Shown here piece by piece: positions 1 to 48,553 of a stretch of 48,553 nucleotides of DNA. A model generated the notes under the pieces. That model searched no databases and was not told where the DNA came from. It saw nothing but the letters and a program-made list of their open reading frames with translations. The stretch spans positions 1 through 48,553 of IMG/VR virus record IMGVR_UViG_3300045988_108834; one strand, 5' to 3'. Both the position numbers and the translations under genes were made by a program. How positions within the stretch are numbered: position 1 is the first letter of the stretch; each line of letters starts with the position of its first letter. Source of the stretch: a virus.

Positions 1-1019
1 CCGCGAAGTACGGCCTGCCCTACTTCCAGAACTTCATCAACTCCGAGCTCGACCCGGGCATGATCCGCTCGATGTGCTGCCGCCTCCAGCTCGACCTGCG
101 CGAGCTCCTGAAGCGGGGCAACGGTTTGTTCGGCTCGGCCGAGCTCACGGGCTCCATAGGCGTCGTCACCGTGAACGCCGCAAGACTCGGATATCAGTAC
201 GCGGGCGACGAGACCGCCCTGTTCGAGCGCCTCGACCACCTCATGGACCTGGCTTCCTCGACCCTGGAGAAGAAGAGGATCAAGATCGCCGAGCTGATGG
301 AGCGAGGCCTCTTCCCTTACAGCAAGCGCTACTTGGGAGGACTTGGCAACCACTTCTCCACGATCGGCGTCAACGGCGTCAACGAAGCCATCCGCAACTT
401 CACCCACGACAAGGAAGACATCACCACCGAGTGGGGTCATGACTTCGCCAAGAAGCTCCTCGCACACATGAGAGAGCGCCTCGTCCAGTATCAGGAGAAG
501 ACCGGTAACCTTTACAACCTGGAAGCAACCCCCGCGGAGGGCACCACATACAGGTTTGCCAAGGAAGATCGTAAACGGTTCTCCAACATCATCCAGGCCG
601 GCACGGACAAGAACCCCTACTACACGAACTCTTCCCAGCTGCCTGTGTCGCACACGCAGGACGCATTCCAAGCTCTGGAAGAACAAGCAGACCTTCAATC
701 CATGTACACGGGCGGCACCGTCCTGCACCTGTACATGAACGAGAAGATCTCGTCCGGTGATGTGTGCGCTAAGTTGGTTAAGAGGGCACTCACTAACTTC
801 CACCTTCCGTACATCACGATTACCCCGACGTTCTCGATCTGCCCCAATCACGGCTACCTCGCCGGGGAGCATTTCGTGTGCGAGACGTGCGGTGAGGCAT
901 GCGAGGTGTGGACGCGCGTCATGGGTTACTTCAGGCCTGTGCAGTCGTTCAACATCGGTAAGAAGGGCGAGTACGCAGAGAGGACGTGCTTCACGGAGAA
1001 GGAGAGCGTGAAGGCTTGA
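1..1019 (+). CDS. nrdD: Anaerobic (class III) ribonucleoside-triphosphate reductase NrdD, C-terminal part; same gene as 47731..48553 joined across the circular junction
   Basis: Frame entering at nt 3 stays open to TGA 1017-1019. It carries a C-terminal Cys cluster (CPNHG..CETCGEAC) and the glycyl-radical motif RVMGY. nt 1-51 duplicate 48503-48553 in frame, giving one ORF of about 596 aa without an ATP-cone. Confidence 0.9.
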   Translation, partial: AKYGLPYFQNFINSELDPGMIRSMCCRLQLDLRELLKRGNGLFGSAELTGSIGVVTVNAARLGYQYAGDETALFERLDHLMDLASSTLEKKRIKIAELMERGLFPYSKRYLGGLGNHFSTIGVNGVNEAIRNFTHDKEDITTEWGHDFAKKLLAHMRERLVQYQEKTGNLYNLEATPAEGTTYRFAKEDRKRFSNIIQAGTDKNPYYTNSSQLPVSHTQDAFQALEEQADLQSMYTGGTVLHLYMNEKISSGDVCAKLVKRALTNFHLPYITITPTFSICPNHGYLAGEHFVCETCGEACEVWTRVMGYFRPVQSFNIGKKGEYAERTCFTEKESVKA

Positions 1020-1735
1020 CCGAGAGCAAGGACCTTCAGGTGGCCGGGCTGGTGCCACTGTCGTCAGTGGACTGGCCCGGCCGGCTCGTAGCCACCGTGT
1101 TCTGCCAGGGTTGTCCGCTCAGGTGCCCGTACTGCCAGAACTCAGCCATCCTCGACAATCGCACACCGGGCGTCATCGCCTGGTCGGAAATTGATGGTTT
1201 CCTCCAGCGGCGCGTCGGACTGCTCGACGGCGTCGTCTTCACAGGTGGAGAGGCACTGCGCCAGGAGGCTGTGATCCCTGCCGCCGAGACGGTCGCCGAG
1301 CTCGGTTTCGGCGTGGGTATTCACACGTCCGGCATGTTCCCGGACCGGCTGGAACGCATGATGCACGTCGTCGACTGGGTCGGCCTCGACGTGAAAGCCC
1401 GTCCGGAAGACTATAAGAATGCCGTAGGCGTGCGGGGCGACAAGGTGTGGCATACCCTCGACCTCGTGCTGGAGTCAGGCGTCGACTACGAGGTACGCAC
1501 AACCGTTTACCCCGAGTCACTCATCGACCACCACTTCGAGGACCTCGTCTCCCAGCTGAAGCTTGCCGGTGTGCGCAACTTCGCCTTTCAGGAGGCCCGC
1601 ACAGAAGGCACCCCGGTGGCGTTCCAGCTGATGGCGGCATCATGGGATAGGAAGCGTTGGGAGAAACGCCGGCGTGAGTTGGTTGAATGCGTACAGGCCG
1701 CCGGCTTCGACCGCTATATTCTCAGGCTCGCATAA
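1016..1735 (+). CDS. nrdG: Class III RNR activating enzyme NrdG (radical SAM)
   Basis: Has the CxxxCxxC motif (CQGCPLRCPYCQN) and an N-terminal PLSSVDWPG segment typical of these activases. TTG 1016 overlaps the nrdD stop (TTGA) behind GGAGAAGGAG. The ORF track offers GTG 986 as an alternative start. Confidence 0.85.
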   Translation: MTESKDLQVAGLVPLSSVDWPGRLVATVFCQGCPLRCPYCQNSAILDNRTPGVIAWSEIDGFLQRRVGLLDGVVFTGGEALRQEAVIPAAETVAELGFGVGIHTSGMFPDRLERMMHVVDWVGLDVKARPEDYKNAVGVRGDKVWHTLDLVLESGVDYEVRTTVYPESLIDHHFEDLVSQLKLAGVRNFAFQEARTEGTPVAFQLMAASWDRKRWEKRRRELVECVQAAGFDRYILRLA

Positions 1736-1760
1736 GTGATGGACGACACACACAGGGGTG

Positions 1761-1789
1761 TTGACGGGGTTGGCTCCTTTCGCTACCAT
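1761..1789 (+). promoter_or_regulatory. Sigma-70/SigA-like promoter
   Basis: TTGACG (1761-1766), a 17-bp spacer, then TACCAT (1784-1789). It lies about 30 nt upstream of ATG 1821. Confidence 0.5.
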
Positions 1790-1820
1790 GGAGACATGGA
1801 GAAAGAAAGGAGCCAACCTC

Positions 1821-2261
1821 ATGACACAGACGAACACTCTCAACGAGACACAGCTCATCCTATGCGTCCTATTCATCGGCGCCATTGCACACCTCGTCGC
1901 CTACCAGGTGTGGGCGACAAGAGGCGACCGAGGAATTGAGAACTACGACACGCGCATCAGGCCCTTCATGTGGACGGTCTGGGCCTGGCCATTCCATTAC
2001 GGGGTGTTTGCCTGTCTGCTGATCGACTACCTGTGGGGCAACAAAGCGAAGGAAAGGAGATACTATGAATATCTGGGTCGTTATTATGCTTCTGGCATGG
2101 GCGGTGGCTATAGCGCTGCTGGACTGGCAGCTCCGCAAATCGGAGAAGAAGCTGAACCGTGCGATACAAGAGGCGAGGAGCATTACTATTACCACCCGGC
2201 CTCCCGGTCATTCGTCGACGGCGGGTATTGGGGCTACGCACAGCAGTACCACGGACTCTGA
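1821..2261 (+). CDS. Hypothetical membrane protein (2 predicted TM helices, Tyr/Gly-rich tail)
   Basis: ATG 1821 follows GAAAGAAAGGAG. GC3 is high from 1821 to about 2060. Hydrophobic stretches LILCVLFIGAIAHLVAY and WTVWAWPFHYGVFACLLI are present. Confidence 0.6.
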   Translation: MTQTNTLNETQLILCVLFIGAIAHLVAYQVWATRGDRGIENYDTRIRPFMWTVWAWPFHYGVFACLLIDYLWGNKAKERRYYEYLGRYYASGMGGGYSAAGLAAPQIGEEAEPCDTRGEEHYYYHPASRSFVDGGYWGYAQQYHGL

Positions 2262-2283
2262 GGTTGAGGCAGACCGAAAATGA
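2065..2283 (+). CDS. Small single-pass membrane protein, out-of-frame inside the 3' part of 1821..2261
   Basis: ATG 2065 follows GGAAAGGAG. The N-terminal TM segment is IWVVIMLLAWAVAIALL. The stop overlaps the next start (ATGA at 2280-2283). By-eye GC3 over 2065-2169 is about 69% in this frame versus about 31% in the long frame. Confidence 0.4.
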   Translation: MNIWVVIMLLAWAVAIALLDWQLRKSEKKLNRAIQEARSITITTRPPGHSSTAGIGATHSSTTDSEVEADRK

Positions 2284-2744
2284 CTACACTGCTGGCTATC
2301 GACCCTTGCGGGGTGGGCGGGACGACTGGAATCGTCCTCGTCGGATATGAGAACGATTCTCCTGTACGGCTCCTCAACTCTTGGAACCCCGGCACCGATG
2401 AGACATACGAGTGGTTCTACAAGCGAATGTTCGACCGCATGGTCCACCCTGACGTTGTGGTGTGCGAGAAGTACGTCAACCGTAACATCCCGGGAGCCGA
2501 CATCAACCCAGTTCGCGTTGAGGGCGCTGTCCACGTCTTCGGCCGATTCCTCGGGAAGAAGATCCAGTGGCGCACACCGCAACAGCGGTTGTTCGTCCGT
2601 GACGAGAACCTCCGGCGCCTCGGTCTCCTATTCGAGAAGGTCGAGGATCATCACCACGACCGCCGGGAGGCCGCACGGCACGCCATAGCCTATCTGGTCG
2701 AGCGATCACACCACAAACCCACCTATGAGAGAGGATGGAAATGA
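2280..2744 (+). CDS. RuvC-like Holliday junction resolvase
   Basis: N-terminal LLAIDPCGVGGTTG matches the RNase H-fold (A)IDPG..TG motif. An acidic/His C-terminal motif (HDRREAARHAIAY) is present. The size, 154 aa, fits. Confidence 0.65.
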   Translation: MTTLLAIDPCGVGGTTGIVLVGYENDSPVRLLNSWNPGTDETYEWFYKRMFDRMVHPDVVVCEKYVNRNIPGADINPVRVEGAVHVFGRFLGKKIQWRTPQQRLFVRDENLRRLGLLFEKVEDHHHDRREAARHAIAYLVERSHHKPTYERGWK

Positions 2745-3211
2745 AGATAGGGTCGCTTTTCACAGGTATTGGTGGGTTGGAGCTCGGTGTGTTCAACACA
2801 GTGACATCCATTGTCCCGTATGACAACAATATCGAGTGGATAGCAGAGACTGACGGGAATGCACTGAAGATACTCGAACATTCAACCATGTTCCACGGGG
2901 TGCCCAATCTCGGAGATGTAGAGAAAATCGATTGGAGCACGGTTCCAGACGTAGACTGCGTCACCGGAGGGAGCCCCTGTCAGGACTTCTCCCACCCCGG
3001 GACCCGTAAGGGACTGGAAGGCGAAAAGAGTTCCCTGCTCTACACGTCCATCCTTCTACGACCTCAAACATTGGAACGAAGACGAAGTGAGGGCTTCCTA
3101 CGGGGCAGCCATCGAGCGGTGGGAGCAGACACTCGGTCGCGGGGCCCCTCTGCTGGCGAAGCCTTTTACCACGGGCTCCTGCAATCGACAAGAGAAAGGA
3201 CCAATAGATGA
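2741..3211 (+). pseudogene. Truncated/decayed C5-cytosine DNA methyltransferase (motifs I and IV only)
   Basis: SLFTGIGGLELG is motif I and GGSPCQDFS is motif IV with the catalytic Cys, followed by GTRKGLEGEKSSLLY. Similarity then stops: no ENV, QRR or GN(A/G)V motifs are present and the ORF is only about 156 aa. A different frame from about 3050 reads ..ASYGAAIERWEQTLGRGAP.., which resembles the distal part of actinophage Dcm proteins. Confidence 0.6.
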
Positions 3212-3498
3212 TCAAGAAATGGAACACTGCACGGTGGATCAGGAAATACTGCTACGACAACGAGGCGCTGCACGTCGAAGACTGCTTCGAGCTGGCTGTG
3301 CGCCTAGGAAAGGCCGGCATCGGCCCGGTCTTCGAGTGGGATGAGGACTACCCGTTCTCACCACACCCGTGGAATGGCCAAGGCAACGGCTCGCACACGT
3401 TCTTCGACGTGTTATTCAGCATTATCGGCCCGAGCTGGTTGTACACGCCGTACACTGAACTTTACTGGTGGTGGAGACGATATAGGGACGGTGAGTAG
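3208..3498 (+). CDS. Hypothetical Trp-rich protein
   Basis: ATG follows AGAGAAAGGA. It is the last rightward ORF before the convergent terminator. Confidence 0.6.
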   Translation: MIKKWNTARWIRKYCYDNEALHVEDCFELAVRLGKAGIGPVFEWDEDYPFSPHPWNGQGNGSHTFFDVLFSIIGPSWLYTPYTELYWWWRRYRDGE

Positions 3499-3530
3499 GA
3501 AGAAGCCCCCGCCTAAGCGGGGGCTTCTTC
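3499..3530. terminator. Bidirectional intrinsic terminator at the convergence point of the two arms
   Basis: Perfect 14-bp stem GAAGAAGCCCCCGC / GCGGGGGCTTCTTC with loop CTAA. It lies between convergent genes and is followed by T-rich sequence. Confidence 0.8.
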
Positions 3531-3549
3531 TATGTTCCTTGGCGGTGCG

Positions 3550-4098
3550 TTAACCGAGGGCCACCCAGCTGACGTGTACATTCGAGTCGACAGGCCACGG
3601 CCAGTTACAAGCGGCGGCGACGCCGAACTGTTTCTTATCCACCGGAAACGCAATGATGTTGTGCGTTATGGCGTCCGTCACCTGGCACAGGAGAGAACGT
3701 GGTATACGGTCAAGCTCCTCCGGGAAGGGGACGGTGAATGATTTGATCTTATGCTGCTCCCACCTTTGATAGCCAGTTTCGAATACTCCGGCTGCGAGAA
3801 CTGCCATCTGCGCGCTGAAATAGGAGAAGCTCGAACCGTCGTGTTGAATCTGAATACGGTCATTCAGAACATTGAAGATGATCGGCTCGTCGGCCGTGCC
3901 CTCCACGCCCTGGCGTTTCAGCTCATCCACCTTGTTCTGCGCATCCCACCGCGTCTTCACCGGGTAGATGACCTGCTTACGCAGTTTGCCGACGACGTTG
4001 GACACGGACGACGATATCGTGTTGAATAAGCCCTGCAGGGGCTTGACGGGATCCGTTCCCTCGATGTGTGCGATCCCGTTGCTGTCCGTTGTAGCCAT
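3550..4098 (-). CDS. Hypothetical tail-tip/fibre-associated protein (last gene of the tail operon)
   Basis: ORF with a GGAGAGGAAAC SD. The call rests on its position after the minor tail genes; I recognise no motif. Confidence 0.5.
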   Translation of the reverse strand: MATTDSNGIAHIEGTDPVKPLQGLFNTISSSVSNVVGKLRKQVIYPVKTRWDAQNKVDELKRQGVEGTADEPIIFNVLNDRIQIQHDGSSFSYFSAQMAVLAAGVFETGYQRWEQHKIKSFTVPFPEELDRIPRSLLCQVTDAITHNIIAFPVDKKQFGVAAACNWPWPVDSNVHVSWVALG

Positions 4099-4109
4099 GT
4101 TTCCTCTCC

Positions 4110-4724
4110 TTACGTGTTAGGCTGATTGGATTCCATTACCAGTATAGTGCCGTTGAAGTAGTTGTAGAACTCTTTGTGAGGGTTGCTCGTCAGTCTGTTT
4201 TCCCCGACAAGACGAAAAGACACTTGTGTGACACGGGGCACCGTCATGTTGAAGAACGCATAGAGATCGTAGAAACCCGGGTTTATCTCTCCATTGAACA
4301 TACCTGGCATCTGTGAGACGTAGTATTCTTCGAATTTCGTCTGCGTTCCGCCTACGGGGGTCCAAGCTGTTCGAACGATAAGCTGCATCTTCGACCGGAA
4401 AGCGTCGGAGGCACCTGTATTCACATATCGTCCACTACCGAAGAAGAAGAAGTTCAGGTAACCCTTTCCATTCTCTGGGTAATTGAGGATGTTTTCCGAT
4501 AGCAGGACCTCATTGGAGTTAGGACCAAGCTGTCGTAAATCACCTGTGAGGGAGCGGAACGACAGCTTGTTGTTGGTGTTGTCTATGTTGTTCATCAGTC
4601 CGTTCAGCGAGTTGCGCACACCACCGATCCCTAAGTTGCTGAGGCCTGAGTTGATGGACGAGATCTCGTCCTGCACCCACGAACCCCATGTGTCGCCGGC
4701 GCCGAGGTTCTTGTTGGGTATCAT
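4110..4724 (-). CDS. Minor tail protein / candidate receptor-binding protein
   Basis: Asn/Gly/Ser-rich 204-aa ORF, translationally coupled to the upstream gene. Local GC is only about 45%, against about 59% for the genome. Confidence 0.55.
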   Translation of the reverse strand: MIPNKNLGAGDTWGSWVQDEISSINSGLSNLGIGGVRNSLNGLMNNIDNTNNKLSFRSLTGDLRQLGPNSNEVLLSENILNYPENGKGYLNFFFFGSGRYVNTGASDAFRSKMQLIVRTAWTPVGGTQTKFEEYYVSQMPGMFNGEINPGFYDLYAFFNMTVPRVTQVSFRLVGENRLTSNPHKEFYNYFNGTILVMESNQPNT

Positions 4725-6199
4725 TCCGGCTTGTACTCCTTGTGCGGTTGATTGAACTGGAACACGTTGTAGATCGTCTTAGGGATCTTATCCTCATAGT
4801 CGGCCAAGGTCGTGCCCGTATTGAGGGTGTTGGAGAATTCGTCACAGGTGATACGAGACGTGGCCGTTACCGTGATCTCCTGATTGTTCATATCGACGTG
4901 CGTCGTCATGAATCGGTCCCCGCCGTAGTCGAAGGCCGACCCGGACGTCAGAAACAGGTCATTACCCGTGGTGGATGGTGTGCGCGACTCCAGGTTAGGC
5001 GACGTGAGTGTGATCGTCGGGATTGTCCCTGACTTCTCCCACACAGCCCGGAGGCTGTTATCGATCGCCAGAGACGGCGTATTGATCAATGGGTTGTTGA
5101 TCTGCTCCTCGTCGCTACCCAGTGAGGACGATCCCGTGTGCGTGACATACGTGTCCTCCGGACTCATCACCAGCCCAGTGCCGCGGAAGCGCAGCGAATT
5201 GTAGTAGTTGGATGGCCCCGAGGACGCGGCGATGCGGAAAGGCGAATAGTCCGACGTCACCATCCCGCGCACAGTCACGATAATCTGATTGTGGTTCTTC
5301 GGGTCTAGACGCACAGAGAGGCTACCACCCTGCCCTAGCCACTGGGACGCCGTAATCGGGAGCCCGTCATTGCCGGACACGCAGTACGCCGTATACTCCA
5401 GGCCGGATGTGTCTTTCGCCGGGATGTAGTCCTTGCACTGGGTCACCCACGGCGTCATGGCTTCGATCACGTAGGCGTCGAGCGTGATCGTCTGCTCCAC
5501 GGTCTTCCGGGCGTCCACCTGGATGATCGTGTCTCTCGATTCCTTGCTCAACGGCAAGTACTCGTTGTAGGCATAACTCATAGGCCGGTATGTCGTCTTC
5601 ACGGTCTTAGTGGACTGTGCGAGATCCACGCTGTAGCTCATACCAGTCACGTTGTTCATGCGTTCCTTCAGGAAGTTATTGTCGCGAAGGAACAACAGGT
5701 TCGAGTTCTGGCGGATCATATACACGTTGTGAACCGCACACAGAGTGTTCAAGTAATCCCACACGTTGAATAACCCGCCCGGAGCCATGATGATCGGGTT
5801 GTATTGGTCAGACTTGATGAAGCCGTCTACATACACCTTGTCGTAGTCGCACAGCTTGAACAGCTCGACGACAACGTTCCGGAAGTTATTGTACTGCGTG
5901 GGGACGACCTTCACCTGCTTGAGCTTATAACACAGGTCGTCGACGGTCACGGTGTTCGTCGAATAGTTAGAGGTGAATGTTCGCACATCCCCCCGGAACT
6001 CGTACACGCTTGACACAGGGTGCTTGTTCGTCCACGTCGTCGACACGTCCGCCGGCTTGAAGAACCTGTCCGTCAACGTCATCACCGGGTAGCCCTTAGT
6101 GCCGCCTGGGACGCTGTACGACATGCGGTCCCACTGTGCGGAGAAGTTCTCCAGCGAACGGTCAGTCCTATACTCGAACGGCTCGGGTGCGATACTCAC
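4721..6199 (-). CDS. Minor tail protein (Tal-like baseplate/tail-tip protein)
   Basis: 492-aa ORF immediately after the Dit-like gene, overlapping both neighbours by 4 nt. The call is by synteny. Confidence 0.6.
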   Translation of the reverse strand: MSIAPEPFEYRTDRSLENFSAQWDRMSYSVPGGTKGYPVMTLTDRFFKPADVSTTWTNKHPVSSVYEFRGDVRTFTSNYSTNTVTVDDLCYKLKQVKVVPTQYNNFRNVVVELFKLCDYDKVYVDGFIKSDQYNPIIMAPGGLFNVWDYLNTLCAVHNVYMIRQNSNLLFLRDNNFLKERMNNVTGMSYSVDLAQSTKTVKTTYRPMSYAYNEYLPLSKESRDTIIQVDARKTVEQTITLDAYVIEAMTPWVTQCKDYIPAKDTSGLEYTAYCVSGNDGLPITASQWLGQGGSLSVRLDPKNHNQIIVTVRGMVTSDYSPFRIAASSGPSNYYNSLRFRGTGLVMSPEDTYVTHTGSSSLGSDEEQINNPLINTPSLAIDNSLRAVWEKSGTIPTITLTSPNLESRTPSTTGNDLFLTSGSAFDYGGDRFMTTHVDMNNQEITVTATSRITCDEFSNTLNTGTTLADYEDKIPKTIYNVFQFNQPHKEYKPE

Positions 6200-6999
6200 A
6201 GCAACACCTTCTCAGTGAACGAAGCCGTCACAGCCACCTCGTAACCGTCGATAGCCGCACTGTACTCCTGTATCGAATACGGCTCCTTCTGCTGGAGCGC
6301 GCCGTAGCCCATGCCGGGAAGGAATGGCCCGTAGTTGTTCGGCACGTCGTTGATCGTCTTCACCTGCGTCTCAGGGTAGGCTCGCACACAGATACTCGAA
6401 ATACGAGAGCTCGCCCACATCTGGATCTCGCCCCACGGGTTGCTGACGTTGTTCGTCGGAATCTGCGTCGTTACGTAACGGCCGTCAAATTCGCTGACCG
6501 CTGTCACGGCTGTGTCGTTTATCTGGATCGTTCCGTTCCCGCGGCACCCCGCCCACAGCTTGTACCCCTCCGGCCAGTGGATCTTCTGGCCGATCTGCCA
6601 TATCCACGCCGGGTTCCACGACCACGCAGGTGCGCCGTTGTAGGTGCCCGGAGTGGCTACGTGTGGGATGTCGTCTGTGAAAACCGTGGCGTTCGGGATG
6701 TAGTGCGACATGAACAGCGGCAGAAGGTTCGTCTTCATAGCCAACGGGTCCACGTAGTAGAGCAGCTCGTTGGTGGACAGTAGATACAGCAGAGCGGCGT
6801 GCTCGGCTACGGTGTTGGCCGCCCAGGTAAGCGTGAACTCCCTGTGCGTCAACGCGGACCGTTTGGCAAAGCCGTCGCCTCTCAGCGTCGTGGCGCTGTA
6901 GTTGAACCCTGTGCTGTTGCTTTGGAAGTTAGCCACGGGGGCGTCTATCCAACGCATGTCGTTCAGTGTGCCGAACCACACTTTGGGTCGTTTAGGCAT
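6196..6999 (-). CDS. Distal tail protein (Dit-like)
   Basis: 267-aa ORF directly downstream of the tape measure gene. The call is by synteny. Confidence 0.55.
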   Translation of the reverse strand: MPKRPKVWFGTLNDMRWIDAPVANFQSNSTGFNYSATTLRGDGFAKRSALTHREFTLTWAANTVAEHAALLYLLSTNELLYYVDPLAMKTNLLPLFMSHYIPNATVFTDDIPHVATPGTYNGAPAWSWNPAWIWQIGQKIHWPEGYKLWAGCRGNGTIQINDTAVTAVSEFDGRYVTTQIPTNNVSNPWGEIQMWASSRISSICVRAYPETQVKTINDVPNNYGPFLPGMGYGALQQKEPYSIQEYSAAIDGYEVAVTASFTEKVLL

Positions 7000-7001
7000 T
7001 C

Positions 7002-10000
7002 CTATGCTCCTCTCCTCGATGCCAGGGCGTTAGAGCCGTTGACCATTCCCACTATAGCATTGCCGTCTATCACCGTCGGCTTGTTGACCGCGCTCACCAA
7101 GATATGCCTGTCCGTTCCGGACAGCTCGACGAGGATCGGGCCCCCGCCGAACCCGCTGCCCCCGGCACCGGACGATGCGGCCGAGGCACCCGATGCAGCT
7201 GCCCTGCCGGAGTTGACGGCCTCCAGGAAGCCGTAGCCGACGGTCTGCGCGGCCTGCCTGTTGATGACGAACTCGCCGGGAGTCAACATGGCCGGAACTG
7301 TGTCGGTGGACTGCTTGCCTCCGCTGTACGAGGAACCGCCGACCTTGCCGCCCGTCGAGAACCCCCACGCCTGGTTGAAGCCGAACATGAACTGGCCCAC
7401 CGACAGGCTTCGGAGATCTCGCACACGGTTGCACAGGTTAATGGCGTCGGTTGCAGCCTGGTTGAAGGAGAACCCCGCCTGCTGTGCGCTGCTGATGATA
7501 TTGCTGAACGCCCCATAGCCGGCCTCGCGGATGCCGTTGATCGCGTAGGACATCCAACCGGCCTTGTTGCCTGCTACATCCATCGAATAGGCGGAGCCGT
7601 GGGCCTGGTTACCCATGTTGTTCATCCCATGCGCGGCTGTGTTAGCCGACCCGGCGGCCTTCCACATCTCCGCGCCGATGTTACCTGTGATCTGCCCGAG
7701 CTGCTGGAACGTCACAGCCGCCTGTTCGGCAGCCCCGCCGACGCCTCCACCGCCCAGCGCGCCTCCAAGGCCAGCTGCATCTCCGCCCGTGTTGTTCAGC
7801 GAGTTGCCGAGCTTGTCTGCGGCGTCTCTGTTGTCGTCCATCGAATGCTGCGACTTACGGTTCTTCGCCTCCAGGTCGGAGAGGGCACGCAGGGCCGGAT
7901 CGGCGTTCACGCCCACCGTGAAGTTCCGCGGCACACCGTTGATCACCTTCGACAGGTCCGTGAACGTAGCCGCATATCTCTCAGTTTCCGCACGGGAGTA
8001 GCCCATCGACGTCATATTGCTGATGAACTCCGCACGCAGGGCAGAAGCGTAAGCCAACACCTGCTGCTGACTGGCTCCGGTGTTGGCATAAGCCAGGATC
8101 TGTTTCTGGTATGCCTCAACCAACGACAGCACATTACCGCGCTGTTCCCTCGCCGCATCCGAGAAGCCCACAAGGTCGCGCCGGGCTTTCGCCTGTGCGT
8201 CGGAGAGCTTCTGCATCGCCTCGTACAGCTTCTGGTAGTTGCCGGCCTGGTCGCCCTCGGCGTTCTTCCGGTCGGTGCGATTCTTCTGCTGGGCTGCGGC
8301 GTTCTTCTGCAGCTCGGCGCGGATGTCGTCGGCTCGCAGCGTATCGCCATAGTCGACGGCCACCTTCAACTGGAAGGTCAACTTGTTTCGATCGGACTGC
8401 AGCTTCGACAGCTCGGCGTCCAACTCGGCGATCTTGTTGCGCGTTTCCTCGATCGACTTGTTGGCGTCGCCGATTTCCTTGTTCGCCGATTGCGCATCTT
8501 TCGCCGCGTTCTCGAAGTACGACTTGATCGTCTTAAACGATTTCGCCGTCTCGTCCAGCGACTTAGGGAACTCCCACCGGAAGTTGAAGGCAGCGTTCGC
8601 CACGGAGGACAGCTCGCTGATGTAATCGGTGAAGGTCTTTATCTCCTTCGCCGCTTCTTTGATCTTCTTGCCTGCCTTCTTCGCACGGTCCCCGAGTTTC
8701 CTCGTCCTGTGTCTGGCCTTCTTGGCGTGCTTGGCGGCGTTCCGGGCGCCCCTCGCGAAACCTTGGTCAAGGGCCTTCCCCAGGTCCTTGATGGACGGCA
8801 GAGCGGCAGTGGAGGACTTCCCGAGGCCCTGCAGCGAAGCCGAGGCTTCCTTCGAGAAGTCCTTACCCGTGGCGATGCTGGCGGCGATCATTCCGATCGC
8901 TTGGCCCGCCTTCTGTGCGAGGGCCGCGGCCTTCGTTATCTGGTTCGCCGATTGGGTGGCCTTATTGGCGACGGCGTGCAGACGCTGCTCGACCCTCTCC
9001 AGAACTTGGACGGATCCGACGCCGTGGCTGCGCAGCAGCTGCATAATCTGCTGGATATAGGCGTTCATCACCTCGGCATCCCCGCCGGAGGCTTCCGCTG
9101 CTTGGCGCACAACAGCATAGAGCGCCTTCAGGTTGGACCTTCCGGCCTCGGAGAACTCGTCGAAGTTCATGCCATTCTTGTATAGGCTCTCGCCAAGGTT
9201 AGCCACGGCGTCTTCGAGGTTGACGAACGCCTCGTCGCCGGACAGCGCGGAGTCGACGACCTTCTTGAGCTCCTTGGCCGCTTTGTCGGCCTTTTCGCCC
9301 ATGTTGTCCATCTCGTCCGCAGCGTCGGCGGTGTCGCCCTTCAGGCCCTTCATGGTCTGCGCTGCCAGATCGGACTCGTTGCGCACACCATCAAAAGTCT
9401 GGTGCGCGTTGTCGTCGATCTTCTTCAGTGTGTCGAGGATCTTCTCGCCGTCGAACCAGGAGATCTTACCGGAGGCCACCATCTCCTGGATCTTGTTCTT
9501 GAACGAGTCGATGTACTGGCTCGACTTCTGGGTGCTGCGCTCAATCTCGTCGGCCAGGAAGCTGAAGCCGTTGTTGCGGTAGTACTCAACGAGTTTCTTC
9601 TGCGAGTCGGTCATCTCAGAGTTACCCTGCGTGACCAACTTCGAATACTCTTGCACCGAGAAGCCCATCTGGCGTAGCATGGATAGTTGCTCGTCGCCGA
9701 ACTGCTTGAAGCCCGTGTTTCCGGCGATCTGCTCGGCCATCTTCTTCAGCGAGTTTTCACCGATCGCGTAGGTCTGCTTCGTTATTTCGTCAGTTGACTG
9801 GCCGGTTTTCTGTGCGAGGAGATCCTGTGCCTGTGCGAGGGCTTTAGTCTGAGCGTTGGCGTCCGACGTGGAGAACAGCTGCGAGGATACGGACTCGCCG
9901 GCCTTGTTGGTGGCCTTCGCGAACACGTAAGCCGCGCTCCCGCCTTCCTCGAAGGCTTTCGTGTCCTGCATCACGGATTGTGCGAGGTCGGCCTGGGCCT

Positions 10001-11825
10001 GCTGGAGCGCCTTGGCCTCGGCCCTAGCGGCTTCGGATCGCTTCGTCCAGGACTCTGTGACCTTCGCCAGGCCCGTGAAGAACAGGGAGATGCCGGCACC
10101 TGCGGCGAGCCCCTTGAGGGCGCCCATGAGACCCGAGGTGGCCTTGGCTGCTGTGCCCATCGCACTGGAGGCCTGCCCTGCCCCGCCCGCTGCGGCCCCT
10201 GCTGCGGACTGCGAAGCGGCGGCCTGGCCCGCCGCCCGCTGTGCGCCTGCTGCGCCCCGAGCGGCGCCGGCGTTCTTGTAGAGGGCGCCGGTCTGTTCGT
10301 TGACGGAGACCGTCGAGAGCTTGTAGAGTTTAACCGTCTCCGCGAGGGCCGACAAGAGCGAGCGGATAGACGTGATGGGGTGCTGCATCGCAATTCCCAT
10401 TGACCGCTGCGCTGTCGTCAACGCGTAAGCTCCGCCGAGCACAAGGGCCTGCTTGGCGTAGTAGCCGGCCATGATTCCACCGGCCGTCAGGAACGCTCCG
10501 GCCAGCTTGGCAACCCACTGCGCAGCGGGGTTCTGCACGAGATTCGTCAGGACCGTCACCAGTCCGGTGAGGGACCCTAGCATGTCACCGATGCCGGAGT
10601 TCGTAGACCTGCCGATCTCGGCCTTCAAGTTCGCCCAGGAGTTCTTCAACATCTCCAGCTTGCCGGCCGTGGTGGACGCGATCTGCTGGTACTGATCGTT
10701 GAGTGTCTTAGAATCGTTATAACCGGACTCGGCGTCCTTCATCGTCTGTTCGAGTGTTTTGTGCGCCTCGGCTAGACGGAGGATCGTCGGAACGTCGCGG
10801 GACGCCTTAATGCCCAGGTCTTTGAGAACCCCGATAGCGCCCTGGCCCTGGTTCTTGAGTCCAGCGATGAACTTCACGAAGATGTCGCTGAACTTAGACG
10901 TCCCCCACGCGGACTGAACCTCCTGTGCGGAGACCCCCGCCACGCGCGCGAATAGGTTGAGTTCATCGCCGCCGCCCCTGATGGCTTTCTGCATCTGGGT
11001 GAACATACGCGTGATGACGCCTCGGGAGAGCTCGGGCGCGACGCCAATGGACGCGAGGGCGCCGGACAGGCCGACCACCTGGTATTCGGTCATGCCGGCG
11101 AACTTGCCCATGGCGGAGATCTGCGTCGAGGTGTTGGCGATCTGGGATTCCGTCGCGGCCGAGTTGACGCCGACCTTCAAGATCGAGGAGGCGATGTTGT
11201 CGAAGTTCTGGCCGGTCGTGCCCATGATCGTCTGGAAACGCGCGATCGTTTCACCAGACTTGTCGAGCGAAAGGTCGGTGGTGGCCGACAGCTTTGCGAC
11301 CGTCTCGGTGAAGTCGGTTATGGACTCTTTGGCGACACCGAGCTGTCCGCCGAGGGCGGCGATGTTCGACAGATCCTTGAAGTTAGTCGTCGTGACGGAG
11401 GCGGCCATCTGTTCGAGTTTGCCGCGTAGTTCGTCTGCGGACTTCCCGGCGATGTCGTTAGTCCGCTTCACCTGTGCGAAGGCCGACTCGTAGTCCATCG
11501 ACTCTTTGACGACGGTTGTGAACGCGCCAATCGTAGCCTTCGAGATGTTCTGCATAACGGCGGCGACATCGTAGAGGGCGTAGCGCATGTTGGATATGCG
11601 AGACTTCGCCTCTTCCGCGGCTTTACCGGCTCGGTCAAAGCCTTCTCCGGCTTCCCTGCCGCCTCGGCCTGCTCCGTCCAGGCCTTTGCCGATGTCGGCT
11701 CCGACTACCTTGCCTTTGATATTGTCGAGGGCTTGTGCGATAGTGTTGATGGATTCCGCAGCCTCGTGGAGTTCGGACGTACCCTGTACGTTGAACTCGA
11801 TAGTCTGCTTGATATCGGGCATCAC
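7002..11825 (-). CDS. Tape measure protein
   Basis: 1607-aa Ala/Gly/Gln-rich ORF after the chaperone pair. The C-terminal ..DTVPAMLTPGEFVINRQAA.. segment is typical of tape measure proteins. Confidence 0.9.
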   Translation of the reverse strand: MMPDIKQTIEFNVQGTSELHEAAESINTIAQALDNIKGKVVGADIGKGLDGAGRGGREAGEGFDRAGKAAEEAKSRISNMRYALYDVAAVMQNISKATIGAFTTVVKESMDYESAFAQVKRTNDIAGKSADELRGKLEQMAASVTTTNFKDLSNIAALGGQLGVAKESITDFTETVAKLSATTDLSLDKSGETIARFQTIMGTTGQNFDNIASSILKVGVNSAATESQIANTSTQISAMGKFAGMTEYQVVGLSGALASIGVAPELSRGVITRMFTQMQKAIRGGGDELNLFARVAGVSAQEVQSAWGTSKFSDIFVKFIAGLKNQGQGAIGVLKDLGIKASRDVPTILRLAEAHKTLEQTMKDAESGYNDSKTLNDQYQQIASTTAGKLEMLKNSWANLKAEIGRSTNSGIGDMLGSLTGLVTVLTNLVQNPAAQWVAKLAGAFLTAGGIMAGYYAKQALVLGGAYALTTAQRSMGIAMQHPITSIRSLLSALAETVKLYKLSTVSVNEQTGALYKNAGAARGAAGAQRAAGQAAASQSAAGAAAGGAGQASSAMGTAAKATSGLMGALKGLAAGAGISLFFTGLAKVTESWTKRSEAARAEAKALQQAQADLAQSVMQDTKAFEEGGSAAYVFAKATNKAGESVSSQLFSTSDANAQTKALAQAQDLLAQKTGQSTDEITKQTYAIGENSLKKMAEQIAGNTGFKQFGDEQLSMLRQMGFSVQEYSKLVTQGNSEMTDSQKKLVEYYRNNGFSFLADEIERSTQKSSQYIDSFKNKIQEMVASGKISWFDGEKILDTLKKIDDNAHQTFDGVRNESDLAAQTMKGLKGDTADAADEMDNMGEKADKAAKELKKVVDSALSGDEAFVNLEDAVANLGESLYKNGMNFDEFSEAGRSNLKALYAVVRQAAEASGGDAEVMNAYIQQIMQLLRSHGVGSVQVLERVEQRLHAVANKATQSANQITKAAALAQKAGQAIGMIAASIATGKDFSKEASASLQGLGKSSTAALPSIKDLGKALDQGFARGARNAAKHAKKARHRTRKLGDRAKKAGKKIKEAAKEIKTFTDYISELSSVANAAFNFRWEFPKSLDETAKSFKTIKSYFENAAKDAQSANKEIGDANKSIEETRNKIAELDAELSKLQSDRNKLTFQLKVAVDYGDTLRADDIRAELQKNAAAQQKNRTDRKNAEGDQAGNYQKLYEAMQKLSDAQAKARRDLVGFSDAAREQRGNVLSLVEAYQKQILAYANTGASQQQVLAYASALRAEFISNMTSMGYSRAETERYAATFTDLSKVINGVPRNFTVGVNADPALRALSDLEAKNRKSQHSMDDNRDAADKLGNSLNNTGGDAAGLGGALGGGGVGGAAEQAAVTFQQLGQITGNIGAEMWKAAGSANTAAHGMNNMGNQAHGSAYSMDVAGNKAGWMSYAINGIREAGYGAFSNIISSAQQAGFSFNQAATDAINLCNRVRDLRSLSVGQFMFGFNQAWGFSTGGKVGGSSYSGGKQSTDTVPAMLTPGEFVINRQAAQTVGYGFLEAVNSGRAAASGASAASSGAGGSGFGGGPILVELSGTDRHILVSAVNKPTVIDGNAIVGMVNGSNALASRRGA

Positions 11826-12211
11826 TCACTCCTGTTGTAGTAGTCCATCCTCGTGGGCAGGTCTCGCTCCGCGTAGTCCGGCATGTACGGTGTCATCACA
11901 GTGTCCTTGCCCCATTTCTGCTTGTCCTCGTAGGGAGGCGGATCGGTGGCGCGGTGTGTGCTGACCCAATCATGCATCATCCTTGCTTTAGTAGCATAGC
12001 ATGTTCTATCCTCTGCGCGCCATGCTATATCAGGATCCGTCGAATGACACAACCAGATAGGGTTACCACACCTTTGGCACGTCTCGTCCTTAACCGTCTT
12101 GTAAGCCAACACAAGCTTATAGTCCAGTTCCGTCCAATGCCCGAAAGGGTCGGGCTGGTTATAGATGACGGCGGTGGGCCTCATGTGCAGGTCCACCGCC
12201 GTCCTAACCAT
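11822..12211 (-). CDS. Tail assembly chaperone, T-like distal segment (probably expressed as a -1 frameshift extension of 12253..12720)
   Basis: This frame is open from about 12279, which is -1 relative to the upstream chaperone. The only SD-like run, GGGGGGAG, lies 13 nt from ATG 12211. The gene lies immediately before the tape measure gene. Confidence 0.5.
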   Translation of the reverse strand: MVRTAVDLHMRPTAVIYNQPDPFGHWTELDYKLVLAYKTVKDETCQRCGNPIWLCHSTDPDIAWRAEDRTCYATKARMMHDWVSTHRATDPPPYEDKQKWGKDTVMTPYMPDYAERDLPTRMDYYNRSE

Positions 12212-12252
12212 CGATAGAGCGCCGCTCCCCCCTTTATCTTGGAGGGCGTCTA

Positions 12253-12720
12253 TCAGAAATCCACCGTCACCGCATTGTCATAGTCGGCGGAAGCCCCGAG
12301 GAGGTTCATCGCCGCCACGAGCAGGCCCAGATACTGTTCGCCGGGCAGGGCATTCAGAATCTTCCGGATCTCCTCGGAATTGAACTTCCGCTCGTCGACG
12401 TTGCCTTCGGCGTCCTCGATCTTGTACAACGTCTTCGACAGGAGCGCCAGATAGGCCTCCGACACTCGCTTCGTCTTGTTCTTCGTCTTGTCAGCGCTTT
12501 CGATGCCGATCATCAGCTCTTCGCGCACATCGGCTGTCACCGACTGGAGGTGGAATGTCAGCTTGGAGGCGTCCCGTCTCTTCACCGCTTCCTTGATCAC
12601 ATCAGCGTCGGCCTGCTCTTTGATGAGCCTCTCGACGTCCTGCACCGCCTCGGCGTCAAGGTACACGACCTTCTCAGCCTTCGGCGCCTTGGATCGAGAC
12701 AGCACCTCGAAAATGTCCAT
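12253..12720 (-). CDS. Tail assembly chaperone (G-like)
   Basis: 155-aa acidic ORF between the major tail genes and the tape measure gene. The call is by synteny. Confidence 0.6.
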   Translation of the reverse strand: MDIFEVLSRSKAPKAEKVVYLDAEAVQDVERLIKEQADADVIKEAVKRRDASKLTFHLQSVTADVREELMIGIESADKTKNKTKRVSEAYLALLSKTLYKIEDAEGNVDERKFNSEEIRKILNALPGEQYLGLLVAAMNLLGASADYDNAVTVDF

Positions 12721-12765
12721 ATTTGAAATCCTCTCTGTTAGGCGTTAGGGTAACGTCATAAACAA

Positions 12766-12804
12766 GAATAGCACAGGGCGGAGAGGAGACGCCCTGTGCT
12801 ATTC
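12766..12804 (-). terminator. Intrinsic terminator after the major tail genes
   Basis: 15-bp perfect stem GAATAGCACAGGGCG / CGCCCTGTGCTATTC with a 9-nt loop, followed on the minus strand by TTGTTTAT. Confidence 0.7.
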
Positions 12805-12817
12805 GCTGGGGCGTGCG

Positions 12818-13567
12818 TTATGCCACAGTCACCTTGACTGTCACATTCGCACAAGCGGGGTGGCTGACGATAACGTCTGCGCTGCCTGCCTTCAGGCCGG
12901 TCACCACACCGAGCGGGCTGACCGACACAGTCGAGGTGTCCTTCGACAGGTAGGAGCACACGGAGCGAGCCACATGGCCGTGGATCTTCGGTAGGATCGG
13001 CCGGTGCTCGTTGAGGGACACCGTAAGATTTTCTGTGTCGGTGATCGCCGTCGTGCTGTCCTTGAAGACACCGTTGACTGCCAGCTGGCCCTGCTGCAGG
13101 AACGACACCGTGTAACGGGTCGGATTGTCGCCCTCCAGCGTGTTCTTGTACGTGGACTCGATCATGAGGAACGCGCAGTACCACTGACCTGCAGCGATGG
13201 GCTCACGACCCTTCAGGACACCGCGCACAACCAAAACGAGGTCGACGCGGGTCTTCTTGAACATGTTCCACGCCTTGGCATAGATCGAGTTCGCATCGTC
13301 GGGGTTCGTCGGGTAGTACATGGTGAGGGAGCCCTCGTACTGCGCGGCGCCACGGGACGAAGACCCGGCAGCGTCGAGCAGAGACAGGGACGATTGCTCC
13401 TTCGACGCCTTTGCGGCGGGGATCGTCGTGTCGTCCCAGTTGATCGCGTCACCGATAGCCACCGCAGAGTTCATCTCCTCCACGGTGATAGCGTTGATAT
13501 CCTTCACGGACGCCTTGGGAAGAACCCAGACGTTGACGTGTTCGTTGGAGAGTACTTTCTTATCCAT
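12818..13567 (-). CDS. Major tail (tube) protein paralog with a C-terminal Ig-like (Big_2-type) domain
   Basis: ATG 13567 shares one nt with the upstream TAA. The C-terminus ..VSVSPLGVVTGLKAGSADVIVSH..VTVKVTVA looks like a bacterial Ig-like domain. The upstream extension to 13954 in the ORF track overlaps the preceding gene and is rejected. Confidence 0.7.
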   Translation of the reverse strand: MDKKVLSNEHVNVWVLPKASVKDINAITVEEMNSAVAIGDAINWDDTTIPAAKASKEQSSLSLLDAAGSSSRGAAQYEGSLTMYYPTNPDDANSIYAKAWNMFKKTRVDLVLVVRGVLKGREPIAAGQWYCAFLMIESTYKNTLEGDNPTRYTVSFLQQGQLAVNGVFKDSTTAITDTENLTVSLNEHRPILPKIHGHVARSVCSYLSKDTSTVSVSPLGVVTGLKAGSADVIVSHPACANVTVKVTVA

Positions 13568-14106
13568 TATGCGGCCACCTTCTCGTTGAGGACGAACGCG
13601 CCGTTCTGAAGGAAGTTCGGCTCGTACTTGATGAAGCCGTTCGACTCGTACCCGTCGACCGGGTAGTCGGTCTGGAAGCGGTAGATGCTGAACACATCGC
13701 CGACTTCGAACGGCTTGTTCGGGCGCTTGCCGATGCGCTCCACGATGAACAGAGTGATATCGGGCTTCATCGTGATATCGCGGATCATGTTGAACACGCC
13801 CTGGTCGTCCACGCTCTCGTCTCGGAGTGCGGTGAACTTGCCCTCGTACTTGGCGAGGGTCGGGTTCTCCACTTCGGAGATGTCGCAGATCGTTCGAGTG
13901 TTGTCCGTGTCGGGGTCGGTTTCGCCGAGCGAATAGCCGTCCAGGATCGCACATGACACATTGAACACCAGGTTGCGCGGGTTGTCGGTCGCACTGAATT
14001 GTGCGTTGAGTTCTGCCGCCGTGGGATGCTGCCAGTCAGCGAATGCCTCAGGAGCGGCGAAGAGAATAGTCACGTTGCCGCGAAGCATGCGAACTTCGTT
14101 AGCCAC
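13567..14106 (-). CDS. Major tail (tube) protein
   Basis: GTG 14106 follows AAAAGGGGGAAG. The 179-aa product sits after the tail-terminator-like gene, and its N-terminal half parallels that of the downstream paralog. Confidence 0.6.
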   Translation of the reverse strand: MANEVRMLRGNVTILFAAPEAFADWQHPTAAELNAQFSATDNPRNLVFNVSCAILDGYSLGETDPDTDNTRTICDISEVENPTLAKYEGKFTALRDESVDDQGVFNMIRDITMKPDITLFIVERIGKRPNKPFEVGDVFSIYRFQTDYPVDGYESNGFIKYEPNFLQNGAFVLNEKVAA

Positions 14107-14266
14107 TGTGCTTCCCCCTTTTCTCGTTGTCGTTGTCAATGAAACAGTCGCTACAAGGCTCTTCCCCGGTTATCGGCACCAACGTCCCGAAGAACTGAGC
14201 GAAGTCATCCGGGTACGTGCCGACGTCCCCGGTGTTCATGTCTTTGTAGAGGCCCATATACACCAT
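14099..14266 (-). CDS. Small acidic hypothetical protein (55 aa), below the ORF-track size cut-off
   Basis: ATG 14266 to TAA 14099 fills the gap between two tail genes. By-eye GC3 is about 78%. The SD is weak. Confidence 0.35.
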   Translation of the reverse strand: MVYMGLYKDMNTGDVGTYPDDFAQFFGTLVPITGEEPCSDCFIDNDNEKRGKHSG

Positions 14267-14270
14267 CCTA

Positions 14271-14690
14271 TCAAATACGGTTTTTGAGGTTCGTGATAAA
14301 GGAGCAGTAGAGCTCGTAGCCGCACTGCACCACTTTGTGATTGGTCCCGGCGTAATTCAAGCCCTGACCGCCGTGGACCGTGATCCCGCCGCTGTTGTCC
14401 GGCTCGAAGCCGACCAGGCCCCACAGGATGCGCTCCCCGATCTCACGGGCATGCTGTGCGGTGAGAGCGCGCACATGGCACAGGAAGAACACCCGATAGC
14501 CGTCGTTCAGCTGGGAGACAATGCTCGTCGCCTGGCTGATATGACCGGGCGTGCCGAACACGACCGCGATGTACGGCATCTTTTGGCCCTCATCGAAGTC
14601 CGGCAGCGCCACCTCTTCGACAACCCTCTGAGGCGGCACTTCAGAGAGCTCTCGGATCTTCGCCATAATGTCGTCGATGTACTTGGCCAT
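14271..14690 (-). CDS. Tail terminator-like protein
   Basis: 139-aa ORF in the neck/tail-completion block. The call is by synteny only. Confidence 0.45.
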   Translation of the reverse strand: MAKYIDDIMAKIRELSEVPPQRVVEEVALPDFDEGQKMPYIAVVFGTPGHISQATSIVSQLNDGYRVFFLCHVRALTAQHAREIGERILWGLVGFEPDNSGGITVHGGQGLNYAGTNHKVVQCGYELYCSFITNLKNRI

Positions 14691-14693
14691 CTT

Positions 14694-15134
14694 CTACCTA
14701 CCCCACTTCCAGATGCGGCGAGTCTCCGTATAGACCTCCTTGCGGGTCTTCTCGTCGAGCTTCACCTGCTTCGCCACCTTGTCCAAGGCCTTCATGCCCC
14801 ACACTCTGTCATCGCCATACTCCTGGCCGAGGATGTAGTCGTGGTCCCAGCCGCCGTCGAACTTGTTGGATCCCTCGATCCAGCCGTACTCGACGGTGAC
14901 GTTGTCCGGGACGATGACGCTTACGCTGTCGTGCATGTGGCTCGTCCAAATACGGCCGATCTTACCCGGCACTAGAGCGGACGGGGTCTTCTCGATCGTC
15001 TCCTGCAGAGCAGGCGGGATCTCCTCGGAGATCTTGTCGATGACGTTGGCGAACAGATCATATTCCCTGAAGTCCTGAATGCGTTTGGCGTACTTCGTGA
15101 ACTTGTTGGCGCCGATCTTCGTGCGGATCTTCAT
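14694..15134 (-). CDS. Neck/tail completion protein (HK97 gp10-like position)
   Basis: 146-aa ORF. The call is by synteny only. Confidence 0.45.
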   Translation of the reverse strand: MKIRTKIGANKFTKYAKRIQDFREYDLFANVIDKISEEIPPALQETIEKTPSALVPGKIGRIWTSHMHDSVSVIVPDNVTVEYGWIEGSNKFDGGWDHDYILGQEYGDDRVWGMKALDKVAKQVKLDEKTRKEVYTETRRIWKWGR

Positions 15135-15139
15135 GTAGG

Positions 15140-15523
15140 TTACGCCTCCGCCTTGTTCATCGGCGTATTGCAGATGATCGTCCGCTCGAATGACTGTGAA
15201 GCATCCACCAAGGAAGCCACCGTCATCAGATAGCCCACCATGTGCGGTGTATCTTGGGTCTTTACGACTTTGATACGTGCAGCCATCGGGATGTTCAGCG
15301 ACATCGTCGATCGTGGCAGCTGTACCCGCACACGGTTAGTCGTCTGGGGCGCGATCTGGTCGTTCGCTACCTCAAGTTGGCGTATCGGCTGTATACGCGC
15401 TTTCCCAGAATATACGACTGAGCCATAATCATAGCTGTCAGTCTTAGCGTCATATTTGATGTTCTTGCCATCGTAGATCGTCACCTCATCCACCATATAG
15501 CGTTCGACCCGTTTAGCTGCCAT
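15140..15523 (-). CDS. Head closure / head-tail joining protein
   Basis: ATG 15523; the ORF track offers TTG 15553 as an alternative. The call is by synteny. Confidence 0.45.
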   Translation of the reverse strand: MAAKRVERYMVDEVTIYDGKNIKYDAKTDSYDYGSVVYSGKARIQPIRQLEVANDQIAPQTTNRVRVQLPRSTMSLNIPMAARIKVVKTQDTPHMVGYLMTVASLVDASQSFERTIICNTPMNKAEA

Positions 15524-15536
15524 CGCCAGGCGGCCC

Positions 15537-15887
15537 TCAGAGATACCGGCCAAGGAACCCCCTCGCTCTCTCGAACACGTCGTCGCCCCTCATCGGGACG
15601 AGAACGAGCCCCTCGCCATTCTCCAAAGCATCCCCCTGTGCGTCGTATTTATCAGCCAGGGCGAGTAGCGCCTCGATGTTTTTGTCCCCGCCGGACAGCG
15701 TGAAGTCGTCTGCTTTGACGTTCTCGACCCCACCCTCCGACACGAGCTTCGCCGCGTAGGCGCGCAGAGCGGCAGCTGCAGCCTTGAACACATTCGTGTA
15801 CAGTGCACACAGCCGTTCGAGCAGCTTAGCGTCCAGGTCGATACCGGGCAGGAACAGTTTCAGCTCGTCCACGGTTATCTTCGCCAC
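15537..15887 (-). CDS. Head-tail connector (gp6-like adaptor)
   Basis: GTG 15887 follows GGAAAGGAG. The N-terminal ITVDELKLFL.. segment resembles gp6-like connector proteins. The longer track ORF overlaps the capsid gene and is rejected. Confidence 0.55.
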   Translation of the reverse strand: MAKITVDELKLFLPGIDLDAKLLERLCALYTNVFKAAAAALRAYAAKLVSEGGVENVKADDFTLSGGDKNIEALLALADKYDAQGDALENGEGLVLVPMRGDDVFERARGFLGRYL

Positions 15888-15907
15888 GTCGGCTCCTTTC
15901 CACTGCA

Positions 15908-15940
15908 GGAAACCCCGCCCCTTGTGAGGGCGGGGTTTCC
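15908..15940 (-). terminator. Intrinsic terminator/attenuator after the major capsid gene
   Basis: 13-bp perfect stem GGAAACCCCGCCC / GGGCGGGGTTTCC with a 7-nt loop. Confidence 0.65.
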
Positions 15941-15960
15941 ATCCTTGTCGGGTATCGTTA

Positions 15961-17055
15961 TCAGGCGCCCGCACCGCTGGAGGCCAGAGTGCCCTCCGGA
16001 GCGATGAAAGCGGACTTAACGAGGTGGCGGATCTTCGTCCGGTAGGCGTCGTTCTCGAACGAACCCTCCAATTCGGAGCTGTTCGTAGTCTTCTCGACGA
16101 AGATCTTCGGCCCGGTCTCGCCCTCCAGGAACACATTGACGATGTTCTTGCGAGGCATCGTGCCCTTCGGGGGAAGGAGGAACCAGCACTTGTCGGCGTA
16201 ATCGCCGGCGATGAGCGCGAGCTCGGGGACCTCGTATACGTTCGCGACCTTCCCGGACACCGTGTTCCCCATCACCTGGGTCTCGGTGCCGTTCTGGCGG
16301 CGGATCTCGACGACCTTCATGATCTGCTCCGCACGGCTCGCCAGAGCCGGAGGCACGATCAGGTTGAACTTCGTCGGCATGATGATCCGACGGCCGTTGT
16401 ACTTGGTAGTGGCCAGCTGTGCGAAAGCCTTCTCAAGCGCCTCAATGCTCAGCTCGGGGTTGCCGGCCAGAACGTTCTTGTTAGCGGCCTTGAAGTTGGT
16501 CGTGTTGAGGCCCGTCGGCTGGACGAGCTGCAGGGCCGCCTCAATGGACTCCTGATTGGCAGCACGCCGGCCGAGTTCCTTCGTGATCCTGGGGATCAGG
16601 TTCCAGTCGGCGCCGTAGCGCTTCAGGGTCTCCCAGGAGAGCGGAATCTGGACGCCGGCCTTCGCCAGCTTCAGCTTGAACTGCTCTGCCTTCAGACCGA
16701 GGATCGGGTATTCGCCGAGCTCGCCGACAGCGGGCAGCCCCTGTGCGACATAACCCTTACCGTCCTTGCGGACCGGAACGTTGTCGTCGGTGAAGTCGAA
16801 GCTGAAGTAGGGCACGGTCTCGAAATCGGGGGTTTCGAGGGTGTCGGCCCACTCGCGCCAGTTGGACGGAACCTGCTCGTATTCGCCCTGCATGATCTTG
16901 TTCATGGTGGGGCCGAGGTTGACCGGCAGGTCCGACGTGGTGATGGCCTCGCTCAGGTCCTTGCGGGCCGAATTGCGCACACGGATGTCGTCCGCGTGAA
17001 GGGCCCTATGCAGCAGGATACCCGCTTTGTAGGCTTCCCTTTTGTTGATCGCCAT
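15961..17055 (-). CDS. Major capsid protein (HK97-fold)
   Basis: 364-aa ORF with an AAGGAGGA SD. It follows the scaffold and decoration genes and is followed by a terminator. Confidence 0.8.
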   Translation of the reverse strand: MAINKREAYKAGILLHRALHADDIRVRNSARKDLSEAITTSDLPVNLGPTMNKIMQGEYEQVPSNWREWADTLETPDFETVPYFSFDFTDDNVPVRKDGKGYVAQGLPAVGELGEYPILGLKAEQFKLKLAKAGVQIPLSWETLKRYGADWNLIPRITKELGRRAANQESIEAALQLVQPTGLNTTNFKAANKNVLAGNPELSIEALEKAFAQLATTKYNGRRIIMPTKFNLIVPPALASRAEQIMKVVEIRRQNGTETQVMGNTVSGKVANVYEVPELALIAGDYADKCWFLLPPKGTMPRKNIVNVFLEGETGPKIFVEKTTNSSELEGSFENDAYRTKIRHLVKSAFIAPEGTLASSGAGA

Positions 17056-17068
17056 GTAGATATCCTCC

Positions 17069-17431
17069 TTAGAGCCAAGCCTGGGTGAGCTTGACGGCGT
17101 ACTTGGTAGATGCGCTCGATATCGGGTTGAGCACGAAGCCGACGACGATCTTGCCCTTCGGGTCGGCCGCGATCTCAGGCTTGGCGGCCTTGCCGGACTC
17201 GGTGGCGCCGTCGATCGTCACGATATCCCCGACCTTGACGGTTCCGTCCAGCCCGAGGTGTGCGATGCCTTCGAAGGCGAGCGTCGAATAGAAGTTGTTG
17301 TCGTCCTTGGGTGCGGCGGAGGTGAGAGCAACGGCCCCGACCTTGCCAACGGCGACGACGTCGCCCGACTTGACGGCAGCATCCACCAGGACTTCGTATG
17401 TGTCCCCGCCCTTGACGTGATTCTGTCCCAT
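17069..17431 (-). CDS. Head decoration / DUF2190-like capsid accessory protein
   Basis: 120-aa Gly/Val/Ala-rich ORF between the scaffold and capsid genes. Confidence 0.5.
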   Translation of the reverse strand: MGQNHVKGGDTYEVLVDAAVKSGDVVAVGKVGAVALTSAAPKDDNNFYSTLAFEGIAHLGLDGTVKVGDIVTIDGATESGKAAKPEIAADPKGKIVVGFVLNPISSASTKYAVKLTQAWL

Positions 17432-17444
17432 GTGCGTATCCTCC

Positions 17445-18407
17445 TTACCAGGTCAGCTTAGCGAATTCGGCTTCGAAGTCGTCGGCGCCCTTACCGGAAG
17501 GCACATGCTCGGGGGCGAAGCCGCCCGTCAGGCTCTCGCGGATAGACTCGACGAGCTTGGTCTCGCGGTCGAGGATTGCCTTAGCATCGTAACCGCGGGC
17601 GATAGCCTCGGCAACCCGCACACGGGAAACCTCGGGAAGGTCGGAATCGGTGAGAGCAAGGATGGCCTCCTTAGCCTTCTTGGCCTTGTCCTCTTCTTCC
17701 TCCTTGGCCTTCTTGGCGTCCTCTTCGTCCTCTTCGTCCTTCTTCTTAGCCTTGTCGGCGAGGGCTTCGACGAGAGCGGAGAGTTTAGTGTCCAGGGCCT
17801 CAAGGGCCTCCTTGAACTCTTTGTCCATTCTCTTCCTTTCGGAATTGTGTTTGTTGCTACCGTCCATAATAGCATTTCCGTTTTTGAACGATTCCAGCGC
17901 CTCGACGAGGCGCCCGCCGGCACCGGGAACTGTGACGAAGTCCACGGAATTAACGGGGGATGGTATGAACGACTCTATCATAGGCGGCGTGGGCTCACCT
18001 GCCGTCACGAGGCCGTCGTCCTGCACCAGCGTCGCACCGCAGTGAATCGACACGCCGATGATATCCGACACCTGCTCGATGAAAGGCGCCCACTGCTCGA
18101 CCACTTCGATCGTCGCGTACATCCCGGGCTCCGGCGCATCTTGCCAGTGGGGTGTCTCGGCGATCACAGCCGCCAACTTCGTCAACGTTCCCTCGGGGCG
18201 CTCATAGGTCTCAACCTCGGTCGCATGGTCGATGTACATGTGCGTGCCGACGGGGAACGCCTCGGCGAAACTGCCCTGCAGCGCTTCCTTCGTATAGACA
18301 CCGGTAGAGCCCTGGCCCTCGGCTACGAGTCGCACAAGCCACTTGCGTGTGCCCTTAATGGGTTTTAGAACGCTGGTGTTCGTGCTCTCATTGATCTTCA
18401 TCTTCAT
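17445..18407 (-). CDS. Scaffolding protein (possibly with a protease-like N-terminal domain)
   Basis: ATG 18407 follows AAGGAGAC. The central run KKKDEEDEEDAKKAKEEEEDKAKKAKE is a charged coiled coil. The gene lies between the portal and capsid genes. Confidence 0.6.
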   Translation of the reverse strand: MKMKINESTNTSVLKPIKGTRKWLVRLVAEGQGSTGVYTKEALQGSFAEAFPVGTHMYIDHATEVETYERPEGTLTKLAAVIAETPHWQDAPEPGMYATIEVVEQWAPFIEQVSDIIGVSIHCGATLVQDDGLVTAGEPTPPMIESFIPSPVNSVDFVTVPGAGGRLVEALESFKNGNAIMDGSNKHNSERKRMDKEFKEALEALDTKLSALVEALADKAKKKDEEDEEDAKKAKEEEEDKAKKAKEAILALTDSDLPEVSRVRVAEAIARGYDAKAILDRETKLVESIRESLTGGFAPEHVPSGKGADDFEAEFAKLTW

Positions 18408-19785
18408 TTTCAGTGTCTCCTTGGTTGAAACCGCCGGGGACGGCGCCCTGGTTACCTTGGCGTGCCACCGGGTCACGCACAGCGTCTCCGTCGTCTCCAC
18501 CTGACACATTACCACTCTTCAGAAAATCGTTCGGCTCAGGCAGCTCATCGCCGTGAATATCGGGCACAGCGAGTAGGTTGAGCACCGCCTGACGGTACTC
18601 GTCTTGGTGGATGGCCCCGGTGGACATAGACGTAGCAAGCGACTGCAACGCCCTATAGGTCGGGTCTTGTTCGATCGACGGGAACTTGATGTCCACGTCT
18701 TTCACCGACGGATCCACATCCATCATCACTTGCTTGAAGAAGTCCCTCCACTTGCGCTGCTCCAACTTGAAGCCGTTTATCGTCGGCCTATCCAGCGTCG
18801 TCGCAGCCCCGTACGATCCGCCCGTCGCGCCAGGAGACGACAGCAGAGCGATGACCGGGATCCCGAACGATGCAGCCACAAGCGCCGCCAGGGGCTGGCC
18901 GTTCCCGTAGTTGACCTGTGCGCTCGGAACCCCCACACCAGCCAGAGACTGATTGGGACCCAAGCTCGCCGTAGCTCCGACCACGTCGCCGCGGTTCGAT
19001 ATCTCCACAGCCGATTGTCTCTTGCCCTGGTTGTTGCTGTTGACGATCGCCCATGCGATCTTCGACAGTGCCTTCGACAGTCTAGCGCTGTCCCGCAGAT
19101 AACCCGAGTAGGCGACGCTCCACAGCGCGGCAGCCAACGAATCAGGCGCCCCGAACGCATGCCCCGCATGCCGGCCCGACGACAGAATGTACACGACGTA
19201 GTTGCCGTTCACCTCGTAGGCTGTGTTCGGCGGCTTCCTCAATCGCTGTACACTCCGCCTATACTCGGCTGTCGGGAACCACTGACTGATCGTGTTCTGC
19301 CCGTCCGGGGTCCATGTGCGACGCACATACTTCACTACGGACGAATCGAACGAATCCCGGACGATCTCCTCGATCTCCTCCACGGGCACCAGCGTCAGCT
19401 TGTCGGTATGCACCTCACGGAACAAGAACACGTTCCCCGCACAGAACCTTTCCAAGTTCAGGCTCTCCATCGCCGAAGCGGAGAACAGCGTCCTCTGCGC
19501 CGACTCCGACTTGATAAACTTGTCCAGCTTCGCAGACGTGTCGCTGAACACCAAGTCGTCGCCGAAAATGTAGCTGGTCCTCAGCTGTGCTCCGCGCTTA
19601 TGCAGCGGGTGATCCCGGGCCATGTCCCTCAGGCCGCGCACAACCTCATGAATAAAAGCCAGCGTCAGGCCCTTGTCGTCAGCGTAGCTGACCCAGTTGG
19701 CACCCTCGTCGAGGAGGTAGGACCTCTGCGCTTCGTTGATGAACGCAATACCCTCGTCGCTAAACGAGTATGCGGTTGAATCCAA
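18388..19785 (-). CDS. Portal protein
   Basis: 465-aa ORF immediately after the large terminase gene. Confidence 0.8.
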   Translation of the reverse strand: MDSTAYSFSDEGIAFINEAQRSYLLDEGANWVSYADDKGLTLAFIHEVVRGLRDMARDHPLHKRGAQLRTSYIFGDDLVFSDTSAKLDKFIKSESAQRTLFSASAMESLNLERFCAGNVFLFREVHTDKLTLVPVEEIEEIVRDSFDSSVVKYVRRTWTPDGQNTISQWFPTAEYRRSVQRLRKPPNTAYEVNGNYVVYILSSGRHAGHAFGAPDSLAAALWSVAYSGYLRDSARLSKALSKIAWAIVNSNNQGKRQSAVEISNRGDVVGATASLGPNQSLAGVGVPSAQVNYGNGQPLAALVAASFGIPVIALLSSPGATGGSYGAATTLDRPTINGFKLEQRKWRDFFKQVMMDVDPSVKDVDIKFPSIEQDPTYRALQSLATSMSTGAIHQDEYRQAVLNLLAVPDIHGDELPEPNDFLKSGNVSGGDDGDAVRDPVARQGNQGAVPGGFNQGDTENEDEDQ

Positions 19786-21313
19786 AAGTCTCCCCCATTT
19801 CCATTAGGTAGCTGTCTTCGTCGTCATCCATCATGTCCCCCGCGTCGGAGAACACGGTCTCCTGCTGGACGGCGTCCCGTATGTTCTGGTCTGTTATCGC
19901 AGCATACACTGCGGCGTCAGCTAAGTCAGGAGACTTGCCGACATCCTTCTTCAACTTGTCTTTCGAGTCCAGGACAAGCCCGCCGGACATCGTATTATAC
20001 GAGTAGCCAACAGATAGCAGCTCGTCGTGCAGGTCGATATCCAACGGGTCCAGATCCAACTCTCCCGTGCGGCACCTGTACCGGAACGAATCCCACATGT
20101 AGGAGCGGTAGTTATGCCAACGGCCCCTGTCCGGGCTCGACATAGACCCGCGCACAGCCAGAATGTCGTACGTCCGGGTCGCATACGAGTTGAGGATGTC
20201 GAACATGCCGCCCCCGATACCGTCGCAGTCGATCGCCACGGCGTGTGCGCCCTCACGCAGGGCCAAGTCGTGCACACGTTGTGCGCTGTGCACCAGGTCT
20301 GTCTTCGCCCAGGAATCCACGAAGCGCACAACCCCGTTCACGCACAGGTACACCACGGAGCGGTCCGCGCCGAACCGCGCCACATCCACACCCAAAACGG
20401 GCCGGCCGATCCGCTCCCTCTCCGTCAAACACGCCTTCTCCACGTCGCCAGGCAGAATCAGCGAATCCTCGATGTCGAAAGCGAACTCGCCCAGGACGCG
20501 CGCCTTGAACCGGGCGCTGTCCTCCCCATATTCCAGTTTCTTCTGCTCCACGTAGGACGGCCCGGTAAGCTTCTGCAGCACCTTCGGCGGCATAGGCTCG
20601 CCTGTGAAGTTCGGACTCTCCAGGACTGAGATGGACATGCGCTTCCAGTTCTCCATCTCCTCCTTGAAGATCTTCCCAAGGTAGCTCATCGGGTCCGTGG
20701 GGTTCGCGATCAGCACACGACGAGACGCCTCGTTCGTCGTAATGTTCGCCAGGGCGTCGATCAGCTCGCCCGACAGGCCGCAGGCCTCGTCGCCGATCGC
20801 CAACACGTCGCCGTGGATGCCCTGGAATGAGTTGCCGCCTAGGTTGTCCGGCGGCTTCCTGCCGCGGCCCAGCGGGAGCTTCGTCACGTCGTCCTTCCAC
20901 TGCACGTCCATCGTGATGCGCCCCGGGAGCTTATGGTCGACAAGTCCCTCCTCGAAACGCCGCTCCACGATGTCCTTCAGCTGCATCACTTCGCGCCACA
21001 GCACATCCTGCACCTGCGCCATCGACGGGGCCGTCGAGATCACATAACAGTGCGGGTAGCGGGTGTCCACCCACCAGCATATGAGAACAGCCATCAGTCG
21101 GGACTTTCCCACGCCGTGACCGGCCTTCACCGCCGTCGAGTTGTTCTCCACCACAGCCCGAGCGATCTCCCGCTGCTTGCTCCACAGGGTTCCCTCGTCT
21201 GTGCCCAGCATGTACTGAGCCCATCCCACGGGATCCGACTTGAAGCTGTCCTGCCTCCTGTGCGCCTTGACGGTGGCGATAGCGCTGTCGATCGCGCTAG
21301 CTTTGATCAGCAT
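19760..21313 (-). CDS. terL: Terminase large subunit
   Basis: 517 aa with Walker A VKAGHGVGKS, plus a C-terminal nuclease-like region containing conserved Asp residues. Confidence 0.9.
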   Translation of the reverse strand: MLIKASAIDSAIATVKAHRRQDSFKSDPVGWAQYMLGTDEGTLWSKQREIARAVVENNSTAVKAGHGVGKSRLMAVLICWWVDTRYPHCYVISTAPSMAQVQDVLWREVMQLKDIVERRFEEGLVDHKLPGRITMDVQWKDDVTKLPLGRGRKPPDNLGGNSFQGIHGDVLAIGDEACGLSGELIDALANITTNEASRRVLIANPTDPMSYLGKIFKEEMENWKRMSISVLESPNFTGEPMPPKVLQKLTGPSYVEQKKLEYGEDSARFKARVLGEFAFDIEDSLILPGDVEKACLTERERIGRPVLGVDVARFGADRSVVYLCVNGVVRFVDSWAKTDLVHSAQRVHDLALREGAHAVAIDCDGIGGGMFDILNSYATRTYDILAVRGSMSSPDRGRWHNYRSYMWDSFRYRCRTGELDLDPLDIDLHDELLSVGYSYNTMSGGLVLDSKDKLKKDVGKSPDLADAAVYAAITDQNIRDAVQQETVFSDAGDMMDDDEDSYLMEMGETFGFNRILV

Positions 21314-21899
21314 GGGCCTCCTTCAGCGCCTGATAGAACACTTCGTCCATCGCCTCCGGGTCGAGCAGCTGGCCGTTCGAATATGCGCTTGCTATATATG
21401 TGCGCACACGCTCCCAGGCATCCTCCACCAGGTCGAGGATCAGCCGGGTCTGCTGCTTCGTCACCCGAGCCTCTTCCTCGTCGTTGTATTCCTTCACCTT
21501 GTCCAAGCGGTCGCCGAGCTGCTTCAAGACGCTGTTGACCGCTTCGATGTGCCGAGCCGCTACCTCGTCCGACTCGAAGCACTTCTCCAGGAAGTTAAAA
21601 GCGCGCGTCTTCAAGTCGTACATGTCGGCGATCAGCATCTGTTGACGTTCGAGGTTCGTCCACACGTCGTTGCGCTTCAGCAGGGATCGCACACGGGATA
21701 GGCACGTCTCAGCAGGCAGGCCGAGCTCTTCGGACATCTCGGAGGGGCTGGCCCCCGCCTGTGCGAGGGTGAGCAGCCTCCTGTCGTCCATCGCAAGCTC
21801 GCCGGTTGACTTTTGGATAGCGAAGCGATCCCGGTCGTTCTTCACGATCGCCTTAGCAGCCGGCTGCTGTGTCTTCTTTTTCTTCTTGTTTTCAGCCAT
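21297..21899 (-). CDS. terS: Terminase small subunit
   Basis: ATG 21899 overlaps the upstream stop (TGATG). It has a Lys-rich N-terminus and an HTH-like stretch (LAQAGASPSEMSEELGLPAETCLSRV), and sits directly upstream of terL. Confidence 0.65.
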   Translation of the reverse strand: MAENKKKKKTQQPAAKAIVKNDRDRFAIQKSTGELAMDDRRLLTLAQAGASPSEMSEELGLPAETCLSRVRSLLKRNDVWTNLERQQMLIADMYDLKTRAFNFLEKCFESDEVAARHIEAVNSVLKQLGDRLDKVKEYNDEEEARVTKQQTRLILDLVEDAWERVRTYIASAYSNGQLLDPEAMDEVFYQALKEAHADQS

Positions 21900-22183
21900 C
21901 ACAGGTCCCTGTGGCGGAGCACCACCGGCGCCGCCAGCGGGTCGCACACCTTAACTGTAGGCTTGGCGTTGCCCGCTACGTTCACTGTGACGCAGAACGT
22001 GCCCTCCATCGTGTCGAGCGACGTCACCTTCGTATCGTCGGCGCCGGCGAACACCGTCAGGTACACAGCCCGCACGCTCTCAGGCAGCGCTATATCCAGG
22101 TCAAGGTTGGGCAGCGTGCCGCTGAGCGCCGCAATTGGCCCGTTGTCGTCTGCTAAGCGGCTCGTTTGAACATCGATTCTCAT
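21899..22183 (-). CDS. Hypothetical protein (first gene of the late operon)
   Basis: 94-aa ORF with a GAGGGAG SD, coupled to terS. Confidence 0.5.
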   Translation of the reverse strand: MRIDVQTSRLADDNGPIAALSGTLPNLDLDIALPESVRAVYLTVFAGADDTKVTSLDTMEGTFCVTVNVAGNAKPTVKVCDPLAAPVVLRHRDL

Positions 22184-22234
22184 GTAACTCCCTCTCTAGT
22201 CAGGCTTAAGAGGAATAATACCATGCGCACAGCA

Positions 22235-22270
22235 GACCCCGCCGGGGCATAACGCTCACCCGGCGGGGTC
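22235..22270 (-). terminator. Intrinsic terminator after folA
   Basis: 12-bp perfect stem GACCCCGCCGGG / CCCGGCGGGGTC with a 12-nt loop. Confidence 0.65.
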
Positions 22271-22285
22271 CTGAGAGAAAGGAGC

Positions 22286-22819
22286 TTACCTGAACACCTT
22301 AACATACTTCTGCAGGCGGCGTCTAGGGCCGGCGATGTGGTCGTACAGCAGCACCCAGCGGTCGTCTAATACGGGAGCCCACGTCACCTCGTCCTGTGCG
22401 GTGATCGGCTGTATCTCGTCGTCTACATTCAACACCGACACGTAAGCGTCCAACCTGAAGGGTATCTTGTTAAGGTCGTGGGCTTTAATGAAAGCCTGGA
22501 ATGTTTCGTGCCCACCGATAACCCACAGCTCGTCTTGGTCGTTGTGCGCGGTTTGCTCTATCGCCGCATAGGAGCTTGCCACCGCCTTGACCGTCTTGGT
22601 CGACTTCATGTTTTTGCTCAACACAATATTCGTCCTGTTAGGCAGTTTCTTGTTGCGTTGAGGCAATGACTCCCGGGTCTTCCGACCCATGACTATAACT
22701 TTGTTAGTCGTCATGTCCTTGAAGTGTTGTAGGTCGCCTCGGTCATGCCACGGCAACTTCCCGTTGACCCCGATGATCCCAGACGTCGACTGCGCCCAAA
22801 TGAAATGCACGTGAAACAT
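22286..22819 (-). CDS. folA: Dihydrofolate reductase
   Basis: IWAQSTSGIIGVNGKLPW..DLQHFK..T..KVIVMGRKT matches the conserved DHFR N-terminal core. The size is 177 aa. Confidence 0.9.
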   Translation of the reverse strand: MFHVHFIWAQSTSGIIGVNGKLPWHDRGDLQHFKDMTTNKVIVMGRKTRESLPQRNKKLPNRTNIVLSKNMKSTKTVKAVASSYAAIEQTAHNDQDELWVIGGHETFQAFIKAHDLNKIPFRLDAYVSVLNVDDEIQPITAQDEVTWAPVLDDRWVLLYDHIAGPRRRLQKYVKVFR

Positions 22820-22861
22820 TGTGTCTCTCCTCCCGTGTGCGGCGTATTAGCTGATATGAGG

Positions 22862-22891
22862 ACTCTAGCAGTGCAAGGCTAGTGTGCGCAA
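22862..22891 (-). promoter_or_regulatory. Candidate promoter for folA
   Basis: On the minus strand: TTGCGC, 18 bp, TAGAGT. Confidence 0.4.
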
Positions 22892-22893
22892 AC

Positions 22894-22922
22894 TTGACTT
22901 CCGCCCGTATTCGAGTTACAGT
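22894..22922 (+). promoter_or_regulatory. Sigma-70/SigA-like promoter for the rightward island
   Basis: TTGACT (22894-22899), 17 bp, TACAGT (22917-22922). Confidence 0.55.
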
Positions 22923-22960
22923 CAAGCCATCGAACCACCGGACTAGAGAAAGGACTTCAC

Positions 22961-23170
22961 ATGCTTCTTTACTTCATCGCCGTCCCCGTCGCATTCCTCG
23001 TCGCACAGGGGTTCTGGACCCTCATCGCCTACATCGTCACGTGGTGCGGCTTCCCCAAGGCCGGCTCCGTCGTCTTCTGGGTCTCCCTCGCATTCACGTC
23101 CCTCGGGGTCATCTCAGCCCTCGCCGCCTTCGCGTGGACCCAGCACCAGCTCAACCTCATCGCGGCTTGA
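22961..23170 (+). CDS. Small membrane protein (2 TM), opposite-strand moron-like gene
   Basis: ATG follows AGAGAAAGGA. The 69-aa product is almost entirely hydrophobic. Confidence 0.65.
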   Translation: MLLYFIAVPVAFLVAQGFWTLIAYIVTWCGFPKAGSVVFWVSLAFTSLGVISALAAFAWTQHQLNLIAA

Positions 23171-23195
23171 CAACCCTGCGTTGAGGATATATACT
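23167..23195 (+). promoter_or_regulatory. Near-consensus promoter
   Basis: TTGACA (23167-23172, containing the TGA stop of the preceding gene), 17 bp, TATACT (23190-23195). Confidence 0.55.
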
Positions 23196-23230
23196 GTTTT
23201 CGCACAGTAATTCAACAGAGAGGAGAAAAC

Positions 23231-23314
23231 ATGTTTTCATGGAACCTGATCGGACGGATGTTCGCCAGTTGGTACGGAACCTGCCGCCTGTGGGGTAGGA
23301 CCTGGATCTGTTAG
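23231..23314 (+). CDS. Micro-ORF, 27 aa, Trp-rich (MFSWNLIGRMFASWYGTCRLWGRTWIC)
   Basis: ATG follows AGAGAGGAGAAAAC. It lies between a strong promoter and a terminator. This could equally be a small RNA locus. Confidence 0.3.
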   Translation: MFSWNLIGRMFASWYGTCRLWGRTWIC

Positions 23315-23369
23315 TCACCGCAGTCCGGCTCGACAACGCCGTCTGCGACGTGTAAACTGAAGATATAAA

Positions 23370-23408
23370 GACCCCCGACGTTTCCCGGAATGGGACGCGA
23401 CGGGGGTC
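23370..23408. terminator. Bidirectional terminator between the rightward island and the holin gene
   Basis: GACCCCCG / CGGGGGTC stem, extended by CG/CG, with T-rich flanks on both strands. Confidence 0.6.
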
Positions 23409-23424
23409 CTTCTTATGCTGTGCG

Positions 23425-23862
23425 TTACTTATTCGGCGTTGTCGCCAGGAACGGCACTATCTTGTGGAGGAAGCGGTCCACGGGCTTAGTATTGAGCAGC
23501 CACTGTGCGCACACGGTCACCAGCCCCCACACTGTCGCCGTGATCGTGTCCGCCAGGCCCGCAGGCAGAGTGATACCCACCTTGGCGCCCCACGCAGCCA
23601 GTACGCCGATAAGGCTGACCACGAACGTCCGGATGACCGACCGCGCCTTGTGCTGTATCTGCGTCGGCACGAGCTCGTCGAAGTGGTAGGCGTTCTTCCG
23701 GTTAGGGTCCGCCAGCCCGCCGTCCCCCTGGGGCAGGCCCCCCGTCTCCACGGTGTGCGCAGCCGCGGCGAACGCCGCTTCCTTCTGCTCGTCCGTCAGC
23801 GTGGGGGTATCCAGGTGCTTGGGTCCTGTAGGCGCCGGAGTCGGCTCGATGGGCGTGGTCAC
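23425..23862 (-). CDS. Holin-like membrane protein
   Basis: GTG start overlaps the endolysin stop (GTGA). Two C-terminal TM segments (TFVVSLIGVLAAWGAKV and ITATVWGLVTVCAQWLL) are present. It is adjacent to the endolysin gene. Confidence 0.6.
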   Translation of the reverse strand: MTTPIEPTPAPTGPKHLDTPTLTDEQKEAAFAAAAHTVETGGLPQGDGGLADPNRKNAYHFDELVPTQIQHKARSVIRTFVVSLIGVLAAWGAKVGITLPAGLADTITATVWGLVTVCAQWLLNTKPVDRFLHKIVPFLATTPNK

Positions 23863-24653
23863 TTATCCCCCTTCTTCCGTGCAAGCGTGTTCTGGATGTC
23901 GTTTAGCTTGTTGATCGTCTCCTCAAGCGCGGCGTGGCTCGCAGCCGGGTAGCCGAACCCGTAGCCCGGCACCGTCAGGTCGGTCGCGATCCTGTTCACC
24001 GTCGCCGTCATAGAATCCACGGCCTGCGTCAGGTTGGCCGCCACCTCCTTCAGTTCCGCGATGGAATTCTGCGTCGCCTGGGGGTAGCCGAAGCCCTGGC
24101 TCGGCACCTTGATGTTCTCGTACAGCCAGCTGAGCATGTTGTGCTCGTCAGGTGTCAACTCGTCTCCTTTACTGGTGTTGTCATTGTCCTGTGTATCGCC
24201 GATATAGCGCTTGACGATGATGATCGTCGCCGAGCCCGTCAGGGACCGGTCCGACAGCGAGTGCAATCTGGGCCCACGGCCCGGGCCTCCGTGCCCCCAC
24301 GTGTACATGCCCCCGGCATAGAGCTCCACATGGGATATGCGGCCGGCGAAGGGGCCCGAATGCCAGCCCATGCAGATGATATCCGCCGGCTTCAGATCAC
24401 TGAGGGGTAGATCTCGCCAACTCGTCGCCGACGCCACAGTATACGCGTCCGGGTCCGACGCTATGTTGAAACTCCGCTCGCCTATCTCTATCCCAGCACA
24501 CTGCCGGTAGGCCTGCGCTATGGTGCTGGAGCAATCCCCCCAACCGTAGCGCTCCGGGTCCTTTCGGCGGTAGTCGTTCGTATAGCCGAAGTCACCGTCG
24601 TGCTTCGCCATCCACGCCACAATGGCGTTACGCTGCACGTCAGCCTGCGTCAT
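23859..24653 (-). CDS. Endolysin, NlpC/P60 cysteine peptidase domain plus a C-terminal duplicated GFGYP repeat region
   Basis: The GWGDCSSTIAQAY catalytic Cys context and the downstream HVELY His fit NlpC/P60. The C-terminus carries two copies of VP(S/G)xGFGYPxA. Confidence 0.8.
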   Translation of the reverse strand: MTQADVQRNAIVAWMAKHDGDFGYTNDYRRKDPERYGWGDCSSTIAQAYRQCAGIEIGERSFNIASDPDAYTVASATSWRDLPLSDLKPADIICMGWHSGPFAGRISHVELYAGGMYTWGHGGPGRGPRLHSLSDRSLTGSATIIIVKRYIGDTQDNDNTSKGDELTPDEHNMLSWLYENIKVPSQGFGYPQATQNSIAELKEVAANLTQAVDSMTATVNRIATDLTVPGYGFGYPAASHAALEETINKLNDIQNTLARKKGDK

Positions 24654-25209
24654 CCGTCTCCTTCCTTTTAGCTAGAAGTGCTTTCACCTCAGTATACGGC
24701 ACGAAACTAGCTCGGTCCGGCCGCGGACTGTGCGCCGGGATCTTACGGTTGCGGAGGAAGTCGTAGCCTTCGCCAGGCTGCAGCCGCACAGGGGTCGTCG
24801 TATAGTCGTTCGACAACCGGAATTCCACCCAGCTGTCTTCCATGTGGCGCACAGCGTAGGGGTATCGACGCAGAAGCGGGTCGTCGTTGCCAGGGACAAT
24901 GCGCCATGCCGCATCGATCAGCGACTTGAGTGCGGCCAACTGCACGCTGAATTCCTCTATCTCGTCTGAGAATTCCCCCCTAGATATAGCGGCCCCGTCG
25001 TGCGTCGGTATCGGCGGGTTGAACCCACACAGCGAGCGGCACGCCGGACTGTAATGCGGTTCGTAGATAGAGGAGTCCCTGTTGTACATCGGTGGCCTGC
25101 CCGCCTCTTGCGCCAGGTAGGCGTCATAGAAGCCGTACGTCAAGCCGTCTAGATATTTCGGGTCGTAGTCCCGTTTGGATGTAGGGCTCTCTTCCATGGC
25201 TAGAACCAT
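24640..25209 (-). CDS. Hypothetical protein in the lysis cassette
   Basis: ATG 25209 (or 25197) lies at the stop of the upstream gene. I recognise no motif. Confidence 0.5.
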   Translation of the reverse strand: MVLAMEESPTSKRDYDPKYLDGLTYGFYDAYLAQEAGRPPMYNRDSSIYEPHYSPACRSLCGFNPPIPTHDGAAISRGEFSDEIEEFSVQLAALKSLIDAAWRIVPGNDDPLLRRYPYAVRHMEDSWVEFRLSNDYTTTPVRLQPGEGYDFLRNRKIPAHSPRPDRASFVPYTEVKALLAKRKETDDAG

Positions 25210-26177
25210 ACCACGCCCTGCGGCTGGTAGCCCGTCGCATGGAGGGAGAGAGGGTCGTATTCTGCAGGGGTGGTTTGAAGGGAGGGGCGCTTGGGGGTCG
25301 CATGCCACATGTGAGAGAAGCGCACACGGGCATCCTCCGCGTAGAACGCCGGAATGTGCGGGGGTAGAGGGCGTTCAGTGTCGACGACGGTGGCCAGCAG
25401 CTGACTCTCCACGAAAACATGGAAGACGTTCCTAGAGGGGGTTAGTCGAGCTTTATTGCCAGCCTCGGAGTTCCGGTTGGCCGGGACGATGTCATTCTGC
25501 ACGTCGGCCGGGGTCGTCCCCAGCGGGTATTCGTGGCATGCGTTTACGATAACAGAGTAGGGATCCAGTCGGAATTCGTTTTCGTCGGCCGGGTTGTGCG
25601 GGGGGAACTTCCTCGGATCGGTGTCGGTGTTCGACTTCAGGAAGCGCTGACCTCCTTTGTAGGAAGGGTCCTGTTTGGAGACCTCCCAGCCGTTGGGCTT
25701 TAGGGTTAAGGCGTAGAAGCGGAAATTGCTGTTGCTCGTCGGGCTAGGGTCATATGGGTGCGTCGGATCCGGGCTGAAGCACCACAGCAGCCAGCCCACC
25801 TCCCACGGATTCGGCTCGCTGGTGGGGTTGTCCGGGGTCGGCGGAGTGTTGTCCTTGTTGCGCAGCTGGGCTGTGGTGACGATATTCGCCGACAGGCTAT
25901 ACACCACCTGTAGGCGGTTATGTTTAGTTGTATCCGGGTCCGTGGAGGGGACGGGCACCCGCTCTATCTTGAGCAGAGGGGAAAGGGCCTCGATGGGGGC
26001 TGCCAAGCTGGCCGCTGTAGCGCCCAGCGGCTGGTCCGGGTTAGGCTTTGGGGGAGGCGGAGGTGTCAGGAGGAGCGTCGAGTCGTAGGGGGGTGTCGGG
26101 TTAGGCGTTATCGTCGCCTCGTTGTAGATCTTCCGTATGCGCACAAGGTGGTGCTGCGGGGGCCGTGGGCTTGTCAT
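25200..26177 (-). CDS. Hypothetical protein, Pro-rich N-terminus with a possible ConA/LamG-like beta-sandwich domain
   Basis: 325-aa ORF. The pattern ..FRFYALTLKPNGWEVSK.. ..VFVESQLLATVVD.. ..AFYAEDARVRF resembles lectin/glucanase-fold domains. The start is uncertain because ATG 26177 overlaps the upstream gene by 77 nt. Confidence 0.45.
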   Translation of the reverse strand: MTSPRPPQHHLVRIRKIYNEATITPNPTPPYDSTLLLTPPPPPKPNPDQPLGATAASLAAPIEALSPLLKIERVPVPSTDPDTTKHNRLQVVYSLSANIVTTAQLRNKDNTPPTPDNPTSEPNPWEVGWLLWCFSPDPTHPYDPSPTSNSNFRFYALTLKPNGWEVSKQDPSYKGGQRFLKSNTDTDPRKFPPHNPADENEFRLDPYSVIVNACHEYPLGTTPADVQNDIVPANRNSEAGNKARLTPSRNVFHVFVESQLLATVVDTERPLPPHIPAFYAEDARVRFSHMWHATPKRPSLQTTPAEYDPLSLHATGYQPQGVVWF

Positions 26178-26487
26178 GCCACGATTTTATCTCGTCGTCG
26201 TGTCGGCGCACAGCACACTGGATGTCATCCAACTGCCCTGTGTGCATGTGCACGAGGTCCGTCAAGACTTTGGTGTTGTTCTCTATGCGGTCTATCGCAT
26301 CCCGTAAGGAACTCCCATGGTTGTTTTCCATGTCTTGTTTGACGCTAAGGACCTTCCTATTGGTCTTCAATGACGTGTAAAGCGTCGCAATAGCGGTTAT
26401 AAGGGCGCCTAAGCCCACTGCTGGCGCCCCTAGAAGGTGGTCGAAGATGAGGATTATGTCGTGCACAGAGAACATTATAGCGATCAT
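26101..26487 (-). CDS. Membrane protein with an N-terminal TM and a coiled-coil (DUF2746-like / holin-accessory candidate)
   Basis: The TM segment is LLGAPAVGLGALITAIATLY, followed by ..SSLRDAIDRIENNTKVL... The start must lie downstream of the terminator at 26600-26635, so the candidates are ATG 26487 or 26475. Confidence 0.5.
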   Translation of the reverse strand: MIAIMFSVHDIILIFDHLLGAPAVGLGALITAIATLYTSLKTNRKVLSVKQDMENNHGSSLRDAIDRIENNTKVLTDLVHMHTGQLDDIQCAVRRHDDEIKSWHDKPTAPAAPPCAHTEDLQRGDDNA

Positions 26488-26524
26488 ACCTCGGTATGAT
26501 TTCCAGCAGTGAAAAATAGCGATT

Positions 26525-26553
26525 AATGTATGCGGTTGGGTCCCCCCATGCAA
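26525..26553 (-). promoter_or_regulatory. Candidate promoter for the lysis cassette
   Basis: On the minus strand: TTGCAT, 17 bp, TACATT, directly downstream of the terminator. Confidence 0.35.
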
Positions 26554-26599
26554 GTCGACCCACCCATCCAAAAATTCCAACTTTTCCCACCAAAAACAC

Positions 26600-26635
26600 A
26601 AGTAGCCCCTAGGACGTTAGTCCTAGGGGCTACTT
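26600..26635. terminator. Strong intrinsic terminator closing the early leftward operon
   Basis: 16-bp perfect stem AAGTAGCCCCTAGGAC / GTCCTAGGGGCTACTT with loop GTTA. The minus strand continues TGTGTTTTTGG. Confidence 0.8.
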
Positions 26636-26660
26636 TTCCTACCACTCCAACTTGTATTAC

Positions 26661-26768
26661 TTACCCTACCGTACCGTAGCTTAGCGCTTCCACCATCACG
26701 CAGACGAACCAACCAGCGTACATCAGTCCAACTATTCCAACCCATATCTTAGTGAGAGTGATTCTCAT
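26661..26768 (-). CDS. Small hydrophobic protein, 35 aa (MRITLTKIWVGIVGLMYAGWFVCVMVEALSYGTVG)
   Basis: ATG 26768 lies 6 nt after GGGAGGCG. It contains one TM helix and is below the ORF-track cut-off. Confidence 0.45.
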   Translation of the reverse strand: MRITLTKIWVGIVGLMYAGWFVCVMVEALSYGTVG

Positions 26769-26832
26769 TAGCGCCTCCCTCCCCGGGCGCCGACTTCGCC
26801 GGCGACTCGACTTCGTTTCACGTGAAACATCA

Positions 26833-27480
26833 CTACAGTCCGACTGCGCGGCGGGCGTTGACCAGCGTCTCCACTTCCCTGGCGCCGTCGGGGCGCTCGA
26901 CCTCGCCGAGGGCCGGCCACAGTCGGTCTCGGACTACGCCGCCGTCTCCGGCCCGAACCACCACACACCCACCTTCGACGGTGAAGGCCCGCCTTGCTGT
27001 GCGCCGCCCCCACGCCACGGCGTCGGCGACGCGGTTGCATTCGAGCACGGTCAGCACCCGAGCCAGCGCCTTCGGAGACGCCACCCGAAGGGCGTCCATG
27101 CAAGCCTCCGCCATCGACGCGTGCGCGTAGAGGCTGCCGCAGTGCTCTAGCACCGCAGTCCGCATCAAGTCCCAGATGCCGTCGGCGTCGACGGGATCCT
27201 CCGGGTCATCGGCGCCGGCGTCTTCCCGCCACAGGTCGGTTCGAGTCTCGGCGTCGGCGCGGTCCCAGACCGTGGCCACGACGTCGTACTGGATATCGTT
27301 CCAGGTCTGTTCGATTTCGAACGCGGCTTCACAGTATTCGTCGTCTTCGTCCTCCCAGTCGGCGTCGAAGAGGAGCTCGATCCCGTCGTTCAGTTCGAGG
27401 CCCCGCTCGGCGAGGACGTCTGCGGCGGCGTCGAGGACGTCTTCATCGGCGACGGCTGTCAGGTAGGGGTGGAGGTGCAT
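26833..27480 (-). CDS. Highly acidic early protein (215 aa)
   Basis: ATG 27480 follows GAGAGAAAGGAAG inside the conserved leader. In the first ~105 aa I count about 35 Asp/Glu against 4 Arg/Lys. Confidence 0.7.
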   Translation of the reverse strand: MHLHPYLTAVADEDVLDAAADVLAERGLELNDGIELLFDADWEDEDDEYCEAAFEIEQTWNDIQYDVVATVWDRADAETRTDLWREDAGADDPEDPVDADGIWDLMRTAVLEHCGSLYAHASMAEACMDALRVASPKALARVLTVLECNRVADAVAWGRRTARRAFTVEGGCVVVRAGDGGVVRDRLWPALGEVERPDGAREVETLVNARRAVGL

Positions 27481-27512
27481 CGGAGTCTTCCTTTCTCTCT
27501 GTTGATCCGATG
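27478..27512 (-). promoter_or_regulatory. Leader hairpin copy 1 (SD in the loop, AUG in the 3' arm)
   Basis: RNA CAUCGGA-[21 nt loop with GAGAGAAAGGAAG]-UCCGAUG. Confidence 0.6.
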
Positions 27513-27517
27513 GTTTA

Positions 27518-27546
27518 AGTCTAGTGGGTCTCGGGCCCGAAGTCAA
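27518..27546 (-). promoter_or_regulatory. Early promoter copy 1
   Basis: On the minus strand: GGGCTTGACT, 17 bp, TAGACT. Confidence 0.65.
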
Positions 27547-27574
27547 GCCCGAAGGCCTGTGGTGTATCGCACAG

Positions 27575-27694
27575 TCAGCACCAGTCGAAGAAGCACTGCA
27601 GCGACGTCGGAAGGTGCTCCACGAGCTCCTCGCAGGTGGACATGAGCCCGTAGAAGGCGTCCCAGGCGGCGGCGGCGAAGTCGAGCCAGGTCAT
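27575..27694 (-). CDS. Micro-protein, 39 aa (MTWLDFAAAAWDAFYGLMSTCEELVEHLPTSLQCFFDWC)
   Basis: ATG lies 2 nt after the upstream stop (TGAGATG). It is the second gene of the copy-2 cassette. Confidence 0.45.
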   Translation of the reverse strand: MTWLDFAAAAWDAFYGLMSTCEELVEHLPTSLQCFFDWC

Positions 27695-27695
27695 C

Positions 27696-27821
27696 TCAGG
27701 CCTCCCATCCGCGGTTCTGACGGCGGCTCCGGCGTCGAGCTCGCTGGCGCTCGCGGTCTGCCCGGAGGCTGGCGACGAAGTCTGGGACGTCGATCTCGGG
27801 GATGAAGGTAGTGGTGTGCAT
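27696..27821 (-). CDS. Micro-protein, 41 aa, Arg-rich C-terminus (..RADRERQRARRRSRRQNRGWEA)
   Basis: ATG 27821 lies inside leader hairpin copy 2, behind GAGAGAAAGGAAAA. Confidence 0.5.
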   Translation of the reverse strand: MHTTTFIPEIDVPDFVASLRADRERQRARRRSRRQNRGWEA

Positions 27822-27852
27822 CAGCTTTTCCTTTCTCTCGTCTTCGCTGATA
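27819..27852 (-). promoter_or_regulatory. Leader hairpin copy 2 (compensatory variant)
   Basis: RNA (U)AUCAGC-[loop with GAGAGAAAGGAAAA]-GCUGAU(G). Three base pairs differ from copies 1, 3 and 4, and all three remain paired. Confidence 0.6.
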
Positions 27853-27857
27853 TCTCT

Positions 27858-27887
27858 AGTCTAGCGGCTACCGGGCGTCTGCGTCAA
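27858..27887 (-). promoter_or_regulatory. Early promoter copy 2
   Basis: On the minus strand: GGGCTTGACG, 18 bp, TAGACT. Confidence 0.65.
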
Positions 27888-28050
27888 GCCCGTAGTGTAT
27901 GACCTGTATCACAGTCAAGCCCAGCACCGTCGGTTCGTCTCGGATGCCCGCGTAGGCGTCCCAGCGCCCGAGGTCTTCGCCGCAGCCCCAGCCGGTCAGG
28001 AGGCCGGCTGCGACGGCGACGGCCGCCCAGAAGCGCCTCACCGGTCCCAC
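27868..28050 (-). CDS. Small protein, 60 aa, one hydrophobic segment
   Basis: GTG start overlaps the end of the 24-aa ORF. A FWAAVAVAAGLLTGWG segment is present. The 3' end runs into promoter copy 2. Confidence 0.4.
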   Translation of the reverse strand: MGPVRRFWAAVAVAAGLLTGWGCGEDLGRWDAYAGIRDEPTVLGLTVIQVIHYGLDADAR

Positions 28051-28112
28051 CCGACTACGTCGTCGCGCACACGGAGCTCGACGACGGCGTTGGCGGTTTT
28101 CCAGGTGTTCAT
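28038..28112 (-). CDS. Micro-ORF, 24 aa (MNTWKTANAVVELRVRDDVVGWDR)
   Basis: ATG 28112 lies inside leader hairpin copy 3, behind GAGAGAAAGGAAC. Confidence 0.4.
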   Translation of the reverse strand: MNTWKTANAVVELRVRDDVVGWDR

Positions 28113-28141
28113 CGGAGTTCCTTTCTCTCTTCGTTCCGATG
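28110..28141 (-). promoter_or_regulatory. Leader hairpin copy 3
   Basis: RNA CAUCGGA-[ACGAAGAGAGAAAGGAAC]-UCCGAUG. Its 37 nt are identical to copy 4. Confidence 0.65.
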
Positions 28142-28146
28142 TATTC

Positions 28147-28176
28147 ATTCTAGCGGTCCTCCGGAGGGGCTGTCAA
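28147..28176 (-). promoter_or_regulatory. Early promoter copy 3 (consensus)
   Basis: On the minus strand: TTGACA, 18 bp, TAGAAT. The -35 hexamer is exactly the loop of a 12-bp inverted repeat (28159-28188). Confidence 0.7.
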
Positions 28177-28197
28177 GCCCCTCCGGAGTGGGCTGCG

Positions 28198-28413
28198 TCA
28201 CACTTCCACGCCCCAGTCGGCGACGGCGCTCCGGAGGGTCGGCCAAGCTTCGGTCTCGCCGCACTCGCGGACCCGGACTGCGCCGTCGGCGTAGACGGTC
28301 AGCGTGCCGTCGGGGGTATCGGCTTGGACTGCGCCGTCGGGCAGGACGAAGGCGAGGCCTCCGAGCTTCTCGGTGAGCGACTTCGCCAGGGCCTGGCTGT
28401 AGGGGTAGGTCAT
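28198..28413 (-). CDS. Small early protein, 71 aa
   Basis: ATG 28413 lies inside leader hairpin copy 4. The product reads MTYPYSQALAKSLTEKLGGLAFVLPDG... Confidence 0.6.
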   Translation of the reverse strand: MTYPYSQALAKSLTEKLGGLAFVLPDGAVQADTPDGTLTVYADGAVRVRECGETEAWPTLRSAVADWGVEV

Positions 28414-28442
28414 CGGAGTTCCTTTCTCTCTTCGTTCCGATG
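28411..28442 (-). promoter_or_regulatory. Leader hairpin copy 4
   Basis: Sequence identical to copy 3. Confidence 0.65.
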
Positions 28443-28447
28443 TATCC

Positions 28448-28476
28448 ATCCTCGCACAGTCGAGCGGCGCTGTCAA
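28448..28476 (-). promoter_or_regulatory. Early promoter copy 4
   Basis: On the minus strand: GGGGCTTGACA, 17 bp, GAGGAT. The -10 element is weaker than in the other copies. Confidence 0.5.
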
Positions 28477-28496
28477 GCCCCGAGCGTGTGTTCTCC

Positions 28497-28745
28497 GTCA
28501 CATTTCCATGGTTGCTCGGGGCGCCTTCGGCGCGGCGGACTCCGGGCCCGGCTGCGCACACGGGAGCTCGGGGCCGACGCCGGAGTCGGAGACCCGCCCG
28601 AGCAAGTGTGCCCCAGATCACAAATTGTATTTTCCATGGTTGCTCGAGAGCCCCTCGAGCGTGATGAAGGTCACATTGTGACATTTCTCACATGGTTGCT
28701 CGAGAGCCCCTCCGGGTGTGAGATTGCTCACATGGATCCTCGAGC
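28497..28745. repeat. Dispersed direct repeats CATGGTTGCTCG(A/G)G with upstream TCACA(T/A)(T/A)T elements
   Basis: CATGGTTGCTCG occurs at 28507, 28635 and 28691, with the variant CATGGATCCTCG at 28731. TCACA half-sites precede each copy. The palindrome GTCACATTGTGAC lies at 28669-28681. Confidence 0.65.
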
Positions 28746-28949
28746 TAGGACCTTAGTCCCGATTTCACGAAAGTGAGACGAAGCTCACATTTTGAGTTTC
28801 GGGATTTTCGCAACACCGACGTTGCGTAATTGCTCGGGGCCGTCTCCGGGGCCGCTGCGCACACCCCCGGCCTTCGGGGCCGCCCCCTCAGGCTTCGAAA
28901 TCGCCGCTCTGAGGGCCTGAGGGGCCCCGCCGGTAGGGTGGCCCTAGGC

Positions 28950-29027
28950 GGGGCGTCTGCGGGCCTCTGAGGGGCGTCTGCGGGCCTCTGAGGGGCGTCT
29001 GCGGGCCTCTGAGGGGCGTCTGCGGGC
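28950..29027. repeat. Tandem repeat, 21-bp unit GGGGCGTCTGCGGGCCTCTGA x about 3.7
   Basis: Three perfect copies at 28950-28970, 28971-28991 and 28992-29012, plus a 15-nt partial copy. Confidence 0.9.
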
Positions 29028-29031
29028 ATGG

Positions 29032-29059
29032 GAAGGCCCCCGCCGGAGCGGGGGCCTTC
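29032..29059 (-). terminator. Intrinsic terminator after the 28-aa ORF
   Basis: 12-bp perfect stem GAAGGCCCCCGC / GCGGGGGCCTTC with loop CGGA, 4 nt after the stop codon. Confidence 0.7.
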
Positions 29060-29063
29060 GGGC

Positions 29064-29150
29064 TCAGCCTTCGAAGTCTTCCAGGATGTCCGCCAGGTCT
29101 GCGGTGTAGTAGCCGCCGAGCTCTTCGAAGAAGTCGATTTCGATGTCCAT
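29064..29150 (-). CDS. Micro-protein, 28 aa, very acidic (MDIEIDFFEELGGYYTADLADILEDFEG)
   Basis: ATG 29150 follows GAGAGAAAGGAAAC. It is the first gene after promoter copy 5 and is followed by a terminator. Confidence 0.5.
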   Translation of the reverse strand: MDIEIDFFEELGGYYTADLADILEDFEG

Positions 29151-29188
29151 TGGGGTTTCCTTTCTCTCTTCCCCCTTGTTGTACCTCC

Positions 29189-29218
29189 ATTCTACCAACC
29201 GCCACCCCCCAGTGTCAA
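29189..29218 (-). promoter_or_regulatory. Early promoter copy 5 (consensus), the outermost leftward promoter
   Basis: On the minus strand: GGGCTTGACA, 18 bp, TAGAAT. Confidence 0.7.
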
Positions 29219-29265
29219 GCCCTGAGGGTGTGTCCTTCGCCACATTTCTGAGAGCCATACGCCAC

Positions 29266-29352
29266 GGTAACCTACCGACCCGTACCTTACGCCATCGTAA
29301 CTTACCAGGCGGTAACTTACACCTACGTAGTGGTAACTTACGGTTACGTAGG
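29266..29352. repeat. Phased 10-mer array (C/G)GTA(A/C)C(C/T)TAC plus an 8-bp inverted repeat
   Basis: Copies start at 29266, 29281, 29296, 29311 (15-bp period) and 29332. CCTACGTA (29322-29329) pairs with TACGTAGG (29345-29352). Confidence 0.7.
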
Positions 29353-29374
29353 TAAAAGTCGACATTAAAAGTTA

Positions 29375-29473
29375 CAAAGAGGACCGTTTTCGAATTTCGG
29401 GGGCAGGTTTCGGCTTCAAAGAGGACCGTTTTCGAATTTCGGGGCTCAAAGAAGACGGTTTTTAGAACGACGG
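29375..29473. repeat. Direct repeats CAAAGAGGACCGTTTTCGAATTTCGGGG (two perfect copies plus one degenerate)
   Basis: Identical 28-mers lie at 29375-29402 and 29417-29444. A degenerate third copy lies at 29447-29473. Confidence 0.85.
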
Positions 29474-29820
29474 TCGAGCGGAACCCCCGCCGTCCAAAGT
29501 GCACACCGCACCGCTCGGCGGCGAACGGCACCCCGTCAGGGTCACGAGATTCGATTCTGAGGCGATTTCAGCCCCCGACCCAAGCGACCCTACCGGGGCG
29601 CCCCTGTAAGGAGCTCAGAGAGCAACCTCGTGCGTCTGAGGGGCATCAGGCGCCCCCGGGACGGCGCACAGCCCAAGGCGCACACCACACCGAGCGGGGG
29701 CGTGTGACGATTTGTCACCAAACGACAAGGTCGTCCCTCCTAAGGGTTTGCAACTCAGAGGTATCAAACGACAAGAAGTCGAGATTCGGCTGCGGCGAAA
29801 TTCGGCGTATATGTAACACA

Positions 29821-30000
29821 CACCACCACTTCTGACAGCAGATTTGTAATTTCAAAGTACCATATATATGGGAATATATAACGTTATTGTAATGTGTAGG
29901 GGTGTACTGTGTTAGGGAGAGGATTTCTGCTGAGAACCGTTCTCAATAAGAAAAGACGTAGATAGTGGAACTATCGTTTCACATAGCTGAACACTGAGAG
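29821..30000. other. AT-rich trough (about 39% GC) in the divergent intergenic hub; candidate DNA-unwinding element / origin
   Basis: By-eye GC is 33%, 45% and 38% in three consecutive 60-nt lines, against about 59% genome-wide. It contains CATATATATG and has no credible ORF. Confidence 0.4.
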
Positions 30001-30134
30001 TCACTGTCAGAATTTCTTGCCACTTTGGGGTGTGCGCCTACGACTTTCCCCGTCATTCCGCCCCTTTGGGGTGTGCGCTGTGCGTCGAGGGCGCGCGGGC
30101 GCGCGATTATAACACAACACCCTCAACAACACCC

Positions 30135-30150
30135 TGTGACCAAAATCACA
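30135..30150. promoter_or_regulatory. Perfect CRP/GlxR-type palindrome TGTGA-N6-TCACA
   Basis: TGTGACCAAAATCACA ends 9 bp upstream of the -35 element of the first rightward promoter. Confidence 0.45.
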
Positions 30151-30159
30151 TTCCACGAT

Positions 30160-30188
30160 TTGACTTGAAATCGATCCGGGCCTACACT
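30160..30188 (+). promoter_or_regulatory. First rightward (early) promoter
   Basis: TTGACT (30160-30165), 17 bp, TACACT (30183-30188). The 14-mer TTGAAATCGATCCG occurs in the spacer (30165-30178) and again in the leader (30199-30212). Confidence 0.65.
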
Positions 30189-30268
30189 CAGAATTGAGTT
30201 GAAATCGATCCGCCTACGCGAGTTGGATTCAAACGAAAATGTATTTTCAAGAGAAAGGAGAAATCGAA

Positions 30269-30862
30269 ATGAAACCGATCAAGGTCGCTATCGAAACGAT
30301 CGACGAAAACCTGGACGCTCCAGCTCTCCGAGCCGCCGCCGCGGAAACGCACGGTGTGCGCACGGTGCTCAACGCGGAATACGCGGATAGATTGATCCTC
30401 GTCACGCCTGAGCCCTCGCACGACGGAACCCTCCCCCGTGTGCGCCTCTCCTCGCTGAGGGCCGCGCTCGAACCCTTCGGCGTGACCGTTGCCACGCCGA
30501 CTGCCGTCTCCGAAGCTCTTACAGCGGGCCCCCGCGGCGAGACGGTCAACGCACTCAAGGCGCTGCGTAAACTATTCCGCGATTTCAAATCGAACCCGCT
30601 GCATGACGTGGAGATCCGCGGAAAGGAGCCGGCCGACGAGTTCAAACGAAATCTCCGAGCGCAGGCCCGCGCCTACAAAAAGAGCTTCTACGAGGACTTG
30701 TCCGCCTTCATAGCCGCACACCCCGCTCTCACCTACAGGGACTACTGGGACGCAGACCATCGCCCGTACGAACGCCAATGGCCGGAGTACCGCAGGGCTG
30801 TCAAACGGGCGAAGGGGTTGAAAGGAGGCGACGACAATAACACGCTATATGATGCCCGCTAG
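30269..30862 (+). CDS. Hypothetical early protein (197 aa)
   Basis: ATG follows AGAGAAAGGAGAAATCGAA. It is the first gene of the rightward arm. Confidence 0.7.
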   Translation: MKPIKVAIETIDENLDAPALRAAAAETHGVRTVLNAEYADRLILVTPEPSHDGTLPRVRLSSLRAALEPFGVTVATPTAVSEALTAGPRGETVNALKALRKLFRDFKSNPLHDVEIRGKEPADEFKRNLRAQARAYKKSFYEDLSAFIAAHPALTYRDYWDADHRPYERQWPEYRRAVKRAKGLKGGDDNNTLYDAR

Positions 30863-31151
30863 GTCTCAAGGCAAACTGTACGCACAGCGCCGGCTCCAGG
30901 CCGAGCGCTGTGCGTACAGGCGGGTGTTCGTTCACTCTCTCACACCCGAAGTCGAACATGCTGTGCGCAAGTGGCTGCTCACGAGACTGAATGGCTTCTA
31001 CTGCGAACTACAGTTGATGTACACCCCTCCGCTTCAGTCCATGGCTCGCAACGACGAGGCGACGGGGCTGAACCCGCACCTGTCCGTGTGCGGGTGGCCC
31101 TTCTGCCTCGACGACCTGGACGACGCGAACACCGGAGGAGGCGCGATATGA
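30849..31151 (+). CDS. Hypothetical protein (100 aa)
   Basis: ORF coupled to both neighbours, with an ATGA overlap at 31148. Confidence 0.5.
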   Translation: MMPARSQGKLYAQRRLQAERCAYRRVFVHSLTPEVEHAVRKWLLTRLNGFYCELQLMYTPPLQSMARNDEATGLNPHLSVCGWPFCLDDLDDANTGGGAI

Positions 31152-31675
31152 CGCTCGCAGCCTTTTTCGATTTCTCTCTCATGGCGACCCTGCCGGGCCG
31201 CACAATAGAACCCGCTGCGATGGACAGCCATGGGACTGTGCGCTCTGGACCCTACGTGCTGTACGAATCCAGCCACTATGCGCACTCGATATGCGTGCAG
31301 CCGCATGACGGCAAGCGGAAGCCCTTCACGGTGGGGATTGTGCGAGTACGCACGGCACCCAGGAAGGCGACGTTGGAGCTGTGCGATAGGCTGTCCAACC
31401 CTTTGATAGAAGTGGATGCTGTTGTGCACAAGGACCTGCTGCCCGACGTCGTATGCGATTTGGGCTATGGGATAGCGCCCTCTACTGCAATAGACGAGGG
31501 GATGCTACCCATACCCGATTACCATGTGCTGTGGCCCGGTAAACCCACGACGAATACGGTGTGGACCGCAGTGGAAGACTACACGTGGTTCGAGGCGTTC
31601 TCGGAAGAGGGGTGTGCGACCGGCATATCCTGCACACCCGCGACTCACATGCAGGACGAGCGAAAGGAGCGATGA
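31148..31675 (+). CDS. Hypothetical protein (175 aa)
   Basis: ATG 31148 overlaps the upstream stop. The upstream extension in the ORF track is rejected. Confidence 0.65.
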   Translation: MTLAAFFDFSLMATLPGRTIEPAAMDSHGTVRSGPYVLYESSHYAHSICVQPHDGKRKPFTVGIVRVRTAPRKATLELCDRLSNPLIEVDAVVHKDLLPDVVCDLGYGIAPSTAIDEGMLPIPDYHVLWPGKPTTNTVWTAVEDYTWFEAFSEEGCATGISCTPATHMQDERKER

Positions 31676-32329
31676 ATGACCGCAACGTACATAGCACTGG
31701 AGGGCCCCGACGGAGTGGGGAAATCGACTGTGGCAGCGGCGCTGAAAGAGGTCTTTCAGCGCCGCACCGTCGCCCCCTCTTATTCCACTGTGCGCATACG
31801 GCACTTCCCGACCGACGCGCTGGTAGTGTGCGCACAAAACGAAAACCACCGCCTGACGGCGGAGGACTACGCGAGGGACATGGAGAACTGGCTCTCCTTC
31901 CGACCGGAGCCCGTGTTGTTCCCCGACACGCCGACCACAGCGAGCGAAGAACAGCTGTACATTCTGGATAGGTGGGCGCTCAGCACCGCGGTGTACGCCT
32001 CGCTGCGAAATGAAAAGGTCGCGGAGAACACAGCGCTCACGCTGAACTGGCTGAACCGCGTTCCGCTGACGACGTTCGTGTTGATGCCCCGCGACCCCGC
32101 CGCCCTCGAAGACCCGGACTACCCGGACCCCGACGGTTACAACCCCGTCCCCGTCGCCGAGGCGTACCGGAAGTTCCTGTCGAACGCGTTCGTCGCGGGG
32201 GAGATGTCGAGGTTCATACCGATTGAGGTGGACCGCGCGCAGGACACACCTGACTCTGTGGCTGCAGAGATCGCTGAATGGACAACCGAGCTGCGAAGAA
32301 GTGACGCACACCTCACATGGGGTGCTTGA
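31676..32329 (+). CDS. tmk: Thymidylate (dNMP) kinase-like protein
   Basis: The P-loop is YIALEGPDGVGKST, and LDRWALSTAVY is equivalent to the Tmk DR(Y/W)..S..AY motif. Confidence 0.7.
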   Translation: MTATYIALEGPDGVGKSTVAAALKEVFQRRTVAPSYSTVRIRHFPTDALVVCAQNENHRLTAEDYARDMENWLSFRPEPVLFPDTPTTASEEQLYILDRWALSTAVYASLRNEKVAENTALTLNWLNRVPLTTFVLMPRDPAALEDPDYPDPDGYNPVPVAEAYRKFLSNAFVAGEMSRFIPIEVDRAQDTPDSVAAEIAEWTTELRRSDAHLTWGA

Positions 32330-32355
32330 CCGCTGCCCCCACGTGCGCCTAGACT
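32326..32355 (+). promoter_or_regulatory. Internal promoter
   Basis: TTGACC (which contains the tmk TGA stop), 18 bp, TAGACT. The -35 hexamer is flanked by GGGGTGC and GCTGCCCC arms. Confidence 0.55.
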
Positions 32356-32387
32356 GTAGGCACAGTCGAACGAAAGGAGAGAAAAAC

Positions 32388-32951
32388 ATGATTGATGTGT
32401 GTTATACGCCGGATCTTCTGGCTGCGTTGGTTGATATACCGCCGTCTGCTTGGTTGAATACGATTCGGTACATACGGGGCCGGGTACCATTCTCTGAAGC
32501 ATTCGTGAACAACTTGAAGGCTGCTGCACACCCATCCGGTGTGCTCATCCTTGAGAAGCCAGATGGGTGTGCTATCGTTTCGTGCACTGTGGAGTATTCC
32601 GTTAATCGCCACTGTGTGACGACGTGGTTAGATGCGAAGGGCCGGACTCTCGTGAAATTAGATGAGTTTCTTCACAATGTTGAAACGCGGTTCGGGTTGG
32701 TCGTGTCCAAAGCGTCGCTGTCCCACACGAGAAGGGCGCTCAATGGGCGGTTGGAGCTCGTTGTGGCCTTGCGGGATGGTTCGTTTCGGGTGTTCGATTT
32801 CGGTCGTGACGCCGAAGTGATTTCGGTGGACGATGTGCCGCACGCGACATTAGACGTTCGCGAGGAGTATAAACCTGATCGGGTCGTGACGTCGTTTTTC
32901 GAGACGGATCGAGATAACCCGTGGCTCCAGGTTGTGGAAGAAAGGAGATAA
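32388..32951 (+). CDS. Hypothetical protein, paralog of 32957..33469
   Basis: ATG follows GAAAGGAGAGAAAAAC. It shares the N-terminal YTPDLLAAL and the C-terminal DNPWLQVVE with the next gene. Confidence 0.7.
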   Translation: MIDVCYTPDLLAALVDIPPSAWLNTIRYIRGRVPFSEAFVNNLKAAAHPSGVLILEKPDGCAIVSCTVEYSVNRHCVTTWLDAKGRTLVKLDEFLHNVETRFGLVVSKASLSHTRRALNGRLELVVALRDGSFRVFDFGRDAEVISVDDVPHATLDVREEYKPDRVVTSFFETDRDNPWLQVVEERR

Positions 32952-32956
32952 AGAGC

Positions 32957-33469
32957 ATGATTGGAACGAAATACACGTCAGAGCTGTTGGCGGCTCTGGC
33001 TAAGACGCCGCTGCTGGCTCGGTTGGATGTGGCTGTGCCGCCGGTGGGAGACGACCCGGAAGAGATCGACTCGTATACTGTGCGCTACAGTGATAACGGC
33101 GTGAAGGAGACGACGTTATTCGCTGCGGGAGACGTGCGACTGGTTTCCGTCAGGGTCGTGGGTGCCCCTAATTGGTCTCGCATGGTTGATGCAGTCGTGG
33201 AGAAGTACGTGGGCCGTGTGTCTGTTCTGAGCGAGTCGTCCGGGGTGTGCGTCGGTTTCACGACGTACCGTACGATCGACAAACGTGACATCGAAACGAA
33301 TACGTTCCCGTTTTCGGCGGGCACTGTCGTCGACGTTGACATGGGCGTGTCCGAGTACGGCTTCGTGGGGTGCGTCGAAGAGGCGTATTCGGCTGCTGAT
33401 AAGATCACGTCCTTATATGAGGGCATGGATGACGCGGACCCGTGGATGGTTATCGTCGAGCCTAACTGA
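32957..33469 (+). CDS. Hypothetical protein, paralog of 32388..32951
   Basis: ATG follows GAAAGGAGATAAAGAGC. It carries YTSELLAAL and DADPWMVIVE. Confidence 0.7.
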   Translation: MIGTKYTSELLAALAKTPLLARLDVAVPPVGDDPEEIDSYTVRYSDNGVKETTLFAAGDVRLVSVRVVGAPNWSRMVDAVVEKYVGRVSVLSESSGVCVGFTTYRTIDKRDIETNTFPFSAGTVVDVDMGVSEYGFVGCVEEAYSAADKITSLYEGMDDADPWMVIVEPN

Positions 33470-33482
33470 AAGGAGGCATGAC

Positions 33483-33989
33483 ATGTTGTTCTACGATTAC
33501 GAGGATTGCCTGTGCGCATATATCAGGAATCGTGGTTTCGTGTGCGTGGACGCGAATAGTCCTCGCTTCGACGAACCCCTGCCCGCGCACTTCAACCTGA
33601 CGACATGCGACGAGGCGGCGCCGTACACGAACCCCTATGGGGATGTTCTGTTGGCGCACCATCGCCTTCCGCCTGATATGTGCTATAACACTGTGTTGCA
33701 AGAGCTGGTGCCGGAAGATTGGCTGAACATGTTCACGGTGGAGGACGGCGAGCGGAACCCGTACACGGAGATGCTGCGCGGTGAGGTGAAGGCAGACCTG
33801 GTTCAGTCCGTACCGGACGAGCCTTGGGCTGGGGTGAAGACCCGCTATCACAATGTGTGGCTGTCCTATGACGGGAAGAATAAGAGGATCCATGTTCATA
33901 GGTGGCATGGTGACACGGCGAAACACCTGTTTGACATGAAGAAAGACGAGTTTGTTCACACATACCAGGTGAGGTGTACCGACTGGTGA
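33483..33989 (+). CDS. Hypothetical protein (168 aa)
   Basis: ATG follows GAAAGGAGG. Confidence 0.7.
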   Translation: MLFYDYEDCLCAYIRNRGFVCVDANSPRFDEPLPAHFNLTTCDEAAPYTNPYGDVLLAHHRLPPDMCYNTVLQELVPEDWLNMFTVEDGERNPYTEMLRGEVKADLVQSVPDEPWAGVKTRYHNVWLSYDGKNKRIHVHRWHGDTAKHLFDMKKDEFVHTYQVRCTDW

Positions 33990-34189
33990 CGCATAAGGAC
34001 ATCGCTCAGGCTATAGCGAACGCTTACGACACATCCGGTTCGGATGTGCGCTATTACATGGCGGACGGTACGGCGGTCATTAAGGGGGATGAGGCGCGTT
34101 ATATGTCTCGTTACAACCCGCTGACGAAGCGGCTGAAGGTGCTGCTGTATCCGCACCATGAGACGATCGGCTTGTTCTATTTGGGCTAG
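33986..34189 (+). CDS. Hypothetical protein (67 aa)
   Basis: GTG 33986 overlaps the upstream stop (GTGA). The ORF-track start is 33974. Confidence 0.5.
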   Translation: MTHKDIAQAIANAYDTSGSDVRYYMADGTAVIKGDEARYMSRYNPLTKRLKVLLYPHHETIGLFYLG

Positions 34190-34210
34190 ACTGAAAGGAT
34201 ACGAAACAAG

Positions 34211-34837
34211 ATGGCTTTGAAATTGATTCCGCCCGGTCAGGGCCGGAGTGAGAGGGAGTATTACATCCGTTTCGAGGGCTCGATGTACGGAGTGTTGCAC
34301 GTGGATAACGAAGCGCACGCTGTAAACCTGGTCTCTCTCAAGGAGCTCGATAACATTCCAGTGTTCGTAGAACTGCTGGACCCGTACAAGCTATATGGTG
34401 TGCGGGTGTTCGACTCGTCGAGTTTCCGCATGGTGCTGTGCTTCTTCGACCGTTTCTATGTGACGGTCGGCGACATGCACGTAATGGATTTCGACAGCCC
34501 TCAGGCGTATATGGAGCACATGCGTGTGTCTTTGTACGATGCGGTGTTGTTTCCGCCTGTTGCGGAAGGCCAGGAGACGAACCCGTGGCGGACGTTGGCC
34601 AGGGCAGACGACGTGGGCTTTTTGTACCTGTGCGATTTCTCCCCCGCGGAGGAAGGCGTCAACCCCGGTCCGGACAGCTGCTCGACCCGGACTCTGTGTA
34701 AACTGTGGAGAGAGGTAGACGGTTCTTTGACGCTGAAGCCGGCCCGGAACTTCGCGATCTGCGACGCGTGGGAGGAGAATAACTGTTCGACTAGCTCGTG
34801 GCGTTTGGTGTCTGTTCGCAAACGCACAACGCTGTAA
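34211..34837 (+). CDS. Hypothetical protein (208 aa)
   Basis: ORF with a GAAAGGATACGAAACAAG leader. Confidence 0.65.
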   Translation: MALKLIPPGQGRSEREYYIRFEGSMYGVLHVDNEAHAVNLVSLKELDNIPVFVELLDPYKLYGVRVFDSSSFRMVLCFFDRFYVTVGDMHVMDFDSPQAYMEHMRVSLYDAVLFPPVAEGQETNPWRTLARADDVGFLYLCDFSPAEEGVNPGPDSCSTRTLCKLWREVDGSLTLKPARNFAICDAWEENNCSTSSWRLVSVRKRTTL

Positions 34838-34858
34838 CGGGTAGTGATGTATTTCACA

Positions 34859-34898
34859 GGGCGGGGGCTTGACGGCTCCCGCCCTTTCCGTGTAGGCT
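34859..34898 (+). promoter_or_regulatory. Terminator hairpin with embedded promoter
   Basis: An 11-bp stem (34859-34869 with 34874-34884, including G-U pairs) is followed by TTT. TTGACG (34869-34874) at the hairpin tip, 18 bp, then TAGGCT (34893-34898) form the promoter. Confidence 0.55.
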
Positions 34899-34933
34899 GG
34901 ACGCACAGCAGTCAAGAGAAAGGACATCGTACT

Positions 34934-35488
34934 ATGGGTTTCGAAAAACCACGGGACTACGTGGTGGCCCTGAAAAAGCTTGAGGGGTTCCCGCTGATGG
35001 GCATAGAGGTTCGGGACGGTCACTTGGTCTTCGCCAGCCTGTCCCGTCAAGTGTCGCTTCCTTTGCATGGGGTGAGAGGAAGGGGATACAAGGTGGCCCG
35101 CTATGGCTTGAACAAGCTTGACGTGCTTGTGAGTGATGTGGAGTACAATGACCAGTCCGGGTGCGTTCGACTCTTAGACGAGAACGGCGATGTTACTGCG
35201 CACGTGGAGCTTAAGAACGTCACTCGGGCAGAGCAGCTGCTCCACGAGCTGCACGGTCGGAGTCTGCGTGGCTCGATGACCGTTAACACATATAAGAAGT
35301 ATGTGCGGCTGGCTGACGGCGTGGTGTTCACGGGGGAAGCCGATGGCCTGGCCGGCGTCTTCGTACAATGGCGGTTTCTCGACTTGCCGGTGGATCGGAT
35401 CAACGATTGGGGTAACAAAGTGTCTATCATGACCGAGGAAGGCGCAGCAGTCGAGATACTCTTCAGAAAGGAAGACGGCAATGACTGA
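34934..35488 (+). CDS. Hypothetical protein, paralog of 35481..36089
   Basis: ATG follows AGAGAAAGGA. Its VRLLDENGDVTAHVEL matches WRLIDEEGHAVLTVEL in the next gene. Confidence 0.7.
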   Translation: MGFEKPRDYVVALKKLEGFPLMGIEVRDGHLVFASLSRQVSLPLHGVRGRGYKVARYGLNKLDVLVSDVEYNDQSGCVRLLDENGDVTAHVELKNVTRAEQLLHELHGRSLRGSMTVNTYKKYVRLADGVVFTGEADGLAGVFVQWRFLDLPVDRINDWGNKVSIMTEEGAAVEILFRKEDGND

Positions 35489-36089
35489 TGATGAGCTGAT
35501 GCAGCGGGCCTTCAACCTGCTCGACCCTTTTGTGCGCCTCGGCTGGACCGTCGCGCGGGTCGTCGACGTCTTCGATGCAACGGGCGTGTTTTTCGACAAT
35601 GGCGCAGCTGTGGCATTCGATAAGGCGGAGTACCGCATTGTAGGGTACTGTGAAGAGGAGATGCCCGCCACTCTCGCCTCTATGGTGCGTGTGAATAGAC
35701 TAGACGGGTCCGTTGCATGGAGGCTGATCGATGAGGAGGGACACGCGGTTCTCACCGTGGAGCTCGCACAGCCGACCGACCCGCTTCCCGTATACGTTGC
35801 ACGCATGCGGGAAGCGCTCATTGGGTCTCGCGTGCAAAGCGTGTCGGTGTCGGACAGTGGTCTGTGCTTGCACTTGGACGACGACTACGATGCTGTGACG
35901 AATGGGGCATTGCGTGTGCGCGTGGACTCCGAACGGGTGCCGTTTACGGTGGGCGATGTGTTCGTGAACCGCGGGGGTATTGACTTCACACTGTGCATAC
36001 GCTCACAAACAGAAAGTAAATCAGTTGTGGCGTTCAAGATCGATCGGAACACACTGGAAAGGAAGGAGATTAAATTTAATGTTATCTGA
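35481..36089 (+). CDS. Hypothetical protein, paralog of 34934..35488
   Basis: ORF coupled to both neighbours. Confidence 0.7.
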   Translation: MTDDELMQRAFNLLDPFVRLGWTVARVVDVFDATGVFFDNGAAVAFDKAEYRIVGYCEEEMPATLASMVRVNRLDGSVAWRLIDEEGHAVLTVELAQPTDPLPVYVARMREALIGSRVQSVSVSDSGLCLHLDDDYDAVTNGALRVRVDSERVPFTVGDVFVNRGGIDFTLCIRSQTESKSVVAFKIDRNTLERKEIKFNVI

Positions 36090-36621
36090 TAAAGACATTA
36101 AAAAACTGGCGAAGCGTACGGGACTGGTGGACCCGCTCCGTGATGATTGCCTTCAACCGGCTAGTTACGACGTGCACCTAGGCCCGTACTTCCTCAACAC
36201 GAAGACAGGTGAGCGGCATGTGGCTTGGGGCGCACGGAGCGAGTTCGTTCTCCCGCCCGGCGAATTGTGGCTTGGCGCGACCTTGGAGAAGTTCGAGCTT
36301 CCAGCGAATATCGCCGCCCAGATAGAGGGCCGGTCGAGCTGGGGCCGCCTTGGGCTTATGACGCACATCACCGCCGGCTTCATCGACCCGGGGTTCGAGG
36401 GGATGATCACCCTGGAGCTATACAACGTCAATTCCCACCCGTTGATTCTTCCGACGGTTTTCGACCTGTTGTTGGATTCGACCGGTGTGGAGCCGATCGC
36501 ACAGGTGTCGTTCATGAAACTGTCGTCGAAGGCTAGGGAACCGTACAACACAAAAGGGCACTACCGTAACCCGATCGGTCCCCAGTTGTCTCGTCTCAAG
36601 GGGCGTGTGAAGAAACAGTAA
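36079..36621 (+). CDS. dcd: dCTP deaminase family protein (Dcd / possibly bifunctional Dcd-Dut)
   Basis: MLSDKDI..., QPASYDVHLG and GFIDPGFEGMITLEL are characteristic Dcd motifs. The SD is GGAAAGGAAGGAG. Confidence 0.85.
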   Translation: MLSDKDIKKLAKRTGLVDPLRDDCLQPASYDVHLGPYFLNTKTGERHVAWGARSEFVLPPGELWLGATLEKFELPANIAAQIEGRSSWGRLGLMTHITAGFIDPGFEGMITLELYNVNSHPLILPTVFDLLLDSTGVEPIAQVSFMKLSSKAREPYNTKGHYRNPIGPQLSRLKGRVKKQ

Positions 36622-36908
36622 TGGATATAGCCGACATCTGGGGGGGCGAAGAATGGGTCAAGCAGGCGCGCTGCAAGAAGAGCGACATCGGAATGGACCT
36701 GTTCTTCGCCCCCCGCGAGGGGGCCGACGTTGAGGACGACCCCTACTACCTGCGGGCCAAATGGGTGTGTTCGATTTGCCCCGTGCGACTCGAATGCAGG
36801 GACTATGCGGACCGCGTGGAGAAAGGACAGAAGAGGCTGTTCGGCGTGATAGGCGGGGAGGATTCGTTCGAGCGCCGGGCCAGGAGAGAAGAGGAGGGTA
36901 AGCTGTGA
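36621..36908 (+). CDS. whiB: WhiB-family transcription factor
   Basis: Four Cys residues in the WhiB arrangement (C..-..CSICPVRLEC) and a C-terminal Gly/Arg-rich tail; 95 aa. Confidence 0.85.
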   Translation: MDIADIWGGEEWVKQARCKKSDIGMDLFFAPREGADVEDDPYYLRAKWVCSICPVRLECRDYADRVEKGQKRLFGVIGGEDSFERRARREEEGKL

Positions 36909-37465
36909 GGCAGCTGCTGTACGGGAAGAAGGGACCGCTTGAGGGCTGGTTCGCCGTTAACTCGGACGACACGTTGGAGTATGTGCCGACGTCGAGTGAG
37001 GCGATGCACAACTCATACCGGGAGACGGTGGAAGACGCTAAGGGTAAACCGTTCCGGGCTATCAGCATCGGGTACGCGTCGGAGCGACAGATCTTCTACA
37101 CGTGCAACGGGATTCGACTGATTCTAGTAAAACAGGACGAACCTCCGTTCTACCCTGGCAAGGCGCCGTCTGGGTACTACTATGACGCGTCTAGGCACAC
37201 TGTGGATCGCTTCTATGACCCGCCGTTCCACGTTAAAGGAGAGGAGTGCCCGGCCGACTCGGTGACGGGCATTCTGAAGTCTCAGGGGTACGTGTGGTGC
37301 CGTCGTAAATACGATGGCACCGAGTTCCTCCTGACGAAGGACCCTGAGGGCAAGGCGGATGTGGACAAGTATTACATCAAGGCATTCTCGATCGGTCTGA
37401 ACATGGACATTCTGGTTCGTTCGATCGATATCTCGTGCGAGAAATTCGAGGTTGTTCGATCATGA
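36905..37465 (+). CDS. Hypothetical protein (186 aa)
   Basis: GTG overlaps the whiB stop (GTGA). Confidence 0.6.
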   Translation: MRQLLYGKKGPLEGWFAVNSDDTLEYVPTSSEAMHNSYRETVEDAKGKPFRAISIGYASERQIFYTCNGIRLILVKQDEPPFYPGKAPSGYYYDASRHTVDRFYDPPFHVKGEECPADSVTGILKSQGYVWCRRKYDGTEFLLTKDPEGKADVDKYYIKAFSIGLNMDILVRSIDISCEKFEVVRS

Positions 37466-37475
37466 TCGAACAACC
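37450..37475. repeat. Perfect 26-bp palindrome GGTTGTTCGATCATGATCGAACAACC
   Basis: I verified that it is self-complementary over all 26 nt. It contains the TGA of 36905..37465 and the ATG of the helicase gene. Confidence 0.95.
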
Positions 37476-38940
37476 ACTCGAACTCACACCCGAGCAGGAG
37501 GGGAAGGTGGAGGCCATCGTCGCACAGCGGGATGGCTTCCGGGCCGCTTTGGACGTGTCGGATACAGGGACGGGCAAGACTCTGTGTGCGGTGGAGGTTG
37601 CGAAGCGGTTGGGTCCGACTACGACGCTGATCGTGGGGCCGGCGAAGCCGCAGATCGTAGCTGCGTGGAAGAAGACGTTCGCCAGGCAGGGCGTCGATTT
37701 GCCGTTCAAAAGGATCGATTCTAAGCACCTCGACTACTTCGACGACTTAAGCCGACATGTCCCCGGCGTCTACTACGTGGGACGGGAGTACCTCGGCCTG
37801 TCGGATTTGAACGGGAAGAATGCTGAGAAGGGCAAGAAAAACCTTCTTCCCTGGATTAAGGCCAAGCCGGATTTCGTCGTCTATGACGAGGTGCAGTCGG
37901 CGTCTAACCGTAAATCCGGACGGGCTAAGGCGATGTGGAGCCTTCGGAACGCCGGTTTTAAGCTGGCCATGTCGGCGACGCCGCAGGGCAACCGCTTCGA
38001 GGGCCTGTGGTCTATCTGCCGCTGGTTGTGGTGGGACGTGGAGGACCCTGAGCGTGTCCCGCTGTCCAGCGACAAGAGGGACTGGCTGTACGTGGAGGGA
38101 TCGTTCCATCGCTGGAAGGCGCGGTGGTGCATTGTTCAGAACAGTTGGATCCACGACAGGTATGGCAGGTTGCAGGAGATTGAGACGATCGTCTCGGAGA
38201 AACAGCCGGGTGCTTTCCTCCGGTCTTTGCCGTGCGTTGTGGGTTTGCCGGCTGACCGGAAGCCCGTGGACACGCGTATCGTCGAATGCGAGCTAACGCA
38301 TAAGCAGCGCGATATATATGACAAACTGCAATATGAGCTGATCTCCGAGGTGGAGGGCGGTTTGCTGGTGGCGTCTCTTCCGATTGTGAAGCTTGTGCGC
38401 CTGCGTCAGGTGGCGTTGGGCGAGCCGTGCATGGTGTACGACCCAGATATCGACATGGACAGGGTGACGTTCGACTCGGACTGCCGCTCCAGGAAACTCG
38501 ACATGTTGAACGCGCTGATCGAGAAGCATCACCCTCGGGACAAGGTGTTGGTTTTCACGTCGAGCCAACGGTTCGCGAATGCTGTTGCACACAGGGTGTG
38601 TGCGAAGACAGCCCTGTACACGGGCGCGCAGTCGGCTAAGGCACGTAGTGAGGCGTTTGCAGGGTTCACAGCGGGGGATGTGCAGGTCTTGCTGTGCACT
38701 GTCGGCGCCGCGGCTGAGGGCCTGGACGGGCTGCAACGGGTGTGTCACGTGGAGGTGTGGCTGGACGAGGACCTGAATGGGATGCTGTGTGAGCAGGCGA
38801 AGGGCAGGTTGAACCGCATGGGCCAGCCCGCTGATCGGATCATCCGCTATTACTTCCAGGCCCGTGACACGATGGACGACGGAACGTTCCAGCGTCTCGC
38901 ACAGCAAGCGGAGAACAATCGTTCAGTTTTGAACAAGTGA
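37462..38940 (+). CDS. SNF2/DEAD-like superfamily 2 helicase
   Basis: Motif I is DTGTGKT and motif II is DEVQ. C-terminal helicase motifs (..VLVFTSS.., ..GLDGLQ..) are present. Confidence 0.8.
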   Translation: MIEQPLELTPEQEGKVEAIVAQRDGFRAALDVSDTGTGKTLCAVEVAKRLGPTTTLIVGPAKPQIVAAWKKTFARQGVDLPFKRIDSKHLDYFDDLSRHVPGVYYVGREYLGLSDLNGKNAEKGKKNLLPWIKAKPDFVVYDEVQSASNRKSGRAKAMWSLRNAGFKLAMSATPQGNRFEGLWSICRWLWWDVEDPERVPLSSDKRDWLYVEGSFHRWKARWCIVQNSWIHDRYGRLQEIETIVSEKQPGAFLRSLPCVVGLPADRKPVDTRIVECELTHKQRDIYDKLQYELISEVEGGLLVASLPIVKLVRLRQVALGEPCMVYDPDIDMDRVTFDSDCRSRKLDMLNALIEKHHPRDKVLVFTSSQRFANAVAHRVCAKTALYTGAQSAKARSEAFAGFTAGDVQVLLCTVGAAAEGLDGLQRVCHVEVWLDEDLNGMLCEQAKGRLNRMGQPADRIIRYYFQARDTMDDGTFQRLAQQAENNRSVLNK

Positions 38941-38947
38941 GGTATGT

Positions 38948-38991
38948 CACACAGCTGTCGGCTTGTACTGCCGGGGGGCTGTGTGTACAGT
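38948..38991 (+). promoter_or_regulatory. Terminator hairpin with embedded promoter
   Basis: CACACAGC (38948-38955) pairs with GCTGTGTG (38978-38985), and an inner GCCG stem follows. The apical loop holds TTGTAC (38963-38968), then 17 bp, then TACAGT (38986-38991). Confidence 0.5.
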
Positions 38992-39026
38992 GGAGGCACA
39001 AGCCAACCGAGAGAAAGGACTACATC

Positions 39027-39236
39027 ATGACGATCACGGAGTTCATCGAAGACCTTGAGAAAGCCCGCGCCAAGTATGGCGACTTGAAGCTGTTCGTGGC
39101 ACGGGGCTATCAGCTGTACCCGGTTGAGTCGCTCGACCTGTTTGATTGCCGCGTGGGGTACAACGAGCATTATGATGAGTTCTTCGAGTCGAACAATGCC
39201 GGGTTCGGTGCCGAAGAGGCTGTCGTTCTCGGTTAG
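39027..39236 (+). CDS. Hypothetical protein (69 aa)
   Basis: ATG follows GAGAGAAAGGA. Confidence 0.6.
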   Translation: MTITEFIEDLEKARAKYGDLKLFVARGYQLYPVESLDLFDCRVGYNEHYDEFFESNNAGFGAEEAVVLG

Positions 39237-39255
39237 ATGAGAAAGGAGGAATGAA

Positions 39256-39624
39256 ATGGACGACTATATCGAGGAGCAGTTGAAGGATAACTTCATATTG
39301 TTCGATAACTTGGACAAGAGGTATGCTTTCATCCCCGCACTTAAGAAGTGGTTGGACGTTAACGGTGCAGAATATTGCTTGGGGTTAGCAGATCTTCGTA
39401 ACCTTATGGACAACGATCTTCTATACTTCGCACCTGTCCCGTTCATCCAACACGTGTGGGGCCAGCGCGACACGCAGCGTGCCGCATTGGAACCGCACAC
39501 CACGCTAAAATATAAGGATGGGCCGATCATCTTGCACAACACCGGCGACACACCTGCTGTCATCGAGTGCAAGCACATTATCAATTTCGCGATCAACAAA
39601 GGCTGGGAGCTTCAACTGGTATGA
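39256..39624 (+). CDS. Hypothetical protein (122 aa)
   Basis: ATG follows GAGAAAGGAGGAATGAA. Confidence 0.65.
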   Translation: MDDYIEEQLKDNFILFDNLDKRYAFIPALKKWLDVNGAEYCLGLADLRNLMDNDLLYFAPVPFIQHVWGQRDTQRAALEPHTTLKYKDGPIILHNTGDTPAVIECKHIINFAINKGWELQLV

Positions 39625-40358
39625 GGAATGACGAACTGCTGTCACTGTTCACGCCGCAGACGCGGCGCGACAAGCAGATCCGGGTGGGTGCATCAAACCT
39701 TTCCAACCCGTGTGCGCTGTGCCTGGCCGAGGACATCCTTCCGGGTATCAAGGACAAGAGCGGAGTGGCGCTCAAGCCTCGCGAGATGCGGGAGTCGAAC
39801 TTCGTTATGGGGGCGCGGATTGGAACGGACATCCACCGCGGCTTGGAGTATTGGGCTAAGCGGCTCTTTCCCAAGTGGGAACTTGAACAACGTTTCGAGC
39901 TCGGGCTCTACGAGAACTACGGGCTGATCAGGTCTACGGCCGACGCTTATGATCCGGAGGACGGGACGATCGTCGACTACAAGACGACCACTCGCTCCAA
40001 GCTGAAGGCCCTCAGCGCGGTGTTCGCGATGCACGGCGACGTTCCGGACGTGAGCGGGGACAGCGCAAAGGCGAAGTACATCGCCTACGTCGCACAGACA
40101 CACCTCTACGCTCTCGGGAAAGAGCGCCGCGATGGCGAAGGAACTGTGCATAAGATCAAGGTCGTGTTCATTCCGAGGGACGCTTCTCAGGTGGCGGACG
40201 TGGAGATCTTCACGCTAGATTACAACCGGGATAAAGCGGAACGGGTGTGGGATCGCGGGCAGCACATCATCGATGCACTGTGCGACGGCTTCACCGACTT
40301 CCCCTCCTATCCGGGCTGCTACCGCTGCAACGTGCTGGCTGTCAAGACGAACGATTGA
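39621..40358 (+). CDS. PD-(D/E)XK exonuclease, Cas4/RecB-like with a Cys cluster
   Basis: ATGA overlap at the start. The motifs are D..D..IVDYKTT and QTHLYAL (QxxxY). An N-terminal CALC plus a C-terminal CYRC fit an Fe-S cluster. Confidence 0.75.
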   Translation: MRNDELLSLFTPQTRRDKQIRVGASNLSNPCALCLAEDILPGIKDKSGVALKPREMRESNFVMGARIGTDIHRGLEYWAKRLFPKWELEQRFELGLYENYGLIRSTADAYDPEDGTIVDYKTTTRSKLKALSAVFAMHGDVPDVSGDSAKAKYIAYVAQTHLYALGKERRDGEGTVHKIKVVFIPRDASQVADVEIFTLDYNRDKAERVWDRGQHIIDALCDGFTDFPSYPGCYRCNVLAVKTND

Positions 40359-40376
40359 GAAAGGCGGAGGTGTGCG

Positions 40377-40715
40377 GTGAAAGAACACGACGACATCATC
40401 GAGTATGGCTACATATCGGGACTCATCGAAAGCCTCGAAGCACGGAAGAAGGAACTCGCCGCAGCCATCAAACAACGCCTGCAGGTGGGCGAATCTAGCG
40501 TAGCCGGCCCGTACATCGTGACGAGAAAGGAGGTGCACCGTTTCGATATATCGAAAGCTGAAAAGGCTTTACCTGGAGATACGCTTCGACGTTGCTATGT
40601 TCAAAAGCTGGATCCGAAGAGAGTGAAGTCTTTGGCGACAGCTGAACAGTACTATCAGTGTCTTAAAGGCACGGATCAACTTCATATTCGACAGGAGAAA
40701 GGAGAAGACGAATGA
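40377..40715 (+). CDS. Hypothetical protein (112 aa)
   Basis: GTG follows GAGAAAGGCGGAGG. Confidence 0.55.
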   Translation: MKEHDDIIEYGYISGLIESLEARKKELAAAIKQRLQVGESSVAGPYIVTRKEVHRFDISKAEKALPGDTLRRCYVQKLDPKRVKSLATAEQYYQCLKGTDQLHIRQEKGEDE

Positions 40716-41479
40716 CCGACTTCGACATCGAATCATTCATTATCAAACCCGACGAGCTGAGCAAACCCGAGCAGATCCTCGTCTACTCCGACTATGGACA
40801 GGGGAAGACGACGTTCGCTGCTTCGGCCGCCAAGTTCGCACCCACCTCTCCCGTGTTGTACCTCGACCTCGAAGGCAGTACTACGGGCGTCACCCGCGAT
40901 GTTCCGCCGGAGAACATTGACATCATCCGACCCAAGAACATGCCGATACCGAAAGGCATGTCCAAAGAGGAAGGCTGGATCCACAACACCGACCAGATCC
41001 TCGTGGCCTTCCTCACAGGGAAGATGTCGCGTGAATACAAGACGATTGTCATCGATCCGCTCAACGTCTACAACGACTGGTGCGTAGACCACTTCGAGCG
41101 GAAAGAGATGTCCCAGCCGAACCCCAACAATTTCGCGATCTGGACGGAGGCTGCGAAGAAAACCACCGGATCGAACGGCATCTTCCCGCTTCTGAAAGAC
41201 GCCGGGGTGCTGTCCATCCTCGTCGTCCACCAGAAGACCGACGACAAGGGCGTGGCCGACTTCGCCTGGCGGGGTTCCGGTTCACGCGCCAAGGTTGGAC
41301 AGACGCCCGATGTAGTGATACATTTGTCCTTGGACACCGATCGGAACACCGGGGAGTCGCACACGGAGGCGCAGATGTTCGCCTCCAGGACGATAGGGGC
41401 GAAGAACCGCTTCAACCTCCCCTCTTTCGTGGAGGATCTGACCATCGAGAAACTCTGGACGCTTTGCGACAACCACTGA
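40712..41479 (+). CDS. RecA-like AAA ATPase (Sak4 / AAA_24-type recombination protein)
   Basis: Walker A is YSDYGQGKTT and Walker B-like is KTIVIDPL. The gene sits between the nuclease and an SSB-like gene. Confidence 0.7.
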   Translation: MTDFDIESFIIKPDELSKPEQILVYSDYGQGKTTFAASAAKFAPTSPVLYLDLEGSTTGVTRDVPPENIDIIRPKNMPIPKGMSKEEGWIHNTDQILVAFLTGKMSREYKTIVIDPLNVYNDWCVDHFERKEMSQPNPNNFAIWTEAAKKTTGSNGIFPLLKDAGVLSILVVHQKTDDKGVADFAWRGSGSRAKVGQTPDVVIHLSLDTDRNTGESHTEAQMFASRTIGAKNRFNLPSFVEDLTIEKLWTLCDNH

Positions 41480-41491
41480 GAGGAGAACATT

Positions 41492-42091
41492 ATGGCACGC
41501 AAATCATCTTATAAGGCATTCAAACTCGACGACAACGAACTCAAATCAGCTCGTGGGGCCGACGGGCACTTCGCAGGACGCGGAGGAGCCATTAAAGTTC
41601 CGGCTCCGGGGGTCTATCGGGCTTTCATCTGCGACGTGGAGAGAGGAGAATACAAGTCGGCGGCTAACGCGGGACTACCCCGTCTCGTCGTTGACCTGAA
41701 GATCCTCGAAGGACCCACCGACGAGTACGACGGGGTCGTCGTCAAAGACTTCAACGTCCCGCTCCAGCCGCATTGGAAGAACGGAAAGCTCAACTACAGC
41801 TTCCCGAACTTCTGGGAGGCCGTCGGCGCCTACGATCCCCGCGAGGGCTTCCTTATCCCCGAGGATGAGACGGAGCTGGTCGACCCCGACCAGACGGTTC
41901 TCATCAAGATCGGGAACCGCCACAACAACAAGGGGTACGTCAATGCGACGGTGGACTCCTACTACGTGGACGACGGCAAGCGGGAGCTCGAACAGCTCGG
42001 TGAACCCCTGAAACCCAAGGTTGTGAAGGACGAGCCCACTGCTACTGTCCAGTCGACACAGGACACGACGAGAACGTTCACCATCGGTTGA
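41492..42091 (+). CDS. DUF669-like protein (putative ssDNA-binding partner of the Sak4-like ATPase)
   Basis: The pattern ..PAPGVYRAFICDVE..S..G.PRLVVDLKILEG.. and the gene's position support the call. Confidence 0.5.
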   Translation: MARKSSYKAFKLDDNELKSARGADGHFAGRGGAIKVPAPGVYRAFICDVERGEYKSAANAGLPRLVVDLKILEGPTDEYDGVVVKDFNVPLQPHWKNGKLNYSFPNFWEAVGAYDPREGFLIPEDETELVDPDQTVLIKIGNRHNNKGYVNATVDSYYVDDGKRELEQLGEPLKPKVVKDEPTATVQSTQDTTRTFTIG

Positions 42092-42105
42092 TAAGAGAGG
42101 AGTAA

Positions 42106-42131
42106 GGAAAGGCCCCATAGCGGGCCTTTCC
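42106..42131 (+). terminator. Intrinsic terminator
   Basis: 10-bp stem GGAAAGGCCC / GGGCCTTTCC with a 6-nt loop. Confidence 0.65.
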
Positions 42132-42167
42132 TGCTCTATAAGTCAGTTACGAGGAGAGGAGCTAATA

Positions 42168-44570
42168 ATGGAAGCGATTGATTTTCTAGACACGATATAC
42201 AAGGACATCAAGGGGTACGTCAACATTGTGACGATGGACCCCCTTGAGGAGAAAGAGACTGTCAAGAGCCGGTTCATCGAGTGGCCGGAGAAGAGGGACT
42301 TCGCACATCGATACGTCTCGATGCGAGAGGACGAAAACACTTACTGCTCGGTGGGGGTGTTCACCGGAAAGAACCGTTCGGGCGACGACAAGGGTGCGCT
42401 GTGCGGCGTTGTGTGGGCAGAGGCGGACACCTGCCCCCCGAGTGAGTTCGCCGTCGAGCCGTCTCTGGTTGTGCGCACATCGAGGAACCGTACGCATTGC
42501 TGGTGGGTTCTTGACAAGCCCTACCCGCTGGCCGAGTGCTCCGAGGTGGCACGTTCCATCTATCAAAAGCATCGCGACAAGGGCTGCGACAGCGGTTGGC
42601 AAGCGTCCAAACTGCTTCGGATTCCCGGTTCGGTCAACACCAAGTACGGCGCTGACTACCCCGTCAAGATAGAAAAGAATACCGGCGCGGTCTACACGTT
42701 GGAAGAAATCAAGGACGTCTATCCGGTTGTGCGCCTTGAAGAGGCTAAAAAAGAAGGCGAGGCGCCCCCGGAGTGCGACGACGAGCAGCTGTGCGTCATC
42801 GAGGATAAGCTCACGTCCCCTTCCTTGAAGTCGATGTATCTCGACGAGATAGAGGACGGTCATCAGAGCTGGTCTCAGACCGCTAAGAGATTCCAGATGG
42901 AACTGTTCCGCGCCGGTCTCTCGGACCACGAGGTGTACCAGTTGATGCTCCGCGCACACTGCAACAAATACAACCCCGTCTATGCTGGGCGTAAAACCAA
43001 GGAAGGCCACTCGATCCCCAAGCGTGACAACTGGGAGCTGTGCACGTGGAGAGAGGTCGAGAAATTCAGTAAGGAATATAATGACAGTTTCACACATCTC
43101 GATGAGAACGGGATCGCTTTAGGGGACGAAAACTTCTCCAACGCCATTCGGGAGTACCAGACGGGAGAGATTCAGCTTCTTACGGATGAAGAAGTGAAGT
43201 TCGTCGAGGGTAAGGATAACCCGACGTTCCTTAAAGATTACATAGATTACGGCCGAACGGTGACGGATACGGCAGACGCCTACCATGCAGCCTTGGGTCT
43301 AGTGACGTTGGCTACGACGGTCGGCGCTTTCGGGGCCCTCGACACGACGGGGGACGACAATCAGGGTCTTCGCTTCTGGCCGCTTCTTCTCGGGCCGTCT
43401 GGCACTGCACACAAAACCACAGCAGTGAACGGCGCACAAGCCGTCATTGACCTGTGCGGGTCGCTAGTGGGACGAAGCAACAGCATCAAGGTGGCGAGTG
43501 ACTCCACTATTCAAGCTATGAAACGAGACATTGCACCTTTCCACAACACGCCCACATATATGTCGCTTGATGAGGTGCAGGATAAATTCCGTGACATCAT
43601 GGATGACCATGGGTCCTGGAAGGGGTTCGATGCTGGCTTGTGTAAGCTGTACAGCGGTGAAGTCGAGCTGACACGGCGTGTTACGTCAGTGAACATCGAC
43701 AGCGCTAACGCGCATCTTAATGTTATCCTCACGGGTATATATGATGAGTCGATTGATGTTCTCGAAATGCGTAACTTTAAAAACGGGTTCCTCACTCGCT
43801 TCACATGGGTGACGTATCTTGAAGACGACGTGAAGAATAAGGACACTGACAACACCCCGAAGATAGCGGCGATGTTCAACAGCCGCCGAAAGTTCGGGAA
43901 CAGTAAAGACCGAGACAAAAAGGCAATGGCACTCGCACACAGGCTGGCGGAGCGTATCACGCAATTGTCCCGTACTTGTTACGGATCCGACGACGTGCCT
44001 GAGGTTGAGAGGAAACTACAGGAACGAGAGGTCGATGCGAACCGCATACTCCTCGACGTAGACGATGAAGCGCTCGATCGATACAACACGTGGTGTATGA
44101 ACCTTCAGCGCTTCGATATCGTGGAAGACAAGTCCCCCATCTTCGAGTCGGCTTTCCGGCGGCTATGCATCACAGTCCCGCAGGTGGCCGGACTATTCAG
44201 CCTCATGGACCGAGAAGACGGAGTCATCACCAAGACGCACATGTTGAACGCCATTTACTACTCCAACCACTGGGTCAGGTGTCTTCTTAAGGCCCTCAAC
44301 GATGTGACGGAGAACGGTTACGTCAAGCAGCAGGACGCTGTCATGTCGTTCATTCGTTCGCGTTGTGATAAAGCGAATCACGCTATCCTGTGCACGAAGG
44401 TCCGGGACAAGTTCCCCGAGCTGGACGAGTGGCAGTACAAGAACATCATCTCTTCGCTGCGTGGTCGAGGTCTCATTTCCGGCCCCGTAGAAATCGAATA
44501 CGTTCGAGGCAAAGGCAAGAATGCGAAGAAATCTAAGGGATGGTTCTACACGCTGGTGGTGGACGAATGA
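42168..44570 (+). CDS. Primase-polymerase (AEP) fused to a helicase/NTPase domain
   Basis: The AEP motifs are VVWAEADT (the hhhDhD type), SRNRTHCWWVL (the sxxxH type) and LRIPGSVNTKY. The central P-loop-like motif is LLGPSGTAHKTT. The product is 800 aa. Confidence 0.75.
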   Translation: MEAIDFLDTIYKDIKGYVNIVTMDPLEEKETVKSRFIEWPEKRDFAHRYVSMREDENTYCSVGVFTGKNRSGDDKGALCGVVWAEADTCPPSEFAVEPSLVVRTSRNRTHCWWVLDKPYPLAECSEVARSIYQKHRDKGCDSGWQASKLLRIPGSVNTKYGADYPVKIEKNTGAVYTLEEIKDVYPVVRLEEAKKEGEAPPECDDEQLCVIEDKLTSPSLKSMYLDEIEDGHQSWSQTAKRFQMELFRAGLSDHEVYQLMLRAHCNKYNPVYAGRKTKEGHSIPKRDNWELCTWREVEKFSKEYNDSFTHLDENGIALGDENFSNAIREYQTGEIQLLTDEEVKFVEGKDNPTFLKDYIDYGRTVTDTADAYHAALGLVTLATTVGAFGALDTTGDDNQGLRFWPLLLGPSGTAHKTTAVNGAQAVIDLCGSLVGRSNSIKVASDSTIQAMKRDIAPFHNTPTYMSLDEVQDKFRDIMDDHGSWKGFDAGLCKLYSGEVELTRRVTSVNIDSANAHLNVILTGIYDESIDVLEMRNFKNGFLTRFTWVTYLEDDVKNKDTDNTPKIAAMFNSRRKFGNSKDRDKKAMALAHRLAERITQLSRTCYGSDDVPEVERKLQEREVDANRILLDVDDEALDRYNTWCMNLQRFDIVEDKSPIFESAFRRLCITVPQVAGLFSLMDREDGVITKTHMLNAIYYSNHWVRCLLKALNDVTENGYVKQQDAVMSFIRSRCDKANHAILCTKVRDKFPELDEWQYKNIISSLRGRGLISGPVEIEYVRGKGKNAKKSKGWFYTLVVDE

Positions 44571-46654
44571 GGACTGTGCGATTCCATCTGGCGTCCGGCG
44601 ACGTCGAAGCGTTTAAAGAGCTGGCTGTGCGGGCCCGTAAAGAGCTCGGGCCTCTCACGTATGAACGGGTCGACGCAGAGGATAGTGCCGCTATCTTCGA
44701 CCTCGACCCGTGGGACGACTGCGGTATCGACATGGCTGTGCAGTACTTCGTGGGGGTTGTGCGACGCTACCTCCTCGATCACGGCGCCTGGTCTTCCCCG
44801 TTCGGCGGACCGATATCGCGGATTCTCTTCCTCGACATCGAATCCCACGGCGTCGAGAAGCGCTGGTCCATGACGCCGAGGGATTTCTTCCGTCTCGGCC
44901 AGTACGCGTGGGGCGAAGGCCCCGTCGTCTTGACTGAGGACTATGACGAGGTCATCGCCGCCATCCGAGAAGCCGACGGCGTCGTGGTGCACAACGGCCA
45001 CAATTTCGACCTATCGGTGTTGTTTGGTAAAGACAGCGACGAGCCGCTTCGAATGGCGATGGATCGTCGTATCATCGACACCATGGTTCTCGCCAATATC
45101 GCATACCCCGCCCCGTCCTTCTACGAGGACCGGGCGGGGCGCTCCGTCGCCACAGACCTCCGCCCTTCGAATGTGCGCAGATGGCTGTCCCTCGACAACC
45201 TCGCATACCAGATGGGTCTGGAAGGCAAAGTCATGGATCTGAAGGACCTCGCCAAGCAGTTCAACCCACCCGGCACTAAGGTCTCCGATCTCGACTTCGG
45301 ATTGATACCCATCGACGATCCGGTGTTCCGCGAATATTCCGAGCAGGATGTGGTCGTGCTCAGAGGAATTTTCAAGGAGCTTCTAATGCGTCACGAAGTA
45401 AACGAGTACGACTGGCGTGAACAGTTGAAGGCGGCTATCAACGCGCAGATGTCGAGGAACGGGTTCCTCATAGATGAAGACAAAGTCTACGACAGGTTAT
45501 ACGCTTTGGCTGACAGAAAGGAGAAGCTACTCGACTATCTGCACAAGTCAGTGGGTATGCCACTCGATTCGAAGCAGCCGTGGCGGACGAACGTTGGAAA
45601 GCAGTGCATCATCGACGCCCTGGCTGCGTTCGGCGTAGACGAGCACACGCATCCCGAGTGGCCGCGCACACCGACCGGAGCCCTGCAGCTGTCCGGCAGC
45701 GTCGTACAGGACCTCCTGAGGGGCCACGGAAGCCACGCTGAGGCCTTCGGAAAGGTCCTGGGTGAACTACTGGGCCAGCGATCCCTTGCGCAGCTCACAA
45801 TCGATTGTCTGCAGCCTGACGGCCGTGTGCACCCCGAGGTCGATGACCTGCAGCGCTCTGGTCGTTCTTCTACGACGAAGCCCGGTTTGACTGTGTGGAC
45901 GGCACGTGGCGACAACGCAGTGGAGAAGTCCTACTTCGTCCCCGACCCCGGATGCAAGCTCGTCTCGTTCGACTACTCGAATGCGGATGCGAGGATCGTT
46001 GCAGGTTACGCGCAGGACCCCGCATATATGGAGAATTTCAAACCCGGCGCCGACCCGCATGAGATCACAGGCCGCGCCGTCTGGGGCGACGAAGAGTACG
46101 AGGCGCACATGCCTGAAGGCTGGGAGACCGATCCTGAGGCGCGAAAGCACAACCCGTACCGCCAGAAAGCCAAGGCGCTCTCGCACGCCTGGAACTATGG
46201 AGGCGGGGCGAAGACGATCGCCAAGGCTTCTGGACAACCGTTAGACATAGCGGAACACTTCGTCAAACAGATGGCGAAAGCCTATCCGCGGGTCGTCGAA
46301 TGGCGTCAGGACTGTGCGGATCAGGGGGAGAACGGCTGGATCTACAACGCGTGGGGCAGGCGCATGAGCGTCAACGTCGAGCGGTCCTACACGCAGTCCT
46401 CGGCTCTCATGGGGCAGTCCGGGACGCGGGAGATCATGACCGACGCGCTTATCCGGATGCTGAAATGTGACATTCGCCTCATTCACTGGCTTCGCGCGCA
46501 AATCCACGACGAGCTGATTTTCTCCATCCCCGAATCGGAGCTAGACTGGGCAGTGCCGAAAATCGCGGAGCTGATGTCCACAACGTGGAACGGGGTGGAG
46601 TTCACAGCCGCACACGGGCAGCCGGCAGACGACTGGGAGCACGCCTCCCACTGA
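44567..46654 (+). CDS. polA: DNA polymerase I family (PolA) with a 3'-5' exonuclease domain
   Basis: Exo I is LFLDIESHG. Pol motif A is DYSNADARI, motif B is RQKAKALSHAWNYGGG and motif C is QIHDELIF. An ATGA overlap links it to the primase gene. Confidence 0.9.
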   Translation: MRTVRFHLASGDVEAFKELAVRARKELGPLTYERVDAEDSAAIFDLDPWDDCGIDMAVQYFVGVVRRYLLDHGAWSSPFGGPISRILFLDIESHGVEKRWSMTPRDFFRLGQYAWGEGPVVLTEDYDEVIAAIREADGVVVHNGHNFDLSVLFGKDSDEPLRMAMDRRIIDTMVLANIAYPAPSFYEDRAGRSVATDLRPSNVRRWLSLDNLAYQMGLEGKVMDLKDLAKQFNPPGTKVSDLDFGLIPIDDPVFREYSEQDVVVLRGIFKELLMRHEVNEYDWREQLKAAINAQMSRNGFLIDEDKVYDRLYALADRKEKLLDYLHKSVGMPLDSKQPWRTNVGKQCIIDALAAFGVDEHTHPEWPRTPTGALQLSGSVVQDLLRGHGSHAEAFGKVLGELLGQRSLAQLTIDCLQPDGRVHPEVDDLQRSGRSSTTKPGLTVWTARGDNAVEKSYFVPDPGCKLVSFDYSNADARIVAGYAQDPAYMENFKPGADPHEITGRAVWGDEEYEAHMPEGWETDPEARKHNPYRQKAKALSHAWNYGGGAKTIAKASGQPLDIAEHFVKQMAKAYPRVVEWRQDCADQGENGWIYNAWGRRMSVNVERSYTQSSALMGQSGTREIMTDALIRMLKCDIRLIHWLRAQIHDELIFSIPESELDWAVPKIAELMSTTWNGVEFTAAHGQPADDWEHASH

Positions 46655-46669
46655 TGAAAGGAGAAACGT

Positions 46670-46894
46670 ATGACGAAAGCGACGCTGTACACGAAACCAG
46701 GATGTGTGCAATGCAAGATGACGAAGAAAGACCTGACGAAGAAAGGCATACCGTTCGACGAGGTTGACATCACCGAAGACCACGACGCACTGTCCTTTGT
46801 GCTAGGACTCGGTTATAAGCAGGCGCCGGTTGTGGTGATCGGTCAGACGCACTGGAGCGGGTTCCGCCCTGACATGGTCAGGAAGTTCGTTTGA
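46670..46894 (+). CDS. nrdH: NrdH-like glutaredoxin
   Basis: 74 aa with the CVQC redox motif and a ..WSGFRPD.. C-terminus. Confidence 0.8.
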
Positions 46895-47700
46895 TGAACA
46901 CAATTGACAGACAGTATGAGGTTCTTCTCGCAGACGTTCTGAAGCACGGGGTGGAGAAGAAGGATCGCACAGGGGTGGGGACGCTGTCCGTCTTCGGGCG
47001 GCAGATTCGATACGACCTGAGTAACGGCTTCCCTCGTATAACGACGAAGTTCGTTCCGATGAAAGCGGTGAAGGGCGAACTTCTGTGGTTTCTATCAGGC
47101 GACACGAATATCAAGTGGTTGAAAGACCATGGTATCACTATCTGGGACGAGTGGGCCGATGCAGATGGCAACCTCGGGCCCGTGTACGGACACCAGTGGC
47201 GCTCCTGGCCTGCACCGGATGGAAAGGGCATCGACCAAATCTACGAGGTCGTTGAGAGCTTGAAGGCCGATCCGGACTCCCGCCGGCATATCGTGTCGGC
47301 ATGGAACGTCGGCGACTTGGACGCCATGGCTCTTGCACCGTGCCATGTTCTATTCCAGTTTTATGTAGCAGGCGGCAGGCTATCGTGTCAGCTGTATCAA
47401 CGTAGTGCGGACTTGTTCTTGGGTGTGCCTTTCAATATAGCGTCGTATTCCTTGTTGACGCACATGATCGCACAGCAAACAGGCTACGACGTGGGCGAGT
47501 TCATCTGGACTGGAGGAGACTGCCATATATACAAGAACCACGTAGTGGCTGTGCGAGAACAAATCACCCGCAACCCCTACCCGTTTCCCGAGCTCAGCCT
47601 CAAGAAGGCGCCATCGATATTCGACTATCAAATGAGTGATATATACGCATCGGCCGGGTACAAACACCATCCCGCCATCAAGGCCCCCGTGGCTGTATAA
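46891..47700 (+). CDS. thyA: Thymidylate synthase ThyA
   Basis: By eye it is collinear with E. coli ThyA: [59 protein letters not shown] and KAPVA. Asn is retained in FNIASY, indicating dUMP specificity. Confidence 0.95.
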
Positions 47701-47730
47701 TCGAAGACCCATCGTAGAAAGGACGATATT

Positions 47731-48553
47731 TTGACTGTTAACATCGACCCCATCTCCACAGTGGAGGAGTACGTGGAGCAGGCGGATTGGCGCGTCAACG
47801 CGAACGCGAACCAGGGCTACTCCGTCGGCGGCCTCATTCTCAACGCCGCCGGCAAGACGATCGCGAACTATTGGCTGTCGAAGGTGTACAGCGAAGAAGA
47901 AGGAGCCGCACACAGAAACGGCGACTACCATATCCACGACCTCGACATGCTCGCGGGCTATTGTGCGGGCTGGTCGCTGCGCCGCCTGCTCGAAGAGGGA
48001 TTCAACGGCATCGCGGGGGCCATCGCCTCCGATCCGCCGCGTCACTTCAGGTCGGCCTGCGGCCAGATCGTCAACTTCCTCGGCACGCTGCAGAACGAGT
48101 GGGCGGGGGCCCAGGCCTTCTCGTCCTTCGACACGTACATGGCGCCGTTCATCCGGCTCGACGGGCTGGACTATGCGGAGGTCAAGCAATCAATGCAAGA
48201 GCTCATTTTCAATCTCAACGTTCCAAGCCGTTGGGGCAGCCAATGCCCCTTCACGAACCTGACGTTCGACTGGACGTGCCCGGCCGACGTGGCCGACGAC
48301 CACCCCTACATCGGCGAGGAGGTCTGCGACTTCACGTACGGGGACCTCCAGGCCGAGATGGACACGATCAACCGCGCCTACATCGAGGTCATGATGGAAG
48401 GCGACGCCGACGGCCGCGTCTTCACCTTCCCTATCCCGACCTACAACATGACGAAGGACTTCGACTGGGAGTCGGACAACGCCCGCGCCCTGTTCGATAT
48501 GACCGCGAAGTACGGCCTGCCCTACTTCCAGAACTTCATCAACTCCGAGCTCG
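47731..48553 (+). CDS. nrdD: NrdD, N-terminal part (continues at nt 52 after the junction)
   Basis: TTG 47731 follows GAAAGGAC. The product reads ..NANQGYSVGGLILN..HRNGDYHIHDLD.. and the frame is open to the window end. This ORF is absent from the ORF track. Confidence 0.85.
   Translation, partial: MTVNIDPISTVEEYVEQADWRVNANANQGYSVGGLILNAAGKTIANYWLSKVYSEEEGAAHRNGDYHIHDLDMLAGYCAGWSLRRLLEEGFNGIAGAIASDPPRHFRSACGQIVNFLGTLQNEWAGAQAFSSFDTYMAPFIRLDGLDYAEVKQSMQELIFNLNVPSRWGSQCPFTNLTFDWTCPADVADDHPYIGEEVCDFTYGDLQAEMDTINRAYIEVMMEGDADGRVFTFPIPTYNMTKDFDWESDNARALFDMTAKYGLPYFQNFINSEL
48503..48553. repeat. 51-nt exact duplicate of nt 1-51 (circular assembly overlap)
   Basis: The two strings are identical and the duplication lies in frame inside nrdD. 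Confidence 0.95.

Follow-up and report, generated by a model that had tools for sequence, protein, structure and literature searches.

The hexamer TGTGCG is strongly over-represented in this phage genome: an exact count over the window (the whole 48,553-nt stretch of viral DNA analysed here, positions 1–48,553) returned 174 copies, 93 as TGTGCG on the plus strand and 81 on the minus strand, read as CGCACA. This enrichment is real and under selection, and we consider it fairly probable that TGTGCG is the preferred initiation site, genome-wide, of the phage’s own RepB′-type primase-helicase. If so, a replication enzyme would be shaping an entire genome in a manner not described before.

Base composition predicts 30.7 copies in both orientations, an order-1 Markov model 35.1 (both orientations) and an order-3 model 54.5, while dinucleotide shuffles gave 34.8 ± 6.4 with a maximum of 53; under the maximal-order Markov model, where 117 copies are expected, TGTGCG still ranks first among hexamers (z 5.3). 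Within genes, 148 copies compare with 38.3 ± 5.1 after synonymous shuffling (3.9×, z about 21) and with 21.7 under a codon permutation null. The runner-up hexamers are all overlapping shifts of TGTGCG, which is the sole anomalous hexamer, and the exact word stands at 4.96× against 0.4–1.9× for its 18 one-mismatch variants. A sequence-only reading of the same DNA, which had tallied roughly 170 copies by eye against about 30 expected, was thus close on both figures and correct in every position that it gave for a copy. It would have abandoned the signal had the ratio been about 1–2 under a Markov or codon-shuffled null, or had unrelated hexamers been equally enriched; the 3.9× left by synonymous shuffling and the identity of the runners-up speak against both. 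As it had also claimed, there is no longer consensus: 7-mer and 8-mer extensions add no signal and the flanking bases carry <0.1 bit. The weak flank preference it described is visible, as G/C at position −1 (72% of copies) and C/A at +7; the former would fit a first dinucleotide that is stable.

Copies fall in all codon phases (9/18/45 for sense TGTGCG, 13/21/42 for sense CGCACA) and in non-coding DNA, which holds 26 of them at 4.6 per kb versus 3.4 per kb in coding DNA, as the earlier reading had proposed. At about 279 bp per copy (about 520–600 nt per copy on each strand), spacing is Poisson-like (index of dispersion 0.89; KS against an exponential, p = 0.82), and same-strand gaps look random rather than evened out, reaching at most 3.0–3.1 kb. 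No genome-wide strand polarity was detected (93/81), nor any bias or switch by transcription arm (+/− counts of 5/8, 46/43 and 42/30), again as first described, and the positions of copies bear no relation to promoters or gene starts, nor does their orientation follow that of transcription. Two smaller claims survive in part: the plus bias at 30.8–36 kb is present (19+/7−, where about 20 versus 6 had been proposed) but weak (uncorrected p = 0.03), and the four palindromic fusions TGTGCGCACA lie where reported but are not significant in number (4 versus 1.6 expected).

The word co-occurs with a primase family. In six of eight cultured or representative primase carriers (Jojan60, Yappy, Amigo, GTE2, L205 and L228), a TGTG (TGTGC-core) word comes first among hexamers under a codon-aware null, and among 28 metagenomic carriers a TGTGC-core word ranks first in 10 and in the top three in 17. 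The corresponding top-three figures are 1/68 for bacterial loci and 0/4 for phages without a RepB′-type primase, with Prim-Pol-type or primase-lacking controls ranking 27–149; BarnCat and Bennie, relatives that carry a PF09250 Prim-Pol, show no enrichment. BarnCat has the helicase half (the only part of the primase-helicase in common), PolA and TerL but lacks the N-terminal primase domain, whereas GTE2 has the N-terminal domain alone in common and is enriched. At tblastn E ≤ 1e−4, this domain is the sole segment found in all enriched genomes, GTE2 included, and missing from BarnCat. In the 800-aa primase-helicase, it is the N-terminal domain that forms the common denominator of the enrichment. 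The remaining plus-strand replication and recombination module (37462–42091, from protein annotation), comprising an SNF2/DEAD-type helicase (37462–38940), a PD-(D/E)XK exonuclease (39621–40358), a Sak4-like AAA_24 ATPase (40712–41479) and a DUF669 SSB-like protein (41492–42091), is not that denominator, because relatives without enrichment have these proteins too. No TGTG enrichment was seen in Streptomyces phage Satis, which has a full-length homolog, or in phage Pan2, which has a partial one.

Copies are under purifying constraint. Across about 68 relatives at 85–92% nucleotide identity, wobble conservation is 0.882 inside TGTGCG copies versus 0.657 in the same codons elsewhere (p = 2e−13), and intact copies are retained at 0.778 versus 0.531 for control hexamers. 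Such figures sit poorly with a neutral mutation or repair bias, in which biased gene conversion, or the context-specific errors of a polymerase or primase, would have produced the excess in place of functional selection. That explanation can draw on skewed one-transition neighbours, the C-to-T sources CGTGCG and TGCGCG being depleted (0.5–0.7×) and the G-to-A or C-to-T products of TGTGCG enriched (1.3–1.9×), and on the average conservation of non-coding copies outside the putative origin, which is no higher than background. However, at position 1 depletion is the same for each of the three non-T bases, so a single VSP-type mismatch-repair pathway is not the cause, and particular origin-proximal copies form perfectly conserved islands, so that we regard a neutral origin as very unlikely. 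The enrichment also follows phage lineage, not host. In the close clade, every member has TGTGCG at 4–6.5× (about 100 loci, retrieved by TerL and by primase and largely the same contigs), and in the Amigovirus cousins GTGTGC is the top hexamer. The sequence-only suggestion of a Chi-like signal, by which host RecBCD, AddAB or AdnAB would be kept from phage ends or recombination stimulated, suits a short, asymmetric word over-represented in both orientations, a pattern that would be apt for a genome with ends at any position. The roughly 2× seen in two Actinomycetaceae loci (L076 and L242) might have favoured it, but is fully accounted for by their pentamers (rank 44–61). Moreover, GTGTGC stands at only 0.2–0.5× in three unrelated phages of the Amigovirus host, TGTGCG at 0.61× in the nearest host-lineage chromosome (an Actinobaculum with an NrdD 81% identical, which may not be that of the host), and the TGTGC core tracks the phage primase family over hosts of 43% to 61% GC. 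We know of no Chi that approaches one copy per 280 bp, and a Chi-like role appears highly improbable.

Exact asymmetric hexamers are typical targets of Type IIS, Type III and BREX-like methyltransferases, and the phage encodes eight unannotated early proteins besides a large set for nucleotide metabolism, among which an enzyme of sequence-specific methylation, hypermodification or nicking might be sought, if not in the host. This option found no positive support: the one methyltransferase present is a C5 fragment, truncated after motif IV and absent in relative L241, and no modification gene is common to the enriched lineages. Restriction-type systems normally lead to avoidance of their targets, not to enrichment, and modification by itself gives no reason for synonymous-site selection towards more sites; we give it very little credence. 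The carriers are related phages with several replication and structural genes in common, so another co-inherited factor is possible, and TGTGCG could be bound by a different conserved phage protein: a replisome accessory or SSB-like factor, a nucleoid or packaging protein (for which, as an earlier proposal, nothing positive emerged) or part of WhiB-dependent regulation. The tblastn pattern, which singles out the primase N-terminal domain, and the lack of any link to promoters, gene starts or transcription direction make such a protein a most unlikely reader.

The proposed reader is the primase-helicase encoded on the plus strand at 42168–44570, which we infer reads and starts at TGTGCG. Residues about 1–331 (42168–43160) would form a RepB′-type AEP catalytic domain plus helix bundle, with AEP motifs in alignments A1 and A2 (D87, R151-x-P153-G...N-x-K159). 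Its profile homologs carry PF16793 (RepB_primase), although a Pfam search with the protein itself does not reach that family. An AF2 model of the N-terminal domain (pLDDT 79.6) has as its best Foldseek match 3h20, full-length RepB′ (E 2e−9); next comes 3h25, in which the catalytic domain of RepB′ is seen with initiator DNA. By profile search and predicted fold, the domain is RepB′-like. The remainder (43161–44570) is a D5/DUF3987-type helicase half (Pfam DUF3987, E 5.4e−8, residues 477–696; PHROG DNA primase, E 9e−73). The initial idea of initiation sites for a phage prim-pol is supported as regards a primase, but the enzyme is a RepB′-type AEP joined to a D5-like helicase, not a Prim-Pol (PF09250).

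A putative origin at 29.3–30.1 kb, AT-rich and with iterons, has inverted, conserved GGGGTGTGCGCC sites on either side. On the bottom strand (29663–29689), copies 29665 and 29679 have the minus-strand sequences ...TGGTGTGCGCC and ...GGGCTGTGCGCC; in 20 relatives the two copies are intact throughout (100%), whereas the flanks are 71–77% identical. On the top strand (30019–30084), a 19-nt repeat GCC(A/C)CTTTGGGGTGTGCGC occurs twice (30031 and 30072), with an extra copy at 30079; among 19 relatives, copy 30072 is likewise always intact (100%; flank identity 71%). Bottom- and top-strand sites match each other as direct repeat D7 and as inverted repeats I6, I7 and I10 (14 nt, 93% complementary). 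Iteron-like direct repeats (D1–D3, 29258–29444) would belong to this origin: (T)ACG..GGTAACTTAC is repeated three to four times at 29258–29341, and a 28-nt unit CAAAGAGGACCGTTTTCGAATTTCGGGG twice at 29375–29444. Between the convergent clusters, the sequence has an AT-rich stretch at 29830–29900, possibly the unwinding element. The strongest change-point in TGTGCG orientation falls between 29679 and 30031 (1+/9− to the left, 24+/8− to the right; Fisher p = 4e−4, chosen post hoc) and has the polarity expected of lagging-strand templates, but an unbiased permutation scan did not find the switch at 29.8 kb significant (p 0.2–0.75).

Once the template is unwound and single-stranded, the primase would read TGTGCG through its helix-bundle and catalytic domains; the primer would begin opposite the first T and be extended across the G/C-rich stretch on its 5′ side, and the GTGCG on the 3′ side would be read but left uncopied, as in RSF1010 ssiA. 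A hexamer-specific primase would by chance have about 17 sites per strand, so selection would have raised density about five-fold on both strands, and in coding and non-coding DNA alike this could provide for frequent lagging-strand priming and re-priming. The extended inverted GGGGTGTGCGCC copies would probably be two leading-strand start sites, and the family A DNA polymerase (44576–46654, plus strand; Pfam DNA_pol_A, E 9.6e−26) is the likely partner extending the primers.

The closest known system is that of RSF1010 (IncQ), whose RepB′ starts its primer at T32 of ssiA, within GTG (PMC8567376). The start context there is ...GCG-T32-GTGC..., nt 31–36 being GTGTGC (sequence verified in at least 149 IncQ plasmids), and GTGTG is invariant in eight ssi sites from four plasmids; at the sequence level, the phage word matches this start context, T32 being the T of a TGTGC. 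Phage and plasmid share the predicted reader fold (3h20 and 3h25 being the best PDB matches), the start context G-T-GTG-C and two convergent inverted sites beside iterons and an AT-rich stretch, and the top-strand phage sites have the ssi consensus arrangement of a G-run followed by GTGTGC. In contrast, RepB′ is a free-standing primase that each plasmid uses just twice, in leading-strand mode, whereas the phage primase is fused to a D5-like helicase; and the sites at which RepB′ acts span 40 nt and depend on a 5′ hexanucleotide and a hairpin, the elements for which its specificity at ssiA is documented, whereas the phage word is a bare hexamer present 174 times without hairpin or upstream consensus. 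Template-specific starts at sites partly read but uncopied are also known from trinucleotide-reading primases: T7 gp4 uses 5′-GTC-3′ and DnaG CTG, and the AEP Prim-Pols pRN1 ORF904 and NrS-1 use 5′-GTG-3′ (PMC8718748), a helix-bundle domain reading a site with a GTG core in these last two. Their sites are 3–4 nt and frequent by chance, so genome-wide enrichment is unneeded, and our literature search found no report of such enrichment of primase sites; Prim-Pols of the PF09250 type form a separate AEP branch, its carriers BarnCat and Bennie being unenriched. Chi, KOPS, DNA uptake sequences and the stoperators of Cluster A mycobacteriophages are likewise short, exact words over-represented in coding and non-coding DNA and kept up by selection for a DNA-processing protein. 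Chi and KOPS, however, are host-encoded and strand-polar, and uptake sequences and stoperators are 9–13 nt long and far fewer, whereas TGTGCG is non-polar, specific to a phage primase lineage and about ten times denser.

Exact counting found 174 copies of TGTGCG in the window (93 TGTGCG and 81 CGCACA), close to the roughly 170 tallied by eye in the sequence-only reading, all of whose quoted coordinates proved right. Base composition predicts 30.7 copies, an order-1 Markov model 35.1, an order-3 model 54.5 and a maximal-order model 117; dinucleotide-preserving shuffles gave 34.8 ± 6.4 copies (maximum 53). TGTGCG ranks as the top hexamer under all of these models (z 23.5 at order 1 and 5.3 at maximal order), the runner-up at order 1 being ATATAT at z 12.9. 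Codon-aware nulls drew on 61 modelled genes, which together span 88% of the window: within genes, 148 copies were observed against 38.3 ± 5.1 expected by synonymous-codon shuffling (z about 21) and 21.7 by codon permutation, and every remaining outlier hexamer under the synonymous-shuffle null was an overlapping shift of TGTGCG. Neither a low ratio under the Markov or codon-shuffled nulls nor a crowd of equally enriched hexamers was found, so the observation stands against both of the objections that had been raised to it at the outset.

The signal is that of a strict hexamer, with the exact word at 4.96x and all 18 one-mismatch variants at 0.4–1.9x. Extension to 7-mers or 8-mers added no signal, the flanks of the 174 copies held less than 0.1 bit per position, and a search around the copies for a longer consensus or hairpin found none, in keeping with the earlier impression that no longer consensus exists. 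Of the weak flanking preferences suggested at that stage, C or G at −1 was recovered, but +7 favours C or A rather than C alone. Copies occupy every codon phase (sense TGTGCG 9/18/45, sense CGCACA 13/21/42) and also lie in non-coding DNA, both as first described, where they are somewhat denser (4.6 per kb, against 3.4 per kb in coding DNA). Their distribution is Poisson-like (dispersion 0.89, KS p = 0.82) and shows no strand bias by transcription arm, as had been noted; even spacing per strand was looked for and not seen. Palindromic fusions of the word were dropped as a separate element, their count not being significant, and the equal depletion of A, C and G at position 1 led to the rejection of a VSP-type or deamination origin. 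Nothing relevant on the hexamer as an established signal turned up in the literature searched.

Other features of the window's composition were recorded alongside. ATATAT/TATATA, next after TGTGCG in over-representation (28 against 3.6 expected at order 1, from 22 start positions including 21393, 23187, 29862–29875, 38312, 43736, 47525 and 47639), is only about a third non-coding and is also in excess in relatives. The sequence AGAAAGGA, with 20 copies genome-wide against about 1 expected, represents the Shine-Dalgarno context upstream of genes. A local excess of TGTGCG (18 copies, 30–32 kb) falls in a run of eight or nine early proteins (170–217 aa; 30269–36089 and 36905–37465) for which neither Pfam nor PHROG gave a match.

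The window represents a complete, circular genome opened within nrdD (47.7–48.55 kb and 1–1019), with a true length of 48,502 bp, the 51-nt terminal direct repeat (1–51 and 48503–48553) being an assembler overlap. It encodes a siphovirus-type structural arm, a replication arm (SNF2-type helicase, PD-(D/E)XK exonuclease, Sak4-like ATPase, DUF669 protein, an 800-aa primase-helicase at 42168–44570 on the plus strand, and PolA) and functions in nucleotide metabolism (NrdD/NrdG, ThyA, DHFR, dCTP deaminase, a Tmk-like kinase and glutaredoxin); the ORFs scanned included no integrase. A WhiB gene (36621–36908) points to an actinobacterial host. NrdD is 80–81% identical to the NrdD of Actinobaculum (81%), Ancrocorticia and Arcanobacterium, and ThyA (46894–47700) shares 76% identity with the ThyA of an Arcanobacterium metagenome-assembled genome recovered in a ThyA scan of bacterial contigs, which was itself rejected as the host on account of that identity and its 49% GC. 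By the NrdD and ThyA matches, the host is probably an oral or gut member of the Actinomycetaceae. A nucleotide search of the cultured-phage collection with the window gave no match. Taken together, WhiB, NrdD and ThyA suggest an uncultured virulent phage of human-associated Actinomycetaceae. The closest cultured relative, Stenotrophomonas virus Jojan60 (ON045087.1; TerL 53% identical), has Stenotrophomonas as its recorded host yet carries a WhiB-like regulator and shares the actinophage replication module, which points to a peculiar host record or a change of host.

Many metagenomic relatives of this phage come from human-associated samples (DNA 85–92% and TerL protein about 98% identical); all are 4.3–6.5x enriched for TGTGCG, and the replication arm of this close clade is also enriched 4–5x. 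Across the relatives, conservation at wobble positions was 0.882 within copies and 0.657 where the same codons lie elsewhere (Wilcoxon p = 2e-13). Copies stayed intact at a rate of 0.778, phase-matched control hexamers at 0.531, and synonymous sites inside TGTGCG varied about three-fold less than matched sites. The word is thus actively maintained in the lineage. It remains the top-ranked hexamer (3.9x) in a more distant relative, L241, whose NrdD is 87% identical, and is enriched to the clade's level in L186, a mosaic relative with a divergent helicase half. In L186 (IMGVR_UViG_3300045988_134100), TerL is 98% identical to that of the window, the primase N-terminus 74% and the whole primase-helicase only about 50%, which suggests recombination within the primase-helicase gene.

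Order-1 statistics under-called the signal in the phage's cultured cousins (Jojan60 ranked 55th), and a codon-aware null corrected the ranking. Under synonymous shuffling the top hexamer is CTGTGC in Jojan60 (80 observed, 25 expected), Yappy (86/32) and the comparison contig L205 (37/13), GTGTGC in Amigo (66/17), TGTGCT in contig L228 (40/15) and GTGTGG in the Gordonia phage GTE2 (74/32). The words sort by clade: TGTGCG in the window, GTGTGC in Amigovirus, CTGTGC in Jojan60, Yappy and L205, TGTGCT in contigs L222–L229 and GTGTGG in GTE2. Because the flanking base differs between clades, the enrichment is not simply inherited composition. Words containing TGTG make up 2.3% of hexamers; among 28 metagenomic carriers of a RepB'-type primase such a word, almost always with a TGTGC core, ranked first in 10, in the top three in 17 and in the top ten in 20 (median 3), against 1, 1 and 8 of 68 bacterial loci (median 67.5). 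In four phages without this primase the best TGTG word ranked only 27–149. Enrichment was therefore found with the primase and not without it, apart from the carriers Satis and Pan2 (best TGTG word at ranks 85–90), among carriers that are themselves phylogenetically related.

Four distant IMG/VR contigs with the same primase family (L223, L224, L227 and L229; GC 0.53–0.56) also over-represent 6-bp palindromes by order-1 statistics (GATATC 30/3, CTCGAG 66/14 and GGTACC 32/6), and over-representation of restriction-type palindromes is unusual. In L196, a distant carrier, CCACCA occurs 68 times against 9 expected.

When every window protein was compared with eleven phages by tblastn, the N-terminal part of the primase-helicase (42168–43160) emerged as the only segment both common to all enriched genomes and missing from the phage BarnCat. 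The enriched GTE2 shares this part and little else with the window; BarnCat has TerL, PolA (35% identity) and the SNF2 helicase in common with the window and, of the primase gene, only the helicase half (residues 334–748). The sequence-only reading had offered initiation sites for a phage prim-pol as one explanation of the word, and of this proposal the primase sites survive as the best-supported model but the Prim-Pol family does not: the window protein has no match to PF09250, which is present at the N-terminus in BarnCat (3.6e-15) and Bennie (6.4e-28), both without enrichment. The GTG precedent of the Prim-Pols ORF904 and NrS-1 was set aside because the window enzyme is RepB'-type. The RepB_primase family PF16793 was matched by GTE2 (7.7e-7) and, below the curated cut-off, by Jojan60 (2.5e-4). 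Searches with the window protein itself gave no match to PF16793 at E ≤ 1 and none among PDB sequences, and a single-sequence homolog search of the N-terminus returned only 4 matches, so that a profile search was needed; in this, 22 of 28 homologs carried PF16793, with a RepA-like helicase alongside.

D87, R151 and P153 do not vary in three alignments of the primase N-terminus, and G143 and K159 hardly do; the protein has the conserved acidic residues and R-x-PG...N-x-K motif of AEP primases and, in its predicted structure, their catalytic alpha/beta fold. The AF2 model of residues 1–350 (pLDDT 79.6) comprises an alpha/beta domain (pLDDT mostly >85 over residues 1–185) followed by a helix bundle (helices 205–263 and 289–331, at lower confidence) with a conserved segment, WS..ELFR.G....EV.......NKY. 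Its best PDB match is 3h20, full-length RSF1010 RepB' (E 2e-9, 313 aligned columns across both domains); Foldseek also matched 3h25_A, the RepB' catalytic domain with initiator DNA (TM 0.64, E 5.7e-7), and, third, 6zp9_A, the AEP domain of S-2L PrimPol. RepB' requires its helix-bundle domain for dinucleotide formation.

RepB' starts an 11–12-nt DNA primer at thymine 32, inside the GTG at nt 31–33 of ssiA, and needs both its catalytic and helix-bundle domains for priming (PMC8567376). The 40-nt ssiA sequence (CCTTTCCCCCTACCCGAAGGGTGGGGGCGCGTGTGCAGCC), 100% identical in at least 149 IncQ plasmid records, reads GTGTGC at nt 31–36, exactly the Amigovirus word, and TGTGC, the core of TGTGCG, at nt 32–36, with T32 as the first T; the core of the phage word thus equals the start context of a characterised member of the family. 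Eight ssi sites, taken from four IncQ-family plasmids, all contain GTGTG but differ in the hairpin sequence, in the 1–3-nt spacer and in the next base. On the best-supported reading, TGTGCG would be where the phage's RepB'-type primase-helicase initiates. Chance alone would offer a primase specific for one hexamer only about 17 sites per strand, a number that selection would have raised about five-fold. We give slightly better than even chances to the broader proposition that phages with such primase-helicases carry a genome-wide priming code, in which a word built on TGTGC, its flanking base differing by clade, co-evolves with the helix-bundle domain and is held at a 2.5–5x excess by synonymous-site selection.

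A Chi-like signal against host RecBCD/AddAB/AdnAB, as initially considered, would imply that the word is also in excess in the host's chromosome and in other, unrelated phages that infect this host, and that it is strand-polar. On the host side, where tests rest on 22-kb samples of lineages related to the probable host, TGTGCG stood at a median of 0.58x in 80 bacterial loci and at 0.61x in an Actinobaculum chromosome locus (GC 0.60), a related lineage that may not be the host's. Two other Actinomycetaceae loci reached 2.0x, at a hexamer rank of only 44–61, and the 2.0x excess in locus L242 is fully explained by pentamers under the maximal-order model. GTGTGC, the top hexamer of the distant cultured relatives Amigo and Molivia, stood at 0.20–0.53x (rank about 1800–2000) in three unrelated phages of their Arthrobacter strain. 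With bacterial loci and same-host phages low and the cousins high, the enrichment is a property of the phage lineage; these ratios and the lack of polarity (93+/81−) disfavour Chi. Separately, three unrelated bacterial loci from the ThyA scan (L107, L080 and L086; 12–20 kb each) have small excesses of CGCACA, which the codon-aware null ranks within the first ten hexamers (in L107, 16 against 7.1).

The word had also been put forward as the target of a sequence-specific modification, which under a restriction-modification or BREX account calls for an intact cognate methyltransferase in the phage. The window has only a 158-aa remnant of a C5 cytosine methyltransferase (2735–3211, plus strand; next ORF 3208–3498), which retains motifs I and IV (GGSPCQDFS), spans profile positions 1–93 of 324 and degenerates in frame after GGSPCQDFS; the slot is variable, L241 having two small ORFs instead. 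Recognition by another binding protein and generation by mutational bias were considered too. All four explanations are disfavoured because the pattern follows lineage rather than host, the primase N-terminus is the common factor and the word is actively maintained.

The primase model predicts the bases read by the helix-bundle domain and suggests an origin at 29.3–30.1 kb. Here, a divergent intergenic region holds iteron-like repeats with GGTAACTTAC units (29258–29341) and two copies of a 28-nt unit, CAAAGAGGACCGTTTTCGAATTTCGGGG (29375–29444), followed by two bottom-strand TGTGCG sites (29663–29689), an AT-rich stretch (about 29830–29900) and a duplicated plus-strand GCC(A/C)CTTTGGGGTGTGCGC (30019–30078) with a further TGTGCG copy at 30079. 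A GC-rich palindrome, GAGGGCGCGCGGGCGCGCG, and a 22-nt repeat present twice, GATTTGACTTGAAATCGATCCG, also belong to the divergent intergenic repeats (29258–29444 and 30088–30212), which may be origin or operator elements. Bottom- and top-strand sites pair as 14-nt inverted repeats (93% complementary), and only origin-proximal copies share an extended conserved context (14–19 nt). About 20 relatives all keep the copies at 29665, 29679 and 30072 intact, within flanks that are only 71–77% identical. The strongest orientation change-point of TGTGCG also lies at this locus (29.7–30.0 kb; 1+/9− to the left, 24+/8− to the right) and has the polarity of a lagging-strand template, but is suggestive only (Fisher p = 4e-4 post hoc, unbiased scans p 0.2–0.75). 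The genome-wide change-point is not significant, and Amigovirus shows no polarity.

The literature searched contained no account of primase start sites being enriched across phage genomes, which is not proof of novelty. TGTGCG could serve as a lineage marker for binning these phages and calls for caution in recoding and synthetic-phage design. If the primase reading is right, the template specificity of a replication enzyme strongly and measurably constrains every gene of a virus, and primase specificity could become readable from genome statistics alone across a large, as yet uncharacterised, family of primase-helicases from actinophages and metagenomes. The window locus resembles RSF1010 oriV in its convergent opposite-strand sites beside iterons and an AT-rich tract, and in the G-run followed by GTGTGC at each site. 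Unlike RSF1010 ssiA and ssiB, which have a conserved 5' hexanucleotide and an upstream hairpin, the genome-wide TGTGCG copies have neither. To our knowledge RepB' is known solely as a two-site plasmid leading-strand primase; its role would here be extended to repetitive lagging-strand priming, and TGTGCG would be the first primase start site to act as a genome-architecture word, like Chi or KOPS.

Follow-up and report, generated by a model that had tools for sequence, protein, structure and literature searches.

What does a phage gain by repeating, ahead of five small genes, one promoter design followed by a leader that is little more than a hairpin? The question is raised by the window analysed here (the whole stretch of DNA, 48,553 nucleotides), which belongs to an uncultivated phage whose host family is probably Actinomycetaceae, judging from ThyA identities of 74-79%. 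All five leftward modules reported by the initial annotation are found on the minus strand at the positions it gave, each comprising (i) GGGCTTGAC as the -35 element, (ii) a 17/18-nt spacer, (iii) a TAGAAT-like -10 element (GAGGAT in the fourth copy, as described), and (iv) GAGAGAAAGGAA followed by ATG. We infer five small non-structural transcription units driven by near-identical, strong predicted promoters, their 'early' timing being deduced from position only. The cassette lies in a non-structural region, divergent from the replication genes, with its own terminator at the end. The genes, named c5 to c1 in the direction of transcription, are as follows.

29064..29150, minus strand: c5, a 28-aa acidic peptide (MDIEIDFFEELGGYYTADLADILEDFEG)
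28198..28413, minus strand: c4, 71 aa, ORFan
28038..28112, minus strand: c3, 24 aa in this phage
27696..27821, minus strand: c2, 41 aa
27575-27694, minus strand: 39-aa gene downstream of c2 and coupled to it
26833..27480, minus strand: c1, 215 aa, N-terminal half acidic

The variation in the downstream ORFs is biased to the third codon position, which indicates that the AUGs are real starts; c4 shows coding-type variation among relatives, and the c5 peptide keeps a constant length in 19 distinct coding sequences. The c1 product is an ORFan with relatives (301) solely within this phage family, and the c2 product ends in a conserved arginine-rich motif, RADRERQRARRRSRRQNRGW. The 24-aa ORF of c3 had been regarded as a micro-gene; compared with its relatives, which range from 24 to 104 aa, it is instead the in-frame deletion remnant of a 104-aa gene.

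The promoter elements stand out from the background of the window, where GGGCTTGAC occurs 8 times against 0.46 expected and exact matches to GAGAGAAAGGAA are confined to the five modules. A consensus promoter scan picks up four modules, two of them at 11/12 matches. The GAGAGAAAGGA core, allowing up to 2 mismatches, yields 20 matches against 3.4 expected and is in part a genome-wide extended Shine-Dalgarno (SD) sequence, not a module-specific element. A sixth copy of GGGCTTGAC, lying at 27914-27922, mimics the modules but has no usable -10 element. In addition, every module carries a CRP-like GTGA-N6-TCAC box, absent from the initial annotation, 10 nt upstream of the -35 element (11 nt in c1).

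29229..29244, minus strand: c5 upstream box TGTGGCGAAGGACACA, 10 nt upstream of -35
29189..29218, minus strand: c5 promoter, TTGACA, 18-nt spacer, TAGAAT
28487..28502, minus strand: c4 upstream box TGTGACGGAGAACACA
28448..28476, minus strand: c4 promoter, TTGACA, 17-nt spacer, GAGGAT
28187..28202, minus strand: c3 upstream box TGTGACGCAGCCCACT, overlapping the c4 stop codon
28147..28176, minus strand: c3 promoter, TTGACA, 18-nt spacer, TAGAAT
27898..27913, minus strand: c2 upstream box TGTGATACAGGTCATA
27858..27887, minus strand: c2 promoter, TTGACG, 18-nt spacer, TAGACT
27558..27573, minus strand: c1 upstream box TGTGCGATACACCACA, 11-nt gap to -35
27518..27546, minus strand: c1 promoter, TTGACT, 17-nt spacer, TAGACT

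Three perfect 16-bp box palindromes occur in the window, and five further box copies without promoters cluster at 28607-28789; decayed promoter copies lie at ~28650-28730. Like CRP/GlxR sites (TGTGA-N6-TCACA), the box is a 16-bp palindrome of that consensus, and it precedes every promoter in the class by a constant distance; its centre, however, falls near -54, away from the class I and class II positions known in E. coli, so that it is best described as a candidate site. Some modules also place the -35 element in the loop of a terminator-like hairpin, another feature that had gone unreported.

29032..29059, minus strand: GC-rich hairpin 3' of the c5 gene, -32.8 kcal/mol, the likely terminator of the c5 unit
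28159..28188, minus strand: GC hairpin of 12-13 bp whose loop contains the -35 TTGACA (-32 kcal/mol, z -5.3), a terminator-like element fused to the c3 promoter
27518..27554, minus strand: hairpin centred on the c1 -35 element, -17.9 kcal/mol, within the promoter
26600..26635, minus strand: terminator closing the leftward cassette, 16-bp stem plus T-run

Downstream of each -10 element comes the leader.

29148..29175, minus strand: c5 leader, GGGG(G)/CCCC hairpin around the SD, plus ATG
28411..28441, minus strand: c4 leader from the predicted +1, AUCGGA, 18-nt loop with GAGAGAAAGGAA, UCCGAUG
28110..28140, minus strand: c3 leader hairpin
27819..27851, minus strand: c2 leader hairpin, AUCAGC/GCUGAUG, compensated variant
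27478..27511, minus strand: c1 leader, AUCGGA, 21-nt loop, UCCGAUG

Folding bears out the earlier description of a one-hairpin leader that holds the SD in its loop and the AUG in its stem for c1-c4, each of which is predicted to form a single hairpin of -8.2 to -8.6 kcal/mol when the -1 base is included and of ~-5 kcal/mol from the predicted +1. The c5 leader differs, having, as noted before, a GGGG/CCCC stem only (-6.9 kcal/mol), which is not 5'-terminal and leaves the ATG outside. The SD positions are 89-95% unpaired in the minimum free energy structures of c1-c4; the 8 nt complementary to the 16S 3' end (AGAAAGGA), with a core, GAAAGGA, that resembles STAB-SD, lie 6-9 nt from the AUG. The identity between the c3 and c4 leaders holds, over a run of 36 nt and not 37, which extends beyond the c3 leader by 4 nt on the upstream side and by 1 nt on the downstream side. 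Single-sequence z-scores of -1 to -3 are unremarkable, so that the case for the hairpin rests on comparative data.

These data come from ~35 related viral contigs of 45-49 kb that carry the same modules in unchanged order, the succession c5/Y-c4-c3-c2-c1 being kept across ~30 genomes; an unrelated gene, Y, may occupy the slot of c5, and c1 is found in only ~14/31 genomes. Among 45 distinct anchored leaders (45-56 across analyses), 97.8% of the helix cells are paired, compared to 20-53% once the 3' partner has been displaced by 1-3 columns, and RNAalifold independently recovers the identical 7-bp helix. Double changes occur at two pairs of the helix: one is GC in 33 leaders and AU in 12, never broken, and the innermost is AU in 26, GC in 6 and CG in 5, where C-G to G-C, lacking a pairing intermediate, denotes true double changes. 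Four stem haplotypes are present among relatives, AUCGGA/UCCGAU, AUCAGC/GCUGAU, AUCAGG/CCUGAU and AUCAGA/UCUGAU, all complementary, whereas loop length varies between 15 and 23 nt, which supports the proposal that selection acts on pairing over sequence. Within the window, the c2 stem had been credited with three changed pairs; two do change (G-C to A-U and A-U to C-G), and the middle G-C is the same. The covarying haplotypes are few and all within c2 orthologs, and since these phages undergo recombination, with homogenisation of c3/c4 leaders inside a genome, the independent events are few, perhaps 3-4. Wobble cells inside the transcript (7 A.C versus 3 G.U/U.G) do not tell the two strands apart.

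The position of the helix is equally constrained, the stem running from the sixth nt after the -10 element to the start codon in 111/111 c1-c4 modules. An invariant Y-A occupies nt 6-7 after the -10 element, the canonical -1/+1 for bacterial RNA polymerase, which supports a 5' arm locked to the predicted start site; the arm begins 6-7 nt after the -10 element, at the predicted +1, as the initial annotation had expected. The whole module is moreover portable between two phage families: one copy is found in an unrelated family of ~18 kb phi29-like podophages, near a contig end, a position that also enters into the deduction of early timing. The identical stem sequence in both hints at a sequence-specific constraint or a recent transfer, beyond structure alone.

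What the helix does can be approached through other leaders of these phages. A second class (X) displays unrelated covarying hairpins, with at least 5 unrelated stem sequences of -8 to -15 kcal/mol, located before the SD and separated from the predicted 5' end by 1-4 nt. In Y leaders a 5'-end UGUCA pairs with the UGACG of AUG plus codon 2 (-8.4 kcal/mol, z -2.8). The feature common to these classes is 5'-end pairing, rather than SD/AUG occlusion. One module elsewhere in the window offers an internal contrast.

34843..34936, plus strand: R module, box AGTGATGTATTTCACA, TTGACG inside the loop of a terminator-like hairpin, TAGGCT as -10 element, SD and ATG

Its promoter-to-ATG part (34865-34936, plus strand) has no leader hairpin; together with the c5 hairpin, which is not 5'-terminal, this shows that 5' pairing is not universal for this promoter type.

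The reading that we favour, tentatively and at slightly less than even confidence, is that of a portable expression cassette in which a weak 5'-terminal helix (-5 to -8 kcal/mol) protects the transcript end and displays the extended SD. Host primary-sigma RNA polymerase would read each self-contained module, with the box presumably bound by a dimeric CRP-like host factor and, in some copies, the hairpin around the -35 element insulating the unit from upstream transcription. With the predicted start at the invariant A, the seventh nt after the -10 element, transcription would yield a leader of 28-31 nt. The six bases at its 5' end, AUCGGA or one of the compensated versions, could pair with the six bases ending in the AU of AUG. 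The free mRNA would offer no single-stranded 5' end to pyrophosphohydrolase, RNase E or RNase J, with the 8-nt SD kept single-stranded in the 15-23 nt loop. Because the helix is weak (~-5 kcal/mol), a 30S subunit that has bound the SD in the loop could open it, and the bound ribosome would cover most of the short leader, so that the 5' end would be either base-paired or ribosome-covered. If true, the outcome would be stable, heavily translated messages for small non-structural proteins. The underlying principle is established: the 5' termini on which RppH and RNase E act must be single-stranded, mRNAs gain stability from 5' stem-loops and from strong SDs, and Mycobacterium possesses both RNase E and RNase J (PMC3997798). 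The X leaders, with 5'-end hairpins upstream of the SD, favour such protection among the three roles previously put forward. Against it, the stem always includes the AUG, as a translational role also predicts.

Translational control, the most serious competitor, we consider unlikely. The helix would occlude the start codon, either setting a fixed, low-to-moderate initiation rate or serving as an operator clamped by a phage or host RNA-binding protein that switches all the small genes off together, much as T4 RegA does, or the MS2 coat protein when it binds the replicase hairpin. It would account for a 3' arm ending in AUG in all 111 modules and in the podophage copy, for the U.G pair retained by GUG starts and for the Y-class pairing with UG plus codon 2, and the arginine-rich motif of c2 is typical of RNA-hairpin binders. 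However, a helix of just ~-5 kcal/mol from +1 competes with an SD that offers 8 nt of complementarity to the 16S 3' end, so the gating proposed earlier would be mild at most; the loop flanks vary in sequence and length, and the SD is the only part conserved, leaving little for a specific protein to read, which disfavours the suggested protein-recognition role. X-class 5' hairpins do not touch the AUG, and the SD-AUG spacer of 6-9 nt forces a non-coding 3' arm to overlap the AUG anyway.

Less probable again is a recombination substrate, in which the ~90-bp box-promoter-leader unit serves small-gene swap, loss and duplication and the hairpin is a passenger, without selection for an RNA role. Several observations fit: c3 and c4 leaders differ by an edit distance of 2.0 within genomes versus 2.75 ± 0.15 between genomes and coincide exactly in 9/31 genomes where 2.6 would be expected (0/2000 permutations); c5 and Y alternate at one slot, c1 is patchy and c3 variable in length; in L032 and L041 the c1 promoter has a swapped upstream half; and decayed promoter copies, the module shared with the podophage, and the promoter-early stem-loops (PeSLs) as precedent (PMC4122927) point the same way. 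Recombination accounts for similarity, but it explains neither the compensatory changes nor why the arms are so strictly anchored to +1 and AUG, and the conserved gene order indicates a region that is not very plastic. It is also compatible with 5'-end protection, not exclusive of it.

We give little credence to nut-like sites, at which the arginine-rich c2 protein would bind leader hairpins on nascent RNA and let polymerase read through the promoter-fused hairpins and the terminator at 26600-26635 into lysis and structural genes. The conserved c2 C-terminus, the 16-bp terminator closing the cassette and the terminator-like hairpins overlapping the c3 and c1 promoters suit this scheme, as does the lack of a good sigma-70-like minus-strand promoter from position 26600 leftward across the structural genes, a negative from a consensus scan that is blind to late promoters of another type. 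On the other hand, c2 has no homology to N or any antiterminator, boxB-type sites have small, defined loops instead of variable ones of 15-23 nt with the SD inside, and the hairpin is present in the podophage too. A DNA-level inverted repeat (dimer operator or cruciform) or an RNase III processing site is very improbable: the arms do form a perfect 6-7 bp inverted repeat adjoining the promoter, with AUCGGA/UCCGAU highly conserved even across two phage families, but an 8-bp variation in spacing would rotate and separate operator halves, half-sites changing in concert would not be tolerated by a fixed protein, the GTGA-N6-TCAC palindrome, separate and conserved in sequence, already fills the operator role, and a helix of 6-7 bp falls far short of the approximately two helical turns required by RNase III, making the recognition role once proposed for that enzyme unlikely.

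Among described systems, the closest kinds seem to be 5' stabiliser leaders and PeSL-like composite motifs. The former include the 5'-terminal stem-loops of ompA and papA, the aprE leader (5' stem-loop plus ribosome-binding site), the cryIIIA STAB-SD and the SP82 polypurine stabiliser (PMC3997798), which rely on an extreme-5' helix and/or a strong SD near the 5' end, both known to block 5'-end-dependent decay; the present leader, whose stabilising effect is presumed, would fuse both within ~30 nt, the 5'-terminal helix enclosing the SD in its loop and having the start codon as its 3' arm. PeSLs of T4-like phages (Arbiol 2010; Comeau 2014, PMC4122927) are likewise repeated units of ~50-100 bp, comprising a sigma-70-type early promoter, SD, start codon and stem-loop, that lie between small, mostly ORFan non-structural genes with degraded copies nearby, and are tied to gene replacement and loss as the present modules are to gene conversion. 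They differ in that their stem-loops immediately precede the promoter and function in termination, whereas here one hairpin encloses the -35 element and a second, distinct one is the mRNA leader itself; moreover, they lack sequence homology to these modules, which belong to a siphovirus and a podovirus of a high-GC Gram-positive host and keep a largely conserved, not hyperplastic, gene order.

The start-associated sequences (SAS) and extended SAS (ESAS) of Cluster K mycobacteriophages offer another conserved, SD-containing motif of actinobacteriophages, located a few nt before the start of many non-structural genes, with ATG preferred, flanking inverted repeats in some copies and a proposed role in translation (PMC3203893). 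The motif is not the same (GGGATAGGAGCCC) and SAS is not promoter-linked; ESAS inverted repeats lie upstream of SAS without compensatory changes, whereas the arms described here flank the SD, are tied to +1 and AUG, and covary. Finally, although a conserved leader hairpin and upstream box are not described for SPO1, its host-takeover module, in which short early genes, singly or in pairs, have a strong host-sigma promoter and a strong ribosome-binding site (Stewart 1998; PMC6873191), resembles the present cluster of short, presumably early genes with their own strong predicted promoters and ribosome-binding sites.

The leftward arm of the cassette comprises five units, here called c5, c4, c3, c2 and c1 in order of transcription, each consisting of a promoter, a leader and a small gene:

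29250 to 26600, minus strand: leftward block of five units, c5 to c1

As the initial annotation described, and as a promoter scan and motif counts bear out, all five carry a promoter, a Shine-Dalgarno (SD) sequence and an ATG, in the order GGGCTTGAC(A/G/T), a 17- or 18-nt spacer, TAGAAT, TAGACT or GAGGAT, six nucleotides, a leader with GAGAGAAAGGAA, and the start codon. The motif GGGCTTGAC occurs eight times in the 48.5-kb window against 0.46 expected, and the arrangement is that of a primary-sigma (sigma-70/sigma-A) promoter, for which TTGACA-like -35 and TAnnnT-like -10 hexamers 16-18 nt apart are expected; a consensus scan calls four of the modules, two at 11/12, the c4 promoter being TTGACA, a 17-nt spacer and GAGGAT. 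Among the 167 unique modules extracted, which were classed by the downstream protein and not by the stem, the spacer measures 17 nt in 81 and 18 nt in 85, and the predicted +1 is the A of an invariant Y-A at nucleotides 6-7 after the -10 element, which in c4, c3, c2 and c1 of the window falls at 28441, 28140, 27851 and 27511. A further GGGCTTGAC at 27914-27922 was rejected as a tandem promoter because only 13 nt separate it from any -10-like hexamer. The exact 12-mer GAGAGAAAGGAA is confined, within the window, to the five leaders; near-copies stand upstream of many other genes (20 matches with up to two mismatches, 3.4 expected), so that its core AGAAAGGA is the extended SD of this genome, complementary to the 3'-terminal UCCUUUCU of Gram-positive 16S rRNA.

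Folding supports the description of the c1-c4 leader as one hairpin (-8.2 to -8.6 kcal/mol including the -1 base, about -5 kcal/mol from the predicted +1) and of c5 as retaining only a GGGG/CCCC helix around the SD. Single-sequence z-scores of these folds are ordinary, and the structure is thus unprovable from one window alone. The stem of every c1-c4 module (111 of 111) starts at the sixth or seventh nucleotide after the -10 element and ends with the start codon, enclosing a loop of 15 to 23 nt; its placement about 0-2 nt from the transcript 5' end depends on the predicted +1. In minimum free energy structures of the leaders, the SD is 89-100% unpaired. The stem haplotypes comprise (i) AUCGGA/UCCGAU, (ii) AUCAGC/GCUGAU, (iii) AUCAGG/CCUGAU, (iv) AUCAGA/UCUGAU, and (v) a 5-6 bp AUCGG/CCGAU form, with a few G.U cases, among them GUG starts in which U.G is retained.

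In a structure-blind alignment of 45 distinct rows, anchored on the -10 element and the AUG, 97.8% of cells are paired, compared with 20-53% when the partner is slid; one stem pair is GC in 33 rows and AU in 12, with none broken, and the innermost pair is AU in 26, GC in 6, CG in 5, GU in 1 and otherwise in 7. Two pairs show double changes, the covariation expected of a structure kept by selection, and RNAalifold, run on 56 full leaders, arrives at these same seven stem pairs, in agreement with the earlier proposal that RNA pairing is selected. The compensation attributed to copy 2 (c2) holds in that pairing is kept, with two pairs changed instead of the three reported, and the run shared identically by copies 3 and 4 (c3 and c4) spans 36 nt and not 37. 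The double changes are restricted to c2 orthologs and the haplotypes are few; as these phages recombine, the independent compensatory events number perhaps three or four, and the same stem types are found on differing promoter backgrounds. Wobble-pair asymmetry and counts are indecisive on which strand folds, the assignment of the helix to the RNA sense resting on its anchoring to promoter and AUG.

RppH and RNase E require single-stranded 5' ends, at least two unpaired nucleotides in the case of B. subtilis RppH, and mRNAs are stabilised by 5' stem-loops and by strong SDs near the 5' end; mycobacteria possess RNase E plus RNase J (PMC3997798). In the c1-c4 leaders, a six-base helix would begin at +1, an 8-nt SD would be displayed, and the 28-nt untranslated region would be nearly covered by the initiating ribosome, such that helix, displayed SD and ribosome would between them never leave the 5' end exposed. 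Our preferred, still tentative, reading is that the leader design protects the 5' end from 5'-end-dependent decay.

Other leader designs follow the same type of promoter. X, a module class of related phages preceding a gene that begins MRTMPT (contigs L008, L010, L015, L016, L021, L034, L037, L039-L041, L045 and L049), displays hairpins of -8 to -15 kcal/mol upstream of the SD, 1-4 nt from the predicted +1, with stems of at least five unrelated, mutually compensated sequences; the X counterpart in the window, at 32326-32390, has no hairpin. In the Y class, 5'-UGUCA pairs with UGACG, made up of codon 2 and the preceding UG of the start codon, and a GGG/CCC helix lies inside this pairing (-8.4 kcal/mol, z -2.8). 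The leader of R, a plus-strand module, is devoid of a helix, and that of c5 has the inner helix only. Pairing of the first transcript bases is common to c1-c4, Y and X, and an SD in the loop to c1-c5 and Y; the AUG is involved in c1-c4 and Y only. The main rival, a translational role in which the stem occludes the start codon or serves as an operator, draws on the invariable inclusion of the AUG in the c1-c4 stem, but the helix is of low stability, the loop flanks vary and the hairpins of class X speak against it, so that we consider it unlikely.

Indels and exchanges between close relatives are associated with the modules, namely c5/Y replacement, presence or absence of c1 (present in about 14 of 31 genomes), c3 deletions, c3/c4 homogenisation and promoter-half swaps, the last exemplified by two contigs (L032 and L041) in which the upstream half of the c1 promoter is replaced by a c3-type half. 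The c3 and c4 leaders differ by an edit distance of 2.0 within a genome versus 2.75 +/- 0.15 between genomes, and are identical in 9 of 31 genomes versus 2.6 expected (0 of 2000 permutations). Recombination would thus account for the similarity of the repeats; as their sole explanation it is improbable, since it leaves the compensation in the stems unexplained.

A leader-alone search disclosed the whole unit in a further eight contigs, each about 17-18 kb long (L085, L087-L092 and L094; for instance at 838-935 of L085), where it occurs once and close to a contig end. This copy comprises the box TGTGgggtgtTTCACA, 9 nt, TTGAC, 18 nt, TATACT, ggatac and the leader AUCGGAUCGAGAGAAAGGAUCAyUCCGAUG, and precedes a 184-aa ORFan; the major capsid protein is 42% identical to that of phi29-like Arthrobacter podophages (Arthrobacter phage Anjali). 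These contigs represent an unrelated phage family, which presumably shares the host. A promoter-based scan for further podophage variants returned the same eight contigs only. The leader-alone metagenome scan gave at least 36 matches lacking GCTTGAC just upstream; among those listed, about 29 are singletons of mixed GC with no promoter, judged chance or unrelated, and the other seven are phage-family copies whose -35 is a variant or which a contig end truncates, the listed matches beyond both phage families being singletons without a promoter. That two unrelated families carry the module suggests a transfer of regulatory cassettes, as well as of genes, between phages that share a host.

Upstream of TTGAC, a (T)GTGA-N6-TCAC(A) palindrome, hereafter the box, is found in every module of the eight classes, relatives included, and in the podophage unit. 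The best-matching box lies 10 nt from TTGAC in 142 of 154 unique upstream regions, and positions G-25, T-24, G-23, A-18 and C-14 are conserved at 92-94%; in the window the gap is 11 nt at c1 and 9 nt at the promoter at 30160, the first rightward one, which is preceded by a perfect box. Hairpins rich in GC enclose the -35 of several modules. Boxes and hairpins in the window are located as follows:

27558-27573, 27898-27913, 28187-28202, 28487-28502 and 29229-29244, minus strand: boxes of the five leftward modules
30135-30150 and 34843-34858, plus strand: boxes of rightward promoters
28159-28188 and 27530-27554, minus strand: GC hairpins with the -35 in the loop
34859-34884, plus strand: GC hairpin with the -35 in the loop

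Counting TGTGA-N6-TCACA with at most one mismatch, the window contains 11 sites against 1.5 expected, eight of them within 27898-30150 and one just upstream of the R promoter. Judged by sequence, the box matches the CRP/GlxR consensus, a palindrome of the kind used as operator by the CRP family, which makes a host CRP-family protein a candidate binder of this putative operator; the scanned phage ORFs yielded no CRP-like domain. Perfect boxes also occur at 28677-28692 and 28717-28732, within a cluster of five boxes at 28607-28789 that lacks usable promoters. The cluster may act as a regulatory sink or be what is left of modules since lost. The same stretch (28600-28790) holds, besides these five promoter-less boxes, decayed promoter copies, with GGGGCTCTCGAGC where GGGGCTTGACAGC is expected in two module copies, and a thrice-repeated GAGCAACCATGGAAA within 28607-28789.

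The -35-enclosing hairpins occur in c3 (-32 kcal/mol, z -5.3), R (-27.3 kcal/mol, followed by UUUCC), c1 (-17.9 kcal/mol) and X, and by eye their stems show compensatory variants in relatives; c2, c4 and c5 have no clear hairpin around the -35. The enclosing hairpins resemble terminators joined to the promoter that follows, an arrangement by which each unit would be insulated. A bolder reading, to which we give little credence, takes box, promoter and leader hairpin as a regulon-style 'plug' adopted by two phage families that are unrelated but infect the same host: a CRP-like host factor bound to the box would couple the earliest phage expression to the physiology of the host, and the clamp from 5' end to start codon would be a dedicated post-transcriptional switch, read by c2 or a host factor and leading to coordinated shut-off or antitermination, instead of a passive stabiliser. 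If true, Actinomycetota phages would control their early genes together in a way that is new.

The cassette proteins comprise c5 (28 aa, acidic), c4 (71-73 aa), c2 (41 aa), c1 (215 aa, with an acidic N-terminal half) and Y (69 aa), in all of which variation is biased to the third codon position, indicating that the AUGs within the stems are real starts. Searches of PHROGs, Pfam and PDB sequences with all cassette proteins returned no family, and the AlphaFold2 model of c1 (17-sequence alignment, mean pLDDT 47.7) is unusable. The 301 relatives of the c1 protein all derive from this phage family and, with about 35 near-complete genomes, document phages common in human-associated metagenomes. The c3 'micro-gene' (28038-28112, minus strand; 24 aa in the window) is an in-frame deletion remnant that joins the N-terminal 11 aa to the C-terminal tail of the 104-aa protein of relatives, c3 measuring 24, 47, 49, 84, 99 or 104 aa among genomes.

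The c2 protein (27696-27821, minus strand) has a conserved arginine-rich C-terminal motif, RADRERQRARRRSRRQNRGW, which recalls peptides that bind RNA hairpins, lambda N among them; Pfam, PHROGs and PDB sequences yielded no homolog. A nut-like antitermination system operated by this peptide would fit the terminator at 26600 and the structural genes lacking sigma-70-like promoters, but we regard it as very improbable. Identity with the lambda N/nut boxB system was rejected: boxB requires a GNRA-like pentaloop, a boxA and an N-family protein, and the loops here are variable and 15-23 nt long. On the coding (minus) strand of 4001-26600, encoding lysis and structural genes, no good sigma-70-like promoter was found (best 9/12), and late-gene transcription could proceed by read-through or antitermination or from another promoter type.

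That the hairpin is a DNA operator or an RNase III site is scarcely credible, given the variable spacing, arms that change in concert and a length of only 6-7 bp; the RNase III recognition element suggested initially fails because that enzyme needs a continuous or nearly continuous duplex of about 20 bp or more. An RNA thermometer (ROSE or fourU) was rejected since it needs an SD paired in the closed state and the SD here is unpaired. A CsrA/RsmA target or RsmY-like RNA, expected to show GGA in a short hairpin loop, was likewise discarded, with loops of 15-23 nt and an RsmY score of 23.9 bits for the c5 unit against a gathering threshold of 57; nothing in Rfam came near its gathering score at a permissive threshold, and CsrA is not known from Actinomycetota.

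The unit resembles the PeSLs of T4-like phages (PMC4122927) in that an early promoter, with SD and start codon, is repeated among small ORFs and is associated with indels and exchanges between close relatives, here in a mostly stable gene order. In PeSLs a terminator-like stem-loop lies immediately upstream of the promoter; the strong hairpins of c3, c1, R and X enclose the -35 instead. The SAS/ESAS of Cluster K mycobacteriophages are based on a 13-bp GGGATAGGAGCCC located 3-7 bp upstream of the start, whereas the present leaders contain GAGAGAAAGGAA; the likeness is of kind only, the logic of 16S complementarity having been applied to SAS as well (PMC3203893). The element is a variation on two known kinds, the 5' stabiliser leader and the PeSL-like composite promoter motif, and does not form a category of its own. 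The initial annotation thus stands as an observation, extended here by the box, the -35 hairpins and the decayed copies; its interpretation is supported in part.

The module is a compact, naturally optimised cassette for high-GC Gram-positives, a group with few characterised phage regulatory parts, and combines an operator box, a strong promoter, a 30-nt structured leader and a displayed SD. It offers a test case for the trade-off of 5'-end pairing, SD display and start-codon occlusion, with natural material behind the same promoter, including compensatory variants, the hairpin-less control R and the alternative designs X, Y and c5. As these phages have no cultured relative, the modules also mark conserved small ORFan proteins that likely act on the host.

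The window represents a near-complete genome of siphovirus type, and a circularly permuted one, since NrdD is split over both ends (1-1019 and about 47700-48553). The minus strand encodes terminase, portal, capsid/protease and tape measure, and the plus strand primase, DNA polymerase, helicase, dCTP deaminase, ThyA, the split NrdD and the NrdD activase. DHFR and a C5 cytosine methylase are also encoded (coordinates given for this enzyme set, 46891-47700 and 22286-22819); the ORFs that were scanned include no integrase, phage RNA polymerase or sigma factor. The ThyA protein shares 74-79% identity with those of Trueperella, Arcanobacterium, Actinobaculum and 'Actinomycetaceae bacterium', pointing to a probable Actinomycetaceae host, with which the anaerobic ribonucleotide reductase is consistent. 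The genome is without a close cultured relative: the portal has distant actinophage relatives only, and neither a GenBank phage DNA search with the region nor tblastn with the c1 protein gave a match. The cassette and the replication genes are divergent, with a repeat-rich spacer of 1 kb between them, and a 16-bp terminator followed by a T-run (26600-26635) marks the end of the cassette. From this position we infer early expression.

A pattern scan of IMG/VR recovered 54 loci from about 35 contigs, each 45-49 kb long, that carry these modules in the conserved order c5 (or the unrelated gene Y)-c4-c3-c2-c1, with X and R on the opposite strand; one identical contig derives from run ERR589363. 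A module scan of 185,579 species genomes gave 29 chance matches, scattered and single, and hence no sign of a prophage. Phage-homologous sequence is present at L101 and L118 (contig BNJU01001455.1, 123 kb) and L165 (contig ERZ772807.1-NODE-1, 244.5 kb), on contigs far exceeding the 48-kb genome. These contigs could be concatemer assemblies or reflect integration into a host chromosome; in the latter case they would show which host is infected and that the lifestyle is temperate.

A perfect 21-bp tandem repeat of 3.7 copies, GGGGCGTCTGCGGGCCTCTGA on the plus strand, lies at 28950-29027, just downstream of the c5 terminator hairpin, with a related copy at 29629-29647. At 29258-29445, in the non-coding spacer of 1 kb that separates the divergent operons, are five or six GGTAAC(C/T)TAC iterons with a central inverted pair (29315-29359), followed by the 28-nt CAAAGAGGACCGTTTTCGAATTTCGGGG, which is repeated exactly in direct orientation at 29375 and 29417 and has a third, degenerate copy; this array could be an origin, or a site for packaging or regulation. 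Past c1 on the minus strand are a perfect 14-bp palindrome, GTTTCACGTGAAAC, at 26815-26828 and a gene for a 35-aa hydrophobic peptide at 26661-26768.
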